DNA of 64,000 nt from a virus: positions 1 through 64,000 of IMG/VR virus record IMGVR_UViG_3300049595_001870. One strand, written 5' to 3'. The notes under the pieces were generated by a model. That model saw only the letters and a list, made by a program, of their open reading frames with translations, made no database searches and had not been told where the DNA came from. Within the stretch, counting starts at the first letter, position 1, and every line of letters starts with the position of its first letter. Both the position numbers and the translations under genes were made by a program. Below are positions 1 through 64,000 of this stretch, in pieces.

Positions 1-13
1 TCGGGGCAGTGCC

Positions 14-778
14 TTGGATGCCCTGGAAGATCGGGCCTACCTGCGGGAGTTCGATCTGATCCACGCATCGCCGCCGTGCCAAGCACACACCCGGGCCAAG
101 CATCTGCGGGAAGCGCAGGGCGGGAAGAGCAAGTACGATGACCTGCTCACCCCAACCCTTGAGCTGCTGCGTGACTGCGGCGTGCCGTGGGTTGTGGAGA
201 ATGTGGTCGGCGCACCCGGGATGGAAGGTGCGGTGATCGAATGCGGCTCTGCCTACGGGCTCAAGGTCCGCAGGCATCGCCTGTTCCTGGCATCCTTCCC
301 GCTGGTCGGGTCGGGCTGCAAGCACAAGGAGCAAGGCAAACCCGTGGGCGTGTACCACACCATGGGGGACACATGCAAAGGCGTGTGCAAGAAGACGGGT
401 AAGTTGGTGATCGGTGGGTCCACTGCCAAGACGGTAGAGGAAGGCCGCGCCGCCATGGGGGTGACCCGCCTGATCTCTTGGAACGAACTAAAGGAAGGCT
501 TCCCGCCTGCGTACACTCGCCACGTTGGCGAGCAGGCGATGGCCTATCTGTTGCAGAGGGAGCCAGTCCGTGGGAGCAGTGTTCGACTTCAGAACGTACC
601 GGACTTTCGACAAGAGCGAGATCCTCACGCAGTGGATGTCCGATGTGGACACAAGCCTGCGGGAGAACGGGGATTCGTACAGCGGGTGCATCGGGATGCT
701 GACCGGAGCAATCCAATGGCATGCCCCGACGCTCGCCACGCAGGAAGAGGCGATTCAGTACGTCATGGAAAACCATGA
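14..778 (+). CDS. DNA cytosine-5 methyltransferase-like protein, 5' truncated by window edge
   Basis: Motif IV ASPPCQ and motif VI VVENV; C-terminal ELKEGFPPAY resembles motif X; last ~70 codons overlap the next gene. Confidence 0.7.
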   Translation: MDALEDRAYLREFDLIHASPPCQAHTRAKHLREAQGGKSKYDDLLTPTLELLRDCGVPWVVENVVGAPGMEGAVIECGSAYGLKVRRHRLFLASFPLVGSGCKHKEQGKPVGVYHTMGDTCKGVCKKTGKLVIGGSTAKTVEEGRAAMGVTRLISWNELKEGFPPAYTRHVGEQAMAYLLQREPVRGSSVRLQNVPDFRQERDPHAVDVRCGHKPAGERGFVQRVHRDADRSNPMACPDARHAGRGDSVRHGKP

Positions 779-848
779 CAAGTGGGAGCCGCCAGTCGCC
801 GTGCAGTTTGCCGAGGGCTTTGTCATCGGCGGATGGTGTTCGTCGTAA
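570..848 (+). CDS. hypothetical early protein
   Basis: GTG start with SD GAGGGAG upstream. Confidence 0.65.
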   Translation: MGAVFDFRTYRTFDKSEILTQWMSDVDTSLRENGDSYSGCIGMLTGAIQWHAPTLATQEEAIQYVMENHDKWEPPVAVQFAEGFVIGGWCSS

Positions 849-864
849 CCCAGGAGCAGTTCAT

Positions 865-1107
865 ATGCCATACCCAGACAGTGAGTACCCCAGCCTCCTG
901 CGGGGGAGAGACAAGAGAGAGAGCCAGAGGTTGCTGGCGGCGGCACCGGAGATGCTTGCGACGCTGAAGCGGATGCGTGAAGTGTTTGAGCAGTTGGCAG
1001 ACGGCGACTGGCGGATGCTGGACGCTACCTATGTGGATCAACTTATCGAAAGCGATGGACTGCACGGCTGCGATCAGGCCATCGCCAAAGCAGAAGGGAG
1101 GGAGTGA
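865..1107 (+). CDS. small early protein, AAAP(E/D)ML family; homologue of 59837-60076
   Basis: MPYPDSEYPS...RLLAAAPEML...AIAKAEG; SD AGGAG. Confidence 0.8.
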   Translation: MPYPDSEYPSLLRGRDKRESQRLLAAAPEMLATLKRMREVFEQLADGDWRMLDATYVDQLIESDGLHGCDQAIAKAEGRE

Positions 1108-1379
1108 TGAGTCATACGCCGGGGCCGTGGGGCATTCAGCCCGATGAGCGTGGCGGGCCGAGCGATACGGTCTATGCCTACGAAGATCAGCAGCAGCCTG
1201 TCGCTGAGATCGTATCCGGCGTTGTGGCCGACAGGTTCTTGGTGTCCGCAGCGCCGGATCTCCTGGCCGCCTTGATCCGGATGGACGAGGAGTTTGGCAC
1301 ACAGAACTACACCAAGTCTGCGGACGATGCGGTTATGATGGCCCAGGCTGCGATCAAGAAGGCATTTGGAGGTGAGTGA
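1107..1379 (+). CDS. small early protein, HTPGPW...AAPDLL family; homologue of 60076-60372
   Basis: MSHTPGPW...SAAPDLLAAL; coupled start after SD. Confidence 0.8.
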   Translation: MSHTPGPWGIQPDERGGPSDTVYAYEDQQQPVAEIVSGVVADRFLVSAAPDLLAALIRMDEEFGTQNYTKSADDAVMMAQAAIKKAFGGE

Positions 1380-1741
1380 TGCCACGCAAGAAACGTCTCG
1401 CGCTGCGACAGATAGTAGATGATGACACCCCGTGGGTGGAGTACCCACTGGATATCGCCCTGCAATGCGGCGTCCTCAAGAAGAACCCACGCAAAGGCGA
1501 GTTCATCTACGTGCCGGGCGAGGACAACCACACCATCTTGGAGGCCAGCCTGGAGAAGCTGGGATTCACACCCCGCTACACCCAGTATTGGGTGCCCAAG
1601 CTCAGTCGCTGGCTGAAGAGCGACCAGTGGCCCAATGCCTTGGAGTGGGCGGGTGGCTTGTGGCCGGAGGGATCGGCGTGGCGACGTTACCAGACAGAAC
1701 CCATGGAGGGAACCAATGGCAAGGAGCGATCATTGGACTGA
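1379..1741 (+). CDS. hypothetical early protein
   Basis: ORF after GGAGGTGAGTGATG junction. Confidence 0.65.
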   Translation: MPRKKRLALRQIVDDDTPWVEYPLDIALQCGVLKKNPRKGEFIYVPGEDNHTILEASLEKLGFTPRYTQYWVPKLSRWLKSDQWPNALEWAGGLWPEGSAWRRYQTEPMEGTNGKERSLD

Positions 1742-1853
1742 CGAGTTGGTAGACAAGGCCGTTCGCCTGCTTGTGCTGGCGGAGGCTGAACTGAAGCATG
1801 TGGCGCCGGACCTTTACCAGGAGATCCGGCGTTTTCTTTTGGAGGACGCATGA
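1716..1853 (+). CDS. 45-aa early protein; homologue of 60686-60823
   Basis: MARSDHWTD...PDLYQEIRRFLLEDA; SD GGAGG; same length as its homologue. Confidence 0.8.
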   Translation: MARSDHWTDELVDKAVRLLVLAEAELKHVAPDLYQEIRRFLLEDA

Positions 1854-2032
1854 TCACAGTGACGCTGACCCTCACGGAGCTTGCCTATCTGCGGGCTGCC
1901 GTGGAGCGGGACATGGAGGATGCCCGAGACATCGTCATGTTCGGGGAAGATGAGTACGCCCAGGCTGCGTATGCCTCGGCGGTGGATATACTGCGGAAGT
2001 TGCCGACTGAGGCAGAAGCAATACCGTTTTGA
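1850..2032 (+). CDS. small early protein; homologue of 60479-60676
   Basis: MITVTLTLTELAYLRAAVERD; ATGA overlap. Confidence 0.75.
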   Translation: MITVTLTLTELAYLRAAVERDMEDARDIVMFGEDEYAQAAYASAVDILRKLPTEAEAIPF

Positions 2033-2042
2033 GGAGGGAGTG

Positions 2043-2264
2043 ATGAGCGTTGAATCTGTGCGTGCCAACATCATGGATGCCGTCAATCGCATCAAGCTGG
2101 AAGGTTGCCTGCCCACCATGCGCAGTGCCCTTCTGGTGTGGCAGCAGTATCTAACCGAGACGCAGCCCAGCGGACTATCCGCGGCTGACAAGAAGGGCTA
2201 TGCCGACGAGCATAAGCGTGTGCAGTGGCTGTTGACCGAGGTGTTTCCAGAGGGAGGTGAGTGA
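2043..2264 (+). CDS. hypothetical early protein
   Basis: SD GGAGGGAG, ends in junction motif. Confidence 0.65.
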   Translation: MSVESVRANIMDAVNRIKLEGCLPTMRSALLVWQQYLTETQPSGLSAADKKGYADEHKRVQWLLTEVFPEGGE

Positions 2265-2482
2265 TGACCTTAAAGATCGGTGACTACCACATGCCTGACC
2301 CAGATGCGGTCGGGCAGTCCGAGTACCGTGCGTTGTACGATTTGCTGGAGTCCGTGGCAGACGGCGGAAGCGCAAGCACAAGCACTGTCGCTGATCATGG
2401 CGAGGCCGTTGCTGTGCTGGAAGAAGTGAAGAGTTGGTGTGATTCCTTGATCGACAAACTACTGCACGTTCACGGGAGGTGA
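2264..2482 (+). CDS. hypothetical early protein
   Basis: Flanked by junction motifs. Confidence 0.7.
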   Translation: MTLKIGDYHMPDPDAVGQSEYRALYDLLESVADGGSASTSTVADHGEAVAVLEEVKSWCDSLIDKLLHVHGR

Positions 2483-2485
2483 GTG

Positions 2486-2887
2486 ATGGCTAAGAAGAAG
2501 ACTGCGGCCAAGAAGACTGACGCTGCTGAGTACAGGTTCTTAGATGAGGTTCGCAAGAAAGTGCCACACCTGCTAGAGCAGGCGGCTTCCTTACTGCCGT
2601 TCGATGATGTGATCACGGAGCATTGGTGCGATGCAGACGAGGACTGCATCGGCATCGGGTTCGACCTGGACGGGCGGGTGTGCCCATCCGGCGTGTACTC
2701 TTTGTATGGCGCCCGCATCCATGCCGACCGGGTCATCATGTTTACCGACATGTACACACCCGAGAACGAGTGTGTCCGCGAGCAGTATGAGAGCGACATG
2801 CCCCGGCTGTGGGCGTTCCTTCGGCAGATCCCCAGGCCGATGCATTCTTTTGGCGTGTGGACTGCGTCCCTTAATGGAGGTGAGTGA
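2486..2887 (+). CDS. hypothetical early protein, MAKKK N-terminus
   Basis: Flanked by junction motifs. Confidence 0.7.
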   Translation: MAKKKTAAKKTDAAEYRFLDEVRKKVPHLLEQAASLLPFDDVITEHWCDADEDCIGIGFDLDGRVCPSGVYSLYGARIHADRVIMFTDMYTPENECVREQYESDMPRLWAFLRQIPRPMHSFGVWTASLNGGE

Positions 2888-3225
2888 TGGCTAAGAAGAA
2901 GCGACCCGAGGTTTGGGCCCCGCAGTTTGGCTGCTGGTCGGAGACTAGCAGTGTCGATCCGCACCCGGCCTGCGAGCTTTTGGGGCTGTTCCTGTCCGAC
3001 GCCAGTGCCATGCAGACGGTACGCATGTGTCATGCCCTGTACTACTCTGGCGATCAGGCGATTGACCCCAGCGAGGAGCGGCATGACAGCATCCGCTGGT
3101 TTGTGCGTGGCGCGGATGGTGAGAGGCAGGAGGTTTCACCGCCGTTCGCATGGGCGGAGGCACGCTGGGTTGTCCCCCTGGCTGGAGCTTGGGACAAGGC
3201 ACATGGATTAACAAAAGGGAGGTGA
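2887..3225 (+). CDS. hypothetical early protein, MAKKK N-terminus
   Basis: Flanked by junction motifs. Confidence 0.7.
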   Translation: MAKKKRPEVWAPQFGCWSETSSVDPHPACELLGLFLSDASAMQTVRMCHALYYSGDQAIDPSEERHDSIRWFVRGADGERQEVSPPFAWAEARWVVPLAGAWDKAHGLTKGR

Positions 3226-3228
3226 GCG

Positions 3229-3489
3229 ATGGACGGTTGGGTTAGCTTCTTCGACCGGCTGCCCGTGGCTGGTCAGACAATCTACTACTACGGGCCTGAC
3301 ATCGGCGTATGGCGTGGCACGTATGCATACGCCCCTGACGATCCGGTGTCTCACCACCTGATCCACTGCGGGGAATCGCCCGGCGTGGTAGATCGCATGG
3401 ATGCTCCGTGGTGGCAGCCGTTCGCCGGGCAGGACAAGCCAGCCGCGCCGACTGCGCCGTACCCTAGCGATTACCCTGGAGGTGAGTGA
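3229..3489 (+). CDS. hypothetical early protein
   Basis: Flanked by junction motifs. Confidence 0.7.
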   Translation: MDGWVSFFDRLPVAGQTIYYYGPDIGVWRGTYAYAPDDPVSHHLIHCGESPGVVDRMDAPWWQPFAGQDKPAAPTAPYPSDYPGGE

Positions 3490-3767
3490 TGAAAGCCGCC
3501 AAGATTTACCGCCGGTCCATCGCAGATTGCGGTGCGTCCCACCGATGCGCCGAGCTGACCTTACACTTCGGCGCCCCCTACGCACTGCATGATGTTTGGG
3601 GCACCCGATACGGCTGGGAGCATCGGCGTCTAGGCCCGTCCGATCTGCCGCTTGGATGCCTGAACCAACCCTGGATAGGCCCGGCCGTAGTCTGGTATCC
3701 GGCGGGCAACTGGATGCTACCGCCCGATGACACCCGAAGCCTGGAGAAGCAAGATGAAGAAGTCTGA
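3489..3767 (+). CDS. hypothetical early protein
   Basis: Starts in junction motif. Confidence 0.55.
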   Translation: MKAAKIYRRSIADCGASHRCAELTLHFGAPYALHDVWGTRYGWEHRRLGPSDLPLGCLNQPWIGPAVVWYPAGNWMLPPDDTRSLEKQDEEV

Positions 3768-4041
3768 ATTTGCCGTTGAGCTTCACGCCTGGGAGAAGAA
3801 GTATTTCGACCTTGTCTGGTATGCCCGCACCACGCCGGACAATCCGGTCAGCGCGGCGGGGCGCAAGCGGGTAGAGGCGGCATGGTCTGCCGACCTAGAA
3901 GAGCTGCGGTCTGATGACAGCAACTGGCAGCACGGCTTCAACAGCGGATGCCTTGCCGCATTCCGTTTGGTGCAGGGCCTGCTTGGCCGTGAGGCGGATG
4001 CAGAGTTTGCGAGGGAGCAGTTTCCTTTCTTGGATACGTGA
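3754..4041 (+). CDS. hypothetical early protein
   Basis: ORF with SD GGAG; NWQHGFNSGCLAAFR. Confidence 0.65.
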   Translation: MKKSEFAVELHAWEKKYFDLVWYARTTPDNPVSAAGRKRVEAAWSADLEELRSDDSNWQHGFNSGCLAAFRLVQGLLGREADAEFAREQFPFLDT

Positions 4042-4052
4042 GGAGGTGAGTG

Positions 4053-4286
4053 ATGGATGGCTGGATAACTTACGGCCCGAGGTGTGTGCGCCCATTTGAG
4101 TCGGCCGCTTTGTACTCCGAAGCTCGGCAACGTGTGCTGGCTTCCCCCAGGCTGGCGAAGTACATGGACATCCTTCTAGCGGAGGGATGGGCCGACGAGG
4201 ATCACCTGCGTTGGGTGATCCGCGGGAAGGTGAGTGAGATTGTGGCGTGGGCCGATCAGATCAGGAGGGATAGCGTTGATGGATGA
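4053..4286 (+). CDS. hypothetical early protein
   Basis: Starts in junction motif. Confidence 0.7.
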   Translation: MDGWITYGPRCVRPFESAALYSEARQRVLASPRLAKYMDILLAEGWADEDHLRWVIRGKVSEIVAWADQIRRDSVDG

Positions 4287-4641
4287 CCTTGATGTTGTGC
4301 AATGGTTCTTTGACCTGGACCGTGTCGGTTCTTGTTTCAACTGGCCGGTCAGTGTGCCGTCGCTGGTGACTGGCAAGCGTGCGATTGATGCTGCGATCAC
4401 CTCCAAGGCTTCGGCCGACGATGTGCTGGCTGCGTATCTCAAGCTCGCCAGTGCGGTTGGCCCCACGGTGATGACCTCGCTGCTGCAAAGCGACGATGCC
4501 TTCCCCGAGGTCAATCATTCCGGCAAGCCCACACCGCCAGCCGATGGCAAGGTGACGTTGTATGTCGATCCCCATGGCAAGCGGGTGGTGGCCGAGGTTG
4601 TGTTGACCTACGGTGTTCCATCCAAGTTCAGCGTTGCATAA
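4279..4641 (+). CDS. hypothetical early protein
   Basis: SD AGGAGG upstream. Confidence 0.65.
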   Translation: MDDLDVVQWFFDLDRVGSCFNWPVSVPSLVTGKRAIDAAITSKASADDVLAAYLKLASAVGPTVMTSLLQSDDAFPEVNHSGKPTPPADGKVTLYVDPHGKRVVAEVVLTYGVPSKFSVA

Positions 4642-4652
4642 GGAGATTCCCT

Positions 4653-4727
4653 ATGGGCACGGATGCCCCAGTGATTCTGGAGTTGGTGATCGTTGTGTTG
4701 CGTATCCTTGTGGAGATCATTCGATGA
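4653..4727 (+). CDS. 24-aa hydrophobic micropeptide MGTDAPVILELVIVVLRILVEIIR
   Basis: Hand-translated; SD TAAGGAG; below ORF-track size cutoff. Confidence 0.55.
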   Translation: MGTDAPVILELVIVVLRILVEIIR

Positions 4728-4798
4728 GCGAAGTTGCGGACTTCATGGTGGCAGTGGTGATCATTGGTGGCATGTTGTTCTGGTCCTCCTACAGGTGA
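4724..4798 (+). CDS. 24-aa hydrophobic micropeptide MSEVADFMVAVVIIGGMLFWSSYR
   Basis: ATGA overlap; positional and sequence homologue at 62914-62985. Confidence 0.7.
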   Translation: MSEVADFMVAVVIIGGMLFWSSYR

Positions 4799-4802
4799 AC
4801 CA

Positions 4803-5573
4803 ATGCTGTACGGTTACTGCCGGGTAAGCACGGACATGCAGGAAGCCTCATCCGAGGCACAGCAGGCGGCGCTGGAGGAGTACGCCAAGCGTACGAATCA
4901 GACGCTGGCCGAGATGTTTTCCGATGAGGATGTCAGCGGGTCCGTGCCCCTGCGTGACCGGCCGTCAGGCAAGCGGATGTGGGATCGGCTGCAACGGGGC
5001 GACACGGTGGTGGTCACCACCAGGGACCGCGGCTTCCGCTCCCTGGTCGATGCGGCCACCACGCTGATGCTCTGGCGGGAGCAGGGGATCAGGCTGCACA
5101 TCATTGACTTCCCCGTGGATCTCACCACGGACGAGGGGGAACTGGTGTTCCTCCAGGGTGCGGTGTTCTCCCAGTACGAACGGAAGATGATCGGGAGGCG
5201 GATCAAGCGCGGCATCGACCACCGAAAGAAGACGGGCCAGCCCTATGGCGGGACCAGACCGTGGGGCTGGATACGCACGGATCAGAAGTGGGTGCCGCTA
5301 CCCAAGGAGCGGGCTTCCGGCAACCGCATGCTCGTCATGCGCCGGGCTGGGTGTTCTTGGAACACTATCGCCGTCGCTTGTATGGATTGCCGGAAGCCCG
5401 AGGTGAGGAAGAACGGTTCCGGGTACTACCACGTTGCCGATGTTCGCACTCTTGTACGGGCGGCCGAAGCCGGATATCCAAAGATTGCGCCAGTTTTCTG
5501 GCGAGATCCCGGCTGCGGACAGAAGCTAGACGAACTGAAATCTGTTGCTCCTCTGCTATTTTCCGCAGAGTGA
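4803..5573 (+). CDS. serine recombinase (resolvase/invertase family), copy A
   Basis: YGYCRVST catalytic Ser motif, DEDVSG, GDTVVV..RDRGFR, F.QYER.MI. Confidence 0.9.
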   Translation: MLYGYCRVSTDMQEASSEAQQAALEEYAKRTNQTLAEMFSDEDVSGSVPLRDRPSGKRMWDRLQRGDTVVVTTRDRGFRSLVDAATTLMLWREQGIRLHIIDFPVDLTTDEGELVFLQGAVFSQYERKMIGRRIKRGIDHRKKTGQPYGGTRPWGWIRTDQKWVPLPKERASGNRMLVMRRAGCSWNTIAVACMDCRKPEVRKNGSGYYHVADVRTLVRAAEAGYPKIAPVFWRDPGCGQKLDELKSVAPLLFSAE

Positions 5574-5982
5574 GCGAGTCTTCAAACCGACTCTGCGCCA
5601 ACTCCCTGTCCTCCTCGGGCAGGTCTTCGATGGCCAGCCGCAGGTAGTCGGGATGCTCCGTGATCGGCAGCAGTTGCTCGGCCTCCATGAGCGAGAGCTT
5701 CCACTCGCACGGCTGCCGGGTAGCCCGCTTGATCCACTTGTACATGGCGTTCATTATCGCCCGTGCGAAGTAGGCTTTCGGATACGGGAGCCGGGACTGA
5801 TCGTATGTACGGGCGGCCTTGGTCAGGGCGAGGAATCCCTCGGACTGAAGGTCTGGGAACAGCACGCCACGCTGCCAGCTCGGGCGGGTCTGAACAAAAA
5901 ACTTGGCCAGCATTGAGGCCAATGGCATGTACTCAACGACGTAGTTTTGTCGTTTCTTGGAGAGCTTGGATCTTACTTGCAT
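5365..5982 (-). CDS. phage sigma-70 family RNA polymerase sigma factor (FliA/SigF-like size), copy A
   Basis: Region-2-like DLQSEGFLALTKAARTYD...YFARAIMNAM; region-4 HTH LTLRKIAEEQQISVRLASV. Confidence 0.8.
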   Translation of the reverse strand: MQVRSKLSKKRQNYVVEYMPLASMLAKFFVQTRPSWQRGVLFPDLQSEGFLALTKAARTYDQSRLPYPKAYFARAIMNAMYKWIKRATRQPCEWKLSLMEAEQLLPITEHPDYLRLAIEDLPEEDRELAQSRFEDSLTLRKIAEEQQISVRLASVRSRDLARKLAQSLDIRLRPPVQECEHRQRGSTRNRSSSPRASGNPYKRRR

Positions 5983-6157
5983 GTTCGTCTAGTCGATGTT
6001 CATGCTCGCGCAGAATGTCGCGCAGCTCATCGACAACTTCGGGCAGGCCCTGCACGGCGCTCGCAATCACAGCCACCTTGGCGTGGATGCTGAACGCCCA
6101 CGGGATGACCGCGCAAGCGCAGGTCAATATCACCATCCAGAACTCAAGCTCCATCAT
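5933..6157 (-). CDS. small membrane protein with coiled-coil tail (holin-like candidate)
   Basis: N-terminal hydrophobic helix FWMVILTCACAVIPWAF plus charged heptad tail. Confidence 0.55.
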   Translation of the reverse strand: MMELEFWMVILTCACAVIPWAFSIHAKVAVIASAVQGLPEVVDELRDILREHEHRLDEHASKIQALQETTKLRR

Positions 6158-6383
6158 CCGCCCTCCGGATCATGCTCACTAGCATCAGCCCTGCGTACGG
6201 ATGCAGGGATCCCTCTTCCACATGCAATTTCACCATGCGTCGGGCTCGGTCGGCTTCGTCGGGCGGGTACTGATAGACGTAAGTGTGGCCGTCGTAGCAG
6301 GCGATAGCTCGGTTAATGCGTCGTACGCCGCGCTTTGAACGTGCCTCAAATCCTTGCGATTTAAAATCCATTTCGTTATCCAC
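6144..6383 (-). CDS. hypothetical protein
   Basis: ORF in operon, overlaps neighbours. Confidence 0.55.
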   Translation of the reverse strand: MDNEMDFKSQGFEARSKRGVRRINRAIACYDGHTYVYQYPPDEADRARRMVKLHVEEGSLHPYAGLMLVSMIRRADDGA

Positions 6384-6604
6384 GCGCTGATTACCGAGAT
6401 GAGGATGGGCAGCACCAACACCAGGAACACCGAGCCGACTTCGGGGTGGCCCTGGACGAACGCCTGCCGCATCGCCTGCCGCCGCTTCCGACCCGCCAGT
6501 GGGGCGAAGACCAGCCCGAGCAGGGCGATCTCCTCTGAATGCTGGCTCATGCCACGGGCACCAGTGTCCCGCAGGCAGTCGAAGACTATTTGGTCGGTGG
6601 GCAT
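6230..6604 (-). CDS. membrane protein
   Basis: TM segment VFLVLVLPILISVISAWITKWIL; start uncertain (6604 or 6550). Confidence 0.6.
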   Translation of the reverse strand: MPTDQIVFDCLRDTGARGMSQHSEEIALLGLVFAPLAGRKRRQAMRQAFVQGHPEVGSVFLVLVLPILISVISAWITKWILNRKDLRHVQSAAYDALTELSPATTATLTSISTRPTKPTEPDAW

Positions 6605-6861
6605 TTCCCGTCTGGGCAGTTCTGATAGATGACCACGGGCGGGTGCTTCACGGCCTTGCACTCGCAGTCCGGCGGGCAGGGGCAGGGGGTCTTGTGCCCG
6701 TCGCCGTGAACGATGAACCCACCCTTGCATTCGCCGCAGCATTTCTTGGCGGGGGTGTCGGTCTGCTGCGTGTGGATCACGTACGACGCATGGACTGCGA
6801 CCGGGCCCGTCATGTCCGGGGCTGCGAAGAGAGAGGCAATGAGGGCCAGCAGTTCAGCCAT
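6586..6861 (-). CDS. secreted Cys-rich small protein
   Basis: Signal-like N-terminus; CCGECKGG...CPCPPDCEC. Confidence 0.65.
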   Translation of the reverse strand: MAELLALIASLFAAPDMTGPVAVHASYVIHTQQTDTPAKKCCGECKGGFIVHGDGHKTPCPCPPDCECKAVKHPPVVIYQNCPDGKCPPTK

Positions 6862-7804
6862 GACGCAGGAGTCCTACGGTTCCGTAATCGGGCAGCTTCT
6901 GTGGAGGGAAACCATCGACTGATCCATATGCGTAGCAGTCACCGCCGCGCACGCACACCTCCCAGTCCTCTGCCTTCGTCACAATCATGCCGGGCAGATA
7001 CTTGGGGTAGTCGCTTGGCCATTCCTTTGGCGCTTGACACCACGGGCCCCAGCTATTTGCGATGAAGAACACATCGAAAGGCCAGAACTTACGGGTGAAG
7101 TCCATGCCGACCGTAGCCATCGCGTGACTCCATCCGCCACCAGTGCGCGGGTGAATGTGATCCTTGTTCGGAGTTGGCGACCACGCCGCAAACTGCCCAG
7201 ACGCCACGCAGTACCCGTTGAAGAGCGCGTCCACTACGTCTTGGATGCGCGTGAGCTGGCGGATGATGCCTACTTTGTTCTGCCGACACAGTGCCTTGAC
7301 ATCCTCGGGCACGCCCCGCCCACCCCAGTTTGTGCCGATGGTGGACTTGTACACCGAAAGATCGACGGGGTCATATTTCTTACGGATCAGGAAGCCCACC
7401 TCATTCTCAAACATGGCGGCGCGGGCAGGAGACATACCCTCGCCAGCATGCCCACGCGCACCGTAGGTAGGCTCAGTCGCCCCGCGCACAATGAAATCTT
7501 CGGGCCGTCGCTCCACGCAAATCTGGGTCGCACGGCTTGTGTCTCGCGCGTTCCGCGAACAGTGGCTCGTACAATCTCCAGTGGTCTGGCGCTCGGTAAA
7601 CGACAGCGGGTCTAACGCCTGCGTGTACTGCCATAGAAGTGCCCGCTGCCCCTGGCCGCTGCCAGCAATATTGGGCTCCGAATACACGGGCTGCTTCTGC
7701 GACTCCGAGAACAAGCCGCGATCTCGCGGGCTATCGATGTAGCCCGTGAGCCCATCCTCATAGGCCATGAGCAACTGCATCGGATTGTCAAAGTCGTCAG
7801 GCAC
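6854..7804 (-). CDS. papain-like cysteine peptidase (C1 family)
   Basis: Q-TTGDC (Gln/Cys), GGWSHAM (His), IANSWG (Asn): full catalytic set. Confidence 0.8.
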   Translation of the reverse strand: MPDDFDNPMQLLMAYEDGLTGYIDSPRDRGLFSESQKQPVYSEPNIAGSGQGQRALLWQYTQALDPLSFTERQTTGDCTSHCSRNARDTSRATQICVERRPEDFIVRGATEPTYGARGHAGEGMSPARAAMFENEVGFLIRKKYDPVDLSVYKSTIGTNWGGRGVPEDVKALCRQNKVGIIRQLTRIQDVVDALFNGYCVASGQFAAWSPTPNKDHIHPRTGGGWSHAMATVGMDFTRKFWPFDVFFIANSWGPWCQAPKEWPSDYPKYLPGMIVTKAEDWEVCVRGGDCYAYGSVDGFPPQKLPDYGTVGLLRHG

Positions 7805-8468
7805 TTATCTTTTCCTTCTGAGCCTTGTCCGTTCCGGAGTCTCGGAGGTATTGCGCGCCGGAAAGCAGTACGTCACTGCGGTCCCGCGCGTTACTCAGCA
7901 TTCGGTTGCACGGGCCGCACAGCACGCCGCGCACCTTGCCGGTGGTGTGGCAGTGATCAATGTGCTTCTCCGCCTGTGTGGCGAGCGTGACGCCGCAGAT
8001 TCCACAGTCACATCGGTCGCACAGCTCTTTCGCAGCGTTAAGGTCTAGGCTGTAGACGCTGGCCCGGGTGCGCACGCTGGTGCATTCCCGGCACTCCGAC
8101 CGCAGGCCACCCTTTCGCTTGACATGGATGCAGAACTCTGAGGCGGGCTTTGTGACGCCACAGTCCCGGCAGGTCTTCTCGGACAGCGTGACAGCAAATC
8201 GCACCGTTGCCTTTCGGGCACCGCAGCACGCCTTGCATTGTTTTTGCAGGCCGGTGGCGTTGTGCCGAGCCTTCCAGAACGCACTGGCTGGCAGCGTTTG
8301 CTTGCATGTCATACACGCCTTTTCCGCCACCGCAATCACCGCTGGCTTGGCTCTTGCCGTTTCATTCCGGCAACGCTTGCACGCAGGTTGCAGACCGCTT
8401 CGGCACGGACTGAAATCGTTCAGCAGCTTCCACTGCTGGCACTGCGTGCATCGCTTGCGATCACTCAC
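7797..8468 (-). CDS. Zn-ribbon-repeat endonuclease VII-type (homing) endonuclease
   Basis: Three CxxC...F...CKxC repeats then HIDHCHTTGKVRGVLCGPCN. Confidence 0.85.
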   Translation of the reverse strand: MSDRKRCTQCQQWKLLNDFSPCRSGLQPACKRCRNETARAKPAVIAVAEKACMTCKQTLPASAFWKARHNATGLQKQCKACCGARKATVRFAVTLSEKTCRDCGVTKPASEFCIHVKRKGGLRSECRECTSVRTRASVYSLDLNAAKELCDRCDCGICGVTLATQAEKHIDHCHTTGKVRGVLCGPCNRMLSNARDRSDVLLSGAQYLRDSGTDKAQKEKISA

Positions 8469-8856
8469 ACTGGTTCTCCACGGCCCGGCATCCGGCGGCA
8501 ATCTTGCCCGCCATCGCAGTGTCGATAGGCAGGTTGTCCAGCGGGTAGTGCTGGGCCAGCACCTCCTCAACAGCCTTGTCCAGGCCGGGGTATTTGCCCG
8601 GCAGGGCGGTGCCCCCAGCGGCCAGCCGGAGCGCGTCCGCATAGATGGCGCGCCACACGGCAGTGGTGGGGATCAGCTTGCCACCATCCCGTTCGATGAG
8701 ATCAGCCAGCGAGGCGTAGACGCTGGCGACTCTGGCCCGATCCGCGGAGGAGGCGGAGGCGAGGGCCGTTGCGACGGGGCCGGGTGCGGCCGACCGCTGG
8801 GGGACAAATTGCAGGGCGGCAAACGCTACCGCCGCAGCCAGGAACAGGTGCTTCAC
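8461..8856 (-). CDS. secreted/periplasmic protein
   Basis: Signal peptide MKHLFLAAAVAFAALQ; GTGA overlap. Confidence 0.65.
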   Translation of the reverse strand: MKHLFLAAAVAFAALQFVPQRSAAPGPVATALASASSADRARVASVYASLADLIERDGGKLIPTTAVWRAIYADALRLAAGGTALPGKYPGLDKAVEEVLAQHYPLDNLPIDTAMAGKIAAGCRAVENQCE

Positions 8857-9050
8857 TGGAGTAGAGCTTGCAAGAGCTGCGTGCATGCCTTGCGTACCTC
8901 GGGGCTGGAGCTGGAATCCCTGATGCTCAACACGGCTTCGACTTGCCGCATGCTGTTTGGCTTTGATGCTGGCCATTTGATTCTCGGCAGGTAGAAGTAC
9001 GCCGTCACTGCGGCAACAACGATCAGACTGGCAATCTGCGATGCGGTCAT
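8853..9050 (-). CDS. single-TM small protein
   Basis: IASLIVVAAVTAYFYL. Confidence 0.7.
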   Translation of the reverse strand: MTASQIASLIVVAAVTAYFYLPRIKWPASKPNSMRQVEAVLSIRDSSSSPEVRKACTQLLQALLQ

Positions 9051-9991
9051 AGGATGCGGGCCCCGGGGATGAAGATGGTCACGCCCTCAATGCTGGCGGT
9101 GGCGGTGTAGTTCAAGAGTTTGTGCGGGTCCATCAGACCCCAGCCGTACTCCGGATCCCTGCCCTGCTGCCCAACGTCTCGGCAAGTCTCACTGAGGGCT
9201 TTGACTGCGGCGGCACCGCTGACCTTCTGGCCCGTCTTCTTGGCGTCGGATACCCACAACGCCAGGACTCCGGTGACGAACGGCGCGGACATGCTGGTTC
9301 CGGAGATGGTCGCGTATCCATCCGCGAGCCACGTGCTGGTGATGTCCTGACCAGGAGCGGCAACCACAATCTCCTTGCCCCGAGAGGAGAACTGGCAGAC
9401 GTTGCCATCCTTGTCCACCGCACCCACCGCAATCGTCTCGGTGAATGCCGCGGGATAGTTGACCGCCCCGCCATCATTCCCGGCCGCGCACACAACGATC
9501 ACGCCCTTGGAGGTGATGTGCCGGATCGCGTCATGCACCCTGGCGTCCGGCCGGGAACAGCCGAGCGACATGCACACCAGATCCACCTTGGCCTCGCCCG
9601 CATGGGTGATCGCAGTTGCGACCGCTTCGTTGCTGCCCATGCCCGAGTGACCCAGCACCTTCATGCTGATCAGCTTGGCGCCTGGGGCGATGCCCTTTGC
9701 CAGACCAGACCGGGCACCGATGACGCCCGCTACGTGCGTCCCGTGACCGAGCGTGTCGTAGACATTGGAGTCCGAAGAGAAGTTGCGGTAGTCCACCACC
9801 ACATCCTTGAGCGCGGAGTGTGGCGATACTCCCGAGTCGATCACCGCCACCGTCACGCCCTCGCCCTTGCTGTGCTTCCACAGACCGGGGATCCCGTAGC
9901 TGGCGACAGCCCAATCCACCCCCTCCTGTACCGAATGCGGTACATGCTGGAGATCAACCCGGTACGGAGGGAGGTGGACGAAGTCACTCAT
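9047..9991 (-). CDS. subtilisin-like serine peptidase (S8)
   Basis: VAVIDSG (Asp), HGTHVAG (His), AAGN (oxyanion), SGTSMSAP (Ser). Confidence 0.95.
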   Translation of the reverse strand: MSDFVHLPPYRVDLQHVPHSVQEGVDWAVASYGIPGLWKHSKGEGVTVAVIDSGVSPHSALKDVVVDYRNFSSDSNVYDTLGHGTHVAGVIGARSGLAKGIAPGAKLISMKVLGHSGMGSNEAVATAITHAGEAKVDLVCMSLGCSRPDARVHDAIRHITSKGVIVVCAAGNDGGAVNYPAAFTETIAVGAVDKDGNVCQFSSRGKEIVVAAPGQDITSTWLADGYATISGTSMSAPFVTGVLALWVSDAKKTGQKVSGAAAVKALSETCRDVGQQGRDPEYGWGLMDPHKLLNYTATASIEGVTIFIPGARIL

Positions 9992-10313
9992 CGGGCGACA
10001 GCGCCTTGAGAATGGCGATCAGAATCGGAAGGACGATCTGGATCACGGCCTGCCAGTCCACGCCCATAGCCTGGACCTCGGCACCGAGGGCGAATGCCGA
10101 CACCTCGTCGGTTTCATCCCAGTCGTAGGCCAGCACGCTGGCGGCATCCACGCCCTCCCGCTCAAAGACCGGGATCACCAGCCGGGCGATCTCGTCCACC
10201 ACCTCCCACTGGGAGATGTAGGTGCCGTCCCGGTCGAACTTCTTCGCCACGGCCACCACGGCCAGCAGCAGCTCGCGGTGCTTCAGCAGCCAGCTAATCA
10301 CTTTCACGTTCAT
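9984..10313 (-). CDS. membrane-associated protein
   Basis: Hydrophobic C-terminus VIQIVLPILIAILKAL. Confidence 0.65.
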   Translation of the reverse strand: MNVKVISWLLKHRELLLAVVAVAKKFDRDGTYISQWEVVDEIARLVIPVFEREGVDAASVLAYDWDETDEVSAFALGAEVQAMGVDWQAVIQIVLPILIAILKALSPDE

Positions 10314-10683
10314 TCGCCTGTTCCTCATGGTCCAGAACCGCTATGGCCACAACTGCGTGACCGGCGATATCTAGAAGTGTCTCTCTGATCCGCTCAAACT
10401 GCCCATCGACTATTGCCCCCCGCAGCCCCCCGCAACGGCGAACTTTCTCCCCGATTCGGGCGAGCTGATAAACCCACGGGGTTATACCCTGTTCCGCCAC
10501 TCCGAGAGCGTTATCCAGCGGCCCCTCCTCCCGGCAGCCGTAATATCCACGCTTCCGGGTGAGCAGGGTGTGCAGGGTCTGACAAATCTCCTGGTACGGG
10601 TCACCAAGCTCGCTGCCTTGCGGCCTGCTGTATTCGGCCGTACTCGCTCCAGAAACTGGGATGGTGAAATGGGTCTTCATCAT
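10294..10683 (-). CDS. DUF1599-like (nucleotide-modification-associated) protein
   Basis: LLTRKRGYYG...RIGEKVRR...ETLLDIAGHAVVAI pattern. Confidence 0.65.
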   Translation of the reverse strand: MMKTHFTIPVSGASTAEYSRPQGSELGDPYQEICQTLHTLLTRKRGYYGCREEGPLDNALGVAEQGITPWVYQLARIGEKVRRCGGLRGAIVDGQFERIRETLLDIAGHAVVAIAVLDHEEQANERESD

Positions 10684-10945
10684 GGTCCTCCGTGTCGATT
10701 AGGTACACCGTGCGGGCGTGAGCCCACTCCTCCACAAACGTATCAATCAATCCAACGCGGTCTTGGCTTTCCAAGATGCTGATCACCCCGCGTTCCTCGT
10801 CATCGTCAAAGGTAAAAAACCCGAGATGGTTTTCCATCTTCGCCGCTGGTCGGAGGTAGACCCGGATCGGGTAAGTCACCGGGAACCGCTCCTCCGCCCA
10901 CGCCTTGAGATGCTTGAGCAATCGCTTTTGCCAGTCTTGGGGCAT
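10601..10945 (-). CDS. zincin-like protein with degenerate EEWAH motif
   Basis: IDTFVEEWAHA in place of HExxH; later HHPSFWSEY. Confidence 0.5.
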   Translation of the reverse strand: MPQDWQKRLLKHLKAWAEERFPVTYPIRVYLRPAAKMENHLGFFTFDDDEERGVISILESQDRVGLIDTFVEEWAHARTVYLIDTEDHDEDPFHHPSFWSEYGRIQQAARQRAW

Positions 10946-11231
10946 CGTCCAGCCTCACAATCAGCAGCCAAGGTTTGTTGTTCCTGCGGTGAAGAACGAC
11001 CGGAGCCTTTGGGCCAGCGTCCCGGACGGCCTGATCCATCCACACGTAGGGGTTGCCAGCCTCAACGCGCTTCACCTCTACATGAATGCCCGGCATGCCG
11101 GTGATCACATCCGGGCTTTCCGTTCCACCCGCATATTGCTGGCCTCGCCGCGCGGCTACGCCAAAGACATCAGTCCAGGCACGGGCGGCTTCCCGCTCGC
11201 CTCTTGCACCTTTGGCACGGCTGTCGGTCAT
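10806..11231 (-). CDS. Holliday junction resolvase, archaeal Hjc-type PD-(D/E)XK
   Basis: SRAKGARGERE...SPDV...HVEVKR. Confidence 0.8.
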   Translation of the reverse strand: MTDSRAKGARGEREAARAWTDVFGVAARRGQQYAGGTESPDVITGMPGIHVEVKRVEAGNPYVWMDQAVRDAGPKAPVVLHRRNNKPWLLIVRLDDAPRLAKAIAQASQGVGGGAVPGDLPDPGLPPTSGEDGKPSRVFYL

Positions 11232-11470
11232 TTCCGGATCCTCGCCAGGGGGCCGTTGAAGGAGATGGCATCGATCTCCTTGAGGTCTTCAAACTGCTCG
11301 GACAGGAGACGCACCGCTTCGCCTGGACGCTTCTTGTCCAGCACCTTGGCGTTCTGCCCCACCCAGGTTCCGACCTGACTGGCGAACGCAAAGTCCCTGC
11401 CCTCTCCGAGTGAGGGCCAGAAGAAGGTGAACTTGAAGTTGTTCGTCTTGGCACTGTTCCCGATCAGCAT
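11228..11470 (-). CDS. hypothetical protein
   Basis: Coupled ORF in operon. Confidence 0.6.
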   Translation of the reverse strand: MLIGNSAKTNNFKFTFFWPSLGEGRDFAFASQVGTWVGQNAKVLDKKRPGEAVRLLSEQFEDLKEIDAISFNGPLARIRK

Positions 11471-11838
11471 TGGTCCGGCTCCTCGCTGGCGACCATCGAA
11501 CGCAGGATTTCCAGATAGTGGTCGGGCCTGGACTGGGCGACCCCGCGGTCAATCAGCCACTGGGTCAGGGTTTCACCCGTCTGACGATCCGCCAGATCGC
11601 CCAGCACCCGGCCGTATGAATCGCGGAACCACTCCCAGGTGATGAGGCTCAGTCGCTCGGCGTCGGCGTGGATCTCAATCCAATCCAGGATTTCCTGCCG
11701 CGCCGCACGCTTGCACTTCACCCCTTCCAGGACGAGGTGAACGTGAACGCTGGCCTGGACGGGCGCGCTATACGTGCGGATCAAGATGGTGTCCGGCCGC
11801 GTGACGCGGATCACCTGACAGGTCATGGCTTCCGACAT
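11464..11838 (-). CDS. thermonuclease (SNase)-like OB-fold protein
   Basis: VIRVTRPDTI...DSYGRVLG...WLIDRGVA; some catalytic positions look altered. Confidence 0.65.
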   Translation of the reverse strand: MSEAMTCQVIRVTRPDTILIRTYSAPVQASVHVHLVLEGVKCKRAARQEILDWIEIHADAERLSLITWEWFRDSYGRVLGDLADRQTGETLTQWLIDRGVAQSRPDHYLEILRSMVASEEPDQC

Positions 11839-12224
11839 TGGCCGACGTTGCGCTCGCGCTCCTCTAGGTAGTACGGATCGATGGGCTGCGGGTCGTATCC
11901 CAGATGCTTGCGATGGCGCAACCATGCGAGGAACTCCGGGTCGTAGTGATCGGGATCGGATTCCTTCTTGGCTGTGAGGATCATCCCCTTGGTGATGTCC
12001 GGAAAGTTGCCGTCGATCTTGCCGTTGTGGTACAACCCATGGCAGCGCGCACAGGTTGTTAAAAGATTTCGGCGGTCATGCTTGCGGGCCGAGCCGCCGC
12101 AGATGTGGTGGATCTCCATCCGCCGCCGCATGTCCGACTCCGGCCACCAGCAGATGGCGCAGGATCGAAACTCCGCGGCGAACTCCTGAAACAGGAGCTT
12201 GTCATCTTTAGTTAAACGCGGCAT
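11823..12224 (-). CDS. HNH endonuclease
   Basis: CAIC...EIHHI...RRNLLTTCARCH. Confidence 0.8.
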   Translation of the reverse strand: MPRLTKDDKLLFQEFAAEFRSCAICWWPESDMRRRMEIHHICGGSARKHDRRNLLTTCARCHGLYHNGKIDGNFPDITKGMILTAKKESDPDHYDPEFLAWLRHRKHLGYDPQPIDPYYLEERERNVGQCRKP

Positions 12225-12708
12225 GCACCTTCTCTAGGCATTCCCGAAACACCTCCTCGGTGGCCGCGCCCTTAAAGCCGTTCAGCCCCCAAAGAATCAC
12301 GCGGCAGTTGTCTTTCATGTGGCCGGGCTGCGCGGGATCGATCCGGTCAATCGACGGCATGAATGGGTGCCGCTTTTCGTAGACGAACGGCACGCCAGAA
12401 AACTCGCAGACGCCACGCTCCAGCCGCTCCAGCACCCAGCCAACGTCGATGTCGGACGGGCCTGACTGGATGGCGGAACCAACAAGGCTGTACGCCTTTG
12501 CGGCAAGCGGATTGTTTTGCCGCCATTCCCGCTCCGTAGCGGCGCGGCGATCCGGATTGCCTACGCTCCACTCGCGAGCGGACTGGCACGCACAGGCTCG
12601 GCAATACGTGTGGAGCCTCCCGTCCTTGCGCACGGAGAAATCGCTCACCGGCAGAACCAAGCCGCATCCGTGCCTGCCGCTGCACCGCTTCGTAGCAATG
12701 ACGATCAT
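12208..12708 (-). CDS. HNH-like (homing) endonuclease with Zn-ribbon N-terminus
   Basis: C..C...YCRAC; CEFSGVPF...PSIDRIDP...DNCRVI...NGFKG. Confidence 0.7.
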   Translation of the reverse strand: MIVIATKRCSGRHGCGLVLPVSDFSVRKDGRLHTYCRACACQSAREWSVGNPDRRAATEREWRQNNPLAAKAYSLVGSAIQSGPSDIDVGWVLERLERGVCEFSGVPFVYEKRHPFMPSIDRIDPAQPGHMKDNCRVILWGLNGFKGAATEEVFRECLEKVHAAFN

Positions 12709-13141
12709 CCGTGATCACCGATCTACCCCTCCAGGTAGTGCCGCTAGTGTACGGCTGTTCCATTCACCAGTCCAGAGTTTCTCCTTCTTCTAATCAAACC
12801 TCAAGCAACTTCATGTCTCGGATGCGGCAGCCCATGTTCGCGGTTTGAAGGCTCGGTCAAGGCGCACGGCGACCAATCCCCAGCCGTGGCTAGGGTTGGC
12901 CGCCGCCTTGTCCGCAGTTCGTTAGGACGGTCTGAAGGCGCCCAGCATGCCACCGGAGGCTACTGAGTTGCGACCTGCTTATCGGGTGCATCCGGTCACC
13001 CGTGTGCTTGAGCCCTGTCGCTTGCGGCTGGCCCCCTCGCTTGCAGCACAATCCCTTCTGGTTGCGAGGTAATACGGAGGCGCGCCAGAAGGTTAATCCC
13101 AACCCGCGCCGCCGATCCAAACATCTCCTGTCGCTGGCAGT

Positions 13142-13357
13142 CTACGCGCGAAAGCAATCTGAGTCCTGTGCGGCGGATCGCCTCTCCAGCTCCGACTTCA
13201 GCGCCGAGATCACTGCGTCCCTGGCCTGCAAGTCCCTTTGGAGGGAGTCGATTTGTTCCAGCAGCCGACCGGCGTACAGACTCATCTGCTCTGCCGAGCG
13301 GTGTGCCGCCCGCAGTCTAGCGATGTAGTCGTAATCCCGCCGCCGCTTCTGCGCCAT
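13142..13357 (-). CDS. small coiled-coil protein
   Basis: Heptad pattern; promoter-like motif directly upstream. Confidence 0.65.
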   Translation of the reverse strand: MAQKRRRDYDYIARLRAAHRSAEQMSLYAGRLLEQIDSLQRDLQARDAVISALKSELERRSAAQDSDCFRA

Positions 13358-13417
13358 ATTTACTATTGCCCGCCAGAGGCCCAAATTTGACCGCTGTGGG
13401 GTGGTGAATCTGGGGGT

Positions 13418-14056
13418 CTAAACTGGGTGGTCGGCCCCCGGATCGGCCGCCCCAGGGCCATCCTGGGCCTCATAGATGTAATTGGTATCCAGGCTGGCAT
13501 CGAACCCGGCATCCTCGGCCTGCCAGACCTCCTCCTGGACGGTGTACTGGCGGGACCGGGGGTCGGGGTTCCGGCCGATAAAGTACCCGTCCAGCCAAGC
13601 GATCCGGTTGGTGGGCAGGGCGCACAGATTCCCGTCATCCAGGGCCAGAACGTGGGCACATTTGTTTTGCTCGGGGAGGTGGGTGAACCCCGGCCCAGAG
13701 TCATCGGGGAGCCAGTCCACAGTAAAGAGATACACCCCGGCCTCGGTGGAGTATCTCAGGCGGCAGTTGGCCTGATGGTCCCGCAGGTAGTTGTAACAAT
13801 GGACTATCGGCCGCGCTGTAAAGCAGTCCCATAATTGCAGCTCACCGACCATCCTTACGGGAGCGTCAGGTTGTAACGCCAAGGCGTGGATCGGGACGCC
13901 ACGGTAGTGAGCCCCCGACTTGAGCATCACATGGAACGCCAGCGCCCGCCCGGGGTAGGACTGGACGGCAAAGGCGTATCCCTCCTCCACGCCCTGCTGG
14001 CGAGAGATGTATGGGAGCCGGACCCAGCACCGGAAGAATGGGATGTCGGCGTTCAT
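13418..14056 (-). CDS. conserved phage hypothetical protein
   Basis: GRALAFHVML..GA.Y..VPIHAL...WDCF pattern recalled from aquatic phages. Confidence 0.7.
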   Translation of the reverse strand: MNADIPFFRCWVRLPYISRQQGVEEGYAFAVQSYPGRALAFHVMLKSGAHYRGVPIHALALQPDAPVRMVGELQLWDCFTARPIVHCYNYLRDHQANCRLRYSTEAGVYLFTVDWLPDDSGPGFTHLPEQNKCAHVLALDDGNLCALPTNRIAWLDGYFIGRNPDPRSRQYTVQEEVWQAEDAGFDASLDTNYIYEAQDGPGAADPGADHPV

Positions 14057-14274
14057 TTCAGTCGCCCCAGCAGCCCCCGCAGCGTGGCGGCCTGTCGCGC
14101 CTCAAACTCGCCATCCCCGAGGGCCGCCTCTGCGTCCAGCGTTGCGACGGCCCATTGGATCGCCTCCCGCTCCTCGTCGGTGAGCGTGAACGGCGTCAGC
14201 GTGCAGTGGTGCGTCACGGTGCCTGTGACGTATGGGCAGGGCTTATCGTCCATATGTTCCTCCCCTAGCTTCAT
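14053..14274 (-). CDS. hypothetical protein
   Basis: ATGA overlap; TLTDEEREAI. Confidence 0.6.
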   Translation of the reverse strand: MKLGEEHMDDKPCPYVTGTVTHHCTLTPFTLTDEEREAIQWAVATLDAEAALGDGEFEARQAATLRGLLGRLK

Positions 14275-14414
14275 TTCACTGCCATCCAGAGGCCGATGTT
14301 GCTGACGCTGTATCCCATGTAGGCCAGGGCCATGCCGTCGTTCCCTTTCATGAGCTGCTCCCAAGCCACGTAGGCGTAGATGCAGCCGGTGATGATGATC
14401 AACGTCCCGCTCAT
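14271..14414 (-). CDS. 47-aa two-TM membrane protein
   Basis: Hand-translated MSGTLIIITGCIYAYVAWEQLMKGNDGMALAYMGYSVSNIGLWMAVK. Confidence 0.7.
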   Translation of the reverse strand: MSGTLIIITGCIYAYVAWEQLMKGNDGMALAYMGYSVSNIGLWMAVK

Positions 14415-14417
14415 GCC

Positions 14418-15038
14418 TCACCCCATGTGCTTACGACTCTTGCCTGGAGGCGGCGTAACTCGTCCTCCAGCGTCCGGATGCGTTTTCGCAACGTAGCGTT
14501 CTCGTTCCGCAACCTCTCCACCTCCGCTGACGAAGGCTCCGGTTTCTCCATCGACTAAATCCAAGAAATGGTGCGGATAGATCAAATCAATCAGTTGCTG
14601 GGCTGGTCGGAGATGCCCCTTCGGCGCCACCAGGACCGGCACCTCATGGCCCCGCCCGCGGTCGAACGTAGTCGTCTCTGTCCATGTCTCGTCACGGTCC
14701 AGGACAGACAGCCAGACCCACTGGCCGGTCGGCTTGGAAAGGTAGACGTAGGCGAAGTGACCGAAACTCTCACGGGCAAGGCCCCGACAGTCATCCACAA
14801 AGACGGTGTCGTACGGGTAATCCTCCGGAGAGGTGAAGGACAGGGAGCGTTCCTTGATCTCCACCGACAAGAGGAGGCAAGCATCTGGCGATTCAACATG
14901 GTCGTTAACCTTGCAGTGTTTCTTGATGCGAAGTTTCAGTCCGTGAGCCACCGCCCGGCCGATAGCCCGAAGGCTATCGACCCAGCGGCGTTCAGCGTCT
15001 TGACCAGCCTGAAGCGAGGATCGAAACGAACGATGCAT
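14418..15038 (-). CDS. PD-(D/E)XK nuclease-like protein
   Basis: GQDAE...SPDA...VEIKER. Confidence 0.55.
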   Translation of the reverse strand: MHRSFRSSLQAGQDAERRWVDSLRAIGRAVAHGLKLRIKKHCKVNDHVESPDACLLLSVEIKERSLSFTSPEDYPYDTVFVDDCRGLARESFGHFAYVYLSKPTGQWVWLSVLDRDETWTETTTFDRGRGHEVPVLVAPKGHLRPAQQLIDLIYPHHFLDLVDGETGAFVSGGGEVAERERYVAKTHPDAGGRVTPPPGKSRKHMG

Positions 15039-15543
15039 AGCGGCCATCCCAGGCGTAGTGACGCATCCCGCCCTGCGTCGGGGCACTAAGTGGACGCCCG
15101 CTCAAGGCGTGCGACCACGTTCTGTCTCGCTTGGCCCTGATCTCAGCGGCCCTGCGATACAGTTCTTCGGGGCACGGATCGCCGGGGCAGAGCCCCTCGT
15201 CCAGGTATTCCAGGTGGTCCGCAATCGGCTCCGACTTGCGGAGCTTCTTGGCGTCGGCCCTCACCCGGGTAGCCCATTCCGTTGGGCGGCCCCACATTTC
15301 GGCAATGTCTGCGTCCTCCAGCCCCCAGTCCTTCATGGCAACCAGGGCGAGCCGCTCCGGGCTCGGGATGTAGCCCGAGACTCGCAGCAAACGCACCACG
15401 CCACGGCACTGAGGGAATGAGAGCTTCATCCTCTCAGCCACGCGGGAGATCGCTTCGCGGTTGACGATCACGCTTCGGTGCAGCTCGTCGGCGTGAGCCA
15501 AAGCATGACGCAAGACGAATCCACAATCGCTTCCAGAACCCAT
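14992..15543 (-). CDS. hypothetical protein, possible HTH
   Basis: LEDADIAEMWGRPTEW resembles an HTH. Confidence 0.5.
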   Translation of the reverse strand: MGSGSDCGFVLRHALAHADELHRSVIVNREAISRVAERMKLSFPQCRGVVRLLRVSGYIPSPERLALVAMKDWGLEDADIAEMWGRPTEWATRVRADAKKLRKSEPIADHLEYLDEGLCPGDPCPEELYRRAAEIRAKRDRTWSHALSGRPLSAPTQGGMRHYAWDGRYASFVSILASGWSRR

Positions 15544-15658
15544 GTCGCTTTTCCTCCTTGATGAACGCCTTGGGGAAGGCGTGCGAAACCTCAAACACCT
15601 CCGTGATTTGCTGGACCGTATCCTCCAGCAGTAAGTCAGACCGCTTTTGTGAGTTCAC
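15434..15658 (-). CDS. hypothetical protein
   Basis: Fills gap after helicase; heavy overlap with next gene. Confidence 0.4.
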   Translation of the reverse strand: MNSQKRSDLLLEDTVQQITEVFEVSHAFPKAFIKEEKRHGFWKRLWIRLASCFGSRRRAAPKRDRQPRSDLPRG

Positions 15659-17147
15659 GCCTGCGGCTCCTTTCCTTGAGAAAGTTGTTCTTGATCCAGC
15701 CCTTGATGCCGGGGTTGTTACATGCCCACTCCACGTAGTGACCCGGGAGTTGCGACATCAGCATCCCGCCGTACTTGCCCTTGAGCGGGTTCATGTAGGT
15801 GCCGATGGTCCGGCTCCCACCCGCAGCCAGATCGAACTCCCGGCCCACAACCCGACCAGCAGCCTGACCGGCCATCCGCCGTCGCCGGGCTTCGATCTCT
15901 TGGGCGATCAGCCGCCGCTCCAGTTCTTGTTGAGCGACGGCATCCAGCTCTGCCTGCGTCAGCGGCTGGGCCTCCGCAGCCCGCTTCACGGCCTGCCTGA
16001 TTTCCTTGTCGCCCGTGGTGACGAACATGTCCACGGCGGTGATCAGCCGGTGATCTAGCGAGGCGTCGGTGCAGTCAACGATTTTGAAGCGCGGCTTGTC
16101 GCTGGCAGCGATGGCGGCGATGCGGCTTTCCGCTGTGCTGCCTGGGAAATCAACAACTCCGCCCAAGGCGCGAGTCGCTCGCCCGACACACTGGAGCCAA
16201 AATGATCGGGAGCGTGTCGGACGGCCGAGAATAAGTGTCGAAACAGGAGGATGATCAAAACCAACAGCAACCACGGCGCAGTTGCAGAGAACCTTCGCTC
16301 GGCCCGACTTGAAATCCAGGATGGCCGCATTGCGTTCTTCCTCTGGTTGTGAGCCGTGGACATACACGGCAGGGATCCCGTAGTTGTTGGTGAGGTAATG
16401 GCAGACACCCTTGGCCGAGGCGACCGATGGAGTGAACACCACAGTCGGACCCGACATCTCCTCCTTGGTGATCAGGGCGATCCGGTGGAGGTTCGCCTCC
16501 TTATCCACCGCGGCCTGGAGTTCCTTCTGATTGAAGTCACCACCCGACACGCTGACGCCCGACAGATCCAGCGATTCCACCCGGGCGATCTTGCACAGCG
16601 GCGGAACGGACCAGCCGTTGTCGATGGCCCACTGCATGTCCAGGTTGCCCAAGACACGCTGGTAGTAGTCCTGCATCGCCTCGCCGCTCATGCGAAACGG
16701 CGTGGCTGTGAACCCAGCGACCATGGCCCCGCGTTCGTTGAACCAGCGAAACATCTCCAGGCAGGCGGGCGAGAACTGCATGTGAGCCTCGTCCACAATC
16801 ACCAACTGAACGTCGGTGAACTTCTTGTAGCGGCCCCTGATGAGCGTCTGCTTGCAGGCCACCGCCACCTTGGGACTCCACCACTCGTCCTCCTGGCTGC
16901 GAAACTCCGCCATCTCCAAGGCAGGGTCGATGCCCATGATCGACCGCACCTTGTCAACGGCCTGCCAAACCAGTTCCCGGAGCGGGGCGATGATGAGGGT
17001 CCGGCCAGAGATGCGATTGGCCAGTTCCACAAACACCACCGTTTTCCCCGCCCCGGTGAACAGGCCCGTCAATGTGGAGGGTACGCCAGTTGCCAACGCA
17101 GCAAGATGGGACTCCACGCTGATGTCTTGGTAGTCACGCAGGAGCAT
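15636..17147 (-). CDS. SF2 (DEAD/DEAH-like) helicase
   Basis: LRDYQ, TGAGKT, VDEAH, GFTATP, GFDHP, QCVGRATR. Confidence 0.92.
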   Translation of the reverse strand: MLLRDYQDISVESHLAALATGVPSTLTGLFTGAGKTVVFVELANRISGRTLIIAPLRELVWQAVDKVRSIMGIDPALEMAEFRSQEDEWWSPKVAVACKQTLIRGRYKKFTDVQLVIVDEAHMQFSPACLEMFRWFNERGAMVAGFTATPFRMSGEAMQDYYQRVLGNLDMQWAIDNGWSVPPLCKIARVESLDLSGVSVSGGDFNQKELQAAVDKEANLHRIALITKEEMSGPTVVFTPSVASAKGVCHYLTNNYGIPAVYVHGSQPEEERNAAILDFKSGRAKVLCNCAVVAVGFDHPPVSTLILGRPTRSRSFWLQCVGRATRALGGVVDFPGSTAESRIAAIAASDKPRFKIVDCTDASLDHRLITAVDMFVTTGDKEIRQAVKRAAEAQPLTQAELDAVAQQELERRLIAQEIEARRRRMAGQAAGRVVGREFDLAAGGSRTIGTYMNPLKGKYGGMLMSQLPGHYVEWACNNPGIKGWIKNNFLKERSRRRELTKAV

Positions 17148-17397
17148 GGACGGCCTCCTGCTTGCGTAGCATCCGTGCCTGCCGCAGCAGGAGCCCGGCG
17201 TATTCCTCAATCTTCTGAGCGGCAGCCTCCGCAGCCTGCCCCTCCGACTCATGCCAGGAGTTGTCGCGGCGCACCATGTGGTGGCCGTAGCTGACGTACT
17301 CCGTGCCGTTGACCTCCACCACCTCGGCGCTGTCAGCAAACAACTGAATGCCGCGGTTGTCGATCCGATCCCATACCTGTGTGCGATAGACCTTCAC
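17134..17397 (-). CDS. hypothetical protein
   Basis: SD GGGAGGG; coupled to helicase. Confidence 0.7.
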   Translation of the reverse strand: MKVYRTQVWDRIDNRGIQLFADSAEVVEVNGTEYVSYGHHMVRRDNSWHESEGQAAEAAAQKIEEYAGLLLRQARMLRKQEAVHAPA

Positions 17398-17420
17398 GGT
17401 GTTCCCTCGTCCCTCCCAAT

Positions 17421-17464
17421 GAAAAGACCCGGGGCGGGGGTGGAGGGTGAGCCCCCGCCCCGGG
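17421..17464 (-). terminator. Rho-independent terminator after ssb
   Basis: Perfect 13-bp stem 17428-17440/17452-17464 followed by TCTTTTC on - strand. Confidence 0.75.
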
Positions 17465-17479
17465 CGGCGCGCACTATCG

Positions 17480-17812
17480 TCAGGCGAAGTCTGAGGCGAA
17501 CTCAGGCTCGGCCTTTGGTTCCTTCTTGCCGGTAAGCTGAAGCGTCTTCACCTTCAGCACCTGCTTCGACCGCTGCTGGCCATCCTTCTCCCACTTCTGG
17601 GTCTGGATCTCGCCCGAGCAAAACACCGGGGTGCCTCGGGCCACAAAGCCCAATGCCCCGTTGGGCGACCACCACTCGCAGTCGAAAAACTCCACGCTGT
17701 CCTTGTAGCCGTTGACGGCCACGGAGAACTTCGCCACTTGGTTCTCACCGACTTGGCGAATCTCAGGATCCTTGGTCACGTTGCCGAGGATCATCACGCA
17801 CTGGTAACCCAT
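17480..17812 (-). CDS. ssb: single-stranded DNA-binding protein
   Basis: ILGNVTKDPEIR...FSVAVN...GEIQTQKWEKDGQQRS; acidic-aromatic tail DFA. Confidence 0.9.
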   Translation of the reverse strand: MGYQCVMILGNVTKDPEIRQVGENQVAKFSVAVNGYKDSVEFFDCEWWSPNGALGFVARGTPVFCSGEIQTQKWEKDGQQRSKQVLKVKTLQLTGKKEPKAEPEFASDFA

Positions 17813-18441
17813 TACTTGGCCTCCTTCCGCCAGACACGGTTGAACTCTTCCTCACACCGCTTGAACACCTCGGCCGCTACGGACTTTTCCTTCGCCCGCA
17901 ACCGCACCGTGTCCAAGTGTTTCTGCGCCTCGGCCTTCGTCTCGGCTTCGGCAATCGCCTTCTTGGCCCCCTGCTCGTAGGCCATGGACTTGTAGACATC
18001 GCCCGTCTTGGGAGCGGTGGACTGGACGGCGTTGCCATCGTCATCCGGCTCGCCGCTGAACCCGCCCGTCAGGGCCATGAGCAAGGTCCGCTTGGCGTAG
18101 GTCATCGCCGCGCCGAAGCCCTGCATGTCGTTCTTCGGATTGATCAGCGGGGCACATCCCTGGATGTACTCACCGCTGGTATGCCGAAGCGTGCCCACCA
18201 GCACCCACTGCCCAGCCACCAAGCCTGGGCGAAAGTCAGGCAGGCACAATCCATTCGCAGTGAGCGGACCCCGAAGGGACTCGCAGCACTGCTGGTACGA
18301 AGCAAAGCGACTCTTAAAGTGCGGGTTAGCACTGTCCAGCTTCACCGCTTGGTACTCAGCCTGGGCCTTGGCCAACGCCTCGGTCAGCTTGCCCGTGGCA
18401 GGGGACGATGACGGCCCCAAGATTTCCGTGTGATCAGTCAT
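17812..18441 (-). CDS. erf: ERF-family single-strand annealing protein
   Basis: ALAKAQ...NPHFKSRFAS...HTSGE...QGFGAAMTYAKR...DDDGN. Confidence 0.9.
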   Translation of the reverse strand: MTDHTEILGPSSSPATGKLTEALAKAQAEYQAVKLDSANPHFKSRFASYQQCCESLRGPLTANGLCLPDFRPGLVAGQWVLVGTLRHTSGEYIQGCAPLINPKNDMQGFGAAMTYAKRTLLMALTGGFSGEPDDDGNAVQSTAPKTGDVYKSMAYEQGAKKAIAEAETKAEAQKHLDTVRLRAKEKSVAAEVFKRCEEEFNRVWRKEAK

Positions 18442-19298
18442 AGTTCAACAACCTCCTCCTGGCGTGTGGCCCACTGCGGGAAGGCCATCTCCTGAATCTC
18501 CTCCGCATCCGCCGGGACATACGCCCCCGTCGAACGTCGCAGTCGGACTTCCTCCATGGTGCTAATCAGCCGCTTGCCAGCCTCGGCCACCATCTGCTCG
18601 GGCAGAACAAACGCCCGGCAACAGAACGGCGGCATGGTCTGGACGAACACAAACGGCATGCGGAACGGCGGGTAGCCAATGGCGTACGCCCCCTGCTGGT
18701 AGAGCCAGTCCTGTTCCAGGTAGCCGTAGTCCAGCGCGCTACGGAACAGGCGGTCCCACGGGCTGCTGGTGGTCTTGAGATCCCACCACAACCCTTCAGT
18801 GCAGGCGTCCGGCCGAACCTTCAGCTTGTGGCCGTGAGCCTCAAAGAACACGGACAACTGGGTCCGCGTGGTCAGGGTCATCAACTCATAGACTGAGTCG
18901 TTGCCCCGCATGGCGTCCAGCATCTTGCTGTACTGCCACTTCTTGTCGGCCGTGACGCAGATGCCGGTCTGGGTCGCAGCCCATTCCTTGTATGCCTTGG
19001 TGCTGCGGGAGCCGTTCGCACCGAGGACATCGTCCGGTGGCACCACCACCATGTCATCGAACTTCTTGCCGCCAAGGACACCTGTGACGATCTCGTCAAA
19101 CTCGCTGCCCGTGGTGGTGGCCGAGTTCCCCCCGAAGAGGGAGCGGCCCTGATCCATCCAGAGTTGGGCCTCGCCGCCACCCTTCTGCACCGAGCAAAGG
19201 AACGACCGGCCGTCGAACTCCTTCTTCTGGTGGTACGCCTGATTGGCCATGCCGGTCACCATCACCGGCAGGGCATCCCAATTAATCTCGCTGTCCAT
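18438..19298 (-). CDS. PD-(D/E)XK exonuclease (RecE/ExoVIII C-terminal-like)
   Basis: NQAYH...LKVRPD...WDLKTT...YGYLEQ..LY...FVFVQ. Confidence 0.8.
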   Translation of the reverse strand: MDSEINWDALPVMVTGMANQAYHQKKEFDGRSFLCSVQKGGGEAQLWMDQGRSLFGGNSATTTGSEFDEIVTGVLGGKKFDDMVVVPPDDVLGANGSRSTKAYKEWAATQTGICVTADKKWQYSKMLDAMRGNDSVYELMTLTTRTQLSVFFEAHGHKLKVRPDACTEGLWWDLKTTSSPWDRLFRSALDYGYLEQDWLYQQGAYAIGYPPFRMPFVFVQTMPPFCCRAFVLPEQMVAEAGKRLISTMEEVRLRRSTGAYVPADAEEIQEMAFPQWATRQEEVVEL

Positions 19299-19515
19299 GC
19301 GTTCAGTCCTCCGTGAAAAAGCCCCCTCCGTGGGGCAGCGTCGATCCGTCTATCCCCCCCGTGGCCGAAACAGTGCCAAACGGGCTTTGCGAAACTGTCC
19401 AAGAAGGACAAGCAGGCATGCGAGCCCTGCGGCAGAGAGCCAGAAGCGGGTCACCAGAATGGCAACCCAGGCCGCGCGGATAATGGGCCAGCGGCGGAAA
19501 GCGAGCCAGAAGAAC

Positions 19516-19544
19516 GGGCGGCTAACCAACTGAGCTAGCTGCCC
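19516..19544 (-). other. tRNA-like 5' fragment/hairpin upstream of the tyrosine recombinase
   Basis: - strand GGGCAGC TA GCTCAGTTGGTTA GCCGCCC; not a complete tRNA. Confidence 0.45.
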
Positions 19545-19622
19545 GAAGTTCCGGTTATGACGGTTTTTCCGCCGAGATGCAAGCACAGCCTCCTGGACGT
19601 AAGTTGGGAGGTGGACCCCCCG

Positions 19623-20462
19623 GTGGAAGCCCCCATGACCATCCTGGAACTCGCCCGGGCCTACTGCAACCGCGTCGGCGGGAGCCCCGGCTACTTGGAG
19701 CAGCTTGAGGTCTTCTGTCGCCGCCTGCCGTGGAAGGTCGGGGGCTTGACTCCCGATCTCTGTGACACGTACCTGACCGAAGCTCTTGCCCATCTTGCAC
19801 CCTCCACGGTGTACAACCACCGCCGCATGCTCGGGCGCCTGTTGGCCTTCGCCGCCAGCGAGGGGTTGGTGGACGGGAGTATAGTTCGCCCCCTCAGACG
19901 GGTCAAGCGGCTGCCGCCCAGCCCAGTTGCGTGGTCCCATGCCGAGATTCGCAGGCTGATGTCGGTAGCCGCGAAGTTGACTGGGGGAGCGAAGTGTGCG
20001 CACGGCACGCTCATGCAAGCATGGCTGCTGGTGGCGTACTCCACCGGGCTGCGATTGGCGAATTTGTTGGAAATTCGACATGACCAAATCCGTGGCCATA
20101 GACTCCTAATCCGCCAGTTCAAGACCGGCGAACCGCATGTCTGCTATCTGGATGCCAACGCCTTGGCGGCTATTGCAAAGCTGCCCCGGCGAGGCCCCCG
20201 CATATTCGGGGACTTGATTTGCAGAGACAAGATTTTGGCCCAAATGCGGCGTCTTTGCAAGGCGGCCGGAATGTCGGGAAGCACTAAGTTTCTGCGACGA
20301 TCCGGGGCAACTTACGCGGAAATCGCGGGCAAAGATGCCAGTGGACACTTAGGTCACAAGACCCCCGGCATGAAGGTCTACTACATAGACAGGCTGCTGC
20401 TGGCCGAGGAAAAGCGGGAGCAACCCTCGGCCCCGCCGCTGGAGTTAGCGGACAGCCCCTAG
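19623..20462 (+). CDS. tyrosine recombinase / integrase
   Basis: YSTGLR, KFLRRSGAT, HLGH, VYY catalytic pattern; start may be 19623 or 19635. Confidence 0.85.
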   Translation: MEAPMTILELARAYCNRVGGSPGYLEQLEVFCRRLPWKVGGLTPDLCDTYLTEALAHLAPSTVYNHRRMLGRLLAFAASEGLVDGSIVRPLRRVKRLPPSPVAWSHAEIRRLMSVAAKLTGGAKCAHGTLMQAWLLVAYSTGLRLANLLEIRHDQIRGHRLLIRQFKTGEPHVCYLDANALAAIAKLPRRGPRIFGDLICRDKILAQMRRLCKAAGMSGSTKFLRRSGATYAEIAGKDASGHLGHKTPGMKVYYIDRLLLAEEKREQPSAPPLELADSP

Positions 20463-23400
20463 CACTTCCAGCGGATCCAAAGCGGTCTTTTTCCGCTCGC
20501 GGGCCCGCTTGGCGGCATCGCTCTGGAGGATGCGGTACAGCAGATAGAGCTTCCGCTGATCCTCGGGCATTGACCGCAGGGCATCGTCGGGGACGGTGAT
20601 GTTCTCATACGTCCGGACGCCTGGGGTGGTTTCCAAGATCTGGTTGAGCATGCCCCGGGCGGCCTGTCGCTTGGTCCGCTCCTCGTCAACGTCGGTCAGC
20701 TTCACGCCAGCCAGGACGTTGAACGCTGCCTTGAGCCGGGCATCGACGGGGTCCAGCCGGTCATCATTGAACTGCCGGTACATGCTGATGCCGCGGGCCC
20801 CGAACGGGACGAAGTTGATGACCGCCTGCTCCAGCGGTCGGCCGATGGGCCCGAGGTCTTGCTCCAGCACGGAGTACAGATCGGACATATCCCGGCCCGT
20901 GTAGAGCTGCCGGTTGGTGATGTACTCCAACGGGGCTTTGATGAGCGGGTTCGTCTGCCCGAGGATGTTGCTGCCCGTCTTCTGGATGGTGTCAGCAAGC
21001 CGGGCCGCAGCAGTCGTACCCACGCCTGGGGTGAACAGGTTAAGCGTGGACTCAAACGGCAGATCGATGTTGGTGATGTACCGCTGCAACCCTTCCGCTG
21101 GCTCGCCGCCCAGGAGCGACGGCCAGCCTTCTGGAAGTGGAATCGCAGCCGACTGCCGCAGGTACTCAGGGATGAAGTTGTCTTCGCTCGGCTCGGTGCC
21201 TCGGGTCACGGCGCGGATGGTCTGGCCCTGCAACCCGCCGGGACGATAGAGCGTGTTCTCCGCAATGCTCGGCAAAATTCCTTTCTGAAAACTATAAAAC
21301 GGCGCGACCCGCTTCATCACGTTGCGCTCAAAGTCGGTGAACGCAGAAGGCGAATAGTCAACGAGCAGGCGGCGTACCGTGTCGCCCGCTTCAGCCGGAT
21401 CCACGCCTTGGCGAATCAGGGTGAGGAACGTGCCGATCCGCAGCGTGTCTTCCGTGCGGTTGCCGACCGCGTCATTAAAGGCCAAGAGCGGGTTGGTCTG
21501 GTACGGCCGGGGCTCGCGGGTGATGCCCACGCCGCGCATCGAAAGCAGGTCGCCAAGGAAGTTGCCCCAAGTCCGGTTGGCGGGATCGGCCCGGCGGCCC
21601 TGCTGCAAGGCTTGGCGGGTGGACTCCGCAATCGTCGGACCCGATCCGACAAACATGCCGCCAATGCGACCCGGGTCGTCCACCCCGGAGATGTCGCTAA
21701 TCACATTGCCAGACGCAAGCCTCTGGGAGCTGGAGTCGCCAATGAACTGCCGCAGGGCCTCGGCGGTGGAGAGGTTGCGATACGGCGACCGCCCGCCTTG
21801 GGCACGGCGGGCCAACGATTCGTAGTTGCCACCGCTGGCTTGGGCGGCGGCGATCATGTCCAGCGGATTGAGGGCCCCTTCCGTGGCGGCGTTGTACATG
21901 CCGCTGTACTGATTACGCACATGGAATGCTGGGCTTGCGAGGGCGCCGATCTTAAAGGCGCTGGTGAATTGATCGGCAGCGTTGAGCAGGCCGCGCTCCG
22001 GAAGCGCCAGTCGGCTTTGCGGAGTCAGGACACGCATCGCGTCCACAAACTGCCGCGGGATCGACAGTTCATCCAGTGGCACCCGCTGGGCGGGTGGCGC
22101 CTGCTGCATCCAACGGTTGGCGAAGTTCTTGGGATCGAAGCCGAGTTCGCGGGCGGCGTCAGCAAGCGATACGCTCTGCCCACCCACAACCCTTCCGGCG
22201 GGCGTCGGGTCAACCCGCCGCCGCAGCATGGCGAAGAGCTGGTCAGCGTTGGCAAGGTTATCCGCTTGGCCGCGCTCATACCGCAGCGCGTTGTTCCAGG
22301 ACGGGGTGTCGAAAATGCCAACGCCTTGATCCGCGAACTGCGTGTCGGCCTTCATCAGAAGCTGGCCGAGCTTCTCATAGTTGGTGTTCACTTCCCGCTG
22401 TGCGGTTGCGAGCATCGCTGCCTGCTCGGCCGGGTCTGCTGCCTGATAGGCCCGAGAGTTCCGCACGTTCTCGGTGATATAGCGGTATGGGTTGGTCTTG
22501 CCGTCAAATGTGAACGCGGCGTCATCGATGTCGCCCAGCGTCCGCAGGGCACGCCGCAAAAGGACACGCCGAGCTTTGTCCGAAGGCGCGGCGATTAGGT
22601 CTTGCTGGAGGGCCCGGGAATCCAGAAGCGGATCGACATTGCCGGTCAGATATCGGAAGGCCCGGATCCCGCCGGGCAGATCGTAGGCAGGATCGCGGGA
22701 GCGGCCGAAGTTGTCCTGCACGGAGAACGCCCGCTCGTCCCGGCCCCAAGACCGGAAGTCATAGGGCTCGCCGCCCGGGATGTCGGGCGGAGACGGGTCC
22801 AAGAACCGGCGAAGCTGCCGCGGAATGAACCCACCGGCTCCGCGGGATTGCGCGACGGGGGTGGCAAGTCCGGCGTCTCGGGCGGCCTGCACGGCTTCGG
22901 GGCCAAGGTTGGCAAACCGATCCCGAATGGCACGGAACTCAGGAACATTCTCTAGGACGTAGTCAGCGACATCGTCTCCGGTTGTCCGCAGCGGCGCGCC
23001 GGTCAGAGTTGGCCCGGGAAGCGGGCGGGCCTCCACGTAATCTGCCAGACGATCCCAAAGCGTCTGGCTATCAAAGGTTCGCAGCTCCTTGGGGATGGTG
23101 GCTCCTCCCGGCAGGTAGCTGCTTGGGACCGCATCAGGGACATCGGCGTTGCGAGCGTCGTACTGGAGAAGCGAGTAGGCCCGATCCAGAGCCTCCTGTT
23201 TGTTGCGGGCATTGACCCTGGCGGCACGCTTGGCGAACTGAAGATCGTTTGTTAGCTCCATGTTGGAACTAACTGTGCCAAGGCCGCCGACGTTCTGGTC
23301 GAATAACGCCGCGGCGGTGCGGGTCACTGGGCCGATAACGGGCGCCATCTTGGTGAAGTTGCCGAATCTATCAAAGCCTTCCGCAATCGCATCACCGAGC

Positions 23401-24185
23401 GCCCCGCCGCCAATCTCAAAGCCGACGTTCGTTCCAGGGATGCGGATGTTGTCCAGCACTCCGGCGCGCTGAGTCATGCCTGCTACGGGATCGACGCCGA
23501 ATCTCTCAAACTGCGATTGCAGTCTGGCGGTAGCCGCGGCTTGGTCTGCGGGATCCAAGAACGCAATCGCCCGCTCGGGGGTCAGGCGGCGATTGTATTC
23601 ACGCACGCGAGGGGTGGGGATGGGGTCATTACGCAGCGGCAGGTTGTCTTGAAACCGGAGCGCATTCAGGCGTCCAGCAGAGTCAACGGCGCTATCCCGG
23701 AGCAGCCCCGCCGCCTTCATGGCCTTGCCGGTCTGGCTCAACGCCCCGCGGCCGAGAAGAGAAAGACCGAGCGTGCCGTACGTGAACGGATCTAAAAGGG
23801 CTTCCGCCGCCACCCCGCCTGCGAAGTTGCCCCAATTGTCATCCTCGCCAATCGCCCCGTACTGCCGCAGCAACTCGCGGCCAGTGACGCGGTCTTCGCT
23901 GGAGCCAAAGGCCGAGAGAGGATCACCAGCCAACACGCCGCGAACGATAGCCCCGGGCGTGTCTAGCAGATATCCTGCCGTGGCAAGGCCCGAAGACCCC
24001 ATCTCCGCAAGGCTGTTGAGCCAGCCCTTCTTCTCCTCCTCTGGCATGAGGTCGGAGAGGGTTGGCTTGCGAAGCTCTACGGGGCCAGCGAGGAGGTAGT
24101 CCTCGTCATCCAACATGCCCAGGCGGGCACGCTCTTCCAGTTCCCCGTAGGGATCGTAGATGTCGAATAACGGGGATCGCGCCAT
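20445..24185 (-). CDS. large virion/ejection (internal) protein, 1246 aa
   Basis: Size, Ala/Gly-rich, position at end of podovirus-type tail block. Confidence 0.65.
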   Translation of the reverse strand: MARSPLFDIYDPYGELEERARLGMLDDEDYLLAGPVELRKPTLSDLMPEEEKKGWLNSLAEMGSSGLATAGYLLDTPGAIVRGVLAGDPLSAFGSSEDRVTGRELLRQYGAIGEDDNWGNFAGGVAAEALLDPFTYGTLGLSLLGRGALSQTGKAMKAAGLLRDSAVDSAGRLNALRFQDNLPLRNDPIPTPRVREYNRRLTPERAIAFLDPADQAAATARLQSQFERFGVDPVAGMTQRAGVLDNIRIPGTNVGFEIGGGALGDAIAEGFDRFGNFTKMAPVIGPVTRTAAALFDQNVGGLGTVSSNMELTNDLQFAKRAARVNARNKQEALDRAYSLLQYDARNADVPDAVPSSYLPGGATIPKELRTFDSQTLWDRLADYVEARPLPGPTLTGAPLRTTGDDVADYVLENVPEFRAIRDRFANLGPEAVQAARDAGLATPVAQSRGAGGFIPRQLRRFLDPSPPDIPGGEPYDFRSWGRDERAFSVQDNFGRSRDPAYDLPGGIRAFRYLTGNVDPLLDSRALQQDLIAAPSDKARRVLLRRALRTLGDIDDAAFTFDGKTNPYRYITENVRNSRAYQAADPAEQAAMLATAQREVNTNYEKLGQLLMKADTQFADQGVGIFDTPSWNNALRYERGQADNLANADQLFAMLRRRVDPTPAGRVVGGQSVSLADAARELGFDPKNFANRWMQQAPPAQRVPLDELSIPRQFVDAMRVLTPQSRLALPERGLLNAADQFTSAFKIGALASPAFHVRNQYSGMYNAATEGALNPLDMIAAAQASGGNYESLARRAQGGRSPYRNLSTAEALRQFIGDSSSQRLASGNVISDISGVDDPGRIGGMFVGSGPTIAESTRQALQQGRRADPANRTWGNFLGDLLSMRGVGITREPRPYQTNPLLAFNDAVGNRTEDTLRIGTFLTLIRQGVDPAEAGDTVRRLLVDYSPSAFTDFERNVMKRVAPFYSFQKGILPSIAENTLYRPGGLQGQTIRAVTRGTEPSEDNFIPEYLRQSAAIPLPEGWPSLLGGEPAEGLQRYITNIDLPFESTLNLFTPGVGTTAAARLADTIQKTGSNILGQTNPLIKAPLEYITNRQLYTGRDMSDLYSVLEQDLGPIGRPLEQAVINFVPFGARGISMYRQFNDDRLDPVDARLKAAFNVLAGVKLTDVDEERTKRQAARGMLNQILETTPGVRTYENITVPDDALRSMPEDQRKLYLLYRILQSDAAKRARERKKTALDPLEVLGAVR

Positions 24186-24188
24186 GAG

Positions 24189-25652
24189 CTACTGGTCGTA
24201 GAAGAAGGATGCGATGTTGGACGCATTGGCGCCGCGGTTGCGGTCCTCTTGTATCCGCCGCAGGACTTGCTCCGCTTCGGGCAACTTGAGGCCCGTGTCG
24301 GCGGCCAGCCGCTGGGCGGCAAGCCGCACCTCGTTGTCAGTGAAGTACGTCGAAACCCCAAGCATGCCAGGGCGAGAGCTGTAGTTGGAATGCACCAAAT
24401 CGTCAGCGTACGACAGGATGGTGGGGTCGTTCAGGCGTCCTGCGGCAACAGCCTCTTGGGCGCGGACCTGAACGGGCTTGCCCTCATCGATCTTTTGCTG
24501 GATCAACTCCGCCTGCCCAGGAGGCGTCTGCTGGAATCCCTGGCCCTGCGCCACCCGCAGCCCAAGCTGCGTGAGCTGTGCATTGTGGGCCTCCGCTACA
24601 TCATTCGGCGTAGCGCCACGCACCCGGCCGCCCAGCACACTCTGCGCCGCGGCAAAACGATTCCAATCGCTGATGTCGTTGCGATTCATGTACTCCAGAG
24701 GATTGCTCTGTGCCATCCGGCGGCGCTCCACGGCCTGCTCGCGGGCAGCCAGTTCGTTCTGCCGGGCGGCGTACCGTTCGCGGTAGGCGGCGCGCTCTAG
24801 TTCCTCCAGGGGAGCGTCAGGCCCCGGGGCAGGCCCGCTCACGCCAGCGTCAACCATCAGGCGATCTTTGTAGAAATCACCACGCTGGGCGTCACGCACG
24901 CGGCCCTCCGAAGCACGCCGAGCTGCACGGTTCTGCTTCTGGAGCGGTGACACGGCCCGGTCGGGGCCCGCGCCAAACGTCATCTCCTCCCACTGCGCCC
25001 GATTGCGAATATCGTCCCGCACGCCCTCTCGGAACTGCTCATAGCTCCCGGGGTCGTACTGAGCCTGCCGCTCGGAGCCTGGGGTTTCGTTGGCCCACTC
25101 AGCAAAATCACGCCGTGCCTCAATCCGCTCGGGCGTCACCTGCGGCCCAACGGGAACCATGCCCTGCTGAGTGCGAATGTAGCCCTGCTGATCTTGGATC
25201 TGACGGCGCAAGTCTAGGTCAGTGGCGCCAGCCCCATTCTCAAACCCACCCAGGCCATACTCCTGCGCGTACTGCCTGTCGCCCTCTGCCTGCCAGTTGC
25301 GATTCGACTCGCGGAAGCCGCGCATGATCTCGCGTGCCAAGCCCTGCTCTTGGGCCAAGGCGGCCTCGGCGTCTGGGAGCGAGCGATTGGCCTCGCGTAC
25401 CGCCCGCCCGGAGACAGCGCCATACTCATCGGCGGGCAGCGACTCTGGGCTGACGCCTACCATCGGCTCAACGCTGAGAGGAGTGGCGGCGGCGGCGAGG
25501 TTGTCAAGCTCTGCCCCGTTGCCCGCCGACATTACACTGCGAGCGGCAACCGCGGCAGCGTCTCGCGGAGCCATGCCCTGCGCAATCAGTTCGTCCTCAA
25601 TATCCAGTTGGCGACGGCCAAGGTCCATCTGGCGGGAAGTGAGCGTCCTCAT
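24189..25652 (-). CDS. putative internal virion/ejection protein
   Basis: 487 aa Ala/Arg/Gln-rich helical, in virion operon. Confidence 0.6.
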   Translation of the reverse strand: MRTLTSRQMDLGRRQLDIEDELIAQGMAPRDAAAVAARSVMSAGNGAELDNLAAAATPLSVEPMVGVSPESLPADEYGAVSGRAVREANRSLPDAEAALAQEQGLAREIMRGFRESNRNWQAEGDRQYAQEYGLGGFENGAGATDLDLRRQIQDQQGYIRTQQGMVPVGPQVTPERIEARRDFAEWANETPGSERQAQYDPGSYEQFREGVRDDIRNRAQWEEMTFGAGPDRAVSPLQKQNRAARRASEGRVRDAQRGDFYKDRLMVDAGVSGPAPGPDAPLEELERAAYRERYAARQNELAAREQAVERRRMAQSNPLEYMNRNDISDWNRFAAAQSVLGGRVRGATPNDVAEAHNAQLTQLGLRVAQGQGFQQTPPGQAELIQQKIDEGKPVQVRAQEAVAAGRLNDPTILSYADDLVHSNYSSRPGMLGVSTYFTDNEVRLAAQRLAADTGLKLPEAEQVLRRIQEDRNRGANASNIASFFYDQ

Positions 25653-27016
25653 CCGGCTCTCCTAGCGTTGTCGTATTGGTCGGCCATCCGATACAGACGC
25701 TGCATTTCCGCCTGGGCGGCAGCACGCTGGGCTGGGGGAAGTCGGCCAGCGTTGAGGTCGGCCATAATGCGGCGAGCGGCAGATCGGGGATCAGCGCCCT
25801 CTGGCCCACGCCGGGCGCGGATGGCACTCGTCTGGGCGTTCTGTTGTTCGACTGGCATGATGGGCGGCTGGTTCCCCGCCCGCCTTCCCTCGGCAGCACG
25901 CAGATACAGAGCATCGGCTTCGCGGCTCAAGGCTGCCGACTCAGGCGTGATGCGGCCCTCACGCAACTGAATCTCATTGGCCTGCCGAATCTTGTCCCGG
26001 GCCATCTGCGCGTAATCGATTGGTGCAGGCTCTTGCGTAGTGACCGAGGGTGGCGGCGAAGTCTCGGCTGCGAGGTCGGCCGTGCTGGAGCCGCGCGTTG
26101 TTCCGCCTGGGATTTGATCGACCACCTGTCGCATTCCCAGGTTTGCGGCGACACCGAGAGCCCCAATGCCAGCGGCCGCCGCGGCGCGGCGAGCGTTGTC
26201 GCTGACTCGCGGCCTGCTTGGATCGGCACCGCGCGGCGAGCGGGTGGGCACTTCGATGTCGTCCAGGGCGCGCGGGCCACGCAGGTCCGGTAGGCCGATG
26301 TCGCCACGCAGATAGTCAGCGCCCCTTGGGTGTGCGCGGTCCATGGCGGCGCGCAGATATGCACGGCCCTCGGCGTCAAGTGTCGGCGCGGGTGGTGCCG
26401 CCTTGGGTGGCGGCGGAGCAGCTTGGGCGGCAACATCATCACCCAGCGCACTCATCTCTGCCGCCAGCCGGTCGCCCTGTCGCTCAAAGTCGCCGCGGAA
26501 GGCGGCCATGAGATCGGGCTCCGGTGCGCGCGGCGGATTCATAGCTGCCATCTGGCCGGGGGTCAGATCGCTCAACTCAAACTGCATCGATGTGTCGGGC
26601 AGCAAGTCGTACATGTACTGCGGCTTTGGGGTCATGCCCTCTAGCCGTGCGATCAAATCCTCGCCGCCCATGGTGGGGTTCAGAAGCGACTGAGCGTCGT
26701 TGACCTGGGCCATCGGGGCTTCGCGGAAGTAGGGCCCCAACTCTTCGGCCACCCCCTCGCGAGCAAGTTCCTCTACCGAACGCCGCCCTGGCTGGCCTCG
26801 GCCACCGTACGCCCCGGCGGCGCGATCCACGGTCGGCATTTCGTATGTGCCCGCCACTTGCGCAAAGACCTTGTTCTGCCGCCCCATCTCCGCGGCCTCC
26901 TCCAGCTCGCGCTGAAGAGCCGGGTTGCTGGCCACCTGCGAAGCAACATGCGCCGACCGCGGGTTGCGGCCCGCATGGCTCAAGTAACCTTCGACCAGAT
27001 CGGTCCACTTGGACAT
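25649..27016 (-). CDS. putative internal virion protein
   Basis: 455 aa Ala/Pro-rich, coupled. Confidence 0.6.
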   Translation of the reverse strand: MSKWTDLVEGYLSHAGRNPRSAHVASQVASNPALQRELEEAAEMGRQNKVFAQVAGTYEMPTVDRAAGAYGGRGQPGRRSVEELAREGVAEELGPYFREAPMAQVNDAQSLLNPTMGGEDLIARLEGMTPKPQYMYDLLPDTSMQFELSDLTPGQMAAMNPPRAPEPDLMAAFRGDFERQGDRLAAEMSALGDDVAAQAAPPPPKAAPPAPTLDAEGRAYLRAAMDRAHPRGADYLRGDIGLPDLRGPRALDDIEVPTRSPRGADPSRPRVSDNARRAAAAAGIGALGVAANLGMRQVVDQIPGGTTRGSSTADLAAETSPPPSVTTQEPAPIDYAQMARDKIRQANEIQLREGRITPESAALSREADALYLRAAEGRRAGNQPPIMPVEQQNAQTSAIRARRGPEGADPRSAARRIMADLNAGRLPPAQRAAAQAEMQRLYRMADQYDNARRAG

Positions 27017-27285
27017 TACTTCTTCCCCTTCTTCTTCGGCACATCCGGCAGTTCGTCATCGCCGTCGTACTCCAAGTCATCGGCCGTGACTTCGGGAGCG
27101 GGATGCTTGCCATGCATCTCCTCATCCAAGTCGGCCAAGTCGTTCTTGGCGGGCTTGCCGTTGAGTTTGGACATCAGCTTCTTCTCCTCGGCCTCGCTGG
27201 CCGTGAGCAGCTTCTTCACAAACTTCTTCATGCCGTCGCGGGTAAACCCCTCCAGCATGTCATCCAAATCAAGGTCAAGTTTCAT
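27016..27285 (-). CDS. acidic/basic small protein
   Basis: Coupled ORF. Confidence 0.7.
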   Translation of the reverse strand: MKLDLDLDDMLEGFTRDGMKKFVKKLLTASEAEEKKLMSKLNGKPAKNDLADLDEEMHGKHPAPEVTADDLEYDGDDELPDVPKKKGKK

Positions 27286-27287
27286 GG

Positions 27288-27683
27288 CTACCCCATCACA
27301 TCCCCGAGAAGTCCGTACAAAATGCCCTGCCGCTGAAGGGCCGCCATTTGATCGGCGTAGTTGGCCTGCGCTTGCAGCCCGCCAAGCGCTTGTGCGTAAC
27401 CCTCCCGGCCTTGCTGCAACTGAAGCATGGCGTCGGCATTGGCCGTCTGCTGCTTGAGCTGATTGTCGTAAACGTCTGCGATGCCCTGAGAGAAGTTCTG
27501 GGCGGCGCTGATCCCAGCCATGGCCGCCTGCCCCCGGCCGCGGCTCATGCCGGCGCGGTCATATCGCTTCAGATTGAAGCGAGGGTCAGCGGAAGCGTAG
27601 GCCCTGGCCGTGCCAGACGCGCTCGGAGCCGTCGATGGGGGTGTCGGGAGCCCCTGCCAGAGATTGACTTGGTTGTTTGTCAT
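27288..27683 (-). CDS. Gln/Ala-rich putative ejection protein
   Basis: Coupled ORF. Confidence 0.65.
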   Translation of the reverse strand: MTNNQVNLWQGLPTPPSTAPSASGTARAYASADPRFNLKRYDRAGMSRGRGQAAMAGISAAQNFSQGIADVYDNQLKQQTANADAMLQLQQGREGYAQALGGLQAQANYADQMAALQRQGILYGLLGDVMG

Positions 27684-28012
27684 AGGAGTGCGCTGAGCGC
27701 TCCCTGAAGTGTCTGAAGCCTAGACATGCCAAGGCCTCGCTGGAGCTGTTGTTCGCCGGCCATGGCTCGCAGGCCACTGAGCGCAAGCTGCTGTTGCGCG
27801 CCTTGCTGCCCAGCGGCGTAGGCGAAGTTCGCCTGGTCTGCTGCGCGGTTGTAGTTCCCGGCATTTTCCATGGCGTACGCCCGGCTGAGGTCCGCGTAGT
27901 TGGACCCGTATTGCGGGTGCCTGGGGGCGGCAGCCAGGCTCTCAAGCGCCTGCTGCCTGTCTGGGACAGGAGGCTGAAACGGCAGGTTGGTGTTGTATGT
28001 GAGTTGCATCAC
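27680..28012 (-). CDS. Gln/Ala-rich putative ejection protein
   Basis: Coupled ORF. Confidence 0.65.
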   Translation of the reverse strand: MMQLTYNTNLPFQPPVPDRQQALESLAAAPRHPQYGSNYADLSRAYAMENAGNYNRAADQANFAYAAGQQGAQQQLALSGLRAMAGEQQLQRGLGMSRLQTLQGALSALL

Positions 28013-29331
28013 ATGTAGCGGACTGTTGGGAAACGGGCGCCCATAGGGCGGCCGGCGGCGTTGTCTTCGTTTCTGTACCGCTCCTGGAGCATCTGGGCGT
28101 CACGGGCTCTCCGGAGCTGACTGCTGGGAGTCGTAAACTGCGGAAGGTTGGCGAGAGAGGTGTCCCACATGCCCTGGATCTGGTTGCCAACCGTGTTAAA
28201 TCCTGATTGCAGCCCCGTCATCGCACCGCCAAGGCCGCCCTGGACTCCGCTCGCAAGCGTATCGAAACGGCTCATGGCCTGATCGCCTGCGTACCTCTGG
28301 TTGTCGTAGAACTGATTAGCGCCGGAACGAAGGGCGCCCTGCGACTGATTGGTCAGGGCAAGCAGCCCGGCGAGCCCTTGGTTCATCATCTGGGACGGCA
28401 TGCCACGGGATGAGTAGTGCTGGTCATCCAGCTGCCTCATCCCGGCCCTGGCGTTGAACTGAAGTCCGCTGACGATGCCAGGATCGCTCACGCTGCCGCT
28501 GAGACCTGAAAGTGGGCCGCCCCCGAACACATCGGCTTCGGTCATAAATCGGCCCATGCCGCCGCCGGGAGAAGGAGTAGGGACGATGCCTTGGCCAGAG
28601 AATGATCCGCTGCCAATGGGGCCGCCGACGCCATTTGCGCTGAATGATCCTCCGAACCCAGGGCCTCCAAGGCCAAGCCCGGCAATCGCATTAGCGCCAA
28701 TCTGGGCGCGTCCGATCTGGCCCATGGCCCCCGCCCTGGCCGCGCCGATGTTTCCTGCCGCAGACGCCTGGGAGGCCAAGGCGTTGCCCTGCGCTGCGGC
28801 GTTAGCAGCTCCGTATCCAGCCAGGCCAGACTGATTGGCTGCGTGCATGGTGGCCGCAGCGGTGTTGTAGGCGTTTTGGTTCTGAGCCCATGCCCCCATG
28901 GCCGCGTTGCCCATGGATCCGTAGGCCCCAATGCCGGCCGAACCAAGGTTGCCAAGGGCCCCCATTCGGGCGGCTTCCATCATGGCGTTGGCGCCATACA
29001 GGTTGCCACGCTCATTGGCGAGAGCTGTGGCAATGCTGCCCAGCCCGCCAGCCTGGGCGGCGTATGCACCGCCCATCCCTTGGGCGTATGAGTTGTATGC
29101 GTTGCCAAATGCGTTGGCGAAGTTGGCTGGCTGCTGGTACAGGGCGGCGTTCTGGTTGGCTTGTGCCATGGCCGCCTGCCCGGCAGCCTGGGCCTGCGCA
29201 GCGCCGATCTGGGCATTGGCCTGCATCTCGGCCTGGTGGGCGTTGGATGCAGCCAGGATGGCCTCGGGGCTGCCGCTAAACCGGTACTGGCCAGAGCCGC
29301 CGCCAGACCGTGAGTTCAAGGGTCGAAACAT
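28009..29331 (-). CDS. Gly/Ala-rich low-complexity ejection (pilot-like) protein
   Basis: Composition; SD TAGGAG. Confidence 0.6.
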   Translation of the reverse strand: MFRPLNSRSGGGSGQYRFSGSPEAILAASNAHQAEMQANAQIGAAQAQAAGQAAMAQANQNAALYQQPANFANAFGNAYNSYAQGMGGAYAAQAGGLGSIATALANERGNLYGANAMMEAARMGALGNLGSAGIGAYGSMGNAAMGAWAQNQNAYNTAAATMHAANQSGLAGYGAANAAAQGNALASQASAAGNIGAARAGAMGQIGRAQIGANAIAGLGLGGPGFGGSFSANGVGGPIGSGSFSGQGIVPTPSPGGGMGRFMTEADVFGGGPLSGLSGSVSDPGIVSGLQFNARAGMRQLDDQHYSSRGMPSQMMNQGLAGLLALTNQSQGALRSGANQFYDNQRYAGDQAMSRFDTLASGVQGGLGGAMTGLQSGFNTVGNQIQGMWDTSLANLPQFTTPSSQLRRARDAQMLQERYRNEDNAAGRPMGARFPTVRYM

Positions 29332-29355
29332 GATGTCTCCTACTTACTAATGTCC

Positions 29356-30552
29356 CTATTTCCGGTAAACCGTTATGTCCACGGACTTAATGCCGGCCAG
29401 TTTCTTGTTTGTGATGTGGGAAACCTCCACGGTGTCCGGGTTCCGCTCCCAGAAATCCGCGTCTGCCCCCTTGACCACAAACCCGCCGGCTGCCTGCACT
29501 GACGCTTTCTGGCTGGCGGCCGTGGTGGCGGCGTAAATGGTCATGGCGTTAGCAGCCACCGAAGACAAGGACGCCGTAACGGCCGTGGTGGCGGCCACCG
29601 TAACCGTCTGCGTGCTTGCCGCCTGCCCATTGACGGTCTGGTAGGAGGGCAAATAGGGAAACGCCCAAAAGGTGGTGGTTGCGCTGACCGTCACGGCGCA
29701 GGCTTCGGGGTCAAATGTCAGCGCGGTTGGGACGACAACCTGGACGGGCTCCGGGGAGAATGTCAGCGTGCCGCCAGATATGGCGTTAGTCGGAATGGTG
29801 AAGTTTGTTGAACTCGCCGTCATGGTGACAGTGCCGCCAGAGATGGCGTTAGTGGGCACGCCAACCGTGATCTCCTTTCGCACCCAGGCATCCTTGATGT
29901 ACCTGTGCTTCTTCATGGGCAGGCGAGTCTGAAACTGGACATCGGGGTCGCCAGACAGGTAGCGGATCGGCCCAAAGAATCCAGGAGGCAGCGCACCAAA
30001 GCCAACACCGGGCGCTCCTGGCGCGCCGCGCTGACCGTCTTTTCCGGGAGCCCCGGGCGGTCCAGCCGGCCCCGCAACTGGGTCGCCATTAATGACTGTC
30101 GTCGTCAGGTTGGTGACGTTGATGGTGTCGCCGTCGAAGTACTCATTGGTGATGTAGTCAATGTTGGCGCCGCCCGTGTTGTTAATGGTCGGGCCGCCGA
30201 AATACTGATTCTGCTGAAAGACCTGATTGGTCGGAAAATAGAACTGCGAGTCGTAGCGGTTGCCTTCGTTCCAGTTCACGTTCATCCCGCCGATGTCCAC
30301 CTGTGTGTGGTAGTTGGCTGAGTTGTACGTGTCGCCCCCAGGAAAGAGGTTTTGGTACTGCGACGGGTTCCAGGCGCCGCTGCCCACAGTGCCGTTTTGA
30401 TTGGCCCGGCGGGCCCCCGGGAGATTGATGCCAGCCCGGTGCGTCAGCGGCTGCGCACAGTTGCCTAGAGACTGAGCCAGGGGGCCAATCGCAGCAGGCG
30501 GCAACGCTTGCCTGAGGGCGTCGATGAGAGCCGGCATCATCTGTGTAAGCAT
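29356..30552 (-). CDS. tail-associated protein with short collagen-like segment
   Basis: Seven Gly-X-Y triplets GPAGPPGAPGKDGQRGAPGAPG. Confidence 0.65.
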   Translation of the reverse strand: MLTQMMPALIDALRQALPPAAIGPLAQSLGNCAQPLTHRAGINLPGARRANQNGTVGSGAWNPSQYQNLFPGGDTYNSANYHTQVDIGGMNVNWNEGNRYDSQFYFPTNQVFQQNQYFGGPTINNTGGANIDYITNEYFDGDTINVTNLTTTVINGDPVAGPAGPPGAPGKDGQRGAPGAPGVGFGALPPGFFGPIRYLSGDPDVQFQTRLPMKKHRYIKDAWVRKEITVGVPTNAISGGTVTMTASSTNFTIPTNAISGGTLTFSPEPVQVVVPTALTFDPEACAVTVSATTTFWAFPYLPSYQTVNGQAASTQTVTVAATTAVTASLSSVAANAMTIYAATTAASQKASVQAAGGFVVKGADADFWERNPDTVEVSHITNKKLAGIKSVDITVYRK

Positions 30553-33143
30553 CAGCCGACTCCCTCTACGGTTACGCCGTGGATCTTGACGGGCGATGCC
30601 GACTGTGTTCCGGCCATGCCAATGGCGACGTGGCGATCAGCCCCGGCCGAACGCGGATCTAAGCGGCCCGCAAACATGGCCTGGGCGTAACCTGTGGCCG
30701 GGCCAAGCGAGGAACGTGTAGAGGCCATATCTAGCACGGCCTGCGTTGCGCCGGCCGCACTGACAAAGCCATTCCCGCGGTCGGATGCAACCGCGTTCGT
30801 CCTAGCTGCCGTGCTGCCGTTGTAGTGAAGCGAGAGCCGCAAGGGAGTCGATGTCGCAGTGGGGCTGTAGACAAATCCGATGCTGCGGGCCGGATCATTG
30901 TTCAGGACCATGTTGCCGGAACGGTAGAGCCAGGCAACCGATCCTGCCGTGTCGCTGGTTCCGCTGGCCTTAAAGAACCCCCCCGCCCCGGTGCCGAAAA
31001 CCTTGGACCGCCTGCCCGCCATCACGGCCGGAGCTGACGCCGTCACGGCCGCTGGATACTCCTCCTCCCACCACGCCTCCGTGGCAAGGCAGTGGCAAAG
31101 GGCGCGTGTCGGCTCGGAGTCGCCGGACTTGCAATAGTGGAAGCGGACAACCTTGGTGTCGTAGTCCGTGGAGACGTGGAACAAGTGAGAATTGCTGAAA
31201 TCGATAATGCCGTCACGCCAGTAGTTGTCCACGGCCGCCGAGAGCGGCTTTTCCTGCGAACCGTCAAACGCATACACCCCATAGCTGTCGGCAAAGAACG
31301 CCACTCCACCCATTACCGCAGCGCATCGGGAGTTCAGTACGCCGCGGTAGGCGACCAGGGTGAAGGAGGCGTCAATGACCGGCTGCGCCACGTACCTCAG
31401 CGAGTACAGGTGGCCTGTCTGGGCTATCAGCATCTCGCCACCCAGGGGCACTAGCGTGACGATAGAGTCCCTCTCGCCTGCGTTCTCCTGCAAGACGATT
31501 TCGTTTTCAAGCGGCACACTCTCAGGCTCGTCAACCTCCGAAAACATCAGGCTGTTTGGAGCATTGCCTGACGTGTCGGCTGCAAACCAGGCCCTGTCCT
31601 GAAACATGACGCCGACCGCATAGTTGCCTGGCAGGACGCCGAAGCGACGGGCGTTGATCTGGCCGCTTGGGAGCGTGACGGGCATCATGGCGTAGCCGGC
31701 TCGGTCGGCGTCAGTCAGGCTGCGGTCGGTCAGTGTGTCGGTGTACCCCGCACTCCACTCAGGGTCCGTTCGTTTGATGGTTGCAACGCGGTACAGCAGG
31801 ACAGCCTGGTTGGCCGTTGTTCGCCACAGCTCCATGGCGCTGACCCGCGGGTCAACGGCCGTGTGGGTGAATGACCATGAGAAGCCATCCGATCCGTTCA
31901 GCGTCTCCACCTCATTCAGGTCAGAGATTGACGACACTGAGTTCCTGGCTTCGTCCACGTAGCGAACGGCGCAGAAGTATTTACCGAGGACGCCAGGCTC
32001 CAAAACGGCTACCGCGTCGGCCCGCGTGTCTTCGACAACCAGGGATGGCGGCGCAGCGTAATCGCCTCCGGCAATGATCGTTACACCGGTCACGGCGCCA
32101 GACGAAATCGTTGCCGAGGCCAGCCCGCCAAAGCCACTTGCGTCCGGCAAGGCTGGCCGAAAGGTCAACACTGGCGGCGTTGCATGCGACGTACCGCCGG
32201 AGATCACCGTTGCGCCAGTGACGGTATAGCGCAGCGAGACGGCCAGAGATGCCCCGGAGCCATCGCCGCCGACAATGGAAGCCGTAACGCCTGTCGTAGT
32301 GGCGCCAGTGCCGGCCGCCAGAACCTGGATGGCAGAGATCCTCCCCTGCTCATCTACTAGCGGAACGGCGTAAGCATTCGTCAGGCCTTGTGCCGTGCTG
32401 AAGACGACGGTTGGGGATTTGGTTTCGTCGGAAACGTATCCCGCTCCGCCGCTGACAATCGAAACCGAATCCACTTTGCCGGAAACAGACAGGCCGAAGG
32501 ATGGCTCGCTGGCAAAACCTCCATTAATAGTGACGCTCGGCTGCGACTTATACCCGGCGCCGGCCTCCTGAACGATCACCGCCTCCAGCCGCCCGTTACG
32601 CATAACGGCTCGCCCGGTTGCGGCCTTGGTCGGCGTTCCGCCGCTGATGGTCACGCTCGGCGTGGAGTGATAGCCGATGCCGCTCCGGACGAGCTGGATG
32701 GCGGCCACATGCCTGCCGGTCACCGTCGCCGCCGCCGTCACAGCCGGGGCCAAGGCGGGCTTCTGAACGCCAATGCTGATGGCCTGCGTGGCTCCGCAGT
32801 CGATGCGAACCCCTCTCCCGGCACCATCGACGCCATAGACCTCGCCTGACCGCCCCTGAAAAAATGACATCGGCAGCAGGGTGCCGGAGAACACCGCCGC
32901 GGTCGCCGCAGCCCCCGTTCCGCCGCCACCCGTGAAAGACACAGTCGGGGCGCTGCTGTATCCCGTCCCCTGATTGGTGATGACAATCGATTCAATCTGC
33001 GTGCCGGCCATGTGGGCGACGGCCGCTGCACCAGCGCCGCCGCCGCCGGAGAAACCGACGCTCGGCGGAGCCGTGTAGCCGGTGCCAGCGGCCGAAATGC
33101 CGGCTGCCACCACGCCACCGCTGGTCCTGGCTGCAAGCGTCAT
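30552..33143 (-). CDS. tail tubular B / stabilisation-type protein with N-terminal GxGY..P.V repeats
   Basis: About six G(A/T)GY.S.P.V.(I/F).GG repeats then beta-propeller-like C-terminal region. Confidence 0.7.
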   Translation of the reverse strand: MTLAARTSGGVVAAGISAAGTGYTAPPSVGFSGGGGAGAAAVAHMAGTQIESIVITNQGTGYSSAPTVSFTGGGGTGAAATAAVFSGTLLPMSFFQGRSGEVYGVDGAGRGVRIDCGATQAISIGVQKPALAPAVTAAATVTGRHVAAIQLVRSGIGYHSTPSVTISGGTPTKAATGRAVMRNGRLEAVIVQEAGAGYKSQPSVTINGGFASEPSFGLSVSGKVDSVSIVSGGAGYVSDETKSPTVVFSTAQGLTNAYAVPLVDEQGRISAIQVLAAGTGATTTGVTASIVGGDGSGASLAVSLRYTVTGATVISGGTSHATPPVLTFRPALPDASGFGGLASATISSGAVTGVTIIAGGDYAAPPSLVVEDTRADAVAVLEPGVLGKYFCAVRYVDEARNSVSSISDLNEVETLNGSDGFSWSFTHTAVDPRVSAMELWRTTANQAVLLYRVATIKRTDPEWSAGYTDTLTDRSLTDADRAGYAMMPVTLPSGQINARRFGVLPGNYAVGVMFQDRAWFAADTSGNAPNSLMFSEVDEPESVPLENEIVLQENAGERDSIVTLVPLGGEMLIAQTGHLYSLRYVAQPVIDASFTLVAYRGVLNSRCAAVMGGVAFFADSYGVYAFDGSQEKPLSAAVDNYWRDGIIDFSNSHLFHVSTDYDTKVVRFHYCKSGDSEPTRALCHCLATEAWWEEEYPAAVTASAPAVMAGRRSKVFGTGAGGFFKASGTSDTAGSVAWLYRSGNMVLNNDPARSIGFVYSPTATSTPLRLSLHYNGSTAARTNAVASDRGNGFVSAAGATQAVLDMASTRSSLGPATGYAQAMFAGRLDPRSAGADRHVAIGMAGTQSASPVKIHGVTVEGVG

Positions 33144-33409
33144 GCTGGCCCTGTGCCTGCTCTCACAATGCCGGCCGCGTCCTGGTAAATCAGCCGCTCG
33201 CTTCCGCCGCAGGGTGCGCGGAACACACGCCTGACGGGCGATGTTCCAGCAGACAACGATGACCACGTAGCCGCCACCATGCCAGGCCGGACTGTCAGTT
33301 GGCCTGGGACGATGACCTGCACGTTGACTTGCGTCACCGCGGCACCGCTAGCAATGGCGTACGGAGAGGCGTTGGTGATCAGCCCTTGCCACTTGTCGAT
33401 GACGATCAT
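33140..33409 (-). CDS. virion protein, possibly split N-terminus of tail tubular B
   Basis: WQGLITNASPY...QVNV...GQLTVRPG resembles the start of such proteins. Confidence 0.55.
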   Translation of the reverse strand: MIVIDKWQGLITNASPYAIASGAAVTQVNVQVIVPGQLTVRPGMVAATWSSLSAGTSPVRRVFRAPCGGSERLIYQDAAGIVRAGTGPA

Positions 33410-34293
33410 CCTACGTCGGGCCTCAGCGGGCTGCGCCAGCCACCGTCATGCCATATCTCACGGGAACGTCCGGAAAGCGGGGCAAGCTGATCCTGTTCCA
33501 ATGCCAGCCGGAGATCACGCTGATAGAACTGGTATGCCTTGTCTTCGCCAGTCTTGCGGATTCGGGCCAGCCAATACTCAGCGGCGCTGTGCATGGCCGT
33601 GGACATGTGGGCCGGAATATCCAGGGCAGTGGCACTGTCTGGGGCCAGCGAGGAAATGTCCGTGGCGGAGCGGCGATACGTGAAGTCGATGGTTTCCTGC
33701 TTGGTCGGATAGCCGATCAGCTTAATGGCCCACCCGCCGGAGTCCGGGTCTTTGATGACCGTCCAGTGGTACGGCTCGCCAGAGGAGTTCGACACCCGTT
33801 CGATCTTCATGGCCTCGTCCGGAGTCACGTACAGGCCAGACCACCAGTTGTATTCGTCGCTCGGCTCGTCCATGTTTCGGAAGTCGGACGGCAGCGGGTA
33901 CACACTGCGGTACAGGGTGTAGGACTCGCCTGTGACATCAGCCTTCAGCTTCAGCGTTGAATCAAGGACGACCACACTCCCGGAGCTGCGGGTGGCCACG
34001 CGGCAGATTTCCTCGCCTACCTTCAGGTACGCCCCAGTAGCCGCCCATGTGGGCCACGTTCCGCCGGTCAGCGTGACGGTCACACCGCTAGAGGTGACCG
34101 TCCCGGTCGAATACGGGGCCTCCAAAATGACCCGCCCGTGGACATGGTAGTAGGACCAGTCCCGCATGGTGGTCAGCTCGTCGTAGGCCCGGATGATGGC
34201 CTGTTTAATGTCCTTCTGCTCTGCGTCCTGCGGGCCCCCGTAGGACGAGACAATGAGGTACTGGACGAGATTGGCGTAGGTGGTTGCAGGCAT
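33406..34293 (-). CDS. head-tail adaptor / tail tubular A-like protein
   Basis: YPLPSDF...TIDFTYRR pattern; position. Confidence 0.65.
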   Translation of the reverse strand: MPATTYANLVQYLIVSSYGGPQDAEQKDIKQAIIRAYDELTTMRDWSYYHVHGRVILEAPYSTGTVTSSGVTVTLTGGTWPTWAATGAYLKVGEEICRVATRSSGSVVVLDSTLKLKADVTGESYTLYRSVYPLPSDFRNMDEPSDEYNWWSGLYVTPDEAMKIERVSNSSGEPYHWTVIKDPDSGGWAIKLIGYPTKQETIDFTYRRSATDISSLAPDSATALDIPAHMSTAMHSAAEYWLARIRKTGEDKAYQFYQRDLRLALEQDQLAPLSGRSREIWHDGGWRSPLRPDVG

Positions 34294-34318
34294 GGCTCTA
34301 GGGACTATTGCCCCAGAA

Positions 34319-34411
34319 CTAGGCCCGCAGAAACACCAGAAAACCGGCCATCATGGCGGCCAGGAAGGCGGCGGAGAGGACCATGAACAGGAGGAAATGG
34401 CGGAGGCTCAT
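34319..34411 (-). CDS. 30-aa single-TM peptide MSLRHFLLFMVLSAAFLAAMMAGFLVFLRA
   Basis: Hand-translated; ATGA overlap; fills the gap exactly. Confidence 0.55.
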   Translation of the reverse strand: MSLRHFLLFMVLSAAFLAAMMAGFLVFLRA

Positions 34412-34719
34412 GGCGACGGCGCCACCGGCAGCAACGCCACCGCCTCTGCCAGCGGCACCACTTCGATCTCGTCAAACCGGGCCGCGTCCAAATGGCGGAA
34501 CCCACCGCAGACCAGCCCGCCCGGCAGGCACTCAGTCAGGATGTCGGCAGTGAGCATGAATCGCCCGTCTGTCAGGCTGCGTGGGCTTGGCACATGGCGC
34601 GGGTCGCCATGCTCGGCCTGTACGTCCGCAAGCCGCTGGGCCAGGGCAGCGTCGAACAGGAGAGCGTGAGCCACGCCCCATTCATAGGACACCGGAAGAG
34701 TCAGGTCGGAGAGCGTCAT
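34408..34719 (-). CDS. hypothetical virion-region protein
   Basis: Coupled ORF. Confidence 0.7.
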   Translation of the reverse strand: MTLSDLTLPVSYEWGVAHALLFDAALAQRLADVQAEHGDPRHVPSPRSLTDGRFMLTADILTECLPGGLVCGGFRHLDAARFDEIEVVPLAEAVALLPVAPSP

Positions 34720-36200
34720 ATGGCTGCCTGTATTGCGGCGATGAGCGCATCGACCCGCGTCCGCAGCAACGCAAGGTCTAGCGACTCGCCTATCGAATAG
34801 AACGCTAGGCGTGCGTTGGTGCGCCCGGCCGTCTCAAAGACGCGGAAGTTTGCGTTGGCTGGCGTCTGACTAGCAACCGTCGCCGTGTAGTTGTTGGCAC
34901 CGATGCGATAGCCGTAAGAAGAGGACGACGAGCGAGACGCGCCCAGAAAAACTGCGCCGGTGTTGATGCTCAACGCCTGGGTGTCGGCGGTTGCCGTGTT
35001 GTGACGGAAATAGAACGCCCCGAAGCCAGAGTAGATGTGCGAGTGACCCGTGCCTGTGTCGTTGCTTCCGATCAGGCCGGAGTCATTCGTTGCTGCCACC
35101 GACCTGTAAACCGAAAAATGCTTGTTGTCTTGCGGATCAGCATTGTTGTTTCGCCCGGTGTCCAGCCACTTGGTTGATCCGTTGCCCACTAGCCCCGTTC
35201 TCCGGTCGTAGTCGCCCGCAACAAACGGCCCGTTGTTGGTCGGAGCCGCACCCTTTAGTGGCACCAATGCACCGGCAAGCGTGTCGGCTCCGGCCAAGAG
35301 AACCACCGACTTCATCGCGTCCCAGATGCCGTCAGCTTGGCAGCCAGCCACAAACGCGTTAACAGCGTTGGCGACCGGCTGAGACACCGTAGAGCCAGCG
35401 GCATAGACGCGGTTCACCCAGTCTTGGGCGTCGGCGTTGCTGACAGACGGCACCTGCGTGACGGCGATGCCCCACTTGCGGCCTAGGTAAAGTTCCACGG
35501 CGTTGCGCTCTGCCGACGTTAGGGCGCGGCTGTAGCACAAGATTTCACCGATCCAGCCTTGAAACTGAAACAGCGTGGATGAGTAGTAGCCGATACGCTT
35601 AATAGTCACTGACGCACTGGTTGTGAAGGACGCCTCGCTATTTACGCCGCTGATGCGTGCCGTGCCGTCAATGAAAACAAAACCACCGGAAGCCGCCGAT
35701 CTGACTACCGAACAGACAGCAGGCCCGAGAAGAGCCGAGGGTGAAACTGCATATACTGGCCTCAAACGGCCTACACCCTCCGTGAAACTGCCGAAGCAAG
35801 CTTCAAGAAACTTTGCTGCACCCTTAGTTGCGCTCATCCCCAGACCGTCGCCAGCATCGCTCAGAAACGAACGCTGCCCGGATTGATCTGCCGTCTGAGC
35901 AACAGCGCAGATCCACGTCTCATCCGTTCGCGCCGTGCCCGTAAAGTCCAAGCCGTCGTTAGTGCCGTCGAACAACAAAGCCGTCTTGCCGTTCACTGTG
36001 GTGGTAACGGGCCGGTTGTTGGCCGTGGTCTGCGTGGCGGCGCTCTTGAGTCCAGCCTTGCTCGTCCACGTTTCGACGGCACCGGAGTTCAGCGTCACCG
36101 TGGCGGCGTCGTTGGCATCCCACCAGTTGGCGAGGCCGAAGATGCTGGCCGGGTTGAAGCCGGAAGCCGTGGGCCGCAACAGGCGAGGGTTCATTGCCAT
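34716..36200 (-). CDS. tail fibre / LamG-like adsorption protein (two domains)
   Basis: LANWWDAND...LLFDGTND...GWIGEILCYSRAL; second domain ADAQDWVNRV...RLAFYSIG. Confidence 0.65.
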   Translation of the reverse strand: MAMNPRLLRPTASGFNPASIFGLANWWDANDAATVTLNSGAVETWTSKAGLKSAATQTTANNRPVTTTVNGKTALLFDGTNDGLDFTGTARTDETWICAVAQTADQSGQRSFLSDAGDGLGMSATKGAAKFLEACFGSFTEGVGRLRPVYAVSPSALLGPAVCSVVRSAASGGFVFIDGTARISGVNSEASFTTSASVTIKRIGYYSSTLFQFQGWIGEILCYSRALTSAERNAVELYLGRKWGIAVTQVPSVSNADAQDWVNRVYAAGSTVSQPVANAVNAFVAGCQADGIWDAMKSVVLLAGADTLAGALVPLKGAAPTNNGPFVAGDYDRRTGLVGNGSTKWLDTGRNNNADPQDNKHFSVYRSVAATNDSGLIGSNDTGTGHSHIYSGFGAFYFRHNTATADTQALSINTGAVFLGASRSSSSSYGYRIGANNYTATVASQTPANANFRVFETAGRTNARLAFYSIGESLDLALLRTRVDALIAAIQAAI

Positions 36201-36234
36201 CGGGCTATGTCCGTAGAGTGGTGATGTGACGCCG

Positions 36235-36831
36235 TTACGGGCAGGACGGCGGCGGGTCGGGGACGAACGTGCCAGCCGTGCCTTCATCGTTGCAGGCAGA
36301 GCCGGTGAAGGTGGCCGTGCCGGTGACGTTGCCGTAGTTTTGCGAACTGTCGTTGAACGTCGCGTTGCCGCTGACGGTGCCATCGCTGCTGTTGGACGAA
36401 CTATCGTTGAACGTCGCGTTTCCGGTGACGGTGCCGCCGTTAGTCGAAGTGTCGTTAAACGTCGCATTGCCGGTTATCTGAGCAAAGTTGACGCTATTGT
36501 CGGTGAAAGACGTTGAACCTAAAACCGTGTACTGGCCATAGAACTCGTCACTACTGCTGACAGTCAGTGAAGCCAACACAACTGGGGATGCCGAAGTATA
36601 AACGGCACCTAGCACAACTGCGGAATCCACGGACGCCGGCAGGCGGCCGGCAGGCTCCGTCCCTGCCGCGTCCAGCCACCAGTTGCCGACCGTCGCCCAG
36701 TCGTTGTCCACGGCACCGTCGAAGTACAGCGTGGCCGCCGCCGAATACACCTGCACGGCCCCCAGATACGCCGCAACCGGCGTGCTGCCCAGGTACAGGC
36801 TCGCGTCGGTGCTTCCCAGTTTCACGCTCAT
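36235..36831 (-). CDS. beta-helix repeat fibre/decoration protein
   Basis: Tandem (V/I)(T/S)GNATFND(S/T)SxN repeats. Confidence 0.7.
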   Translation of the reverse strand: MSVKLGSTDASLYLGSTPVAAYLGAVQVYSAAATLYFDGAVDNDWATVGNWWLDAAGTEPAGRLPASVDSAVVLGAVYTSASPVVLASLTVSSSDEFYGQYTVLGSTSFTDNSVNFAQITGNATFNDTSTNGGTVTGNATFNDSSSNSSDGTVSGNATFNDSSQNYGNVTGTATFTGSACNDEGTAGTFVPDPPPSCP

Positions 36832-36849
36832 GTCGCTAGAGCCTCTCTG

Positions 36850-37113
36850 TCAGGACGTAATGATGTAGAGCGTCTCGGCGTCCGGCGTCAGCGCGTCATA
36901 CGCCGCCTGCGAGAGCGCGACGATGCGTTTGAAGCCAACGGCGCTCGGGAAGCCCTTCACAGTGGCGGCCGACTTGCAGTACAGCGTCCCATCCTGGGAG
37001 TTCACCGCCAGCTCGCCTTCGGCCAACTCATTCGCCACGGGCACTTCGGCCGCAACGACCGACTCCCGCAGCCGCACAGGGCCATTGGTTCCAGGAGCAA
37101 ACTCAAACGCCAT
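36850..37113 (-). CDS. small tail-fibre-associated protein
   Basis: GELAVNSQDGTLY and SQAAYDAL...TLYII motifs seen in fibre proteins. Confidence 0.6.
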   Translation of the reverse strand: MAFEFAPGTNGPVRLRESVVAAEVPVANELAEGELAVNSQDGTLYCKSAATVKGFPSAVGFKRIVALSQAAYDALTPDAETLYIITS

Positions 37114-37116
37114 TTC

Positions 37117-37446
37117 TCACCCCTTTGCCATCACGGTCATTGCACACGTTGTCCCGCCAACAACGACGGGAACCACATAGTTCACTGCGAAACAGGCGTC
37201 TGGCACGGGGATGATCCCAACCGTGACGGCGGAGGTGACGGCCGCTCCGTCCGAATAGATGGCCCGCGGAGTCACGGAAGGGTCCACGGTGCCGTGCCAG
37301 TTGATCTGCGTGCAGGAGTTGGTTGCGGCGATCATCACGCACGCACCGCCAAAACGGCCGAAAGGAATCATGCCTGCCGTTGTGGCGGCCGAGGAGTTGG
37401 CCGTAATCACCGAGCCGGGAGAAAAGTGCCGTGCAATCTCGTTCAT
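37117..37446 (-). CDS. virion structural protein (beta-rich)
   Basis: Position and composition. Confidence 0.65.
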   Translation of the reverse strand: MNEIARHFSPGSVITANSSAATTAGMIPFGRFGGACVMIAATNSCTQINWHGTVDPSVTPRAIYSDGAAVTSAVTVGIIPVPDACFAVNYVVPVVVGGTTCAMTVMAKG

Positions 37447-37973
37447 AGTCTTCCCTTCACCTTGTATGCGTGCTTGTCAATGATCTTCTCTCGCAGCTCC
37501 CCGACCTTGGCGTTGGGGTTCTTGCGTTTCTCCTTGCGGAGTTCGTCGTTGATGATGCTCTCCGACAGCACCACGCGCTTCGGCGGGGCTTCGCCGGGGT
37601 CGTAGTTCACGCTTCCCGTAACGTGCAGGCGCCGCTTGCGGGCCACGCTGAGAACATCGTCGTTGCTGCTGACCCACGCTGCGGGGTCTTTCCAGCCGCG
37701 CTTGTCGGCTATCCCGGCGCAATAGTATTTCCCCGAGATGTTGATCCCTGCCTGCCGGGCCTCACGGGCGACGTACTGCGCCTGACGCTTCGGCATCTCG
37801 TCCAACTGCTCGTTGTTCTGCCGTCCCTGGAGAAACGCCCGGTCGCTGCCCTTGGTTCCAGGCGGCTGCTGAAGGGCGACCATAGCGGCCCACTTCTCCC
37901 CGTAGGGCAGGGCTTTCTCATAGCGGCTCTTGGCCCATTCGCCAGCGGCTTCGACTTCAGGAGGGTATGTCAT
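37443..37973 (-). CDS. hypothetical protein downstream of portal
   Basis: ORF with upstream promoter-like motif. Confidence 0.7.
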   Translation of the reverse strand: MTYPPEVEAAGEWAKSRYEKALPYGEKWAAMVALQQPPGTKGSDRAFLQGRQNNEQLDEMPKRQAQYVAREARQAGINISGKYYCAGIADKRGWKDPAAWVSSNDDVLSVARKRRLHVTGSVNYDPGEAPPKRVVLSESIINDELRKEKRKNPNAKVGELREKIIDKHAYKVKGRL

Positions 37974-37979
37974 ATACGA

Positions 37980-39971
37980 CTATTGGCCTTGGGGAGGGGC
38001 TTCGGGTGGGGCTTCAGGTGGCGGGCCGGGAGGAGGCGGCGGGGGAGGCGGGACCATGTACCGGCTGATGTCCACGTTCATCACCTCACCCCAGTCCTCC
38101 AACATGGCGTTGAAGATTTGCGGCTGACCGGCCTGCATCAGGCCCTGCGCCACGGGCATCATTATCTGCATGGCGTTGTTCATGTTCTCCACCTTGGTGG
38201 CGATATTCGGTTTGCGCGCCGAACCCGCCTCCACGCGGTAGGAGTATTCACGGACCACCGACTCAGGGTCTTCGCCCTGCACATGCAACTGCCACGCTTG
38301 GGCAGCCATCGGTCCCAGAATGGGAGCAACGTCCTGCGGGTAGACCATCCAGCGGGCGAGGAGCGCTTCCTTGCGAGCGACCTCGGACAGCGCGTCCTCC
38401 AGAATCGAAGCGTAATCGTCAGGCCGGACGCTGATCTGCTCCGACTTCACGGCGGCTTCAGCGGCACTTCTGAAACTCGCCCTGGTCATGCCGTAAATTA
38501 ACTCGGTCAAACCGACGCGGCGGTCGAACAGGTTCGTCACCTCGGCAATGATCTGGTACATGTCCTGGGTGACCCCAGGCATCTGGAAGACCGAGATCAC
38601 ATCGTTCACCGACCGCCCGACAGCCTCGGAGATTTCAACGATGTTGAACCCGCCCTCGTTCTTCTCCAGGATCTTGGCCTTGAGATCCGGGTCGGCATGC
38701 TTGGCCACACCGATGAGCGTCTGGCTGGAGGTGGCAATGCGGGTGGCGAGGAACGACATCGCCCAGTTGATGAATCGCAATTCCCCGATGCCAGGGCGGA
38801 TCAGCGAGATCGGCCAGGAGTAGCCCGGCTTGCCGTGCCACACCAGCGGCGTGAACGGCCAGCCGCTCGGCTCGGCCCAGAATGGGATCGGCCACTGGGC
38901 AGCCATGAACAGGGTAGGGGGGATGCCGGACTCATCGACCTCCTCCTGCATCATCGCCGGAGGAATGTTGAGCGGGAAATCCACACCCTCGGCAACGACG
39001 ATGTAGCAGTTGGGCCCGAGGGCGTCGAACTTGCCCCGCAGGTCTTGGCCGGCGTCCTTGAGCCTGTCGCCAAAGCCGGTCTTGGAATAAATCTCCCAGT
39101 AGACGATCAGGTCGTTCGTCTTCCCGGTCTTCTTCTCATGCTGATAGCCGCGGTCGGAGACATCGGCTTGCCGGGAGTAGGATTCGATACCGCCCTTCAG
39201 CTCTTCCCGAGACACCCCGAACTTGGCGGCCACTTCGTCGATGGGCTGGCATCGGCGGCGCGCGGCCCAGCGGATGTCCTCAAACTCGTCGGCGTCCGGA
39301 TCCCAGACAAGATTGTCGATGGTGTCGTAGAACGACCCGGCCATCTTCACCGTGCCGCCGGGAGGTGTGTACAGCTCATGCCACCACACACCCGCGCCCT
39401 TGATAAACGCCTCCTCCACCACCTTGCGTGAGTGCTGCTTGAGGTTGAGTTCGTTGGGCGTGTAGTTGAGGTAGTCCTCCAAGAGCTTGGCAACCACCTT
39501 GCGGCGCTCCAGCATCATCTGCTGCTGCTGGAGCATCTGCTGGTACTGCATCATCCCCGGATCGGGCATCATCACCGGCTGGCCGTCTGGGCCCATGACA
39601 GGCAGGCCATCCGGCCCCATCTGCGGGACTGGCGGCTGGGGGAAGATTCCCAGAAGCTGCGGGCCCAGGATGGGGTAGTCCTTGGGCGACACCGTCCGCG
39701 TCGGGTTGCGGTGGTGGATGACTGCCGTGAAGAGACGAACAGCCTCCCACACACGGTTGACCATCATGCGGAACGGGGGCGGGTCCATGCCCTTGATGTA
39801 TCCCCGCTCACCGCGAGCGTAGGAATCCTTCCACATAAAGTCGGGGTCACCGGCAAAGAACCCCATGGCTTCCGCGGCGTCCTCGGAGAAAGGCTTCTTG
39901 TACTTCTCGGCCTGCTTGATGCACTCAAGCCAGCGCTTGCAAATGGGGCGCAGCGGGTTCTCGTCAGCCAT
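37980..39971 (-). CDS. portal protein
   Basis: 663 aa after terminase; MVNRVWEAV, GLTELIYG..., YRVEAGS; poly-Pro tail. Confidence 0.8.
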   Translation of the reverse strand: MADENPLRPICKRWLECIKQAEKYKKPFSEDAAEAMGFFAGDPDFMWKDSYARGERGYIKGMDPPPFRMMVNRVWEAVRLFTAVIHHRNPTRTVSPKDYPILGPQLLGIFPQPPVPQMGPDGLPVMGPDGQPVMMPDPGMMQYQQMLQQQQMMLERRKVVAKLLEDYLNYTPNELNLKQHSRKVVEEAFIKGAGVWWHELYTPPGGTVKMAGSFYDTIDNLVWDPDADEFEDIRWAARRRCQPIDEVAAKFGVSREELKGGIESYSRQADVSDRGYQHEKKTGKTNDLIVYWEIYSKTGFGDRLKDAGQDLRGKFDALGPNCYIVVAEGVDFPLNIPPAMMQEEVDESGIPPTLFMAAQWPIPFWAEPSGWPFTPLVWHGKPGYSWPISLIRPGIGELRFINWAMSFLATRIATSSQTLIGVAKHADPDLKAKILEKNEGGFNIVEISEAVGRSVNDVISVFQMPGVTQDMYQIIAEVTNLFDRRVGLTELIYGMTRASFRSAAEAAVKSEQISVRPDDYASILEDALSEVARKEALLARWMVYPQDVAPILGPMAAQAWQLHVQGEDPESVVREYSYRVEAGSARKPNIATKVENMNNAMQIMMPVAQGLMQAGQPQIFNAMLEDWGEVMNVDISRYMVPPPPPPPPGPPPEAPPEAPPQGQ

Positions 39972-39998
39972 GGAGTTCTCCTACCGACTAGTGTCCGG

Positions 39999-40319
39999 TC
40001 AAGCCTTTTTCGGGGCTGTAGCGGACACTTTCTTGTCCAACAGGCTGAGTTTCTCGCTCAGAATGGAGATCGTCGGATCCTTGGGCTTGTGTTCCCAGTA
40101 GCCATACCGCTTCCAATCGGGGAAGTCGTTGACCCCCGGGTCGGTCAGGTGGTGGACCGAGGGCTTCACCACGCCGCCCAGTTCGCCCGCAATCGCCCAG
40201 AGGGTGAGCGTGCGAGAGGCGACCACGGACACAATCGCCGGGACCGGGGTGGCCCCTTCATGGGCGTAGAACAGCACAATGTCGCCCAGGTCAGCCTTGG
40301 GCATGTCGTAGGAACTCAC
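39999..40319 (-). CDS. hypothetical protein
   Basis: GTGA overlap with terminase. Confidence 0.65.
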   Translation of the reverse strand: MSSYDMPKADLGDIVLFYAHEGATPVPAIVSVVASRTLTLWAIAGELGGVVKPSVHHLTDPGVNDFPDWKRYGYWEHKPKDPTISILSEKLSLLDKKVSATAPKKA

Positions 40320-41995
40320 GGCAATCTCCTGCTGGGCCCGAGGTTGATGTGGGGGTCGGTGGACTCCCGCTGACGGCGCTTGCGCTCCGACAGCCACTTC
40401 ACCCACCAAGGATCGGGACCGTAAGTCCGCGGTGGGGCGTGGTACTTGGGTTCGTAGGCACAGAGGTACTCAAGCGACTGACAAGCGTGGACCTCGCCTC
40501 GGGTCTGCGGCTGGTCGGTGACGAACACCTGCCCGTTGACCGTCGTTGTCTTCTTGCGATACCGCTTCAGCTCCCGCAGCAGGTTGGGGCAGGAGCCCTC
40601 CAGAATCTTGAGCCGGGTTGTCCCGTCGCCTTGGATGTGCAGGAGCTGCCGGACGATGGCCGTTCTGGCGGGGATGTCATCGGAGCCAGGAATGAATCCG
40701 TGCCCGCCGATGGTGAAGCGGATCTTCCGCTTCTTCAGTTCTTCCGAATACAGCTCATGCGGCAGTCGGCCCGAGCCCAGGTCGCGGAGGAGGCCGCCGT
40801 GCATATCCATGATCGCTGCGTGGATGTGCTGCTCGCGGACCTTCTCATAGAACTGCTCGCCCCAGATCAGCGCGTTGCAGTTCCGGATGTACAGTTCGTC
40901 GTAGATCAGCATGAACCGCTCATGCGGTGGCACGGCGGCGAAGATGGTGGCCATGACTGCGTGGCCCGGGTCAATCGCCACGTACCGTGTCCAGTCCGGC
41001 GGGATGATCCCGTCCTTTAGCTCCGCCCGCGGCAGGATATGCACGCTGCGATTGAACGTCGGGTACATGAGCGTGGATTCGGTGGTGAACTCACCCTCGG
41101 CACGCATTCGGACCTCGTCGGCCCCCAGCGCACTCCACCGCTCTATGTTCTTTCGCTTTTCTTCCGAATCGATAAAAGCGTTATCCAAAAACCGGAACGT
41201 GAACTTCTTGATGATTGGAAGTTCTTGCCCCTCCTCCACTGCGCGGTCGGCCCGCTCGCATAGACCCAAGAGCGCATCATTCCGGCTCCACGGCATGGCC
41301 GACCACACAAAACGGCCCTTGCGATCTGCGAGCCGCGCTTGAGACTCACCGACGAAAGCCTCATTCGTTACGTCCTCGTCAATCCAAATAAGGTCGGCCT
41401 GATAGCCTTGCGGAGGCTCTCCCTCCGACGAGAAGCACCAGATCGTCCAGCCGTTGGTGAGTTCCAGCTTGTTGAGATACCCAGCGTTCTTCAGCACCCA
41501 AGACACATCCTTCACCAGCCGCGGCGGGATCAGCGGAGGCGCGGGCTTGCTCTTGCTCTTGTCATCGCCCTGGCGGATCGATCTCCATTGGCCAGTCTTC
41601 TCGTCCTTGATGATCCGAAACGCCCCGGCTTTTAGGAGGATGGGATAAATTACCAATCCAATGTGGGGCCAGTTCCGGCCGATGATGGCGAGGTTGCCGC
41701 CTTCCTTTGGGTACTTGCCGTAGGGATCCTGGCCCGTAGCCGCGCGGGCGGCTTCCACTGCAACCGCCAGCGTCTTGCCGCCGCGGTTACCCCCCAGAAC
41801 GATGCGCTCCGACGCCGTGCAGCGATGGAACTCGTCCTGGTGAGGCATGGGCTCATACAGCCGCAGGGCCTCCAGCCGCCGCTCCGTGAGAGCGACCTGA
41901 ACGTCCTTGAGCTGGCCGAGCTGGTGCTGGGTCATATCCCCCAGCGGCTCGTCAGGAGTTTGGGGCGGCTGAATTTGGCGGGGGTGTTTCTTCAT
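40316..41995 (-). CDS. terL: terminase large subunit
   Basis: GGNRGGKT Walker A, IWIDED Walker B, AIDPG RNase-H nuclease. Confidence 0.92.
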   Translation of the reverse strand: MKKHPRQIQPPQTPDEPLGDMTQHQLGQLKDVQVALTERRLEALRLYEPMPHQDEFHRCTASERIVLGGNRGGKTLAVAVEAARAATGQDPYGKYPKEGGNLAIIGRNWPHIGLVIYPILLKAGAFRIIKDEKTGQWRSIRQGDDKSKSKPAPPLIPPRLVKDVSWVLKNAGYLNKLELTNGWTIWCFSSEGEPPQGYQADLIWIDEDVTNEAFVGESQARLADRKGRFVWSAMPWSRNDALLGLCERADRAVEEGQELPIIKKFTFRFLDNAFIDSEEKRKNIERWSALGADEVRMRAEGEFTTESTLMYPTFNRSVHILPRAELKDGIIPPDWTRYVAIDPGHAVMATIFAAVPPHERFMLIYDELYIRNCNALIWGEQFYEKVREQHIHAAIMDMHGGLLRDLGSGRLPHELYSEELKKRKIRFTIGGHGFIPGSDDIPARTAIVRQLLHIQGDGTTRLKILEGSCPNLLRELKRYRKKTTTVNGQVFVTDQPQTRGEVHACQSLEYLCAYEPKYHAPPRTYGPDPWWVKWLSERKRRQRESTDPHINLGPSRRLP

Positions 41996-42137
41996 ATTCG
42001 CCACAGAAATCAGTGGGCATCGTCTCGGGGGAGCGATCCCAACCCCTCTGCCCGAGGAGCGTCGGCGGATACCGGTGACACTCCCCCTGCATCTCTTCCT
42101 CCACTGGAATCCACCAGCGGCAATCCTCGCACTTCAT
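41952..42137 (-). CDS. small Cys-rich (Zn/Fe-binding) protein
   Basis: CEDCRWW...GECHRYPP...FCGEY; overlaps both neighbours. Confidence 0.6.
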   Translation of the reverse strand: MKCEDCRWWIPVEEEMQGECHRYPPTLLGQRGWDRSPETMPTDFCGEYEETPPPNSAAPNS

Positions 42138-42636
42138 CTACGACCTCAATGTGTTTCATCTGCATGGCCGCTTCGATCACCTGCCGCCGCAGCTCGGCTT
42201 CCAACTCTTCCTCAGTCATCAGCTCCAAGGGCTTCTTGGCTCCGCCCATGGCCGTGTTGTCCTTCACTAGCCGGACCACGGTGTCCAGCATCTTGGTCCT
42301 GAACGCACCGCCGACCGGCGCATCGTAGAACTGCTTCATAAAGAGATTGGCGAACCCGCGGGTGCCGCCGAAATACTCCATCAGAACTTCTAGGAGTTCC
42401 GAGGAGTGCGGGATGGTCGCTCCACCCACGCGGGCCGCGGCAACGAAGTGCTTGACGGCGCCCTTCTCAATCTCGTCTAGCTTCTTGTTCCGCTTCCCCT
42501 TGCGGTCACCCCGGATCTTCTTGTTCCGGCACTTGCGACAGCGGGCGTGGAATCCATCCTTGGACTTGTGGAAGTGAGCCGTGGTGGCGGGCCACGCTAG
42601 CCCGCACTCTATGCAGACTTTCTCAGGCTCCGACAC
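42010..42636 (-). CDS. putative terminase small subunit with Zn ribbon
   Basis: CIEC...CRKC; helical C-terminus; directly upstream of terL. Confidence 0.5.
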   Translation of the reverse strand: MSEPEKVCIECGLAWPATTAHFHKSKDGFHARCRKCRNKKIRGDRKGKRNKKLDEIEKGAVKHFVAAARVGGATIPHSSELLEVLMEYFGGTRGFANLFMKQFYDAPVGGAFRTKMLDTVVRLVKDNTAMGGAKKPLELMTEEELEAELRRQVIEAAMQMKHIEVVDEVRGLPLVDSSGGRDAGGVSPVSADAPRAEGLGSLPRDDAH

Positions 42637-44023
42637 TCGTCATCCACACGTTGCCTTCGACATGCGGGGTAATCCCGCAGTCCTTCACAGCCCGCTGAAC
42701 GTCGGGGAAGGAATGGTAATCATGGCCCGCCAAGATGTGCTTGGCCTTGGGCTTCCACGCTTCGATGTCAGCCTTCACGGATTCGTAGTCATGCTCGGCA
42801 TCGATGTAGACGATGTCGAACTCACCGTCCTTGAACCGCTCGGCGGCTTCCGGCGAACGGGCACAGCATGCCTGGATCGGAAGCCCCTGCGTGTTGCGGA
42901 GGAACACTTGGATGGGCGTGCCGCGGGAACCGTCGTATGCCTTGCACCCTTCGTCGTTCCCAGAGCCTTCCCACGTATCGATGCAGAGGACTTCCTTGGC
43001 CCCGGCCTTGGCCATGATTACGGCCGACTTGCCAGCCCAGGAGCCCACCTCGCACACCACCGGGGGGCGGCCGTGCGACTGCGTGAACTGCGTCACCATC
43101 GCCACCAGTGCGTTTGCGTCCCGGCCCGGAAGGTCCATGCCCATGCTGTCAAACGCGGGCTGGGCGGGAAGTTTCACGGAGGACTTGAACTCCACCAGCT
43201 TGGTGCCGGGTTCGACCTTGGCCTCCCAGCAGTCCTTCAGCTTGTGCGAGATGCCTTCGGCGGCGATCACCTGCGGCTTGCCGACGCACTTCGGCTTCCA
43301 GTGACCAGCCCACGCATCCCAGTTGCAGAAGACCGGGTTGTAGCCCAGCGTCTGGGAGCCGACCAAGGACAGGTCACGGGTCATGGTCACATCTTCGGTG
43401 GACGCCTTCTCGGCAGCGAAGCGGTCCTTCCACTCATAGTAGAACCAGGGCTTGTCGCCTTCCTTCTTCGGCTCCGTGAGATCGAAGGCCCGCATGTCGT
43501 ACATGATCAGGCCAGTCGGCAGGGCGGCACATTCCTGGATGCCCGCCATCTTTACGGCCGTGTGGCGGTCGTACATCTCCAACTGGAAGTCGGGGTTGGG
43601 GTTCTCAGAGGCCATGTTCTGCCAACGGAACACGTAGACGCACTCCACGGGCGGCGGCCCGCAGTACGGGGCACCGATCACCACCGGGCCCTTGTGGTAG
43701 TGGTTGACCAGGAAGTCGAAGGAGGTCTGGAAGAACGGCTTGGCGTCCGCATGGCCTGCGTATAGGTCAGGCTTCATGTCCGAATCGACCATCACCAGAA
43801 CATCAATATCGTTCTGGCGGGCCTGCATCACGGCCCGGTTGCGGGTCATGGTGATTGGCGTGTCCGCCAGGTTCCAGACACGCACCGCGTTAACGCGGGG
43901 ATCCTTGGAGATGTCCGCTACCAGCGGCACCATCCACTCACGGATGTCGGGCACCTCAGAGGAGATGCCGCCGTTGCCGCCGTACGAAAACGTAACGATG
44001 CCGATGTTGAACTTCTGCTGCAT
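42623..44023 (-). CDS. glycosyltransferase (GT-A-like) fused to SAM-dependent methyltransferase
   Basis: MVDSDM DxD motif; EVGSWAGKS, IDTWEG, YIDAEHDY, GHDY (Methyltransf_24-like). Confidence 0.75.
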   Translation of the reverse strand: MQQKFNIGIVTFSYGGNGGISSEVPDIREWMVPLVADISKDPRVNAVRVWNLADTPITMTRNRAVMQARQNDIDVLVMVDSDMKPDLYAGHADAKPFFQTSFDFLVNHYHKGPVVIGAPYCGPPPVECVYVFRWQNMASENPNPDFQLEMYDRHTAVKMAGIQECAALPTGLIMYDMRAFDLTEPKKEGDKPWFYYEWKDRFAAEKASTEDVTMTRDLSLVGSQTLGYNPVFCNWDAWAGHWKPKCVGKPQVIAAEGISHKLKDCWEAKVEPGTKLVEFKSSVKLPAQPAFDSMGMDLPGRDANALVAMVTQFTQSHGRPPVVCEVGSWAGKSAVIMAKAGAKEVLCIDTWEGSGNDEGCKAYDGSRGTPIQVFLRNTQGLPIQACCARSPEAAERFKDGEFDIVYIDAEHDYESVKADIEAWKPKAKHILAGHDYHSFPDVQRAVKDCGITPHVEGNVWMTSVGA

Positions 44024-44075
44024 GTGTCACCTCGGGGGGTAGGTAGACAAATATACACATAAGGCGGCCAAGCCG

Positions 44076-45875
44076 CTACCGCATCCAGATTTCATACGCA
44101 CGGCGATTCGCATCGCTGCCGTAGATGGCGTTGCGCTTGGCGACGGGCTGTTTCATGTACTCACGCCTCTGGGCGTTTTGCTTGGCCTGCCACTCCCGCC
44201 GCGCACCTTCGTAGTCATACGAGCCGTCTTCACGGCGGAAGTCGTCCATGCTCTTGGCTTGAGGCGGCTTGGCGGCGTTGGCGGCCCGCATCTCCGCCGA
44301 ACGCTTCATCTGATCCTGCCGGACCACATCGCTGTATGCCTGCTTGGCGGCGTTATCCCGCGGGTTCTCTTGCATGCGGGCTCCGGCAGCCATTACGTTT
44401 CGGTTGTCTTGGTGCTGCCTTAACGCCCAGTCAGCGCGCTCCCAAATGTCGGGCCGCTTCGGATGCGCGGCCCTTACCTCCCGCGACTTCGCAAGCAGCT
44501 CGTCCTTGCGGGTTTCCCACCAAGAATCGAAGTTGTCGGCGTTGCCCCACGGAGCAGCACCTGACCGCGGGGGAGTTCCTTGCGATTGCGGCGGGATCGG
44601 CTGGGCAGTGCCGGGCGAGACGGGGCCCGGATAATCTTCAGCCCCGCGGAGAACCGGAGCGGGCTCAGATGTCCGCTGCCGGCCGGAAGGCCTGCCTGGC
44701 CCCGTCTGGTCACGGTCATCCACCCTGTCGCCGTCACGGTCCCGGAAATCCCCAGTAAAAATGCGGTCAGGGTTCGCCAGTCTGTCGCCGTAACCTGTGG
44801 AGCCGCCCTGCTGCGGTGCGGTAGGCGTGTGCCCCCACCCGCCGCCCGGCTGGGCGTAGGTCACGGATGGCTGAATGCCGGCACGGCGAGCGCTACCTGG
44901 CTGGCCTGCCATCGGCGGCTGCGAGTCCAGAATGGCCCCAGGAGGCAGGCCGTTCATTAGGCCTTGCTGGCCAATGGCCTCCGGCCGGATGTCGCCGGCC
45001 ATCAGGTTGCGGATCTGGTTCTCAGATCCTCCGCCCGACGCAGCAAACGGATTCCTGAAGCCCTGCTGCGCCATTTGCCCAGCCTGTCCCCACATCTGCG
45101 GGAAGTTGAACTGCGGCGCCCCCATGCCAGGCTGCTGCCAGCTCTGGCCCTGCATCTGACCTAACTGGTTGTTGATCTGGCTGATGAAGGCGTCCCGCTG
45201 CTGGAAGTTGGGCATCTGGGACTGGGTGCCGTCGAAGTTCTGCGTGGTCGCCTGGAACGGTGGCGGGCGGTTGGCGTAGGGATTGTTGGCGACGTTGGGG
45301 TCAATCTGCCCCGGCGCAAACCTTGGCCTGCCGTCTCCTGCGTAGTGAACCAAGCCAGCGTTGGGGTCAATCAGTCCCGGCGTCAATAGCACACCTCCGC
45401 CGCCGCCACCTGCTGGAAGCCCGGGCTGGGACGGGCCAGGAGATGCAGCGGCTGGCTGGCGATAGCGCGGGTCGCGGAAGTCCACGCCAGCGTCGGATGG
45501 CGTAGGCACCTCGTACTGCTTCGGCGGCGCTGGCTGCTGCGGACGCTGAACGCCGTACGGAGAGCCCTGTGTCATGTACTGCTGGAAGGGCTGCTGCCGG
45601 GTCTGCTGCTGATTGGTGCCGCCCTGGTTCCACTGCGGCCCCATGGCCTGAGGCTTGCCGCCGTACGGAGTGGAGGAGCCGTAGGGATTCTGCTGGGGCT
45701 GCGCCTGACCAGGAGCGTAGGCGGAGAAGTTGCCGCCCTGCTGTTGAGCCCGCTGGCCGCGCATTCTGGGATCCCCTGCGATAGGCGTGCCATCGGCGGC
45801 AAAGCCAGCGCCGTCATAGCGATTGGTTATCCCTCCTGGAGAGCCAGTGCCAGGCTTGGGTGGGGTGGGAATCAT
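44076..45875 (-). CDS. Gln/Pro/Gly-rich low-complexity protein, 599 aa
   Basis: Composition of translated ORF. Confidence 0.65.
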   Translation of the reverse strand: MIPTPPKPGTGSPGGITNRYDGAGFAADGTPIAGDPRMRGQRAQQQGGNFSAYAPGQAQPQQNPYGSSTPYGGKPQAMGPQWNQGGTNQQQTRQQPFQQYMTQGSPYGVQRPQQPAPPKQYEVPTPSDAGVDFRDPRYRQPAAASPGPSQPGLPAGGGGGGVLLTPGLIDPNAGLVHYAGDGRPRFAPGQIDPNVANNPYANRPPPFQATTQNFDGTQSQMPNFQQRDAFISQINNQLGQMQGQSWQQPGMGAPQFNFPQMWGQAGQMAQQGFRNPFAASGGGSENQIRNLMAGDIRPEAIGQQGLMNGLPPGAILDSQPPMAGQPGSARRAGIQPSVTYAQPGGGWGHTPTAPQQGGSTGYGDRLANPDRIFTGDFRDRDGDRVDDRDQTGPGRPSGRQRTSEPAPVLRGAEDYPGPVSPGTAQPIPPQSQGTPPRSGAAPWGNADNFDSWWETRKDELLAKSREVRAAHPKRPDIWERADWALRQHQDNRNVMAAGARMQENPRDNAAKQAYSDVVRQDQMKRSAEMRAANAAKPPQAKSMDDFRREDGSYDYEGARREWQAKQNAQRREYMKQPVAKRNAIYGSDANRRAYEIWMR

Positions 45876-46052
45876 CTAGCGGTCCTCCTGCGGCTCAGTG
45901 GTCATCGGCGCGCCCTGATACTGCACCATCCGGAGTCGCTGCATGTCCTCATACGGCACATCAGCCCGCGCCTCTGCGATCAGTTGACGCAGGAAGTCCA
46001 GGTTCTGGATGGCCGCTTGGTCATTCATCAGCGCGTAGATCAGGTCGTTCAT
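45876..46052 (-). CDS. 58-aa hypothetical protein
   Basis: Hand-translated MNDLIYALMNDQAAIQNLDFLRQLIAEAR...; fills gap. Confidence 0.65.
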   Translation of the reverse strand: MNDLIYALMNDQAAIQNLDFLRQLIAEARADVPYEDMQRLRMVQYQGAPMTTEPQEDR

Positions 46053-46056
46053 ATGT

Positions 46057-46092
46057 GGAAACAGCCGGGGGAGGTTTCCCTCCGTCCGGCTG
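46057..46092 (-). terminator. hairpin/terminator after capsid genes
   Basis: CAGCCGGACGGAGG-GAAA-CCTCCCCCGGCTG then TTT on - strand. Confidence 0.5.
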
Positions 46093-46118
46093 CCCCCCGA
46101 ACCCCCGAAGGGGAAGAC

Positions 46119-46673
46119 TCAACTGCGGACCAGATTGACAATGGCAAGGACGTTCTGACCGGTCGTACCAGCCGACAGAGCCCGGCCGATGTAGCCGTTC
46201 TGAAGGAACGTGGCAGCGCCCGTCTGAGCCTGACCCGCCGTAGTGGACACCGTGCTGGTCGCCGCCGTGAGAGCCACCAGAACGGTGTTCACGGCCGCTT
46301 CCTGCGCCGGGCCGAGCTTGACCTCGGTCGGGCCGTCAATCGTAATCCAGAACACATCGTTGGCAGCCACACCCGCGGCAGGCAGATGCTCGTCCACCAC
46401 GCCAGCCGACGCTTGGTCGGTGACGTTGGTGTAGCCATCAACCTCCGTGATCGAACCGCTCTTGAACGTGACCACCCGCTTCGGCAGCAGGGCCACGCCC
46501 GAGGTGTTCCGCACGGCGATGCACTTCTTCACCCGGTTGCTGCGGATCTTGCCGGTGGCCGGATTCACATCCGGAAACACCTTGACCGCACCAACCCATC
46601 CACCGCCATCCGAAGCGGACGAGACGCCAAGCGTCTGACCAAGAGCGAACGGCGGATCAACGTACAGACTCAT
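46119..46673 (-). CDS. capsid decoration/cement-like protein
   Basis: Ala/Thr/Gly-rich, directly after MCP. Confidence 0.65.
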   Translation of the reverse strand: MSLYVDPPFALGQTLGVSSASDGGGWVGAVKVFPDVNPATGKIRSNRVKKCIAVRNTSGVALLPKRVVTFKSGSITEVDGYTNVTDQASAGVVDEHLPAAGVAANDVFWITIDGPTEVKLGPAQEAAVNTVLVALTAATSTVSTTAGQAQTGAATFLQNGYIGRALSAGTTGQNVLAIVNLVRS

Positions 46674-46691
46674 CTTCTTTGTTCTCCTTGG

Positions 46692-47804
46692 TCAGACGAT
46701 CAGCTTGAAGAAGTTGCGCGGCGACTTGAACTTAAGGTTGCCGAGCGTCGAAACCACATACCGAAATTGCTGGGTCAGCTCGTCGTAGAACGGACCCTCG
46801 CTCACCATGAGCTGGGACTCCATGCAGAGCAACTCAATATTCCCGACCGCCAGCCCGTAGCCGGTGTTAGCCGGAACCGAATTTTCCGCCGACACCTCCA
46901 CTCCGTCCAGCTCAAATACATCCGTGAAGCCGTAGCTCCGCAGACCGTTCTGGCGGCTGACAATCACACGCTCCTTGGTATCAAGCGTGTTCAGGAAGTC
47001 GATGAACAGCCGGCGGTCCAGAAGGACCATGTCCACCTGATCTTCCTTGGTGTCGTTGCGGCGGGTCTGGTGAAGCGCCTCGCGGACAGCCTTCACGCAG
47101 TTGTCCTTCCAGGTGCTGGCACCGAAGTAGGACGAATCCGCGTTGACGATAACCGGCGAGAAGAAGTCGAACTCCGGATCGCTGACGCCGTTGGGCCAGA
47201 AGCCCGTGGTCGTCGCACTGCCACCGTACGCACCGAGGACGGTCGAAAGACCGGCATAGGTGTCGTTGGGGGCGAAGAACGGGTCAGCCGCGTTGGACGA
47301 GCGCGGGCTGTAGCCCGTGGCAGTCGAATCAATCGTCTGGGTCGCACCCATGAACGATTCGATGCCGTGGAACCGCAGCTCATTGCCCGACGCATAACCG
47401 TCCTGCACCCACTCCTTGGCGAGGTACTGCTCCATCGAAGTGAGCAGACGGCTCGCCATCTTGCCAGCGACCTGGACCAGAGCCTGGGCCGAACGGTTCT
47501 CAAGCATTTCACGCTTGTAGATCGCGTCGGTGACCTGCGCTCCCCGGTACTCCAACTCCAATTTCTTCCAGAGATTCTCGCGTGCGAAGCTGCGAGGAGT
47601 CTCACCATTGTTACCACTGGGATTGTGGTTCCGGTACTGGATTTCCCAGTCGAAACCACGGCCACTCATGTTGGTCCGGATCTGCCCGGCACCTTCCAGA
47701 GCGGCGAAAAACTTATACTTACGAAGCGATGCAATTTCCTCTTCCCGGAGGTGATTTACAATCGTCGTAGCAATTGAACGAGCCCAGTCAACACTACTGC
47801 TCAT
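46692..47804 (-). CDS. major capsid protein
   Basis: 370 aa after scaffold; ELDGVEV.., GNLKFKSPR C-terminal pattern of podovirus HK97-fold MCPs. Confidence 0.85.
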   Translation of the reverse strand: MSSSVDWARSIATTIVNHLREEEIASLRKYKFFAALEGAGQIRTNMSGRGFDWEIQYRNHNPSGNNGETPRSFARENLWKKLELEYRGAQVTDAIYKREMLENRSAQALVQVAGKMASRLLTSMEQYLAKEWVQDGYASGNELRFHGIESFMGATQTIDSTATGYSPRSSNAADPFFAPNDTYAGLSTVLGAYGGSATTTGFWPNGVSDPEFDFFSPVIVNADSSYFGASTWKDNCVKAVREALHQTRRNDTKEDQVDMVLLDRRLFIDFLNTLDTKERVIVSRQNGLRSYGFTDVFELDGVEVSAENSVPANTGYGLAVGNIELLCMESQLMVSEGPFYDELTQQFRYVVSTLGNLKFKSPRNFFKLIV

Positions 47805-48826
47805 CAGATGACTCCATCAGTTACGAGCTGGCTTTTCAGCCGGTCTTCAAAACTCATCCTCTGGCGCGGTGCCCGAGGCTCACTGGTTCCTGCACTCCGA
47901 TTCGGGGTACGGGTTGCACGCTCCCGAAGGAACTGCATGTTCTGTTGTGCCACTGGGTCAGCCGGGGGTGCCTGTGGCGCGGCAGGCTCGGCAAAACCCT
48001 GCGCCATGGCGGGCGGGGCAGATGACAACTGCTGGTAGCGGAGATTCAGAAGATCCCGTTGCAGCATCGAAGTGGCGTACTTCCAGCGGGCCTCGGGGTT
48101 GGAAATCCCGATCTCGGAAGCCTGCTGGATATACGCCTGAATGGCTTGGCCTTCACGGCTGATGTTTCCGGACTGGTCGTACAGCCAGTCGGAGTTCTGC
48201 TGCTCAAGCGACTGAACGTAGTTCTTCGCCGTGTACTGCCCGAGCTGGGCCTGAACAAGTTCCTCGGCCTTCTGCCGCGCCACATCCTCAATGAAGGGCT
48301 TCAGCGTGTTCTCGGGATCGGTGACGAACTTGCGGGCGAAGTCGGCGGTGTACGCCTGATACTTCTGGAGGGCGACCTTGGCCTCATAGGGAGCATCGGG
48401 GGCGATGATTTCCTTGCCCGTGGAAGGGTCGCGGATGATCCAGGACTTGTAGGAATCATCGACCGAGGGCGGGTTCCACCACTTCGGCTTCTCGGCGGGC
48501 TTGGGCGCCTGGGCCTGCGCCTGGGCGGCCTTCCACTGCTCATACGCCTGCTTGTTCTGGAGGTATTCCGTGGCGTGCGGAATGATGTTCTGGTACTGCT
48601 GGAGCTGCCGCTGGGCTTCGCCGTACCCGCTGTATGCCTGATACAGGTTGCGGGCGATGGCCAGATCGTCCTGGCCCTGGAAGTCCGGCAGCGCCTTGAA
48701 CGCGGAATAGGGCGTGTCGAAACCGCCGTACTCAGCCGGAGCGCTTTGCGGGGCCTCGGAGACAGGGGCTTCGGGAGCCTCTGATACCGGCGCGTCGTTC
48801 AGAACGTCTTCGTCAGCCATGGTCAT
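47804..48826 (-). CDS. capsid scaffolding protein
   Basis: Acidic Pro-rich N-terminus, helical Gln/Ala core, coupled to MCP. Confidence 0.7.
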   Translation of the reverse strand: MTMADEDVLNDAPVSEAPEAPVSEAPQSAPAEYGGFDTPYSAFKALPDFQGQDDLAIARNLYQAYSGYGEAQRQLQQYQNIIPHATEYLQNKQAYEQWKAAQAQAQAPKPAEKPKWWNPPSVDDSYKSWIIRDPSTGKEIIAPDAPYEAKVALQKYQAYTADFARKFVTDPENTLKPFIEDVARQKAEELVQAQLGQYTAKNYVQSLEQQNSDWLYDQSGNISREGQAIQAYIQQASEIGISNPEARWKYATSMLQRDLLNLRYQQLSSAPPAMAQGFAEPAAPQAPPADPVAQQNMQFLRERATRTPNRSAGTSEPRAPRQRMSFEDRLKSQLVTDGVI

Positions 48827-48874
48827 CCTAGATCGGGGGTTGGGGGATCTAGAAGACCAATGTCTAGCAGGGGC

Positions 48875-49114
48875 CTAACTTGTTACGGGCGCCTCGTCGG
48901 CCACTTCAACGGGAGCCTCTGTCTCAACCCACACCCGGGCTCCGCAGGACAACGGGTGGTCTGGCTCATACCGGATCACGCAGGGGCCGTCGATTCGCAC
49001 CGAGTGGCCGTAGCGGTTCGACTTGTAGTTCTTGACCGTGATCACCGGCTCGCGCTCGCCGGTCTTTTGGTTCCGGCGGATAACGTGCTGGTTGATGTGG
49101 ATGATGTGCTTCAT
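48875..49114 (-). CDS. conserved small phage protein
   Basis: IHINQH.IR.N.K.G..EPVITVK...PLSCGARVWVET. Confidence 0.75.
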   Translation of the reverse strand: MKHIIHINQHVIRRNQKTGEREPVITVKNYKSNRYGHSVRIDGPCVIRYEPDHPLSCGARVWVETEAPVEVADEAPVTS

Positions 49115-49941
49115 TGCTCGCCCTGCATGCCGCTGGCAGCCCCCGCGCCGATAGCACCGGGAACGGCGTACTTGCGGAGGATGCGGATGGAGTCTTCGGT
49201 GCCGGGGAACATGACGTAGTTAAGCGACCCAGTGCCGCGCTGTCGCGGGTCGAAGTCTGGGTATTTAATTCCCGGGATGCCGCTTAGAGACATTTCGTAG
49301 GCTGCTTGCAATGGCGACCGACTTCCAGCCTTTACGTTGTTCCACAGCCTTGCACCATCACCCGGCTCGTCCAGCATGCCTCGGTAGGAACCTCCTCGGC
49401 CTGCATACGCCTTCTTCACTGCTTCCGGCTGCAAAGACATGGGAGCCTCCCAGTCCAGCAAGTCTCTTTCTGGGTGCTGTATCTCCACTTCGTAAGAGTG
49501 GCCGGGGCGGCGTGGCAGCGGCTGGCGATAATCAACGCCGTATAGGTGCCCCATCACATCGCCCCATAGGTCGGCAGCATCTTCATTCGGAAGGCTCTTC
49601 GCCCTCGCCATAGCCCCTTCGGCGTAATCCATGGCATCCAGCAACGCTCGCTTGGGGTCGCCAGACATTTCGGCATGCCGACGCCAAAGCTCCAGTGCCT
49701 CTTCCTCTGGCGTGCGGTTCAAGGCAGACAGACTTCTGCGATATGTATCAGCAGTGCTTTCCGCGCCAGCGAAGTTGTATCCGTAGCCATAGCGGGCCGC
49801 CCCTTGCCCGGTGCCGATCTTGCTGGCATCAAACCTGTCAAAGTCATACGGGCTGCCGTGGTAGGCCCGGATGTACTTGGGCTGCTCGGCCTGCCCAGCG
49901 ATGGCTCGCAGTACGTCATCGACTGCTCCCGGTCCTGCCAT
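49111..49941 (-). CDS. stand-alone ADP-ribosyltransferase-like (polyvalent-protein ART) domain
   Basis: AYHGSP.DFDRFD.SKIGTGQG...YGYG.NF; GIPGIKY.D...NYVMF. Confidence 0.6.
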   Translation of the reverse strand: MAGPGAVDDVLRAIAGQAEQPKYIRAYHGSPYDFDRFDASKIGTGQGAARYGYGYNFAGAESTADTYRRSLSALNRTPEEEALELWRRHAEMSGDPKRALLDAMDYAEGAMARAKSLPNEDAADLWGDVMGHLYGVDYRQPLPRRPGHSYEVEIQHPERDLLDWEAPMSLQPEAVKKAYAGRGGSYRGMLDEPGDGARLWNNVKAGSRSPLQAAYEMSLSGIPGIKYPDFDPRQRGTGSLNYVMFPGTEDSIRILRKYAVPGAIGAGAASGMQGEQ

Positions 49942-51146
49942 TACCGCAACCTCCCAATCAGTGCGTCCTGCCTCGCCTGATCTTCCAACTGCTTGGCACG
50001 GATCTGTGCGGCCATGCTCATGCCGGTCATCACTTGACCGGGAGCGAACTCAATGCCGATCTGCTTGGCGATGGGGAGTAGCTTTCCGGACTTGCTCGCG
50101 GCTGCGATCCCAGGAGCGTCAAACACGGGGTTGAAGAGATCGTCGGTCGCCATGCCCAGGAAGTACGCCGGGGTTTCCGGCACCCCCTGGCCCATGAAGT
50201 AGTCCTTGCCCTCCTGGAGATCGACGCTCTGCGCCTCGTCAGACAGGCCGCCATACTGCATGGCGTCGTACATGGTCGTTCCGTAGGGCGTTGGGTTGTA
50301 TCCCATCTGCCCCCAGTTCACCCCGGCATCAAAATCCTGCCGCGTATCCTTCATGTCCGACCACGCGGAGTGACCTTCGCCTGCCTGCGGCGCGTAGCCG
50401 ACAGCCTCGGCCATCGCTTGCCCCGGAGCCGTGAGAGTGTTGGCGGCATATGCCAGATTCTTTCCCGCGTCTGGGAACTGAACGCCAGGAGTTCCGCCCA
50501 TCGCCTTGCTCGTCACATAGTCCGCGGCGTTGCCGACGTTTTCCCCAATGGCATACAGCGTGGACGGGAGCGACTGCCCCCATGTCAACGCAGTGTTGAC
50601 GGGAGAACCCTCACCCAAGACTCCCGTAGTTTCTGTCGGACTTGTCAGGCGATCCCTATACCCGTCTTGGTTGGCGGCATAGGCGTACATGTCCAGCGCC
50701 AGCTCCTCGGGCAACTGTCGCCAAGCCGAAGGAAACATGCCGTTCACCGGCTTGCCGTACGCCGCGAGCATCTGCTCCATCATCTCCGCCTGCTGAAGGC
50801 CAGACTGCCTCGCCTGCGGGAGCTTGGGTCGCTGGAACGGGCTCTGAAACCCAGCCGTCTCTTGCGCCGCAGGGGTTGGGACGCCAGCGGAAACGTCTTG
50901 GACCAGCGCCTCCACATATCGGCCGAGCTGCCGCTGCGGGTCAAAGCGGTATGCCGCCGAACCCTCCTGTGTGTTCAACTGCGGGTTGATGGCATCCGCC
51001 GCAGCCTGCCGGGCACGGTCCTCCGAGGCAGCCTGACTCTGGTAATACCAGTCAGTCACATCTTCCGTGATGTTGCCGAGCGAGAAGTTGCGGCTAGAGC
51101 GAGGAAACCACGGGCGATTCCCGGCACGGAGTTCATCGGCCATCAC
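49941..51146 (-). CDS. hypothetical virion-region protein, 401 aa
   Basis: Coupled ORF. Confidence 0.7.
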   Translation of the reverse strand: MMADELRAGNRPWFPRSSRNFSLGNITEDVTDWYYQSQAASEDRARQAAADAINPQLNTQEGSAAYRFDPQRQLGRYVEALVQDVSAGVPTPAAQETAGFQSPFQRPKLPQARQSGLQQAEMMEQMLAAYGKPVNGMFPSAWRQLPEELALDMYAYAANQDGYRDRLTSPTETTGVLGEGSPVNTALTWGQSLPSTLYAIGENVGNAADYVTSKAMGGTPGVQFPDAGKNLAYAANTLTAPGQAMAEAVGYAPQAGEGHSAWSDMKDTRQDFDAGVNWGQMGYNPTPYGTTMYDAMQYGGLSDEAQSVDLQEGKDYFMGQGVPETPAYFLGMATDDLFNPVFDAPGIAAASKSGKLLPIAKQIGIEFAPGQVMTGMSMAAQIRAKQLEDQARQDALIGRLR

Positions 51147-51418
51147 CAGCTCCAGTTGCAGGACCAGTAACCGGGCTTTAGCTTGTCGGTCTTCTCGTCG
51201 CAGTTATGCCGGGCTTTGAAGTTGGCCCGACGCCCCTCATCCCCATGCCCGCGGTCAGAGGAGCCTTCCTTGTAGTGCCCCATGCTGGAGTCCCCGAATC
51301 GGACCAGCCGCTCCTGATCCCCCACCTTGGCGCGGACAACAAACTTCTTGCCGCCCTGCGTGTCCCTGACGGGACGGTTGGGAATCAGACTACGAATCTT
51401 GTCGCCGTCCCTGTCCAC
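51143..51418 (-). CDS. conserved small basic protein
   Basis: KKFVV...VRFGDSSM...RRANFKARHNC...PGYWSC pattern recalled from aquatic viruses. Confidence 0.75.
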   Translation of the reverse strand: MDRDGDKIRSLIPNRPVRDTQGGKKFVVRAKVGDQERLVRFGDSSMGHYKEGSSDRGHGDEGRRANFKARHNCDEKTDKLKPGYWSCNWSW

Positions 51419-51557
51419 TCAGCTTCCTCCACTGCTTCTTGTCGGGGTAGTCCTTGTCCCCAGGCTTGGCAGGAGCCTCACCACGCTCCCGCTTGGCACG
51501 GATGTTGTCCCACAACCCGCGCCGCAACTGCCGGACCTTGTCGCCGTCCTTATCCAC
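51390..51557 (-). CDS. 55-aa basic protein
   Basis: Hand-translated MDKDGDKVRQLRRGLWDNIRAKRERGEAPAKPGDKDYP... Confidence 0.7.
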   Translation of the reverse strand: MDKDGDKVRQLRRGLWDNIRAKRERGEAPAKPGDKDYPDKKQWRKLSGQGRRQDS

Positions 51558-51864
51558 GGCGGTTGTCTTCGGTGTAGCTGTAGGTCTGGTTCCCCTGCGC
51601 TGGCTGCTGCGGCGGCGTGAACTGGAAGGTGCTGCGGCCTTCCTTGCGGGCGAGCTGATCCAAGAGCTGGCGGATCATCTGACCTTGCGGATCGCTCGCG
51701 GACGCATCCGCCTCCAGGCCCGAATGCACCGCGCGGGTGGCAGCGAATTCCCCGGGCCCCATGTACATCATGCCAGGGCCGGTATACACCGTCCGACCGG
51801 CGGCGTCGGTCCCGGCGCCTGATCGGGCAATAAAGTTATTCAACCGAGCATTGGGGCTATCCAT
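51550..51864 (-). CDS. hypothetical protein
   Basis: SD AGGAG; coupled. Confidence 0.65.
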   Translation of the reverse strand: MDSPNARLNNFIARSGAGTDAAGRTVYTGPGMMYMGPGEFAATRAVHSGLEADASASDPQGQMIRQLLDQLARKEGRSTFQFTPPQQPAQGNQTYSYTEDNRRG

Positions 51865-52310
51865 CAGGCTCTCCTTTTGTAGTTACCAGTCTTATAGGTG
51901 CCGTCTGCACGGGCACGCTTGATTCGCTCTAACAAATAATCAACGCCTTCCTGGCTGCCTTGCGAAGCCAGCGAAGCGCCCGCGGGATTGTGCATGCCAA
52001 ACCGCCGCTCATACGCCTGCCGGGCACGTTCCATGCGAAGCTGCCGCATGGCCTCTTGCGGATCCATCGGCGGTGGCGAGCTGGAGGGCAAGCCGGGGAA
52101 GATGTCATTAACGTCCAAGGTCGGCTTGGCTGCGTTCGTTGCCACCGGACGGACAACGGCTCCTTGTGGCCCGATCATCGCCGGAACGGCAGGCCAAGAA
52201 GCGACCTCGGCATCGGCGGCCGTCTCTGGGAGCCCCGCACCTAGATCCTCTGGGAACAACTGGTACGGCCTGTAGCCCTTCAGCCGCTCTTCGTTGAACT
52301 GCATATTCAT
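51864..52310 (-). CDS. hypothetical protein
   Basis: Start MNMQFNEE overlaps upstream stop. Confidence 0.6.
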   Translation of the reverse strand: MNMQFNEERLKGYRPYQLFPEDLGAGLPETAADAEVASWPAVPAMIGPQGAVVRPVATNAAKPTLDVNDIFPGLPSSSPPPMDPQEAMRQLRMERARQAYERRFGMHNPAGASLASQGSQEGVDYLLERIKRARADGTYKTGNYKRRA

Positions 52311-52984
52311 ACTGAACCATTGCCCTTCTTCCTGGCCCGGCGAATCGCCAAGCGGATCAACATCTTGCCCGCCGCATGCACGTACGGGAGGTTCCTCTTC
52401 TTGGCCTCCTCTTCCAACCAGCCGGAGATGGTGTCGATGTTCTCTTCGCACCAATCGCAGCCGCGCTCATTCATCACCTTGGCCCGCTGGTTACAGGGGC
52501 AAGAGGGCGTGGCTGTGATGCCGAGATAACTCAGCAGCGACTTCAGCTCCGCGCCGGGGCCAAACTCCACGGCCAGCGGACCAGACGAAGAACTACATGG
52601 AGTCTCATACGGAGTCTCCTGAAAGGGATACGCCTCGGTTCCCACATCTTCCACAGTCGGCTCGTCGCAGGCGCAGCCCTCATTGCAGCCCGCCAGAAGC
52701 TCCCAGCCGTTCTCCCAGAATCCACCAACCCAGACCGGCTGCCACTGGCAAGGCCCGCCGCAGCCATCGCCCGGCACGCATTCCCCGTCCACGCAGACGC
52801 AGCCCTCAGAACAGTCAGCGTCCTCGTCGCAAGTCCCGCTACAGCACGGACTGGGCTCGCACACCCCCGAGCAGCAATACTCGCCCTCCTGGCAGCACTC
52901 GCCATAGATGCCACCGCAGCAGCACTTGCCTTCCTGGCCTTCAGTGCAGTCCACATTCCCGCAGCAGCACTTACAGCAGGTCAT
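52307..52984 (-). CDS. Cys-rich N-terminal domain fused to CxC/WC C-terminal domain
   Basis: 26 Cys in first ~110 aa; C-terminal GPGAELKSLL...CPCNQRA..MN..GCDWC. Confidence 0.7.
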   Translation of the reverse strand: MTCCKCCCGNVDCTEGQEGKCCCGGIYGECCQEGEYCCSGVCEPSPCCSGTCDEDADCSEGCVCVDGECVPGDGCGGPCQWQPVWVGGFWENGWELLAGCNEGCACDEPTVEDVGTEAYPFQETPYETPCSSSSGPLAVEFGPGAELKSLLSYLGITATPSCPCNQRAKVMNERGCDWCEENIDTISGWLEEEAKKRNLPYVHAAGKMLIRLAIRRARKKGNGSV

Positions 52985-53243
52985 CGTCTTCCCAATCCAG
53001 CCAGACGATGTCGGTGAGCAGAGACTCCATACCGACCATTGCGACACAGAGGCCCGAGAGCAGGCGGAGAACGGCGATTCCACGCGAGCGACACACGGCG
53101 ACAAAAGGCCGCGACACACGGGGGAGAGCGGGAAACGACATGTGGGGGCTAGTAGGGTGAAAAAATCCAGGGGTGGATATGACCTGATACGCGCGACGCG
53201 CTGGGGGGCCTCGGGGGGTGCGTCTCTTCGCTCCTGCCCGTGT

Positions 53244-53272
53244 CGTAACCCCTTTGCCTGCAACGGGTTACG
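53244..53272. promoter_or_regulatory. 11-7-11 inverted-repeat site (recombinase core or operator)
   Basis: CGTAACCCCTT-TGCCTGC-AACGGGTTACG; arms match 10/11. Confidence 0.45.
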
Positions 53273-53373
53273 CTTGCGGGATATTGGCGGAACGGGCATC
53301 CCGCCCTCAGTCTCATTTTGAGACAGCCCACAATCGACACTGCGACATGTCGGGATGCATCGACACTTCAACG

Positions 53374-53410
53374 AAAAAAACCCCGGGAAGCCCGCAAGCC
53401 CCCCGGGGTT
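53374..53410 (-). terminator. Rho-independent terminator after 53433-54005
   Basis: AACCCCGGG...CCCGGGGTT stem plus T7 tract on - strand. Confidence 0.75.
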
Positions 53411-53432
53411 CGATGATCGCCCTATGCCGCTG

Positions 53433-54005
53433 TCACTCCGCCGAGAACCCGCAAGCCTCACGGACCAACTCCCGGACCCCGGGAAGCCCAAGACGCTTGG
53501 CCAAGCGGTACGCCTTCCGGCCTAACGCGGGGCTTGTGGCGATCCTCTCCACCGCTTCGGCCACACTGGCGGGTCCGAAGGCGGCCCGGGCTTTCGCCCT
53601 CTCCCGGGCTTGAATCTCGCCCGCTGCAATCTTGGCCACACTCATTTTGACGGGCTTGCCATCGCTCCCCCGGGGAACCCGCTTGGCGGTCGATTGACGC
53701 CGGTTGCCGGTGAACCCGTGCCATCCTGACCGCCGAGCGTACGCCCGTACGCTGTAGTAAGCCCGGGCATGATCCCCCCGGGGAATCTGGCGGGCTCCCC
53801 AGTTACGCCCCAGCCAGTGAAGATAGAACGCGCTGGCCGCTTCCTGCGCCGCATCCTCGGAAAGCCCGTCCCGCTGGGCGTCACGGGCGAAGCGGTCGCG
53901 GATCGTCAGATGATCCTCGGGCGGAAGGTCCGTCGGATCGTAGGGCCGCATTGGCCATTCGCAGGAAGCCCCGTTGTGGGCGAAATACAGGCTAATCGGT
54001 TGCAT
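53433..54005 (-). CDS. hypothetical basic protein, weak sigma region-2-like look
   Basis: DAAQEAASAFYLHWL...RAYYSVRAYARR; has own terminator. Confidence 0.55.
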   Translation of the reverse strand: MQPISLYFAHNGASCEWPMRPYDPTDLPPEDHLTIRDRFARDAQRDGLSEDAAQEAASAFYLHWLGRNWGARQIPRGDHARAYYSVRAYARRSGWHGFTGNRRQSTAKRVPRGSDGKPVKMSVAKIAAGEIQARERAKARAAFGPASVAEAVERIATSPALGRKAYRLAKRLGLPGVRELVREACGFSAE

Positions 54006-54131
54006 GGTCAAACCCTCGGGAAGTGTTACCCCCGGGAGACAGTCCCCCGGGCGGTCCGTTGAATGTAGCACAATCGGACCCCGTTACAATCGGCCGATTT
54101 CCCGGGCGAAAGTAGTAAAAAGATTTTTCCC

Positions 54132-54168
54132 AAGATTTTTTTCGCCGTCCCGCTGTATAGGTGTTGTG
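54132..54168 (+). promoter_or_regulatory. direct repeat 1, early-promoter-like
   Basis: AAGATTTTTTT-nnn-CGTCCCGCTGTATA-..TGTTGTG, repeated at 54346. Confidence 0.55.
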
Positions 54169-54210
54169 AGAGTGAGTGAGTGAGTGTGAGTGAGTGAGTG
54201 AGTGAGTGAG
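54166..54210 (+). repeat. (GTGA)n microsatellite
   Basis: About 10 GTGA units with small interruptions. Confidence 0.95.
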
Positions 54211-54213
54211 CCT

Positions 54214-54249
54214 TTCGCTCGCTTGTTCGCTTGTTCGCTCGCTTGTTCG
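54214..54249 (+). repeat. TTCGC(TCGC)TTG tandem repeat
   Basis: TTCGCTCGCTTG TTCGCTTG TTCGCTCGCTTG TTCG. Confidence 0.9.
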
Positions 54250-54345
54250 ATTCACGGGCATTCTCCCGGTTTTCCGGGGGTGTGCCGCTCACACTGGCGC
54301 AGATTCTGTCTGCGGTCAGCGTACGAAAAAAATCCTTCCGTGCGA

Positions 54346-54402
54346 AAGATTTTTTTGTGCGTCCCGCTGTATATGTTGTGCGGTGAGTGTGAGTGTGAGT
54401 GT
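54346..54402 (+). promoter_or_regulatory. direct repeat 2 followed by (GTGAGT)3
   Basis: Shares CGTCCCGCTGTATA and the T-tract with repeat 1. Confidence 0.55.
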
Positions 54403-54468
54403 AACGCTCGCAATGCGGGGAGTAACGTATTACTCTATCCGCATGCGGGCAGCATATGAGGTGACACT

Positions 54469-54648
54469 ATGGACGATGAGGATCGTTCGCAGTTCGCCCG
54501 GCCTGGGTCTGCGTTGCGTCGGGCCACCAAGGGGAATCCTCGGATTCACCCGTGCCCAACGTGCAAAGAGCCCAACAGACTGACCCCCGCGGATGTTCGC
54601 CGGGGATACCAGTGTGATGCCTGTGCGGACAGGGATGAAGGTGTGTGA
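54469..54648 (+). CDS. 59-aa Zn-ribbon protein, first early gene
   Basis: Hand-translated ...HPCPTCKEPN...YQCDAC; SD GAGGTG. Confidence 0.75.
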   Translation: MDDEDRSQFARPGSALRRATKGNPRIHPCPTCKEPNRLTPADVRRGYQCDACADRDEGV

Positions 54649-54653
54649 CGGGA

Positions 54654-54715
54654 TCCGATCCCGGGCAGTGACAGCCCCTCCGGGGGTTATTCCGTGTTGC
54701 TGTCCGGGTTCGGCT
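54654..54715 (+). other. long intergenic hairpin
   Basis: CCGATCCCGGGCAGTGAC pairs with GTTGCTGTCCGGGTTCGG (17/18 including G-U). Confidence 0.55.
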
Positions 54716-54751
54716 GCCGTTCGGTAGTCGGTTCTATCAACGGAGGTGCGT

Positions 54752-55501
54752 ATGCGACTGGCATATGCACCGGCCAACGCCAAGCTCCGCCGTCTTCAGG
54801 AGCGTTTGGGCGTCAAGGTCTACTCCTTTGACATGCTGTCAGGAGTGACCTGTCCCGCAGCCAAGGACTGTAAGTCTTGGGCTGTGGAGTACGGACGCGG
54901 CAAACGCAAGATTCAAGACGGGAAGCACACGTTGTTCCGGTGCTTTTCGGCCTCGCAAGAGGCTCAGTACACGGATGTGTACAAGTTTCGTAAGGCCAAC
55001 ATGGATGCGGCCCTGTCGCTTGCGGCAGAGTCGCCCATGAAGTGTGCCTCGGCTCTGGTTGAGGCTCTGCCTGACCGGGCAGCGGTGATTCGCATCCATG
55101 TGGCTGGGGATTTCAAGATCCTCAACTACTTCGATGCGTGGCTGGAGGTGTGCGAACGCAGGCCCGACCTGCGGCTGTATGCCTACACCAAGATGTTGTC
55201 GTTCTGGCAGAAGCGGCGGGACATCCTGCCTGCGAATCTGGCCCTGACTGCCAGCAGGGGTGGTCGGTTCGACCATCTGATCGACAGCGAGGGATTCCGT
55301 GAGTCGGTAGTGGTCTACAGCGAGGCCAAGGCCAAACGGCTGCGGCTGGCTATCGACCATGATGACAGCCATGCGTACTCGCTCACTGGCGGGTCGTTTG
55401 CCCTGCTGATCCACGGCACTCAACCGCCGGGCAGCGAGGCTGGCAAGGCCGTGCGGGCCTTGCGCGGGAAGGGTTCCTACAACCGGAAAGTGAAGGTGTG
55501 A
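54752..55501 (+). CDS. Gp88-like protein (radical-SAM-related Fe-S)
   Basis: SGVTCPAAKDC...RCFSA...IRIHVAGDF...YAYTK. Confidence 0.7.
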   Translation: MRLAYAPANAKLRRLQERLGVKVYSFDMLSGVTCPAAKDCKSWAVEYGRGKRKIQDGKHTLFRCFSASQEAQYTDVYKFRKANMDAALSLAAESPMKCASALVEALPDRAAVIRIHVAGDFKILNYFDAWLEVCERRPDLRLYAYTKMLSFWQKRRDILPANLALTASRGGRFDHLIDSEGFRESVVVYSEAKAKRLRLAIDHDDSHAYSLTGGSFALLIHGTQPPGSEAGKAVRALRGKGSYNRKVKV

Positions 55502-55502
55502 C

Positions 55503-55724
55503 ATGCGGACAAGTCTGACCGGCCGCCTTGTGCGTGCGGCCGACGACTTGCGGAGGCTGCGGTCTGATCTGAACAGCCTGGCCGTGGCACTGCTGACGGA
55601 TGACAACGGCATATCACAAGAGTCCTACGGACTGCTGCGGTCAGTGTTTGCCCGTGTCGGCGGCATGCCGGCCCTGAACGTCGATGCGACGGACGGGCGG
55701 TTCTACATTCCGGAGGAGGTGTGA
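55503..55724 (+). CDS. hypothetical early protein
   Basis: GGTGTGACATG junctions. Confidence 0.7.
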   Translation: MRTSLTGRLVRAADDLRRLRSDLNSLAVALLTDDNGISQESYGLLRSVFARVGGMPALNVDATDGRFYIPEEV

Positions 55725-55725
55725 C

Positions 55726-55950
55726 ATGAACAAAGATTTTGGCGAGACAGTCGCCAAGTACTTTTACGGCGAGGGGAAGTGGGTGTCGGTCTATGCGTGC
55801 TACCCAGACATGGAGGCTTACGACAATCGAACGCCGGACTACTGGGATGTGTACGACGAGAACGGAGCATGCCTCAACGAGGGTGAGGCGTTCTATGCGA
55901 TGCCCACTTGGGGCGATGTGCTGAAGTCCTACATCAAGCAGGAGGTGTGA
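55726..55950 (+). CDS. hypothetical early protein
   Basis: GGAGGTGTGACATG junctions. Confidence 0.7.
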   Translation: MNKDFGETVAKYFYGEGKWVSVYACYPDMEAYDNRTPDYWDVYDENGACLNEGEAFYAMPTWGDVLKSYIKQEV

Positions 55951-55951
55951 C

Positions 55952-56221
55952 ATGCGGAAGCTGAGCGATGAGCCTTTGGTCTGGCAGTACGGCCTCCACC
56001 GCGTCGTCAATGGCGTACCGCAGTGGCTGTCTGTAGATGGCGATTGGCTGCCTGACTCTAACACCGAAAACTTACGCATCCGCAGGTTCCTCTCGCTGGC
56101 GGCAGCGAAGCGAGCGTGGGAGGACGAGATGCCGCATGCGCTGGATGCGTGGGCTCGCTCCATTGGTATTTTCCAGGGGAAGCGAGATGTGACAGAGGCC
56201 CTTTATCGCGGGGAGGTGTGA
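55952..56221 (+). CDS. hypothetical early protein
   Basis: GGAGGTGTGACATG junctions. Confidence 0.7.
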   Translation: MRKLSDEPLVWQYGLHRVVNGVPQWLSVDGDWLPDSNTENLRIRRFLSLAAAKRAWEDEMPHALDAWARSIGIFQGKRDVTEALYRGEV

Positions 56222-56222
56222 C

Positions 56223-56498
56223 ATGGTGGCGATTGTGACCAAGTATCACGGCCCGACCAACACGCGGGGTTCCCGTGTGTCTGCGTCTGCCAACGGGCAC
56301 CGCGTTGAGGTGACCCATGAGTCTGCTCTGGACTCCGAGGCCAACCATCGCCAGGCATTGCGTGCCCTATGCGACAAGCTGGGGTGGGATGAGGACAGGT
56401 TCTACGGCGGTGCCATGGACGATGGCAGGTGGGCCTGGGTGCCTGTCTTTACCTACGACTGGGAGCAGCGACACAAGGAGCAAGCCAATGCAAACTGA
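56223..56498 (+). CDS. conserved early protein (TKYHGPTNTRGSRV family)
   Basis: Recurrent phage motif. Confidence 0.75.
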   Translation: MVAIVTKYHGPTNTRGSRVSASANGHRVEVTHESALDSEANHRQALRALCDKLGWDEDRFYGGAMDDGRWAWVPVFTYDWEQRHKEQANAN

Positions 56499-56709
56499 CC
56501 TGTACAAGGGTGTGGACTGGGCCCCGCATGTGCGTGAGTTCTATGCGGAGTGGCTCAGATTCACTGGCCTGCGGGCGGATAGTCGCCGGTCTTTCGACCG
56601 ATTCGTAGCCCTGATGGAGGAACGCATGGGCGACTTCCTGATGGATCAGTGTGCGGACTTTTCTGGGATGGGTCTTATCCGGGAGGAGGTGAGCGATGCG
56701 ACTGCGTGA
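56488..56709 (+). CDS. hypothetical early protein
   Basis: SD AAGGAG. Confidence 0.6.
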   Translation: MQTDLYKGVDWAPHVREFYAEWLRFTGLRADSRRSFDRFVALMEERMGDFLMDQCADFSGMGLIREEVSDATA

Positions 56710-57088
56710 TCGGTTCAATGCCTGGGTCCAGGCCCGGGTGGATGCGGTGCTGCTGCCGCGTGTGCGGCGGTGCGTGCAGGCTGAGGCCCAGCCTATCGAC
56801 TTCCAGCGGCTGGCGCTGGAAACGTCCACCTTGCGTGGGTTCAGCAAGGAGGTGGCGGATGCGCTGGAGCTGGACAACGACTTCTGCCGGCGGCTGGCAG
56901 AGGAGATTCCGGCCAGCGACATCGCATACCACATCGACGCCGAGGAGGTGGCCAAGGAGGTGGAGGTGGACATCTGCGTGTCCGATGTGGCCGAGAGTCT
57001 GGACATGTCGGAGCTGGCCGGGGAGATCGATTACGAGGCGCTGGCGGCGGCGCTCGTTCGCATGGCAGCAAAGGGGGTGACCAAGTGA
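56696..57088 (+). CDS. acidic early protein with repeated EID/IDxE pattern
   Basis: GGAGGTGAGCGATG junction. Confidence 0.7.
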   Translation: MRLRDRFNAWVQARVDAVLLPRVRRCVQAEAQPIDFQRLALETSTLRGFSKEVADALELDNDFCRRLAEEIPASDIAYHIDAEEVAKEVEVDICVSDVAESLDMSELAGEIDYEALAAALVRMAAKGVTK

Positions 57089-57285
57089 GACATGTGGAAT
57101 TCCGCAAGTTGGTGGACGCTGTCATCGAAGCCCACTGCGGGCTGGGGTCCATGGATCTGCCCGACTTCGATCTGTGGAGCTACTTCGACGAGGACATGAC
57201 ATCCGAAGAGGCGCAGGAGGCGGCGCGTGATGCCGCCATCGACCTGCTGGTGGAAGAGGGCTTTCCGTTTGAGGAGGGTGCGTGA
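57085..57285 (+). CDS. acidic small early protein
   Basis: GTGA overlap. Confidence 0.7.
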   Translation: MRHVEFRKLVDAVIEAHCGLGSMDLPDFDLWSYFDEDMTSEEAQEAARDAAIDLLVEEGFPFEEGA

Positions 57286-57509
57286 TGCAGAAGTGGGTGG
57301 CCCATGCGATTGCGTCTCACGGCCCGTCTCTGGACGAGCGATGGGTTGGTGATGTGACTGCCGGCGTGGCGGGCGATCTGCCGGCGTTCATTGCGGCAGC
57401 GGCGACGGCGGCGCGTGAGTTGGCCGACGAGCAGTTGGCCGAAGAGTTCTTGGATGCCTTGGCGGCAGTCAATATCGACCGTGTGTTGGGGAAGACCGTC
57501 TTCTACTAG
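57285..57509 (+). CDS. hypothetical early protein
   Basis: Coupled. Confidence 0.6.
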   Translation: MQKWVAHAIASHGPSLDERWVGDVTAGVAGDLPAFIAAAATAARELADEQLAEEFLDALAAVNIDRVLGKTVFY

Positions 57510-57519
57510 GGGGTGCGTG

Positions 57520-57732
57520 ATGAGCTATCGACCGATGGTGAAGGTGGGCAATGAGTGGGCTGGCAATGGCATTCGCTTTGCCACCCGGGCAGAGGCCGAG
57601 GCTTCCGCCCGTGATCTGTACGGACGATGGACCCTGTGTGTGGATCACCGGGCAGATGAGTCCGATGATCAGGTAAACTGTGAGTGGGATTCGTCCCGTG
57701 GCAATGTGCATTTGGAGGTGGTCAATGCCTGA
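57520..57732 (+). CDS. conserved early protein (NGIRFATRAEAE)
   Basis: SD GGGGGTG. Confidence 0.7.
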   Translation: MSYRPMVKVGNEWAGNGIRFATRAEAEASARDLYGRWTLCVDHRADESDDQVNCEWDSSRGNVHLEVVNA

Positions 57733-57988
57733 GATTCCAAACATCCCGCAGTCCGTGCGGATATACGTGGCTCCTGTCGGCACAGTGGACTCCCCTGTTC
57801 ATGGCTGCATTCCGTTCGTCGTTCGGGCCTACGACAACACCCGCACTGGCGAGGTGATGTGGCGGGGCAGCTACTACCAGAACGTCAATGGCTTCCCAAT
57901 GTACGTCGCCGCTAGGCAGGCGGCCGAGCGTGAATGCGGCGTGCGTAACTGGCACATCGTCAACCCAGAGGAGGTGAGCAGTGCCTAG
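57725..57988 (+). CDS. hypothetical early protein
   Basis: GGAGGTGGTCAATG junction. Confidence 0.65.
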   Translation: MPEIPNIPQSVRIYVAPVGTVDSPVHGCIPFVVRAYDNTRTGEVMWRGSYYQNVNGFPMYVAARQAAERECGVRNWHIVNPEEVSSA

Positions 57989-58283
57989 GCACAGACGTTC
58001 TCGCACCGACTACCCGGCTGGCGTGATTGCCATCTATGACAACTGCGGCAAGACCATCGACCGATACGAGGTGGTGTTCTCGCCTGCGTCCAGTGATGGG
58101 GTGCAGTTCTTTCCCATCCTGTACATGAGCCCCGATCCGTTCCATCCGCAGGGCGTGGGGCAGCATTCCGAAACGCTGTTCCGCCCGACGCGGATGCCCG
58201 ATCAGCGCGTGATTGATTGGGCCGATCTCCCTGAACGATGCAAGCAGTGTGTTCTGCAAGACTTGGAGGTGACCAATGCCTAA
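57981..58283 (+). CDS. conserved early protein (YDN.GKT.DRY...PFHPQGVGQH)
   Basis: Recurrent phage motif. Confidence 0.75.
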   Translation: MPRHRRSRTDYPAGVIAIYDNCGKTIDRYEVVFSPASSDGVQFFPILYMSPDPFHPQGVGQHSETLFRPTRMPDQRVIDWADLPERCKQCVLQDLEVTNA

Positions 58284-58491
58284 ACAGCGGCGGCGGTATG
58301 CCGTGATCGGCTGGTGTGCCGTCGATGTCCTGGAGCATAGGCCGGGCTGGACCCGCAAGCAGTGCAACGAGTTTCTGGAGGCCAACGAGGATCACGTCCA
58401 GTTGGCGATGATTGAGGCTGGCAATGCGGCGATCAGGGAGTGCCTGCCGCCGGGGAACGATGAGGACACAGAGGAGGTGGTCAATGCCTAA
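58276..58491 (+). CDS. hypothetical early protein
   Basis: GGAGGTGACCAATG junction. Confidence 0.7.
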   Translation: MPKQRRRYAVIGWCAVDVLEHRPGWTRKQCNEFLEANEDHVQLAMIEAGNAAIRECLPPGNDEDTEEVVNA

Positions 58492-58735
58492 CCCAAACGT
58501 CAGTCAGAGCCACTTCGCCAAGGCTGCTGCCGGCAAGGCGGCGACGTTTTGCGAAGAGGCCAAGAGCGAGGCAAGCCTAGCCGTTATTGCCCGCATGGTA
58601 CTGGAGGAGTTCGACACGGCCCCCAAGTCGCAGGAGTACCTAGCCCTCGCGGCTGCGTTCAGCAAGTCGCATGGCAAGAACGAATGGGTGATAGTGGACG
58701 ACATTGTCCGTGCGTTCAAATGGTTTCGGAGGTGA
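58484..58735 (+). CDS. hypothetical early protein
   Basis: GGAGGTGGTCAATG junction. Confidence 0.65.
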   Translation: MPNPNVSQSHFAKAAAGKAATFCEEAKSEASLAVIARMVLEEFDTAPKSQEYLALAAAFSKSHGKNEWVIVDDIVRAFKWFRR

Positions 58736-58739
58736 CGAC

Positions 58740-59030
58740 ATGACATCCGGTGACCTCGCCAAGATGGCCCGTGCCGCAGCCGTCATTGAGTCTGTGCTGG
58801 GCCGGGACTTTGTGTGCTACACCCGGTCAGAGTTCGATGGTGAGTACGGCAAGGGTGCCTTGCTCATCCTGCAACATGAGAGCTGCGATCCGCTGTACCC
58901 GTATGTGAACTACGACGGTTTGCAATACGGCAAGATCGAACAGTTGTCCGATGCGTTGTCGGCTGCTGGGTTCTGGGTGGAGGACTGCACGGGGTGGTAC
59001 TCCGGTGTCTATGAGAAGGAGGTGGCGTAA
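58740..59030 (+). CDS. hypothetical early protein
   Basis: SD GGAGGTG. Confidence 0.7.
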   Translation: MTSGDLAKMARAAAVIESVLGRDFVCYTRSEFDGEYGKGALLILQHESCDPLYPYVNYDGLQYGKIEQLSDALSAAGFWVEDCTGWYSGVYEKEVA

Positions 59031-59269
59031 TGCGAGTGCGATATGCGGCTGGCGAAATTGTTGATGTGGACTCCGGCGTGTTCACTGCCTCGCCCATTCG
59101 CGGCGAGGGCTGGGTGCGATGCGAGGTGGTGTGCGACACCGACAACGTGGATCAGACGTACATCAGCCCCCTCCCGCCGCACCTTGGCTCGCCCCTATAC
59201 GTGCGACCACGGGACATCCGTGGGCCCTCGCTACTTACCAACAAGGAGAACGCCAATGCCGCAGATTGA
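59030..59269 (+). CDS. hypothetical early protein
   Basis: TAATG coupling. Confidence 0.65.
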   Translation: MRVRYAAGEIVDVDSGVFTASPIRGEGWVRCEVVCDTDNVDQTYISPLPPHLGSPLYVRPRDIRGPSLLTNKENANAAD

Positions 59270-59453
59270 TTGGACTGCTGACCAAGGCGAAGAGGTTCGG
59301 CAGTTGCTTCTGAATCAAATTGATTTCCTGCAAGAGAGAAAGGCAACGTGGGTTTCTCGCGGTGCCCTCGGCCCAGCAGCAAGCGACTCGCACCTCATCC
59401 AAGACTTGCGTGACATAATTTCTAAACTGGAGGCTGCATATGCCAACGATTGA
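59256..59453 (+). CDS. small helical early protein
   Basis: MPQIDWTADQGEEVRQLL; SD AAGGAG. Confidence 0.65.
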   Translation: MPQIDWTADQGEEVRQLLLNQIDFLQERKATWVSRGALGPAASDSHLIQDLRDIISKLEAAYAND

Positions 59454-59619
59454 ACTGACCGACGAGCAGGCCGAGGAGTTGCAGGATGTGCTGGTGTACG
59501 AGTCTGACCGCCTGACGTTTGCCATCAAGGACGCTGACCCCAGCGATGCAGACGCTATTGCTACGCGGCACACTGTGTCTGTCCTGTCCGACATCCTTCA
59601 CCTACTGGAGATTGCGTGA
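59440..59619 (+). CDS. small helical early protein
   Basis: Hand-translated MPTIELTDEQAEELQDVL... Confidence 0.65.
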   Translation: MPTIELTDEQAEELQDVLVYESDRLTFAIKDADPSDADAIATRHTVSVLSDILHLLEIA

Positions 59620-59837
59620 TGAAGCCACTGCATATCACTGAGCATGAGGCACGCCAGGAACTGCTAGCCTACGTGGACATCGATGATCTGGCCCTGCTTC
59701 TCAGCAAGCTGGCCGTGTATCAGGACCGCACCGTGGTTGTGAAGGGCACCGACAAGGAGAGTTACGCCTGCTGGAATGGGTACATGAGCGACGAGCGTGG
59801 TGATCTGAACTGCTTCAGCGACAAGGAGACTGCCTAA
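59619..59837 (+). CDS. hypothetical early protein
   Basis: Coupled. Confidence 0.65.
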   Translation: MKPLHITEHEARQELLAYVDIDDLALLLSKLAVYQDRTVVVKGTDKESYACWNGYMSDERGDLNCFSDKETA

Positions 59838-60076
59838 TGCCATACCCAGACAGTGAGTACCCGTCCATCCTGCGTGGACGCACCAAGCGTGAGAGCCAGC
59901 GGTTGCTGGCGGCGGCACCGGACATGCTGGCTGCGCTGAAGATGTGGATGGAGCTAGAGACAACGTGCGATGGGCGCCGACCGTGCTATTGCGACGACCC
60001 AGAGATATCGCGGCACGGCAAATGCTATGCGTGCGCTGCCGATTCCGCCATCGCCAAAGCAGAAGGGAGAAAGTGA
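59837..60076 (+). CDS. homologue of 865-1107
   Basis: First 26 nt identical to 865-890. Confidence 0.8.
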   Translation: MPYPDSEYPSILRGRTKRESQRLLAAAPDMLAALKMWMELETTCDGRRPCYCDDPEISRHGKCYACAADSAIAKAEGRK

Positions 60077-60372
60077 TGGCACATACACCGGGAACGTGGG
60101 AGGCAAGGCCGACTGACGGGCAGATCGTTCTCAATGGATCGAACTGCTATGACATTCAGGAAATCTACAACGATCAGGGCGGGTTCAATCCTGACGACAT
60201 CCGGCTCATGGCGGCGGCGCCTGAGATGCTGGCTGCGTTGCGTGACACGCTCGGCGAACTGGAGTGGCTGTGCGAATGCCACCGCAAGTGCAAGGAAGAG
60301 CCGGATGCTGGTGCGTATGCTGCTATCGCCAAGGCCCGCACGGCCATACTCAAAGCGGAAGGGAGGGATTGA
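60076..60372 (+). CDS. homologue of 1107-1379
   Basis: MAHTPGTW...MAAAPEMLAAL. Confidence 0.8.
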   Translation: MAHTPGTWEARPTDGQIVLNGSNCYDIQEIYNDQGGFNPDDIRLMAAAPEMLAALRDTLGELEWLCECHRKCKEEPDAGAYAAIAKARTAILKAEGRD

Positions 60373-60473
60373 TGGGCCGCAGGGCCAGCGTATCGGCCAA
60401 GCCGAGGCGGAACATGCGGACGCTGCTTCTACGGTGGGGCGGCTGGGAGTGGTTTCTGAAACACATCAAGTGA
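60372..60473 (+). CDS. 33-aa basic peptide
   Basis: TGATG coupling. Confidence 0.45.
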   Translation: MGRRASVSAKPRRNMRTLLLRWGGWEWFLKHIK

Positions 60474-60478
60474 GCGAC

Positions 60479-60676
60479 ATGATCAACCTGACTTTGAGTC
60501 CGACGCACTTCTTCTACCTGCTGGCCGCCGTCCGCCGGGACGCGGCCGAGCTGGAGGACATGGCACCATGGGATATCAGTGAGGAAACCGAGGCACATGA
60601 GCAGGAGATGAAGTTGTGCCGGGAGGTTGGTAGGCTCCTGTCCAAGGTGGAGCAGGAGCAGGTGTTCACGCACTAG
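60479..60676 (+). CDS. homologue of 1850-2032
   Basis: MINLTLSPTHFFYLLAAVRRD. Confidence 0.7.
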   Translation: MINLTLSPTHFFYLLAAVRRDAAELEDMAPWDISEETEAHEQEMKLCREVGRLLSKVEQEQVFTH

Positions 60677-60685
60677 GAGGTGTGC

Positions 60686-60823
60686 ATGGGACGCATCGAC
60701 TGGTGGACTGACGGGCGGGTAGACTACGTCATCAGCCTGCTTGTGCAGGCCGAGCGTGTGGTGCGAGAGGTTGAGCCTGATCTGTACGAGAAGATCCGGC
60801 GTTTTCTTTTGGAGGAGGCGTGA
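60686..60823 (+). CDS. homologue of 1716-1853
   Basis: Hand-translated MGRIDWWTD...PDLYEKIRRFLLEEA. Confidence 0.8.
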   Translation: MGRIDWWTDGRVDYVISLLVQAERVVREVEPDLYEKIRRFLLEEA

Positions 60824-61302
60824 TGAACAAGTATCGCGTGCAAGACTCGCACTGCGGCGAGGACTTTGAGGCTGCCGACGAGGACGCCGCCTTCGCATAC
60901 GCCAAGGAGTGGCTGCGAACCGGCGACTGGGATCGGTCTCACACTCTCTGGCCGGACGCCACCGTCTTTGCGTACGACGGCGACACAGAGGAGCGGCTGG
61001 GTTCAGTGACGGTCACCCTCCCGCCCGATGAGCCGGCATGCGTTGGCGAGGAGCATGTGTGGTGTTCACCGCATCACATCCTCGGCGGCCTGGAGGATAA
61101 CCCGGGCGTGTGGGGTAACGGCGGAGGCGCTCGCATCAAGGAAGTGTGCAGCGAGTGCGGCGTGTACAAGTTGGTCGATACGTGGGCCACCAACCCCACT
61201 AACGGTACGCAGGGGCACACTTCCGTGGAGTACCTGCCGCCTGACAACGCGTCCTTAGAGTGGGTAAGGCAACTGCAAACAGAGGAGGTGCGTGATGGCT
61301 AA
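60823..61302 (+). CDS. hypothetical early protein with Cys/His motifs
   Basis: EHVWCSPH...CSECG. Confidence 0.7.
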   Translation: MNKYRVQDSHCGEDFEAADEDAAFAYAKEWLRTGDWDRSHTLWPDATVFAYDGDTEERLGSVTVTLPPDEPACVGEEHVWCSPHHILGGLEDNPGVWGNGGGARIKEVCSECGVYKLVDTWATNPTNGTQGHTSVEYLPPDNASLEWVRQLQTEEVRDG

Positions 61303-61771
61303 GAAGAAGGCTGCGAAGAAGCCCCGGCCGCAGAGCGTGACGCTCCGGTTCATTTCCGATCCCGGCCATGGGTGGCTGGAGGTGCCGAAGGCTCTGTGCG
61401 AGATGCTTGGTCTGGGCACAGACTTCCCCGCCCATGGGCCCTTCTGCTACTTGGAGGAAGACTGTGATTGTACCGACTTCGACCGGGCGGCGAAGCGGCA
61501 CGGCGTGTCGTTCGTAACGGCCGAGCATGAGGTGGATAGCTTCGATCACTGGTTCGGTGGTGAGCAGTGGCCGTACATCCCCGGCGCCGTCTATGGGGAT
61601 GACAGAAAGCTTGTGTGCCACGCTTTGGAATCCCTCGGTACGCAGATGAAGCAGTGTCACTTGGATGAGACGTACAGTGCCAAAGAACGCAAGGAGTTCC
61701 GAAAGATGTGGGAGGATTGCGTGCGGCTAACACTGAAGTTTGAAACCCTGAACGGTGTGGGAGGTGAGTGA
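61295..61771 (+). CDS. conserved early protein (DPGHGWL...YLEEDCD), MAKKK N-terminus
   Basis: Recurrent phage motif. Confidence 0.75.
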   Translation: MAKKKAAKKPRPQSVTLRFISDPGHGWLEVPKALCEMLGLGTDFPAHGPFCYLEEDCDCTDFDRAAKRHGVSFVTAEHEVDSFDHWFGGEQWPYIPGAVYGDDRKLVCHALESLGTQMKQCHLDETYSAKERKEFRKMWEDCVRLTLKFETLNGVGGE

Positions 61772-62067
61772 TGACTAATGACACCGTCACGGATTGGCGG
61801 CATGCAATTCGATTTCGCATCGACGGCCAGCAGTTTCACTATGACGGCCAAGGAGAATTCCGTGCGCTGCATGCCACCGTGTTCCAGTACGCCAGCGATG
61901 GCAAACGATACTGGAAGGTCGAAGTGCTAGAGGAGAGTTCGGATCGCAGCCGGGCCGAGGCTTACACGTATGGCGACACTCTGCCGCTCACGCACAAGAT
62001 GGCGACAGAGATCGCGCGTAGGTTTGTGACCGGGAAGAAGATACCCAAACGATTGGAGTGGAGGTGA
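61771..62067 (+). CDS. hypothetical early protein
   Basis: Flanked by GGAGGTGAGTGATG. Confidence 0.7.
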   Translation: MTNDTVTDWRHAIRFRIDGQQFHYDGQGEFRALHATVFQYASDGKRYWKVEVLEESSDRSRAEAYTYGDTLPLTHKMATEIARRFVTGKKIPKRLEWR

Positions 62068-62070
62068 GTG

Positions 62071-62292
62071 ATGCTGACGGGCGACAAGAAGCGGGCTCGG
62101 CTTGGCAAGGCGGCATGCCGCCGATATGCCGATGACGTTGGTGCGGACATGGATGAGGATCAGGGCGTGATCATGCAGGATTTGGTGGTCAGCATCCTGC
62201 ATCTGTGCGATCAGGAAGGCATGGACCCGTTTACGTTCTCGCAGAAGGCGCTGCGGAAGTTTGAGGAAACCCTAGTGGAGGAGGATTACTGA
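62071..62292 (+). CDS. hypothetical early protein
   Basis: QDLVVSILHLCD..G.D pattern. Confidence 0.7.
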   Translation: MLTGDKKRARLGKAACRRYADDVGADMDEDQGVIMQDLVVSILHLCDQEGMDPFTFSQKALRKFEETLVEEDY

Positions 62293-62501
62293 TGGCGTTC
62301 GGCAAGCACCGGAAGATTTGCTTTGACTATGAGCCCGGCCACAACTACCCGTACGTTTGCTCTGCGTGGTGCGAGGTGGGTGGCATGAACATCGGTGATC
62401 GTTTCACCGAGGAGGTTGCCGAGGTCCTCATTGAGGCGTTCCGTGAGAATGGGATTGCGGTGGAGGTGGAAGAGGTTGCTAACAATCAGGGGAGACTATG
62501 A
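62292..62501 (+). CDS. hypothetical early protein
   Basis: TGATG coupling. Confidence 0.65.
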   Translation: MAFGKHRKICFDYEPGHNYPYVCSAWCEVGGMNIGDRFTEEVAEVLIEAFRENGIAVEVEEVANNQGRL

Positions 62502-62884
62502 CTGACATCGAAGTGCTGGAGGATTTCTTTATTGTTGACGAGGTCGCCGCAGCGCTGGAGTGGGTGATTGCGCCAACACTCTTGGGCCGGTCGGCGCGTG
62601 AGTTGCGGGCTCTGGCGTCCAACCCGGACGCAAGCCCAGAGGATGTGGTCAAAGCGATCGAACTCGTCCTCACTGCCGTCGGCCCACGCAACATGGCGGC
62701 CATTGTGTCGCATGGCGTGTGGGATCATTGGTGCCCGTGCCATGTCGATCTTGATCAGTTCAACAACGGCCACGGCGCTGTGATCTGGACCGGCAACAAT
62801 GGATATGTGAAGTGCGTGATTGATGACACTGACGAAGACAATCTGGACCTTACGCTGATTGCCGGGAACGTCCCGGCGAAGTGA
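62498..62884 (+). CDS. hypothetical early protein
   Basis: ATGA overlap. Confidence 0.7.
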   Translation: MTDIEVLEDFFIVDEVAAALEWVIAPTLLGRSARELRALASNPDASPEDVVKAIELVLTAVGPRNMAAIVSHGVWDHWCPCHVDLDQFNNGHGAVIWTGNNGYVKCVIDDTDEDNLDLTLIAGNVPAK

Positions 62885-62913
62885 ACGGCAACCTTGTTTG
62901 TGAGGGGGATTCT

Positions 62914-62985
62914 ATGGGCGAGACTTTTGAGTTCCTGATGTGCTGCATTGTTGTTGCCACAATCCTGTACTGGAGCGGCCAGTGA
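62914..62985 (+). CDS. 23-aa hydrophobic micropeptide MGETFEFLMCCIVVATILYWSGQ
   Basis: SD GAGGGGG; GTGA overlap with recombinase; homologue of 4724-4798. Confidence 0.7.
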   Translation: MGETFEFLMCCIVVATILYWSGQ

Positions 62986-63761
62986 TCTACGGATATGTGC
63001 GAGTCTCCACCGACAAGCAGGAGTGTTCCGCCGAGGCGCAGCAGGCGGACATCTTGCGGTGGGCCAAGGACGGCTGCGACCGCATGTTCGTTGACGAAGA
63101 TGTGTCCGGCGGCATGCCACTGCAAGACCGGCCGCAGGGCAAGGTCATGTGGGACTTGCTCACGCCGGGTGACACCGTCGTCGTCGCCAAGCTGGACCGT
63201 GCGTTCCGCAATCTCTCCGATGCCGCCAACACACACCAGAACTTCAAGGCGCAACGGATTGCCCTTGTTGTTCTGGATTTGCCGATCGACATCAACACGC
63301 CGGCCGGCGAGCTGTTCTTCCACCAGCTCTGTGCGTTCGCTCAGTTTGAGCGGCGCATGATCGCTGATCGCACGCGGCGGGCGTGCCAGCACAAGCTCTC
63401 CACGGGCAAGCCGTACGGCCGGGCGCGTCCGCTCGGCTGGGTTCGCCGGGAGGGACAGTACGTGCCCTGCGAGGAGGAGCGAGAGACTGGCCGCCGACTG
63501 CTGGCCATGCGCAAGGCCGGGCTATCCTACGTTTCCATCTGCTGGAAGTTTGCCCGCGAGCGCGTGCGCAAGCCCGATCCGGTCAAGGGGAGCCGGGGCT
63601 ACTACGGCCCGGACGATCTGCGGATGCTGGCCCAGGCAGCCGAAGCTGGATACCCAGCCGTTCCGAGAGCGTACGTGCCAGCGCTCGCGCGCGAACAGAT
63701 GCTACTCGCAGAGACACCTCATGCTCCGCGGCGATTTGACGTAGCGTCATTCCCTCAATGA
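62982..63761 (+). CDS. serine recombinase, copy B
   Basis: IYGYVRVST, DEDVSG, GDTVVVAKLDRAFR, FAQFERRMI. Confidence 0.9.
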   Translation: MIYGYVRVSTDKQECSAEAQQADILRWAKDGCDRMFVDEDVSGGMPLQDRPQGKVMWDLLTPGDTVVVAKLDRAFRNLSDAANTHQNFKAQRIALVVLDLPIDINTPAGELFFHQLCAFAQFERRMIADRTRRACQHKLSTGKPYGRARPLGWVRREGQYVPCEEERETGRRLLAMRKAGLSYVSICWKFARERVRKPDPVKGSRGYYGPDDLRMLAQAAEAGYPAVPRAYVPALAREQMLLAETPHAPRRFDVASFPQ

Positions 63762-64000
63762 ATCGGGATGCCGCTATCGGCGCGTCGTCGCCGAGGTCTT
63801 CGATGGCAAGACGCAGGAAGTCGGGGTCTTCCGCCATGCAGACCACCTGATCGGCCTCTGCCAGACTGATCTTCCAGAACCCTGGCTGGCGGGTCAGCTT
63901 CTTGATCGACCGGCACATTGCGTTCAAAACCGCGCGTGCAAAGTACGCCTTGGGATACGGCAACCGCTTGGGATCGTACGTGCGGGCGGCTTTGACGATG
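63583..64000 (-). CDS. sigma-70 family factor, copy B (5' end beyond window)
   Basis: KAARTYDPKRLPYPKAYFARAVLNAM...MTLRQIA, homologous to 5365-5982. Confidence 0.8.
   Translation of the reverse strand, partial: IVKAARTYDPKRLPYPKAYFARAVLNAMCRSIKKLTRQPGFWKISLAEADQVVCMAEDPDFLRLAIEDLGDDAPIAASRFIEGMTLRQIAAEHEVSLRVASVRARALARTLSERLGIQLRLPGPASADRPGRSSPGSP

Follow-up and report, generated by a model that had tools for sequence, protein, structure and literature searches.

A 118-kb IMG/VR record probably threads two related lake phages into one contig through an identical early-gene block

Introduction

Tailed phages are known for modular mosaicism, which arises through homologous or illegitimate recombination. 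When such mosaic genomes occur together in one sample, they share unitigs, and assemblers cannot resolve the paths that run through these shared edges (Phables; PMC10104058). Over-length, concatenated contigs in IMG/VR have been considered probable assembly artefacts, and chimeras of related viruses have been described as well (CheckV; PMC8116208).

Here, we analyse IMGVR_UViG_3300049595_001870, a record with a total length of 117,778 bp, the first 64 kb of which form the window, i.e. the whole stretch of DNA (64,000 nt) that was subjected to analysis. The record resembles the over-length contigs described with CheckV in that it stems from the same database, is about twice as long as its relatives, carries its core genes doubled in order and shows no host flanks (PMC8116208).

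Two collinear phage units in one record

The whole record is composed of two collinear phage units of ~59 kb, A followed by B (Table 1). The genes for the portal, the large terminase subunit (TerL), the capsid, the sigma factor, both recombinases, ERF and the S8 protease are each present twice, and their order is kept. Divergence between the units runs along their whole length, including the structural genes, with 30–88% identity at the amino acid level and a nucleotide similarity of ~0.25–0.30. The tyrosine recombinase of unit B, for instance, is encoded at record positions 76544–77356 and is 60% identical to the A copy. At the nucleotide level, positions 1–6000 and 58626–64625 of the record have 45 exact 16-mers in common, as compared to none in 20 shuffles.

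These results agree with the original prediction of two related units with a period of ~59 kb, since all four coordinate pairs that it listed repeat at a spacing of ~58.2–59.0 kb. The pair at 865 and 59837 is 84% identical and contains an exact run of 26 nt from 865 (offset 58972), while the stretches around 1822 and 60792 are 73–75% identical with an exact run of 25 nt (offset 58970). The stop codons of the sigma-like genes are located at 5365 and 63583 as claimed, and the two genes are 56% identical at the amino acid level. Homology of the recombinase pair at 4803 and 62982 holds as well, albeit with an identity (49% over 243 aa) slightly above the claimed 40–45%. The second terL and major capsid gene sought downstream also exist, as further copies of the portal, TerL and capsid genes were found beyond the window.

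Table 1. Features of the window, with their counterparts elsewhere in the record where applicable.
Feature	Position	Strand	Remarks
Unit A, specific part	1..54645		Collinear with record 58.9–113.8 kb; 87–96% aa identity to the stand-alone 60.6-kb relative G001
C5 DNA methyltransferase, cut by record start	2..778	+	phrog_363, profile positions 107–234 of 327 only
Early-gene stretch of A	865..969	+	B counterpart 59837–59941
Early-gene stretch of A	1716..1854	+	B counterpart 60686–60824
Small serine recombinase (resolvase/invertase type), unit A	4764..5573	+	Pfam Resolvase, 1.3e-32
Sigma-70-like factor, unit A	5365..5982	-	Pfam Sigma70_r2 and r4
Tyrosine recombinase (integrase family), unit A	19557..20462	+	Pfam Phage_integrase, phrog_1
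Portal, unit A	37980..39971	-	Pfam P22_portal; second copy at record 93674–95656, 79.7% aa identity
Large terminase subunit, unit A	40316..42004	-	Pfam Terminase_6N; second copy at record 95990–97621, 76% aa identity
Major capsid protein, unit A	46692..47804	-	phrog_9953; second copy at record 103868–104974, 89% aa identity
Diverged left flank, 410 bp	54646..55054	+	94.6% to record 113801–114207; leader and first 100 codons of first early gene
First early gene, GP88 family	54752..55501	+	Pfam PF17338, 3.1e-31; spans the transition between diverged and identical sequence; alleles 99.6% identical
Exactly shared early-gene block, 3,571 bp	55055..58625	+	0 differences vs record 114208–117778
83-aa ORF	58484..58735	+	Uninterrupted at the block's right border (58625|58626)
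Unit B, specific part, start	58626..64000		Runs on to record 113800; the repeated copy of the shared block comes next
Serine recombinase, unit B	62940..63761	+	Homologue of the A copy
Sigma-like factor, unit B	63583..64000, to about 64161	-	5′ part past the window end

Unit B closes on itself, because positions 55055–117778 alone represent unit B with identical ends; the resulting circle measures 59,153 bp, equal to the offset of the exact repeat. Unit A, in turn, is a nearly complete genome of ~59–60 kb, with an estimated ~1.1 kb absent before position 1 as judged by synteny with its relatives. At this end of the record, a methyltransferase gene is truncated: the first ~41 aa of the protein including motif I are absent, and the full-length homologue in the relative G008 (L107:6687-7379) begins 122 nt upstream of the equivalent of position 1. 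Unit A as a simple circle of positions 1–58625 was rejected, since joining 58625 to position 1 leaves the methyltransferase unrestored.

Terminal redundancy, which the original prediction had already dismissed, was likewise rejected: the units are non-identical, and the repeat is absent from the left end of the record and hence not found at both ends. Moreover, the 127+ bp at the left end of the record repeat nowhere and the repeat at the right end pairs with an internal site, which is not the arrangement of a direct terminal repeat.

Relatives are single-unit genomes

Among the best 80 IMG/VR relatives, none is longer than 63 kb and none is of double length. The five near-full-length relatives that were checked (59.4–63.0 kb) all have a CheckV completeness rating of 100%, and the five relatives examined whole (59.5–61.9 kb) possess one copy of each core gene. 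Three relatives, G003, G004 and G008, close via exact overlaps of 127 bp into circles of 60.05, 60.90 and 61.74 kb, and a k=127 graph is expected to leave overlaps of this length. For most core proteins of unit A, identity to the stand-alone G001 (60.6 kb) amounts to 87–96% at the amino acid level, versus 36–90% to unit B.

These relatives speak to the idea that the record is a single genuine phage genome of ~118 kb that arose by whole-genome duplication and subsequent divergence. Such an origin would suit two units that both appear intact and collinear, but it is at odds with A being much nearer to the single-unit 60.6-kb G001 than to B, which led us to reject in-situ duplication. Since the complete relatives are all single-unit as well and the exact block at the contig end would be left unexplained, we regard this origin as hardly credible.

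Searches beyond these relatives returned few matches. In scans from which near-identical records may have been withheld, the opening 40 bases of the record have relatives of only 87–90% identity, namely in the viral contigs G008 and G009 and in one metagenome contig (L109). When the packaging module and the shared block were searched with blastn, none of 50,697 phage records matched. Among cultured phages, protein comparison matched the portal only to a Microcystis phage (26%) and TerL only to Arthrobacter phages (25%), with no match for the capsid protein.

A shared early-gene block contains the switch from A to B

Positions 54646–58625 are repeated at 113801–117778, i.e. at the very end of the record, with 99.45% identity. 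The alignment of 55055–58625 with its second copy reaches the last base of the record and contains no difference, although this exact identity is that of the assembled sequence, in which the assembler may have collapsed isolated SNPs. The copies show 22 differences in total, every one of them within 54655–55054, where neighbouring differences are at most 66 nt apart. Inside the first early gene, seven of the eight flank differences occupy third codon positions, and a divergence of ~2.6% over the first 300 bp gives way to no difference at all in 3,571 bp. Judged from the two copies, this change from 2.6% to zero is a sharp breakpoint rather than drift.

Both borders of the block are natural. 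On the right, the independent records G006 and G007 are identical over 58499–58629 and diverge from 58630 onwards; on the left, the A-like G001 contains sequence like that at 53.0–53.6 kb, followed by the first early gene. The left border coincides with a gene boundary (stop codon at 54646), and the right border is located within a small ORF. Because both borders are natural adjacencies in single-unit records, the switch from A to B must be inside the identical block, with A-specific sequence ending at 54645 (55054 according to the SNPs) and B-specific sequence beginning at 58626. The join had originally been placed at 53.1–54.4 kb, which comes close but is wrong, as the switch is inside 55055–58625. 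In a k-mer scan of viral contigs, with the same limit as to near-identical records, the junction between A-specific sequence and block (around 54624–54667) had no matches, and a k-mer scan with a 38-mer from inside the shared block had none either. As a side observation, an independent sample shows the same right-hand breakpoint to within 5 bp.

The location of the switch is also informative with regard to tandem prophages in a host chromosome or plasmid whose host flanks were trimmed off. That each unit encodes an integrase-family tyrosine recombinase as well as a small serine recombinase would be in keeping with such an arrangement. However, the sole A/B transition is ~35 kb away from the tyrosine recombinase (19557–20462) and, going round the unit, ~5–9 kb away from the serine recombinase gene, and the units have no exact repeat in common other than the 3.6-kb gene block, with no short att core found. 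Furthermore, both record ends are phage early genes that are internal in circular relatives, there is neither host DNA nor a tRNA, and a scan of genome contigs, which returned six MAG contigs of inconsistent taxonomy (none > 55 kb) and no isolate genomes, gave no sign of an integrated copy and yielded nothing usable on host or att sites. Tandem prophages are therefore very improbable, and this reading is already largely refuted.

An assembly chimera as the best explanation

Considering the sequence as a whole, we think it probable, and with good confidence, that the 118-kb record represents two co-occurring lake phages that were threaded into one contig by a metagenome assembler; a head-to-tail pair of this kind probably does not exist as a natural molecule. 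The record is about twice as long as its relatives, its core genes are doubled in order and the join is situated in an exact repeat that ends the contig. Out of the three readings initially offered, an assembly chimera thus fits best, tandem prophages lack support and a heterologous concatemer is left as the less-favoured rival. The chimera had been pictured as a crossing between two alleles of the early region on one 59-kb genome, but we rejected such an early-region bubble, given that A and B have different structural genes as well, meaning that two whole genomes are concerned. A concatemer of the same genome, which is the class with high k-mer frequency in CheckV, was rejected given the A/B nucleotide similarity of 0.25–0.30.

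According to this assembly model, two distinct but related phages belonging to an uncultivated lake-water lineage would have been present in one sample, each with a circular assembly of ~59–60 kb and both likely employing headful packaging. The identical stretch of ~3.6 kb, with which the early operon begins, would be common to both phages, probably following a recent homologous exchange of the module. In a de Bruijn graph, such a pair would appear as two loops with one shared edge and, owing to the spacing of ≤66 nt between neighbouring flank differences, the A and B paths would merge exactly at 55055 if k is 127. The assembler may then have followed A into the shared edge, gone round B and entered the shared edge again, stopping at the end of this edge. 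We infer that such threading of a short-read graph, rather than a physical molecule, made the join; if long reads > 3.6 kb were the source of the record, the join could have read support. One point against the chimera is that a perfect figure-eight walk would begin directly after the shared block, yet ~1.1 kb of A are absent there, so that an extra graph break must be assumed.

The main rival is a physical heterodimer, i.e. a single crossover between A and B in the shared block, mediated for example by phage ERF/exonuclease during co-infection and resulting in a ~119-kb cointegrate or a mixed concatemer. Both units encode a recombination toolkit, comprising ERF, an exonuclease VIII-like nuclease, a RusA-like resolvase and endonuclease VII, and the block offers 3.6 kb of perfect homology; a circular heterodimer generated by one such crossover would also give the same short-read graph as two separate circles, making the two indistinguishable there. 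Nevertheless, none of the best 80 relatives has the double length, the molecule would be too large for a headful capsid of ~60 kb and the exact A portal occurs on 34 contigs as opposed to 6 for the exact B portal. Intermediates of this kind are expected to be rare beside the parental forms, and there is no positive evidence of A–B linkage. We hence deem a physical heterodimer unlikely, and quite unlikely that the 118-kb sequence is a real heterodimeric cointegrate, possibly one that persists as an episome until an encoded recombinase resolves it.

Implications and comparison with known systems

The main value of an assembly chimera such as the one proposed here is one of data hygiene: an IMG/VR record that is rated 100% complete and linear nonetheless contains two genomes. 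The usual check of k-mer frequency would miss this record because only ~3% of its sequence is repeated. If left as it is, the record would mislead genome-size statistics, clustering, host prediction and searches for large phages. It should be split into A (1–58625, short by ~1.1 kb) and B (58626–117778, the 59,153-bp circle).

Beyond curation, the record presents an identical immediate-early module in phages that are otherwise as different as separate genera. The identity of the module argues for a very recent exchange, and therefore for a shared host.

How does this arrangement relate to described systems? Compared with terminal redundancy or direct terminal repeats, the left copy of the repeat is internal and preceded by 55 kb of another phage. 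While the over-length contigs described with CheckV repeat the same genome and reach a k-mer frequency of ≥2, here the phages are different and only 3.6–4.0 kb are repeated; the record would instead represent a ‘chimera of closely related viruses’, a category that the discussion of that study names as not yet detected (PMC8116208). As in the graphs described with Phables, a whole module would form the common edge and the remaining genome is distinct, but Phables variants mostly exceed 95% ANI, whereas A and B have little similarity beyond the shared module (PMC10104058).

The closest parallel on the biological side is phage mosaicism, with which the record shares an abrupt transition from low or no identity to ~100% and a left border at a gene boundary. 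It differs from the usual cases in that the exchanged module forms the very start of the early operon and that the right border falls inside a small ORF. The exchange of the module is ordinary phage mosaicism, cleanly illustrated here in an uncultivated freshwater lineage.

Two related phages in one record

The 64-kb window opens an IMG/VR virus record of 117,778 bp, classed as linear and rated 100% complete by CheckV. Compared with itself, the record resolves into two collinear units, A and then B, between which patches with 65-81% nucleotide identity recur at offsets from 55.0 to 59.0 kb; tblastn returns gene-by-gene matches of 30-88% amino acid identity over nearly the whole length. Portal, large terminase (TerL), major capsid protein and sigma factor are each present twice in the whole record, as are the serine and tyrosine recombinases, the ERF recombinase, the S8 protease and a 1,246-aa protein. 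The original observation that related units stand head-to-tail is borne out by self-comparison of the whole record, and the second terL and major capsid protein gene for which a check was proposed do lie downstream. The repeats read from the window also hold: 865-969 matches 59837-59941 at 84% (26-nt exact run from 865) and 1716-1854 matches 60686-60824 at 73-75% (25-nt exact run at 1822/60792), with offsets of 58,972 and 58,970, exactly as claimed. Record positions 1-6000 and 58626-64625 have 45 exact 16-mers in common, compared with 0 in 20 shuffles. The genes taken for recurring recombinases encode small serine recombinases (ORFs 4764-5573 and 62940-63761; 49% identity over 243 aa; Pfam Resolvase match, 1.3e-32), and the convergent ORFs ending at the presumed sigma stop codons, 5365 and 63583, are indeed sigma-70-like and 56% identical.

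Overall nucleotide similarity between A and B is only 0.25-0.30, meaning that these are two different phages; two alleles of one early region are thereby ruled out. The circle of unit B closes at 59,153 bp.

Genome organisation and lineage

The lineage is uncultivated, and no cultured relative comes nearer in portal or TerL than ~25% amino acid identity. Lakes (Lake Lanier, Lac Pavin) are the source of related contigs, and genome G+C is about 61%.

Layout of the record and features of its units
Feature	Position	Orientation	Content or source
A-specific part	1-54645		record self-comparison
Diverged flank, first copy	54646-55054		record self-comparison
Shared block, first copy	55055-58625		record self-comparison
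B-specific part	58626-113800		record self-comparison
Diverged flank, second copy	113801-114207		record self-comparison
Shared block, second copy	114208-117778, then end of record		record self-comparison
Early operon		rightward	many small genes
Long block		leftward	sigma factor, nucleases, helicase, recombination genes
Tyrosine recombinase		rightward	
Structural and packaging genes			part of unit layout
Divergent control region	~54.1-54.7 kb		
Recombination/nuclease toolkit of A	7797-8642, 10806-11231, 12208-12708, 17812-19298, 42010-42636		
583-aa virion protein gene	34716-36467		

Among relatives, the early region shows strong mosaicism. Many of its small genes are separated, in both units (1367-4077 and 61284-62073), by the near-invariant junction GGAGGTGAGTGATG, in which Shine-Dalgarno sequence, stop and start are fused and which could provide micro-homology through which cassettes are shuffled. 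Within the control region (54132-54402), a ~31-nt unit occurs twice (54132 and 54346; 87% identical), each copy being followed by a GTGAGT-type microsatellite run (54165-54208 and 54383-54402). Further repeats are a 48-54-nt unit in three tandem copies (36318-36473; 76-80% identical) inside the virion protein gene and, in unit B, short dispersed or tandem sets (record 71364-71811, 82389-82645 and 92230-92670), with repeats of 86 bp (88% identity), 86 bp and 153 bp at spacings of 362, 171 and 288 bp, respectively.

The recombination toolkit is unusually rich, with an ERF annealing protein, an exonuclease VIII-like nuclease, a RusA-like resolvase and three endonuclease VII/HNH-type proteins, and the unit bearing it also encodes a tyrosine and a serine recombinase. 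The subtilase (9047-9991; Peptidase_S8, 8.5e-49) is conserved across A, B and all five relatives fetched whole (68-90% amino acid identity). No counterpart of the 567-aa DEAD/ResIII helicase of A (15636-17339) is detectable at the matching position in B, where non-homologous genes seem to have replaced it, and the scanned proteins included no recognisable endolysin.

The switch lies within an identical early block

Positions 54646-58625 match 113801-117778 at 99.45% identity in an alignment that reaches the last base of the record; this long repeat cannot be seen from the 64-kb window alone. All 22 differences between the copies fall in 54655-55054, whereas 55055-58625 has none over 3,571 bp, an exact identity that could in part come from collapsed SNP bubbles. 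In the diverged 410 bp, 14 differences lie in the leader and eight in the first early gene, which encodes a GP88-family protein; seven of these eight are at third codon positions, and the differences look natural. The largest gap between neighbouring differences is 66 nt. With ~2.6% divergence giving way to none in 3.6 kb, the breakpoint is sharp, and the record cleanly illustrates the recent exchange of an early module.

The block has a natural adjacency at each of its borders. On the left, G001, a stand-alone single-unit record most of whose core proteins share 87-96% amino acid identity with those of A, carries 53.0-53.6 kb-like sequence followed by the leader and first early gene, spaced as in our record. 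That G001 is far closer to A than B is also contradicts a duplication followed by divergence in place. On the right, two independent records from other samples, G006 and G007, run uninterrupted across 58625|58626, match our record base for base over 58499-58629 and depart from unit B from 58630 onwards, and an 83-aa ORF (58484-58735) spans the border intact. The A-to-B switch must therefore be inside the identical block (55055-58625), not at 53.1-54.4 kb as originally proposed. The breakpoint in another sample shows that 58626-58630 is a mosaic boundary in the population, and hence a spot where an assembly graph would branch.

Tandem prophages, integrated side by side as had been suggested, do not fit this position: the sole A/B transition is separated from the tyrosine recombinase gene by ~35 kb and from the serine recombinase gene by several kb, with neither a short att-like repeat nor a tRNA. 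Both record ends are phage genes that are internal in circular relatives, and a scan of genome contigs returned MAG contigs only, none longer than 55 kb, with no isolate genomes and inconsistent taxonomy. Contigs of this lineage (L129-L134) have been placed in MAGs labelled Rubrivivax, Pirellulaceae, Chitinophagales, Alphaproteobacteria and Planctomycetota, probably by mis-binning. A single MAG, JAGYIQ01, includes two different portal-bearing contigs, and related phages of this group therefore occur together in one sample.

Relatives are single units

Searching IMG/VR with the portal confirmed 261 related stretches, and none of the best 80 contigs is longer than 63 kb. Five near-full-length contigs checked measure 59.4-63.0 kb and are all rated 100% complete; the five relatives fetched whole (59.5-61.9 kb) each carry exactly one copy of every core gene. 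Three relatives (G003, G004 and G008) self-close into circles of 60.05, 61.74 and 60.90 kb through exact 127-bp overlaps, a signature left by circular paths through a k=127 de Bruijn graph. In G001 (60,622 bp), the last 127 bp recur at 508-634 instead of 1-127, making it a closed circle with a 507-bp extra tail, a small assembly oddity. The encoded Terminase_6N-type TerL and P22-like portal would be in keeping with headful packaging of roughly one genome length. Exact protein matches on record comprise 34 contigs for the A portal, 42 for the A capsid protein and only six for the B portal, an imbalance that is not what obligatory linkage would predict.

A probable assembly artefact

The head-to-tail pair is most likely not a natural feature. 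The original interpretation is supported in part: of its readings the assembly chimera fits best, but early-region alleles of one genome and the proposed join do not hold. The simplest account is a walk through a graph of two loops, A and B, with the block as their one common edge: the path would run from A through the block, all round B and through the block again, stopping at its end. As there is no identical 127-nt stretch in the flank, the point at which the paths of A and B would merge at k=127 is exactly 55055. Short-insert read pairs cannot bridge a 3.6-kb exact repeat, so the A-to-B join would rest on no direct evidence; were the record assembled from long reads, however, the join might be read-supported. 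The same short-read graph would result from a real heterodimer, a cointegrate or mixed concatemer produced by a single crossover within the block. Genes for ERF, an exonuclease VIII-like nuclease, a RusA-like resolvase and endonuclease VII are present in A and in B, yet we consider such a heterodimer unlikely.

The graph walk is imperfect at the start of the record. Position 1 falls within a C5 DNA methyltransferase gene, and the match of the remaining fragment to phrog_363 begins only at profile position 107; the full-length gene of G008 (L107:6687-7379) begins 122 nt upstream, with motif I there. Joining 58625 to position 1 does not restore the gene. In G001, G008, G009 and a metagenome contig (L109), sequence like the 59.4-59.6 kb region of B precedes the methyltransferase. 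By synteny, ~1.1 kb of A is missing between the block and position 1; with this piece added, A would measure about 59.7 kb. The figure-eight is to that extent incomplete, and a further graph break must be assumed.

The outcome of practical use is a correction of the record. The CheckV paper reports contigs in IMG/VR that exceed twice their expected length and are probably assembly artefacts, and it names chimeras of closely related viruses as a type still undetected (PMC8116208), and the Phables preprint describes unitigs common to mosaic phage genomes that assemblers are unable to resolve (PMC10104058).
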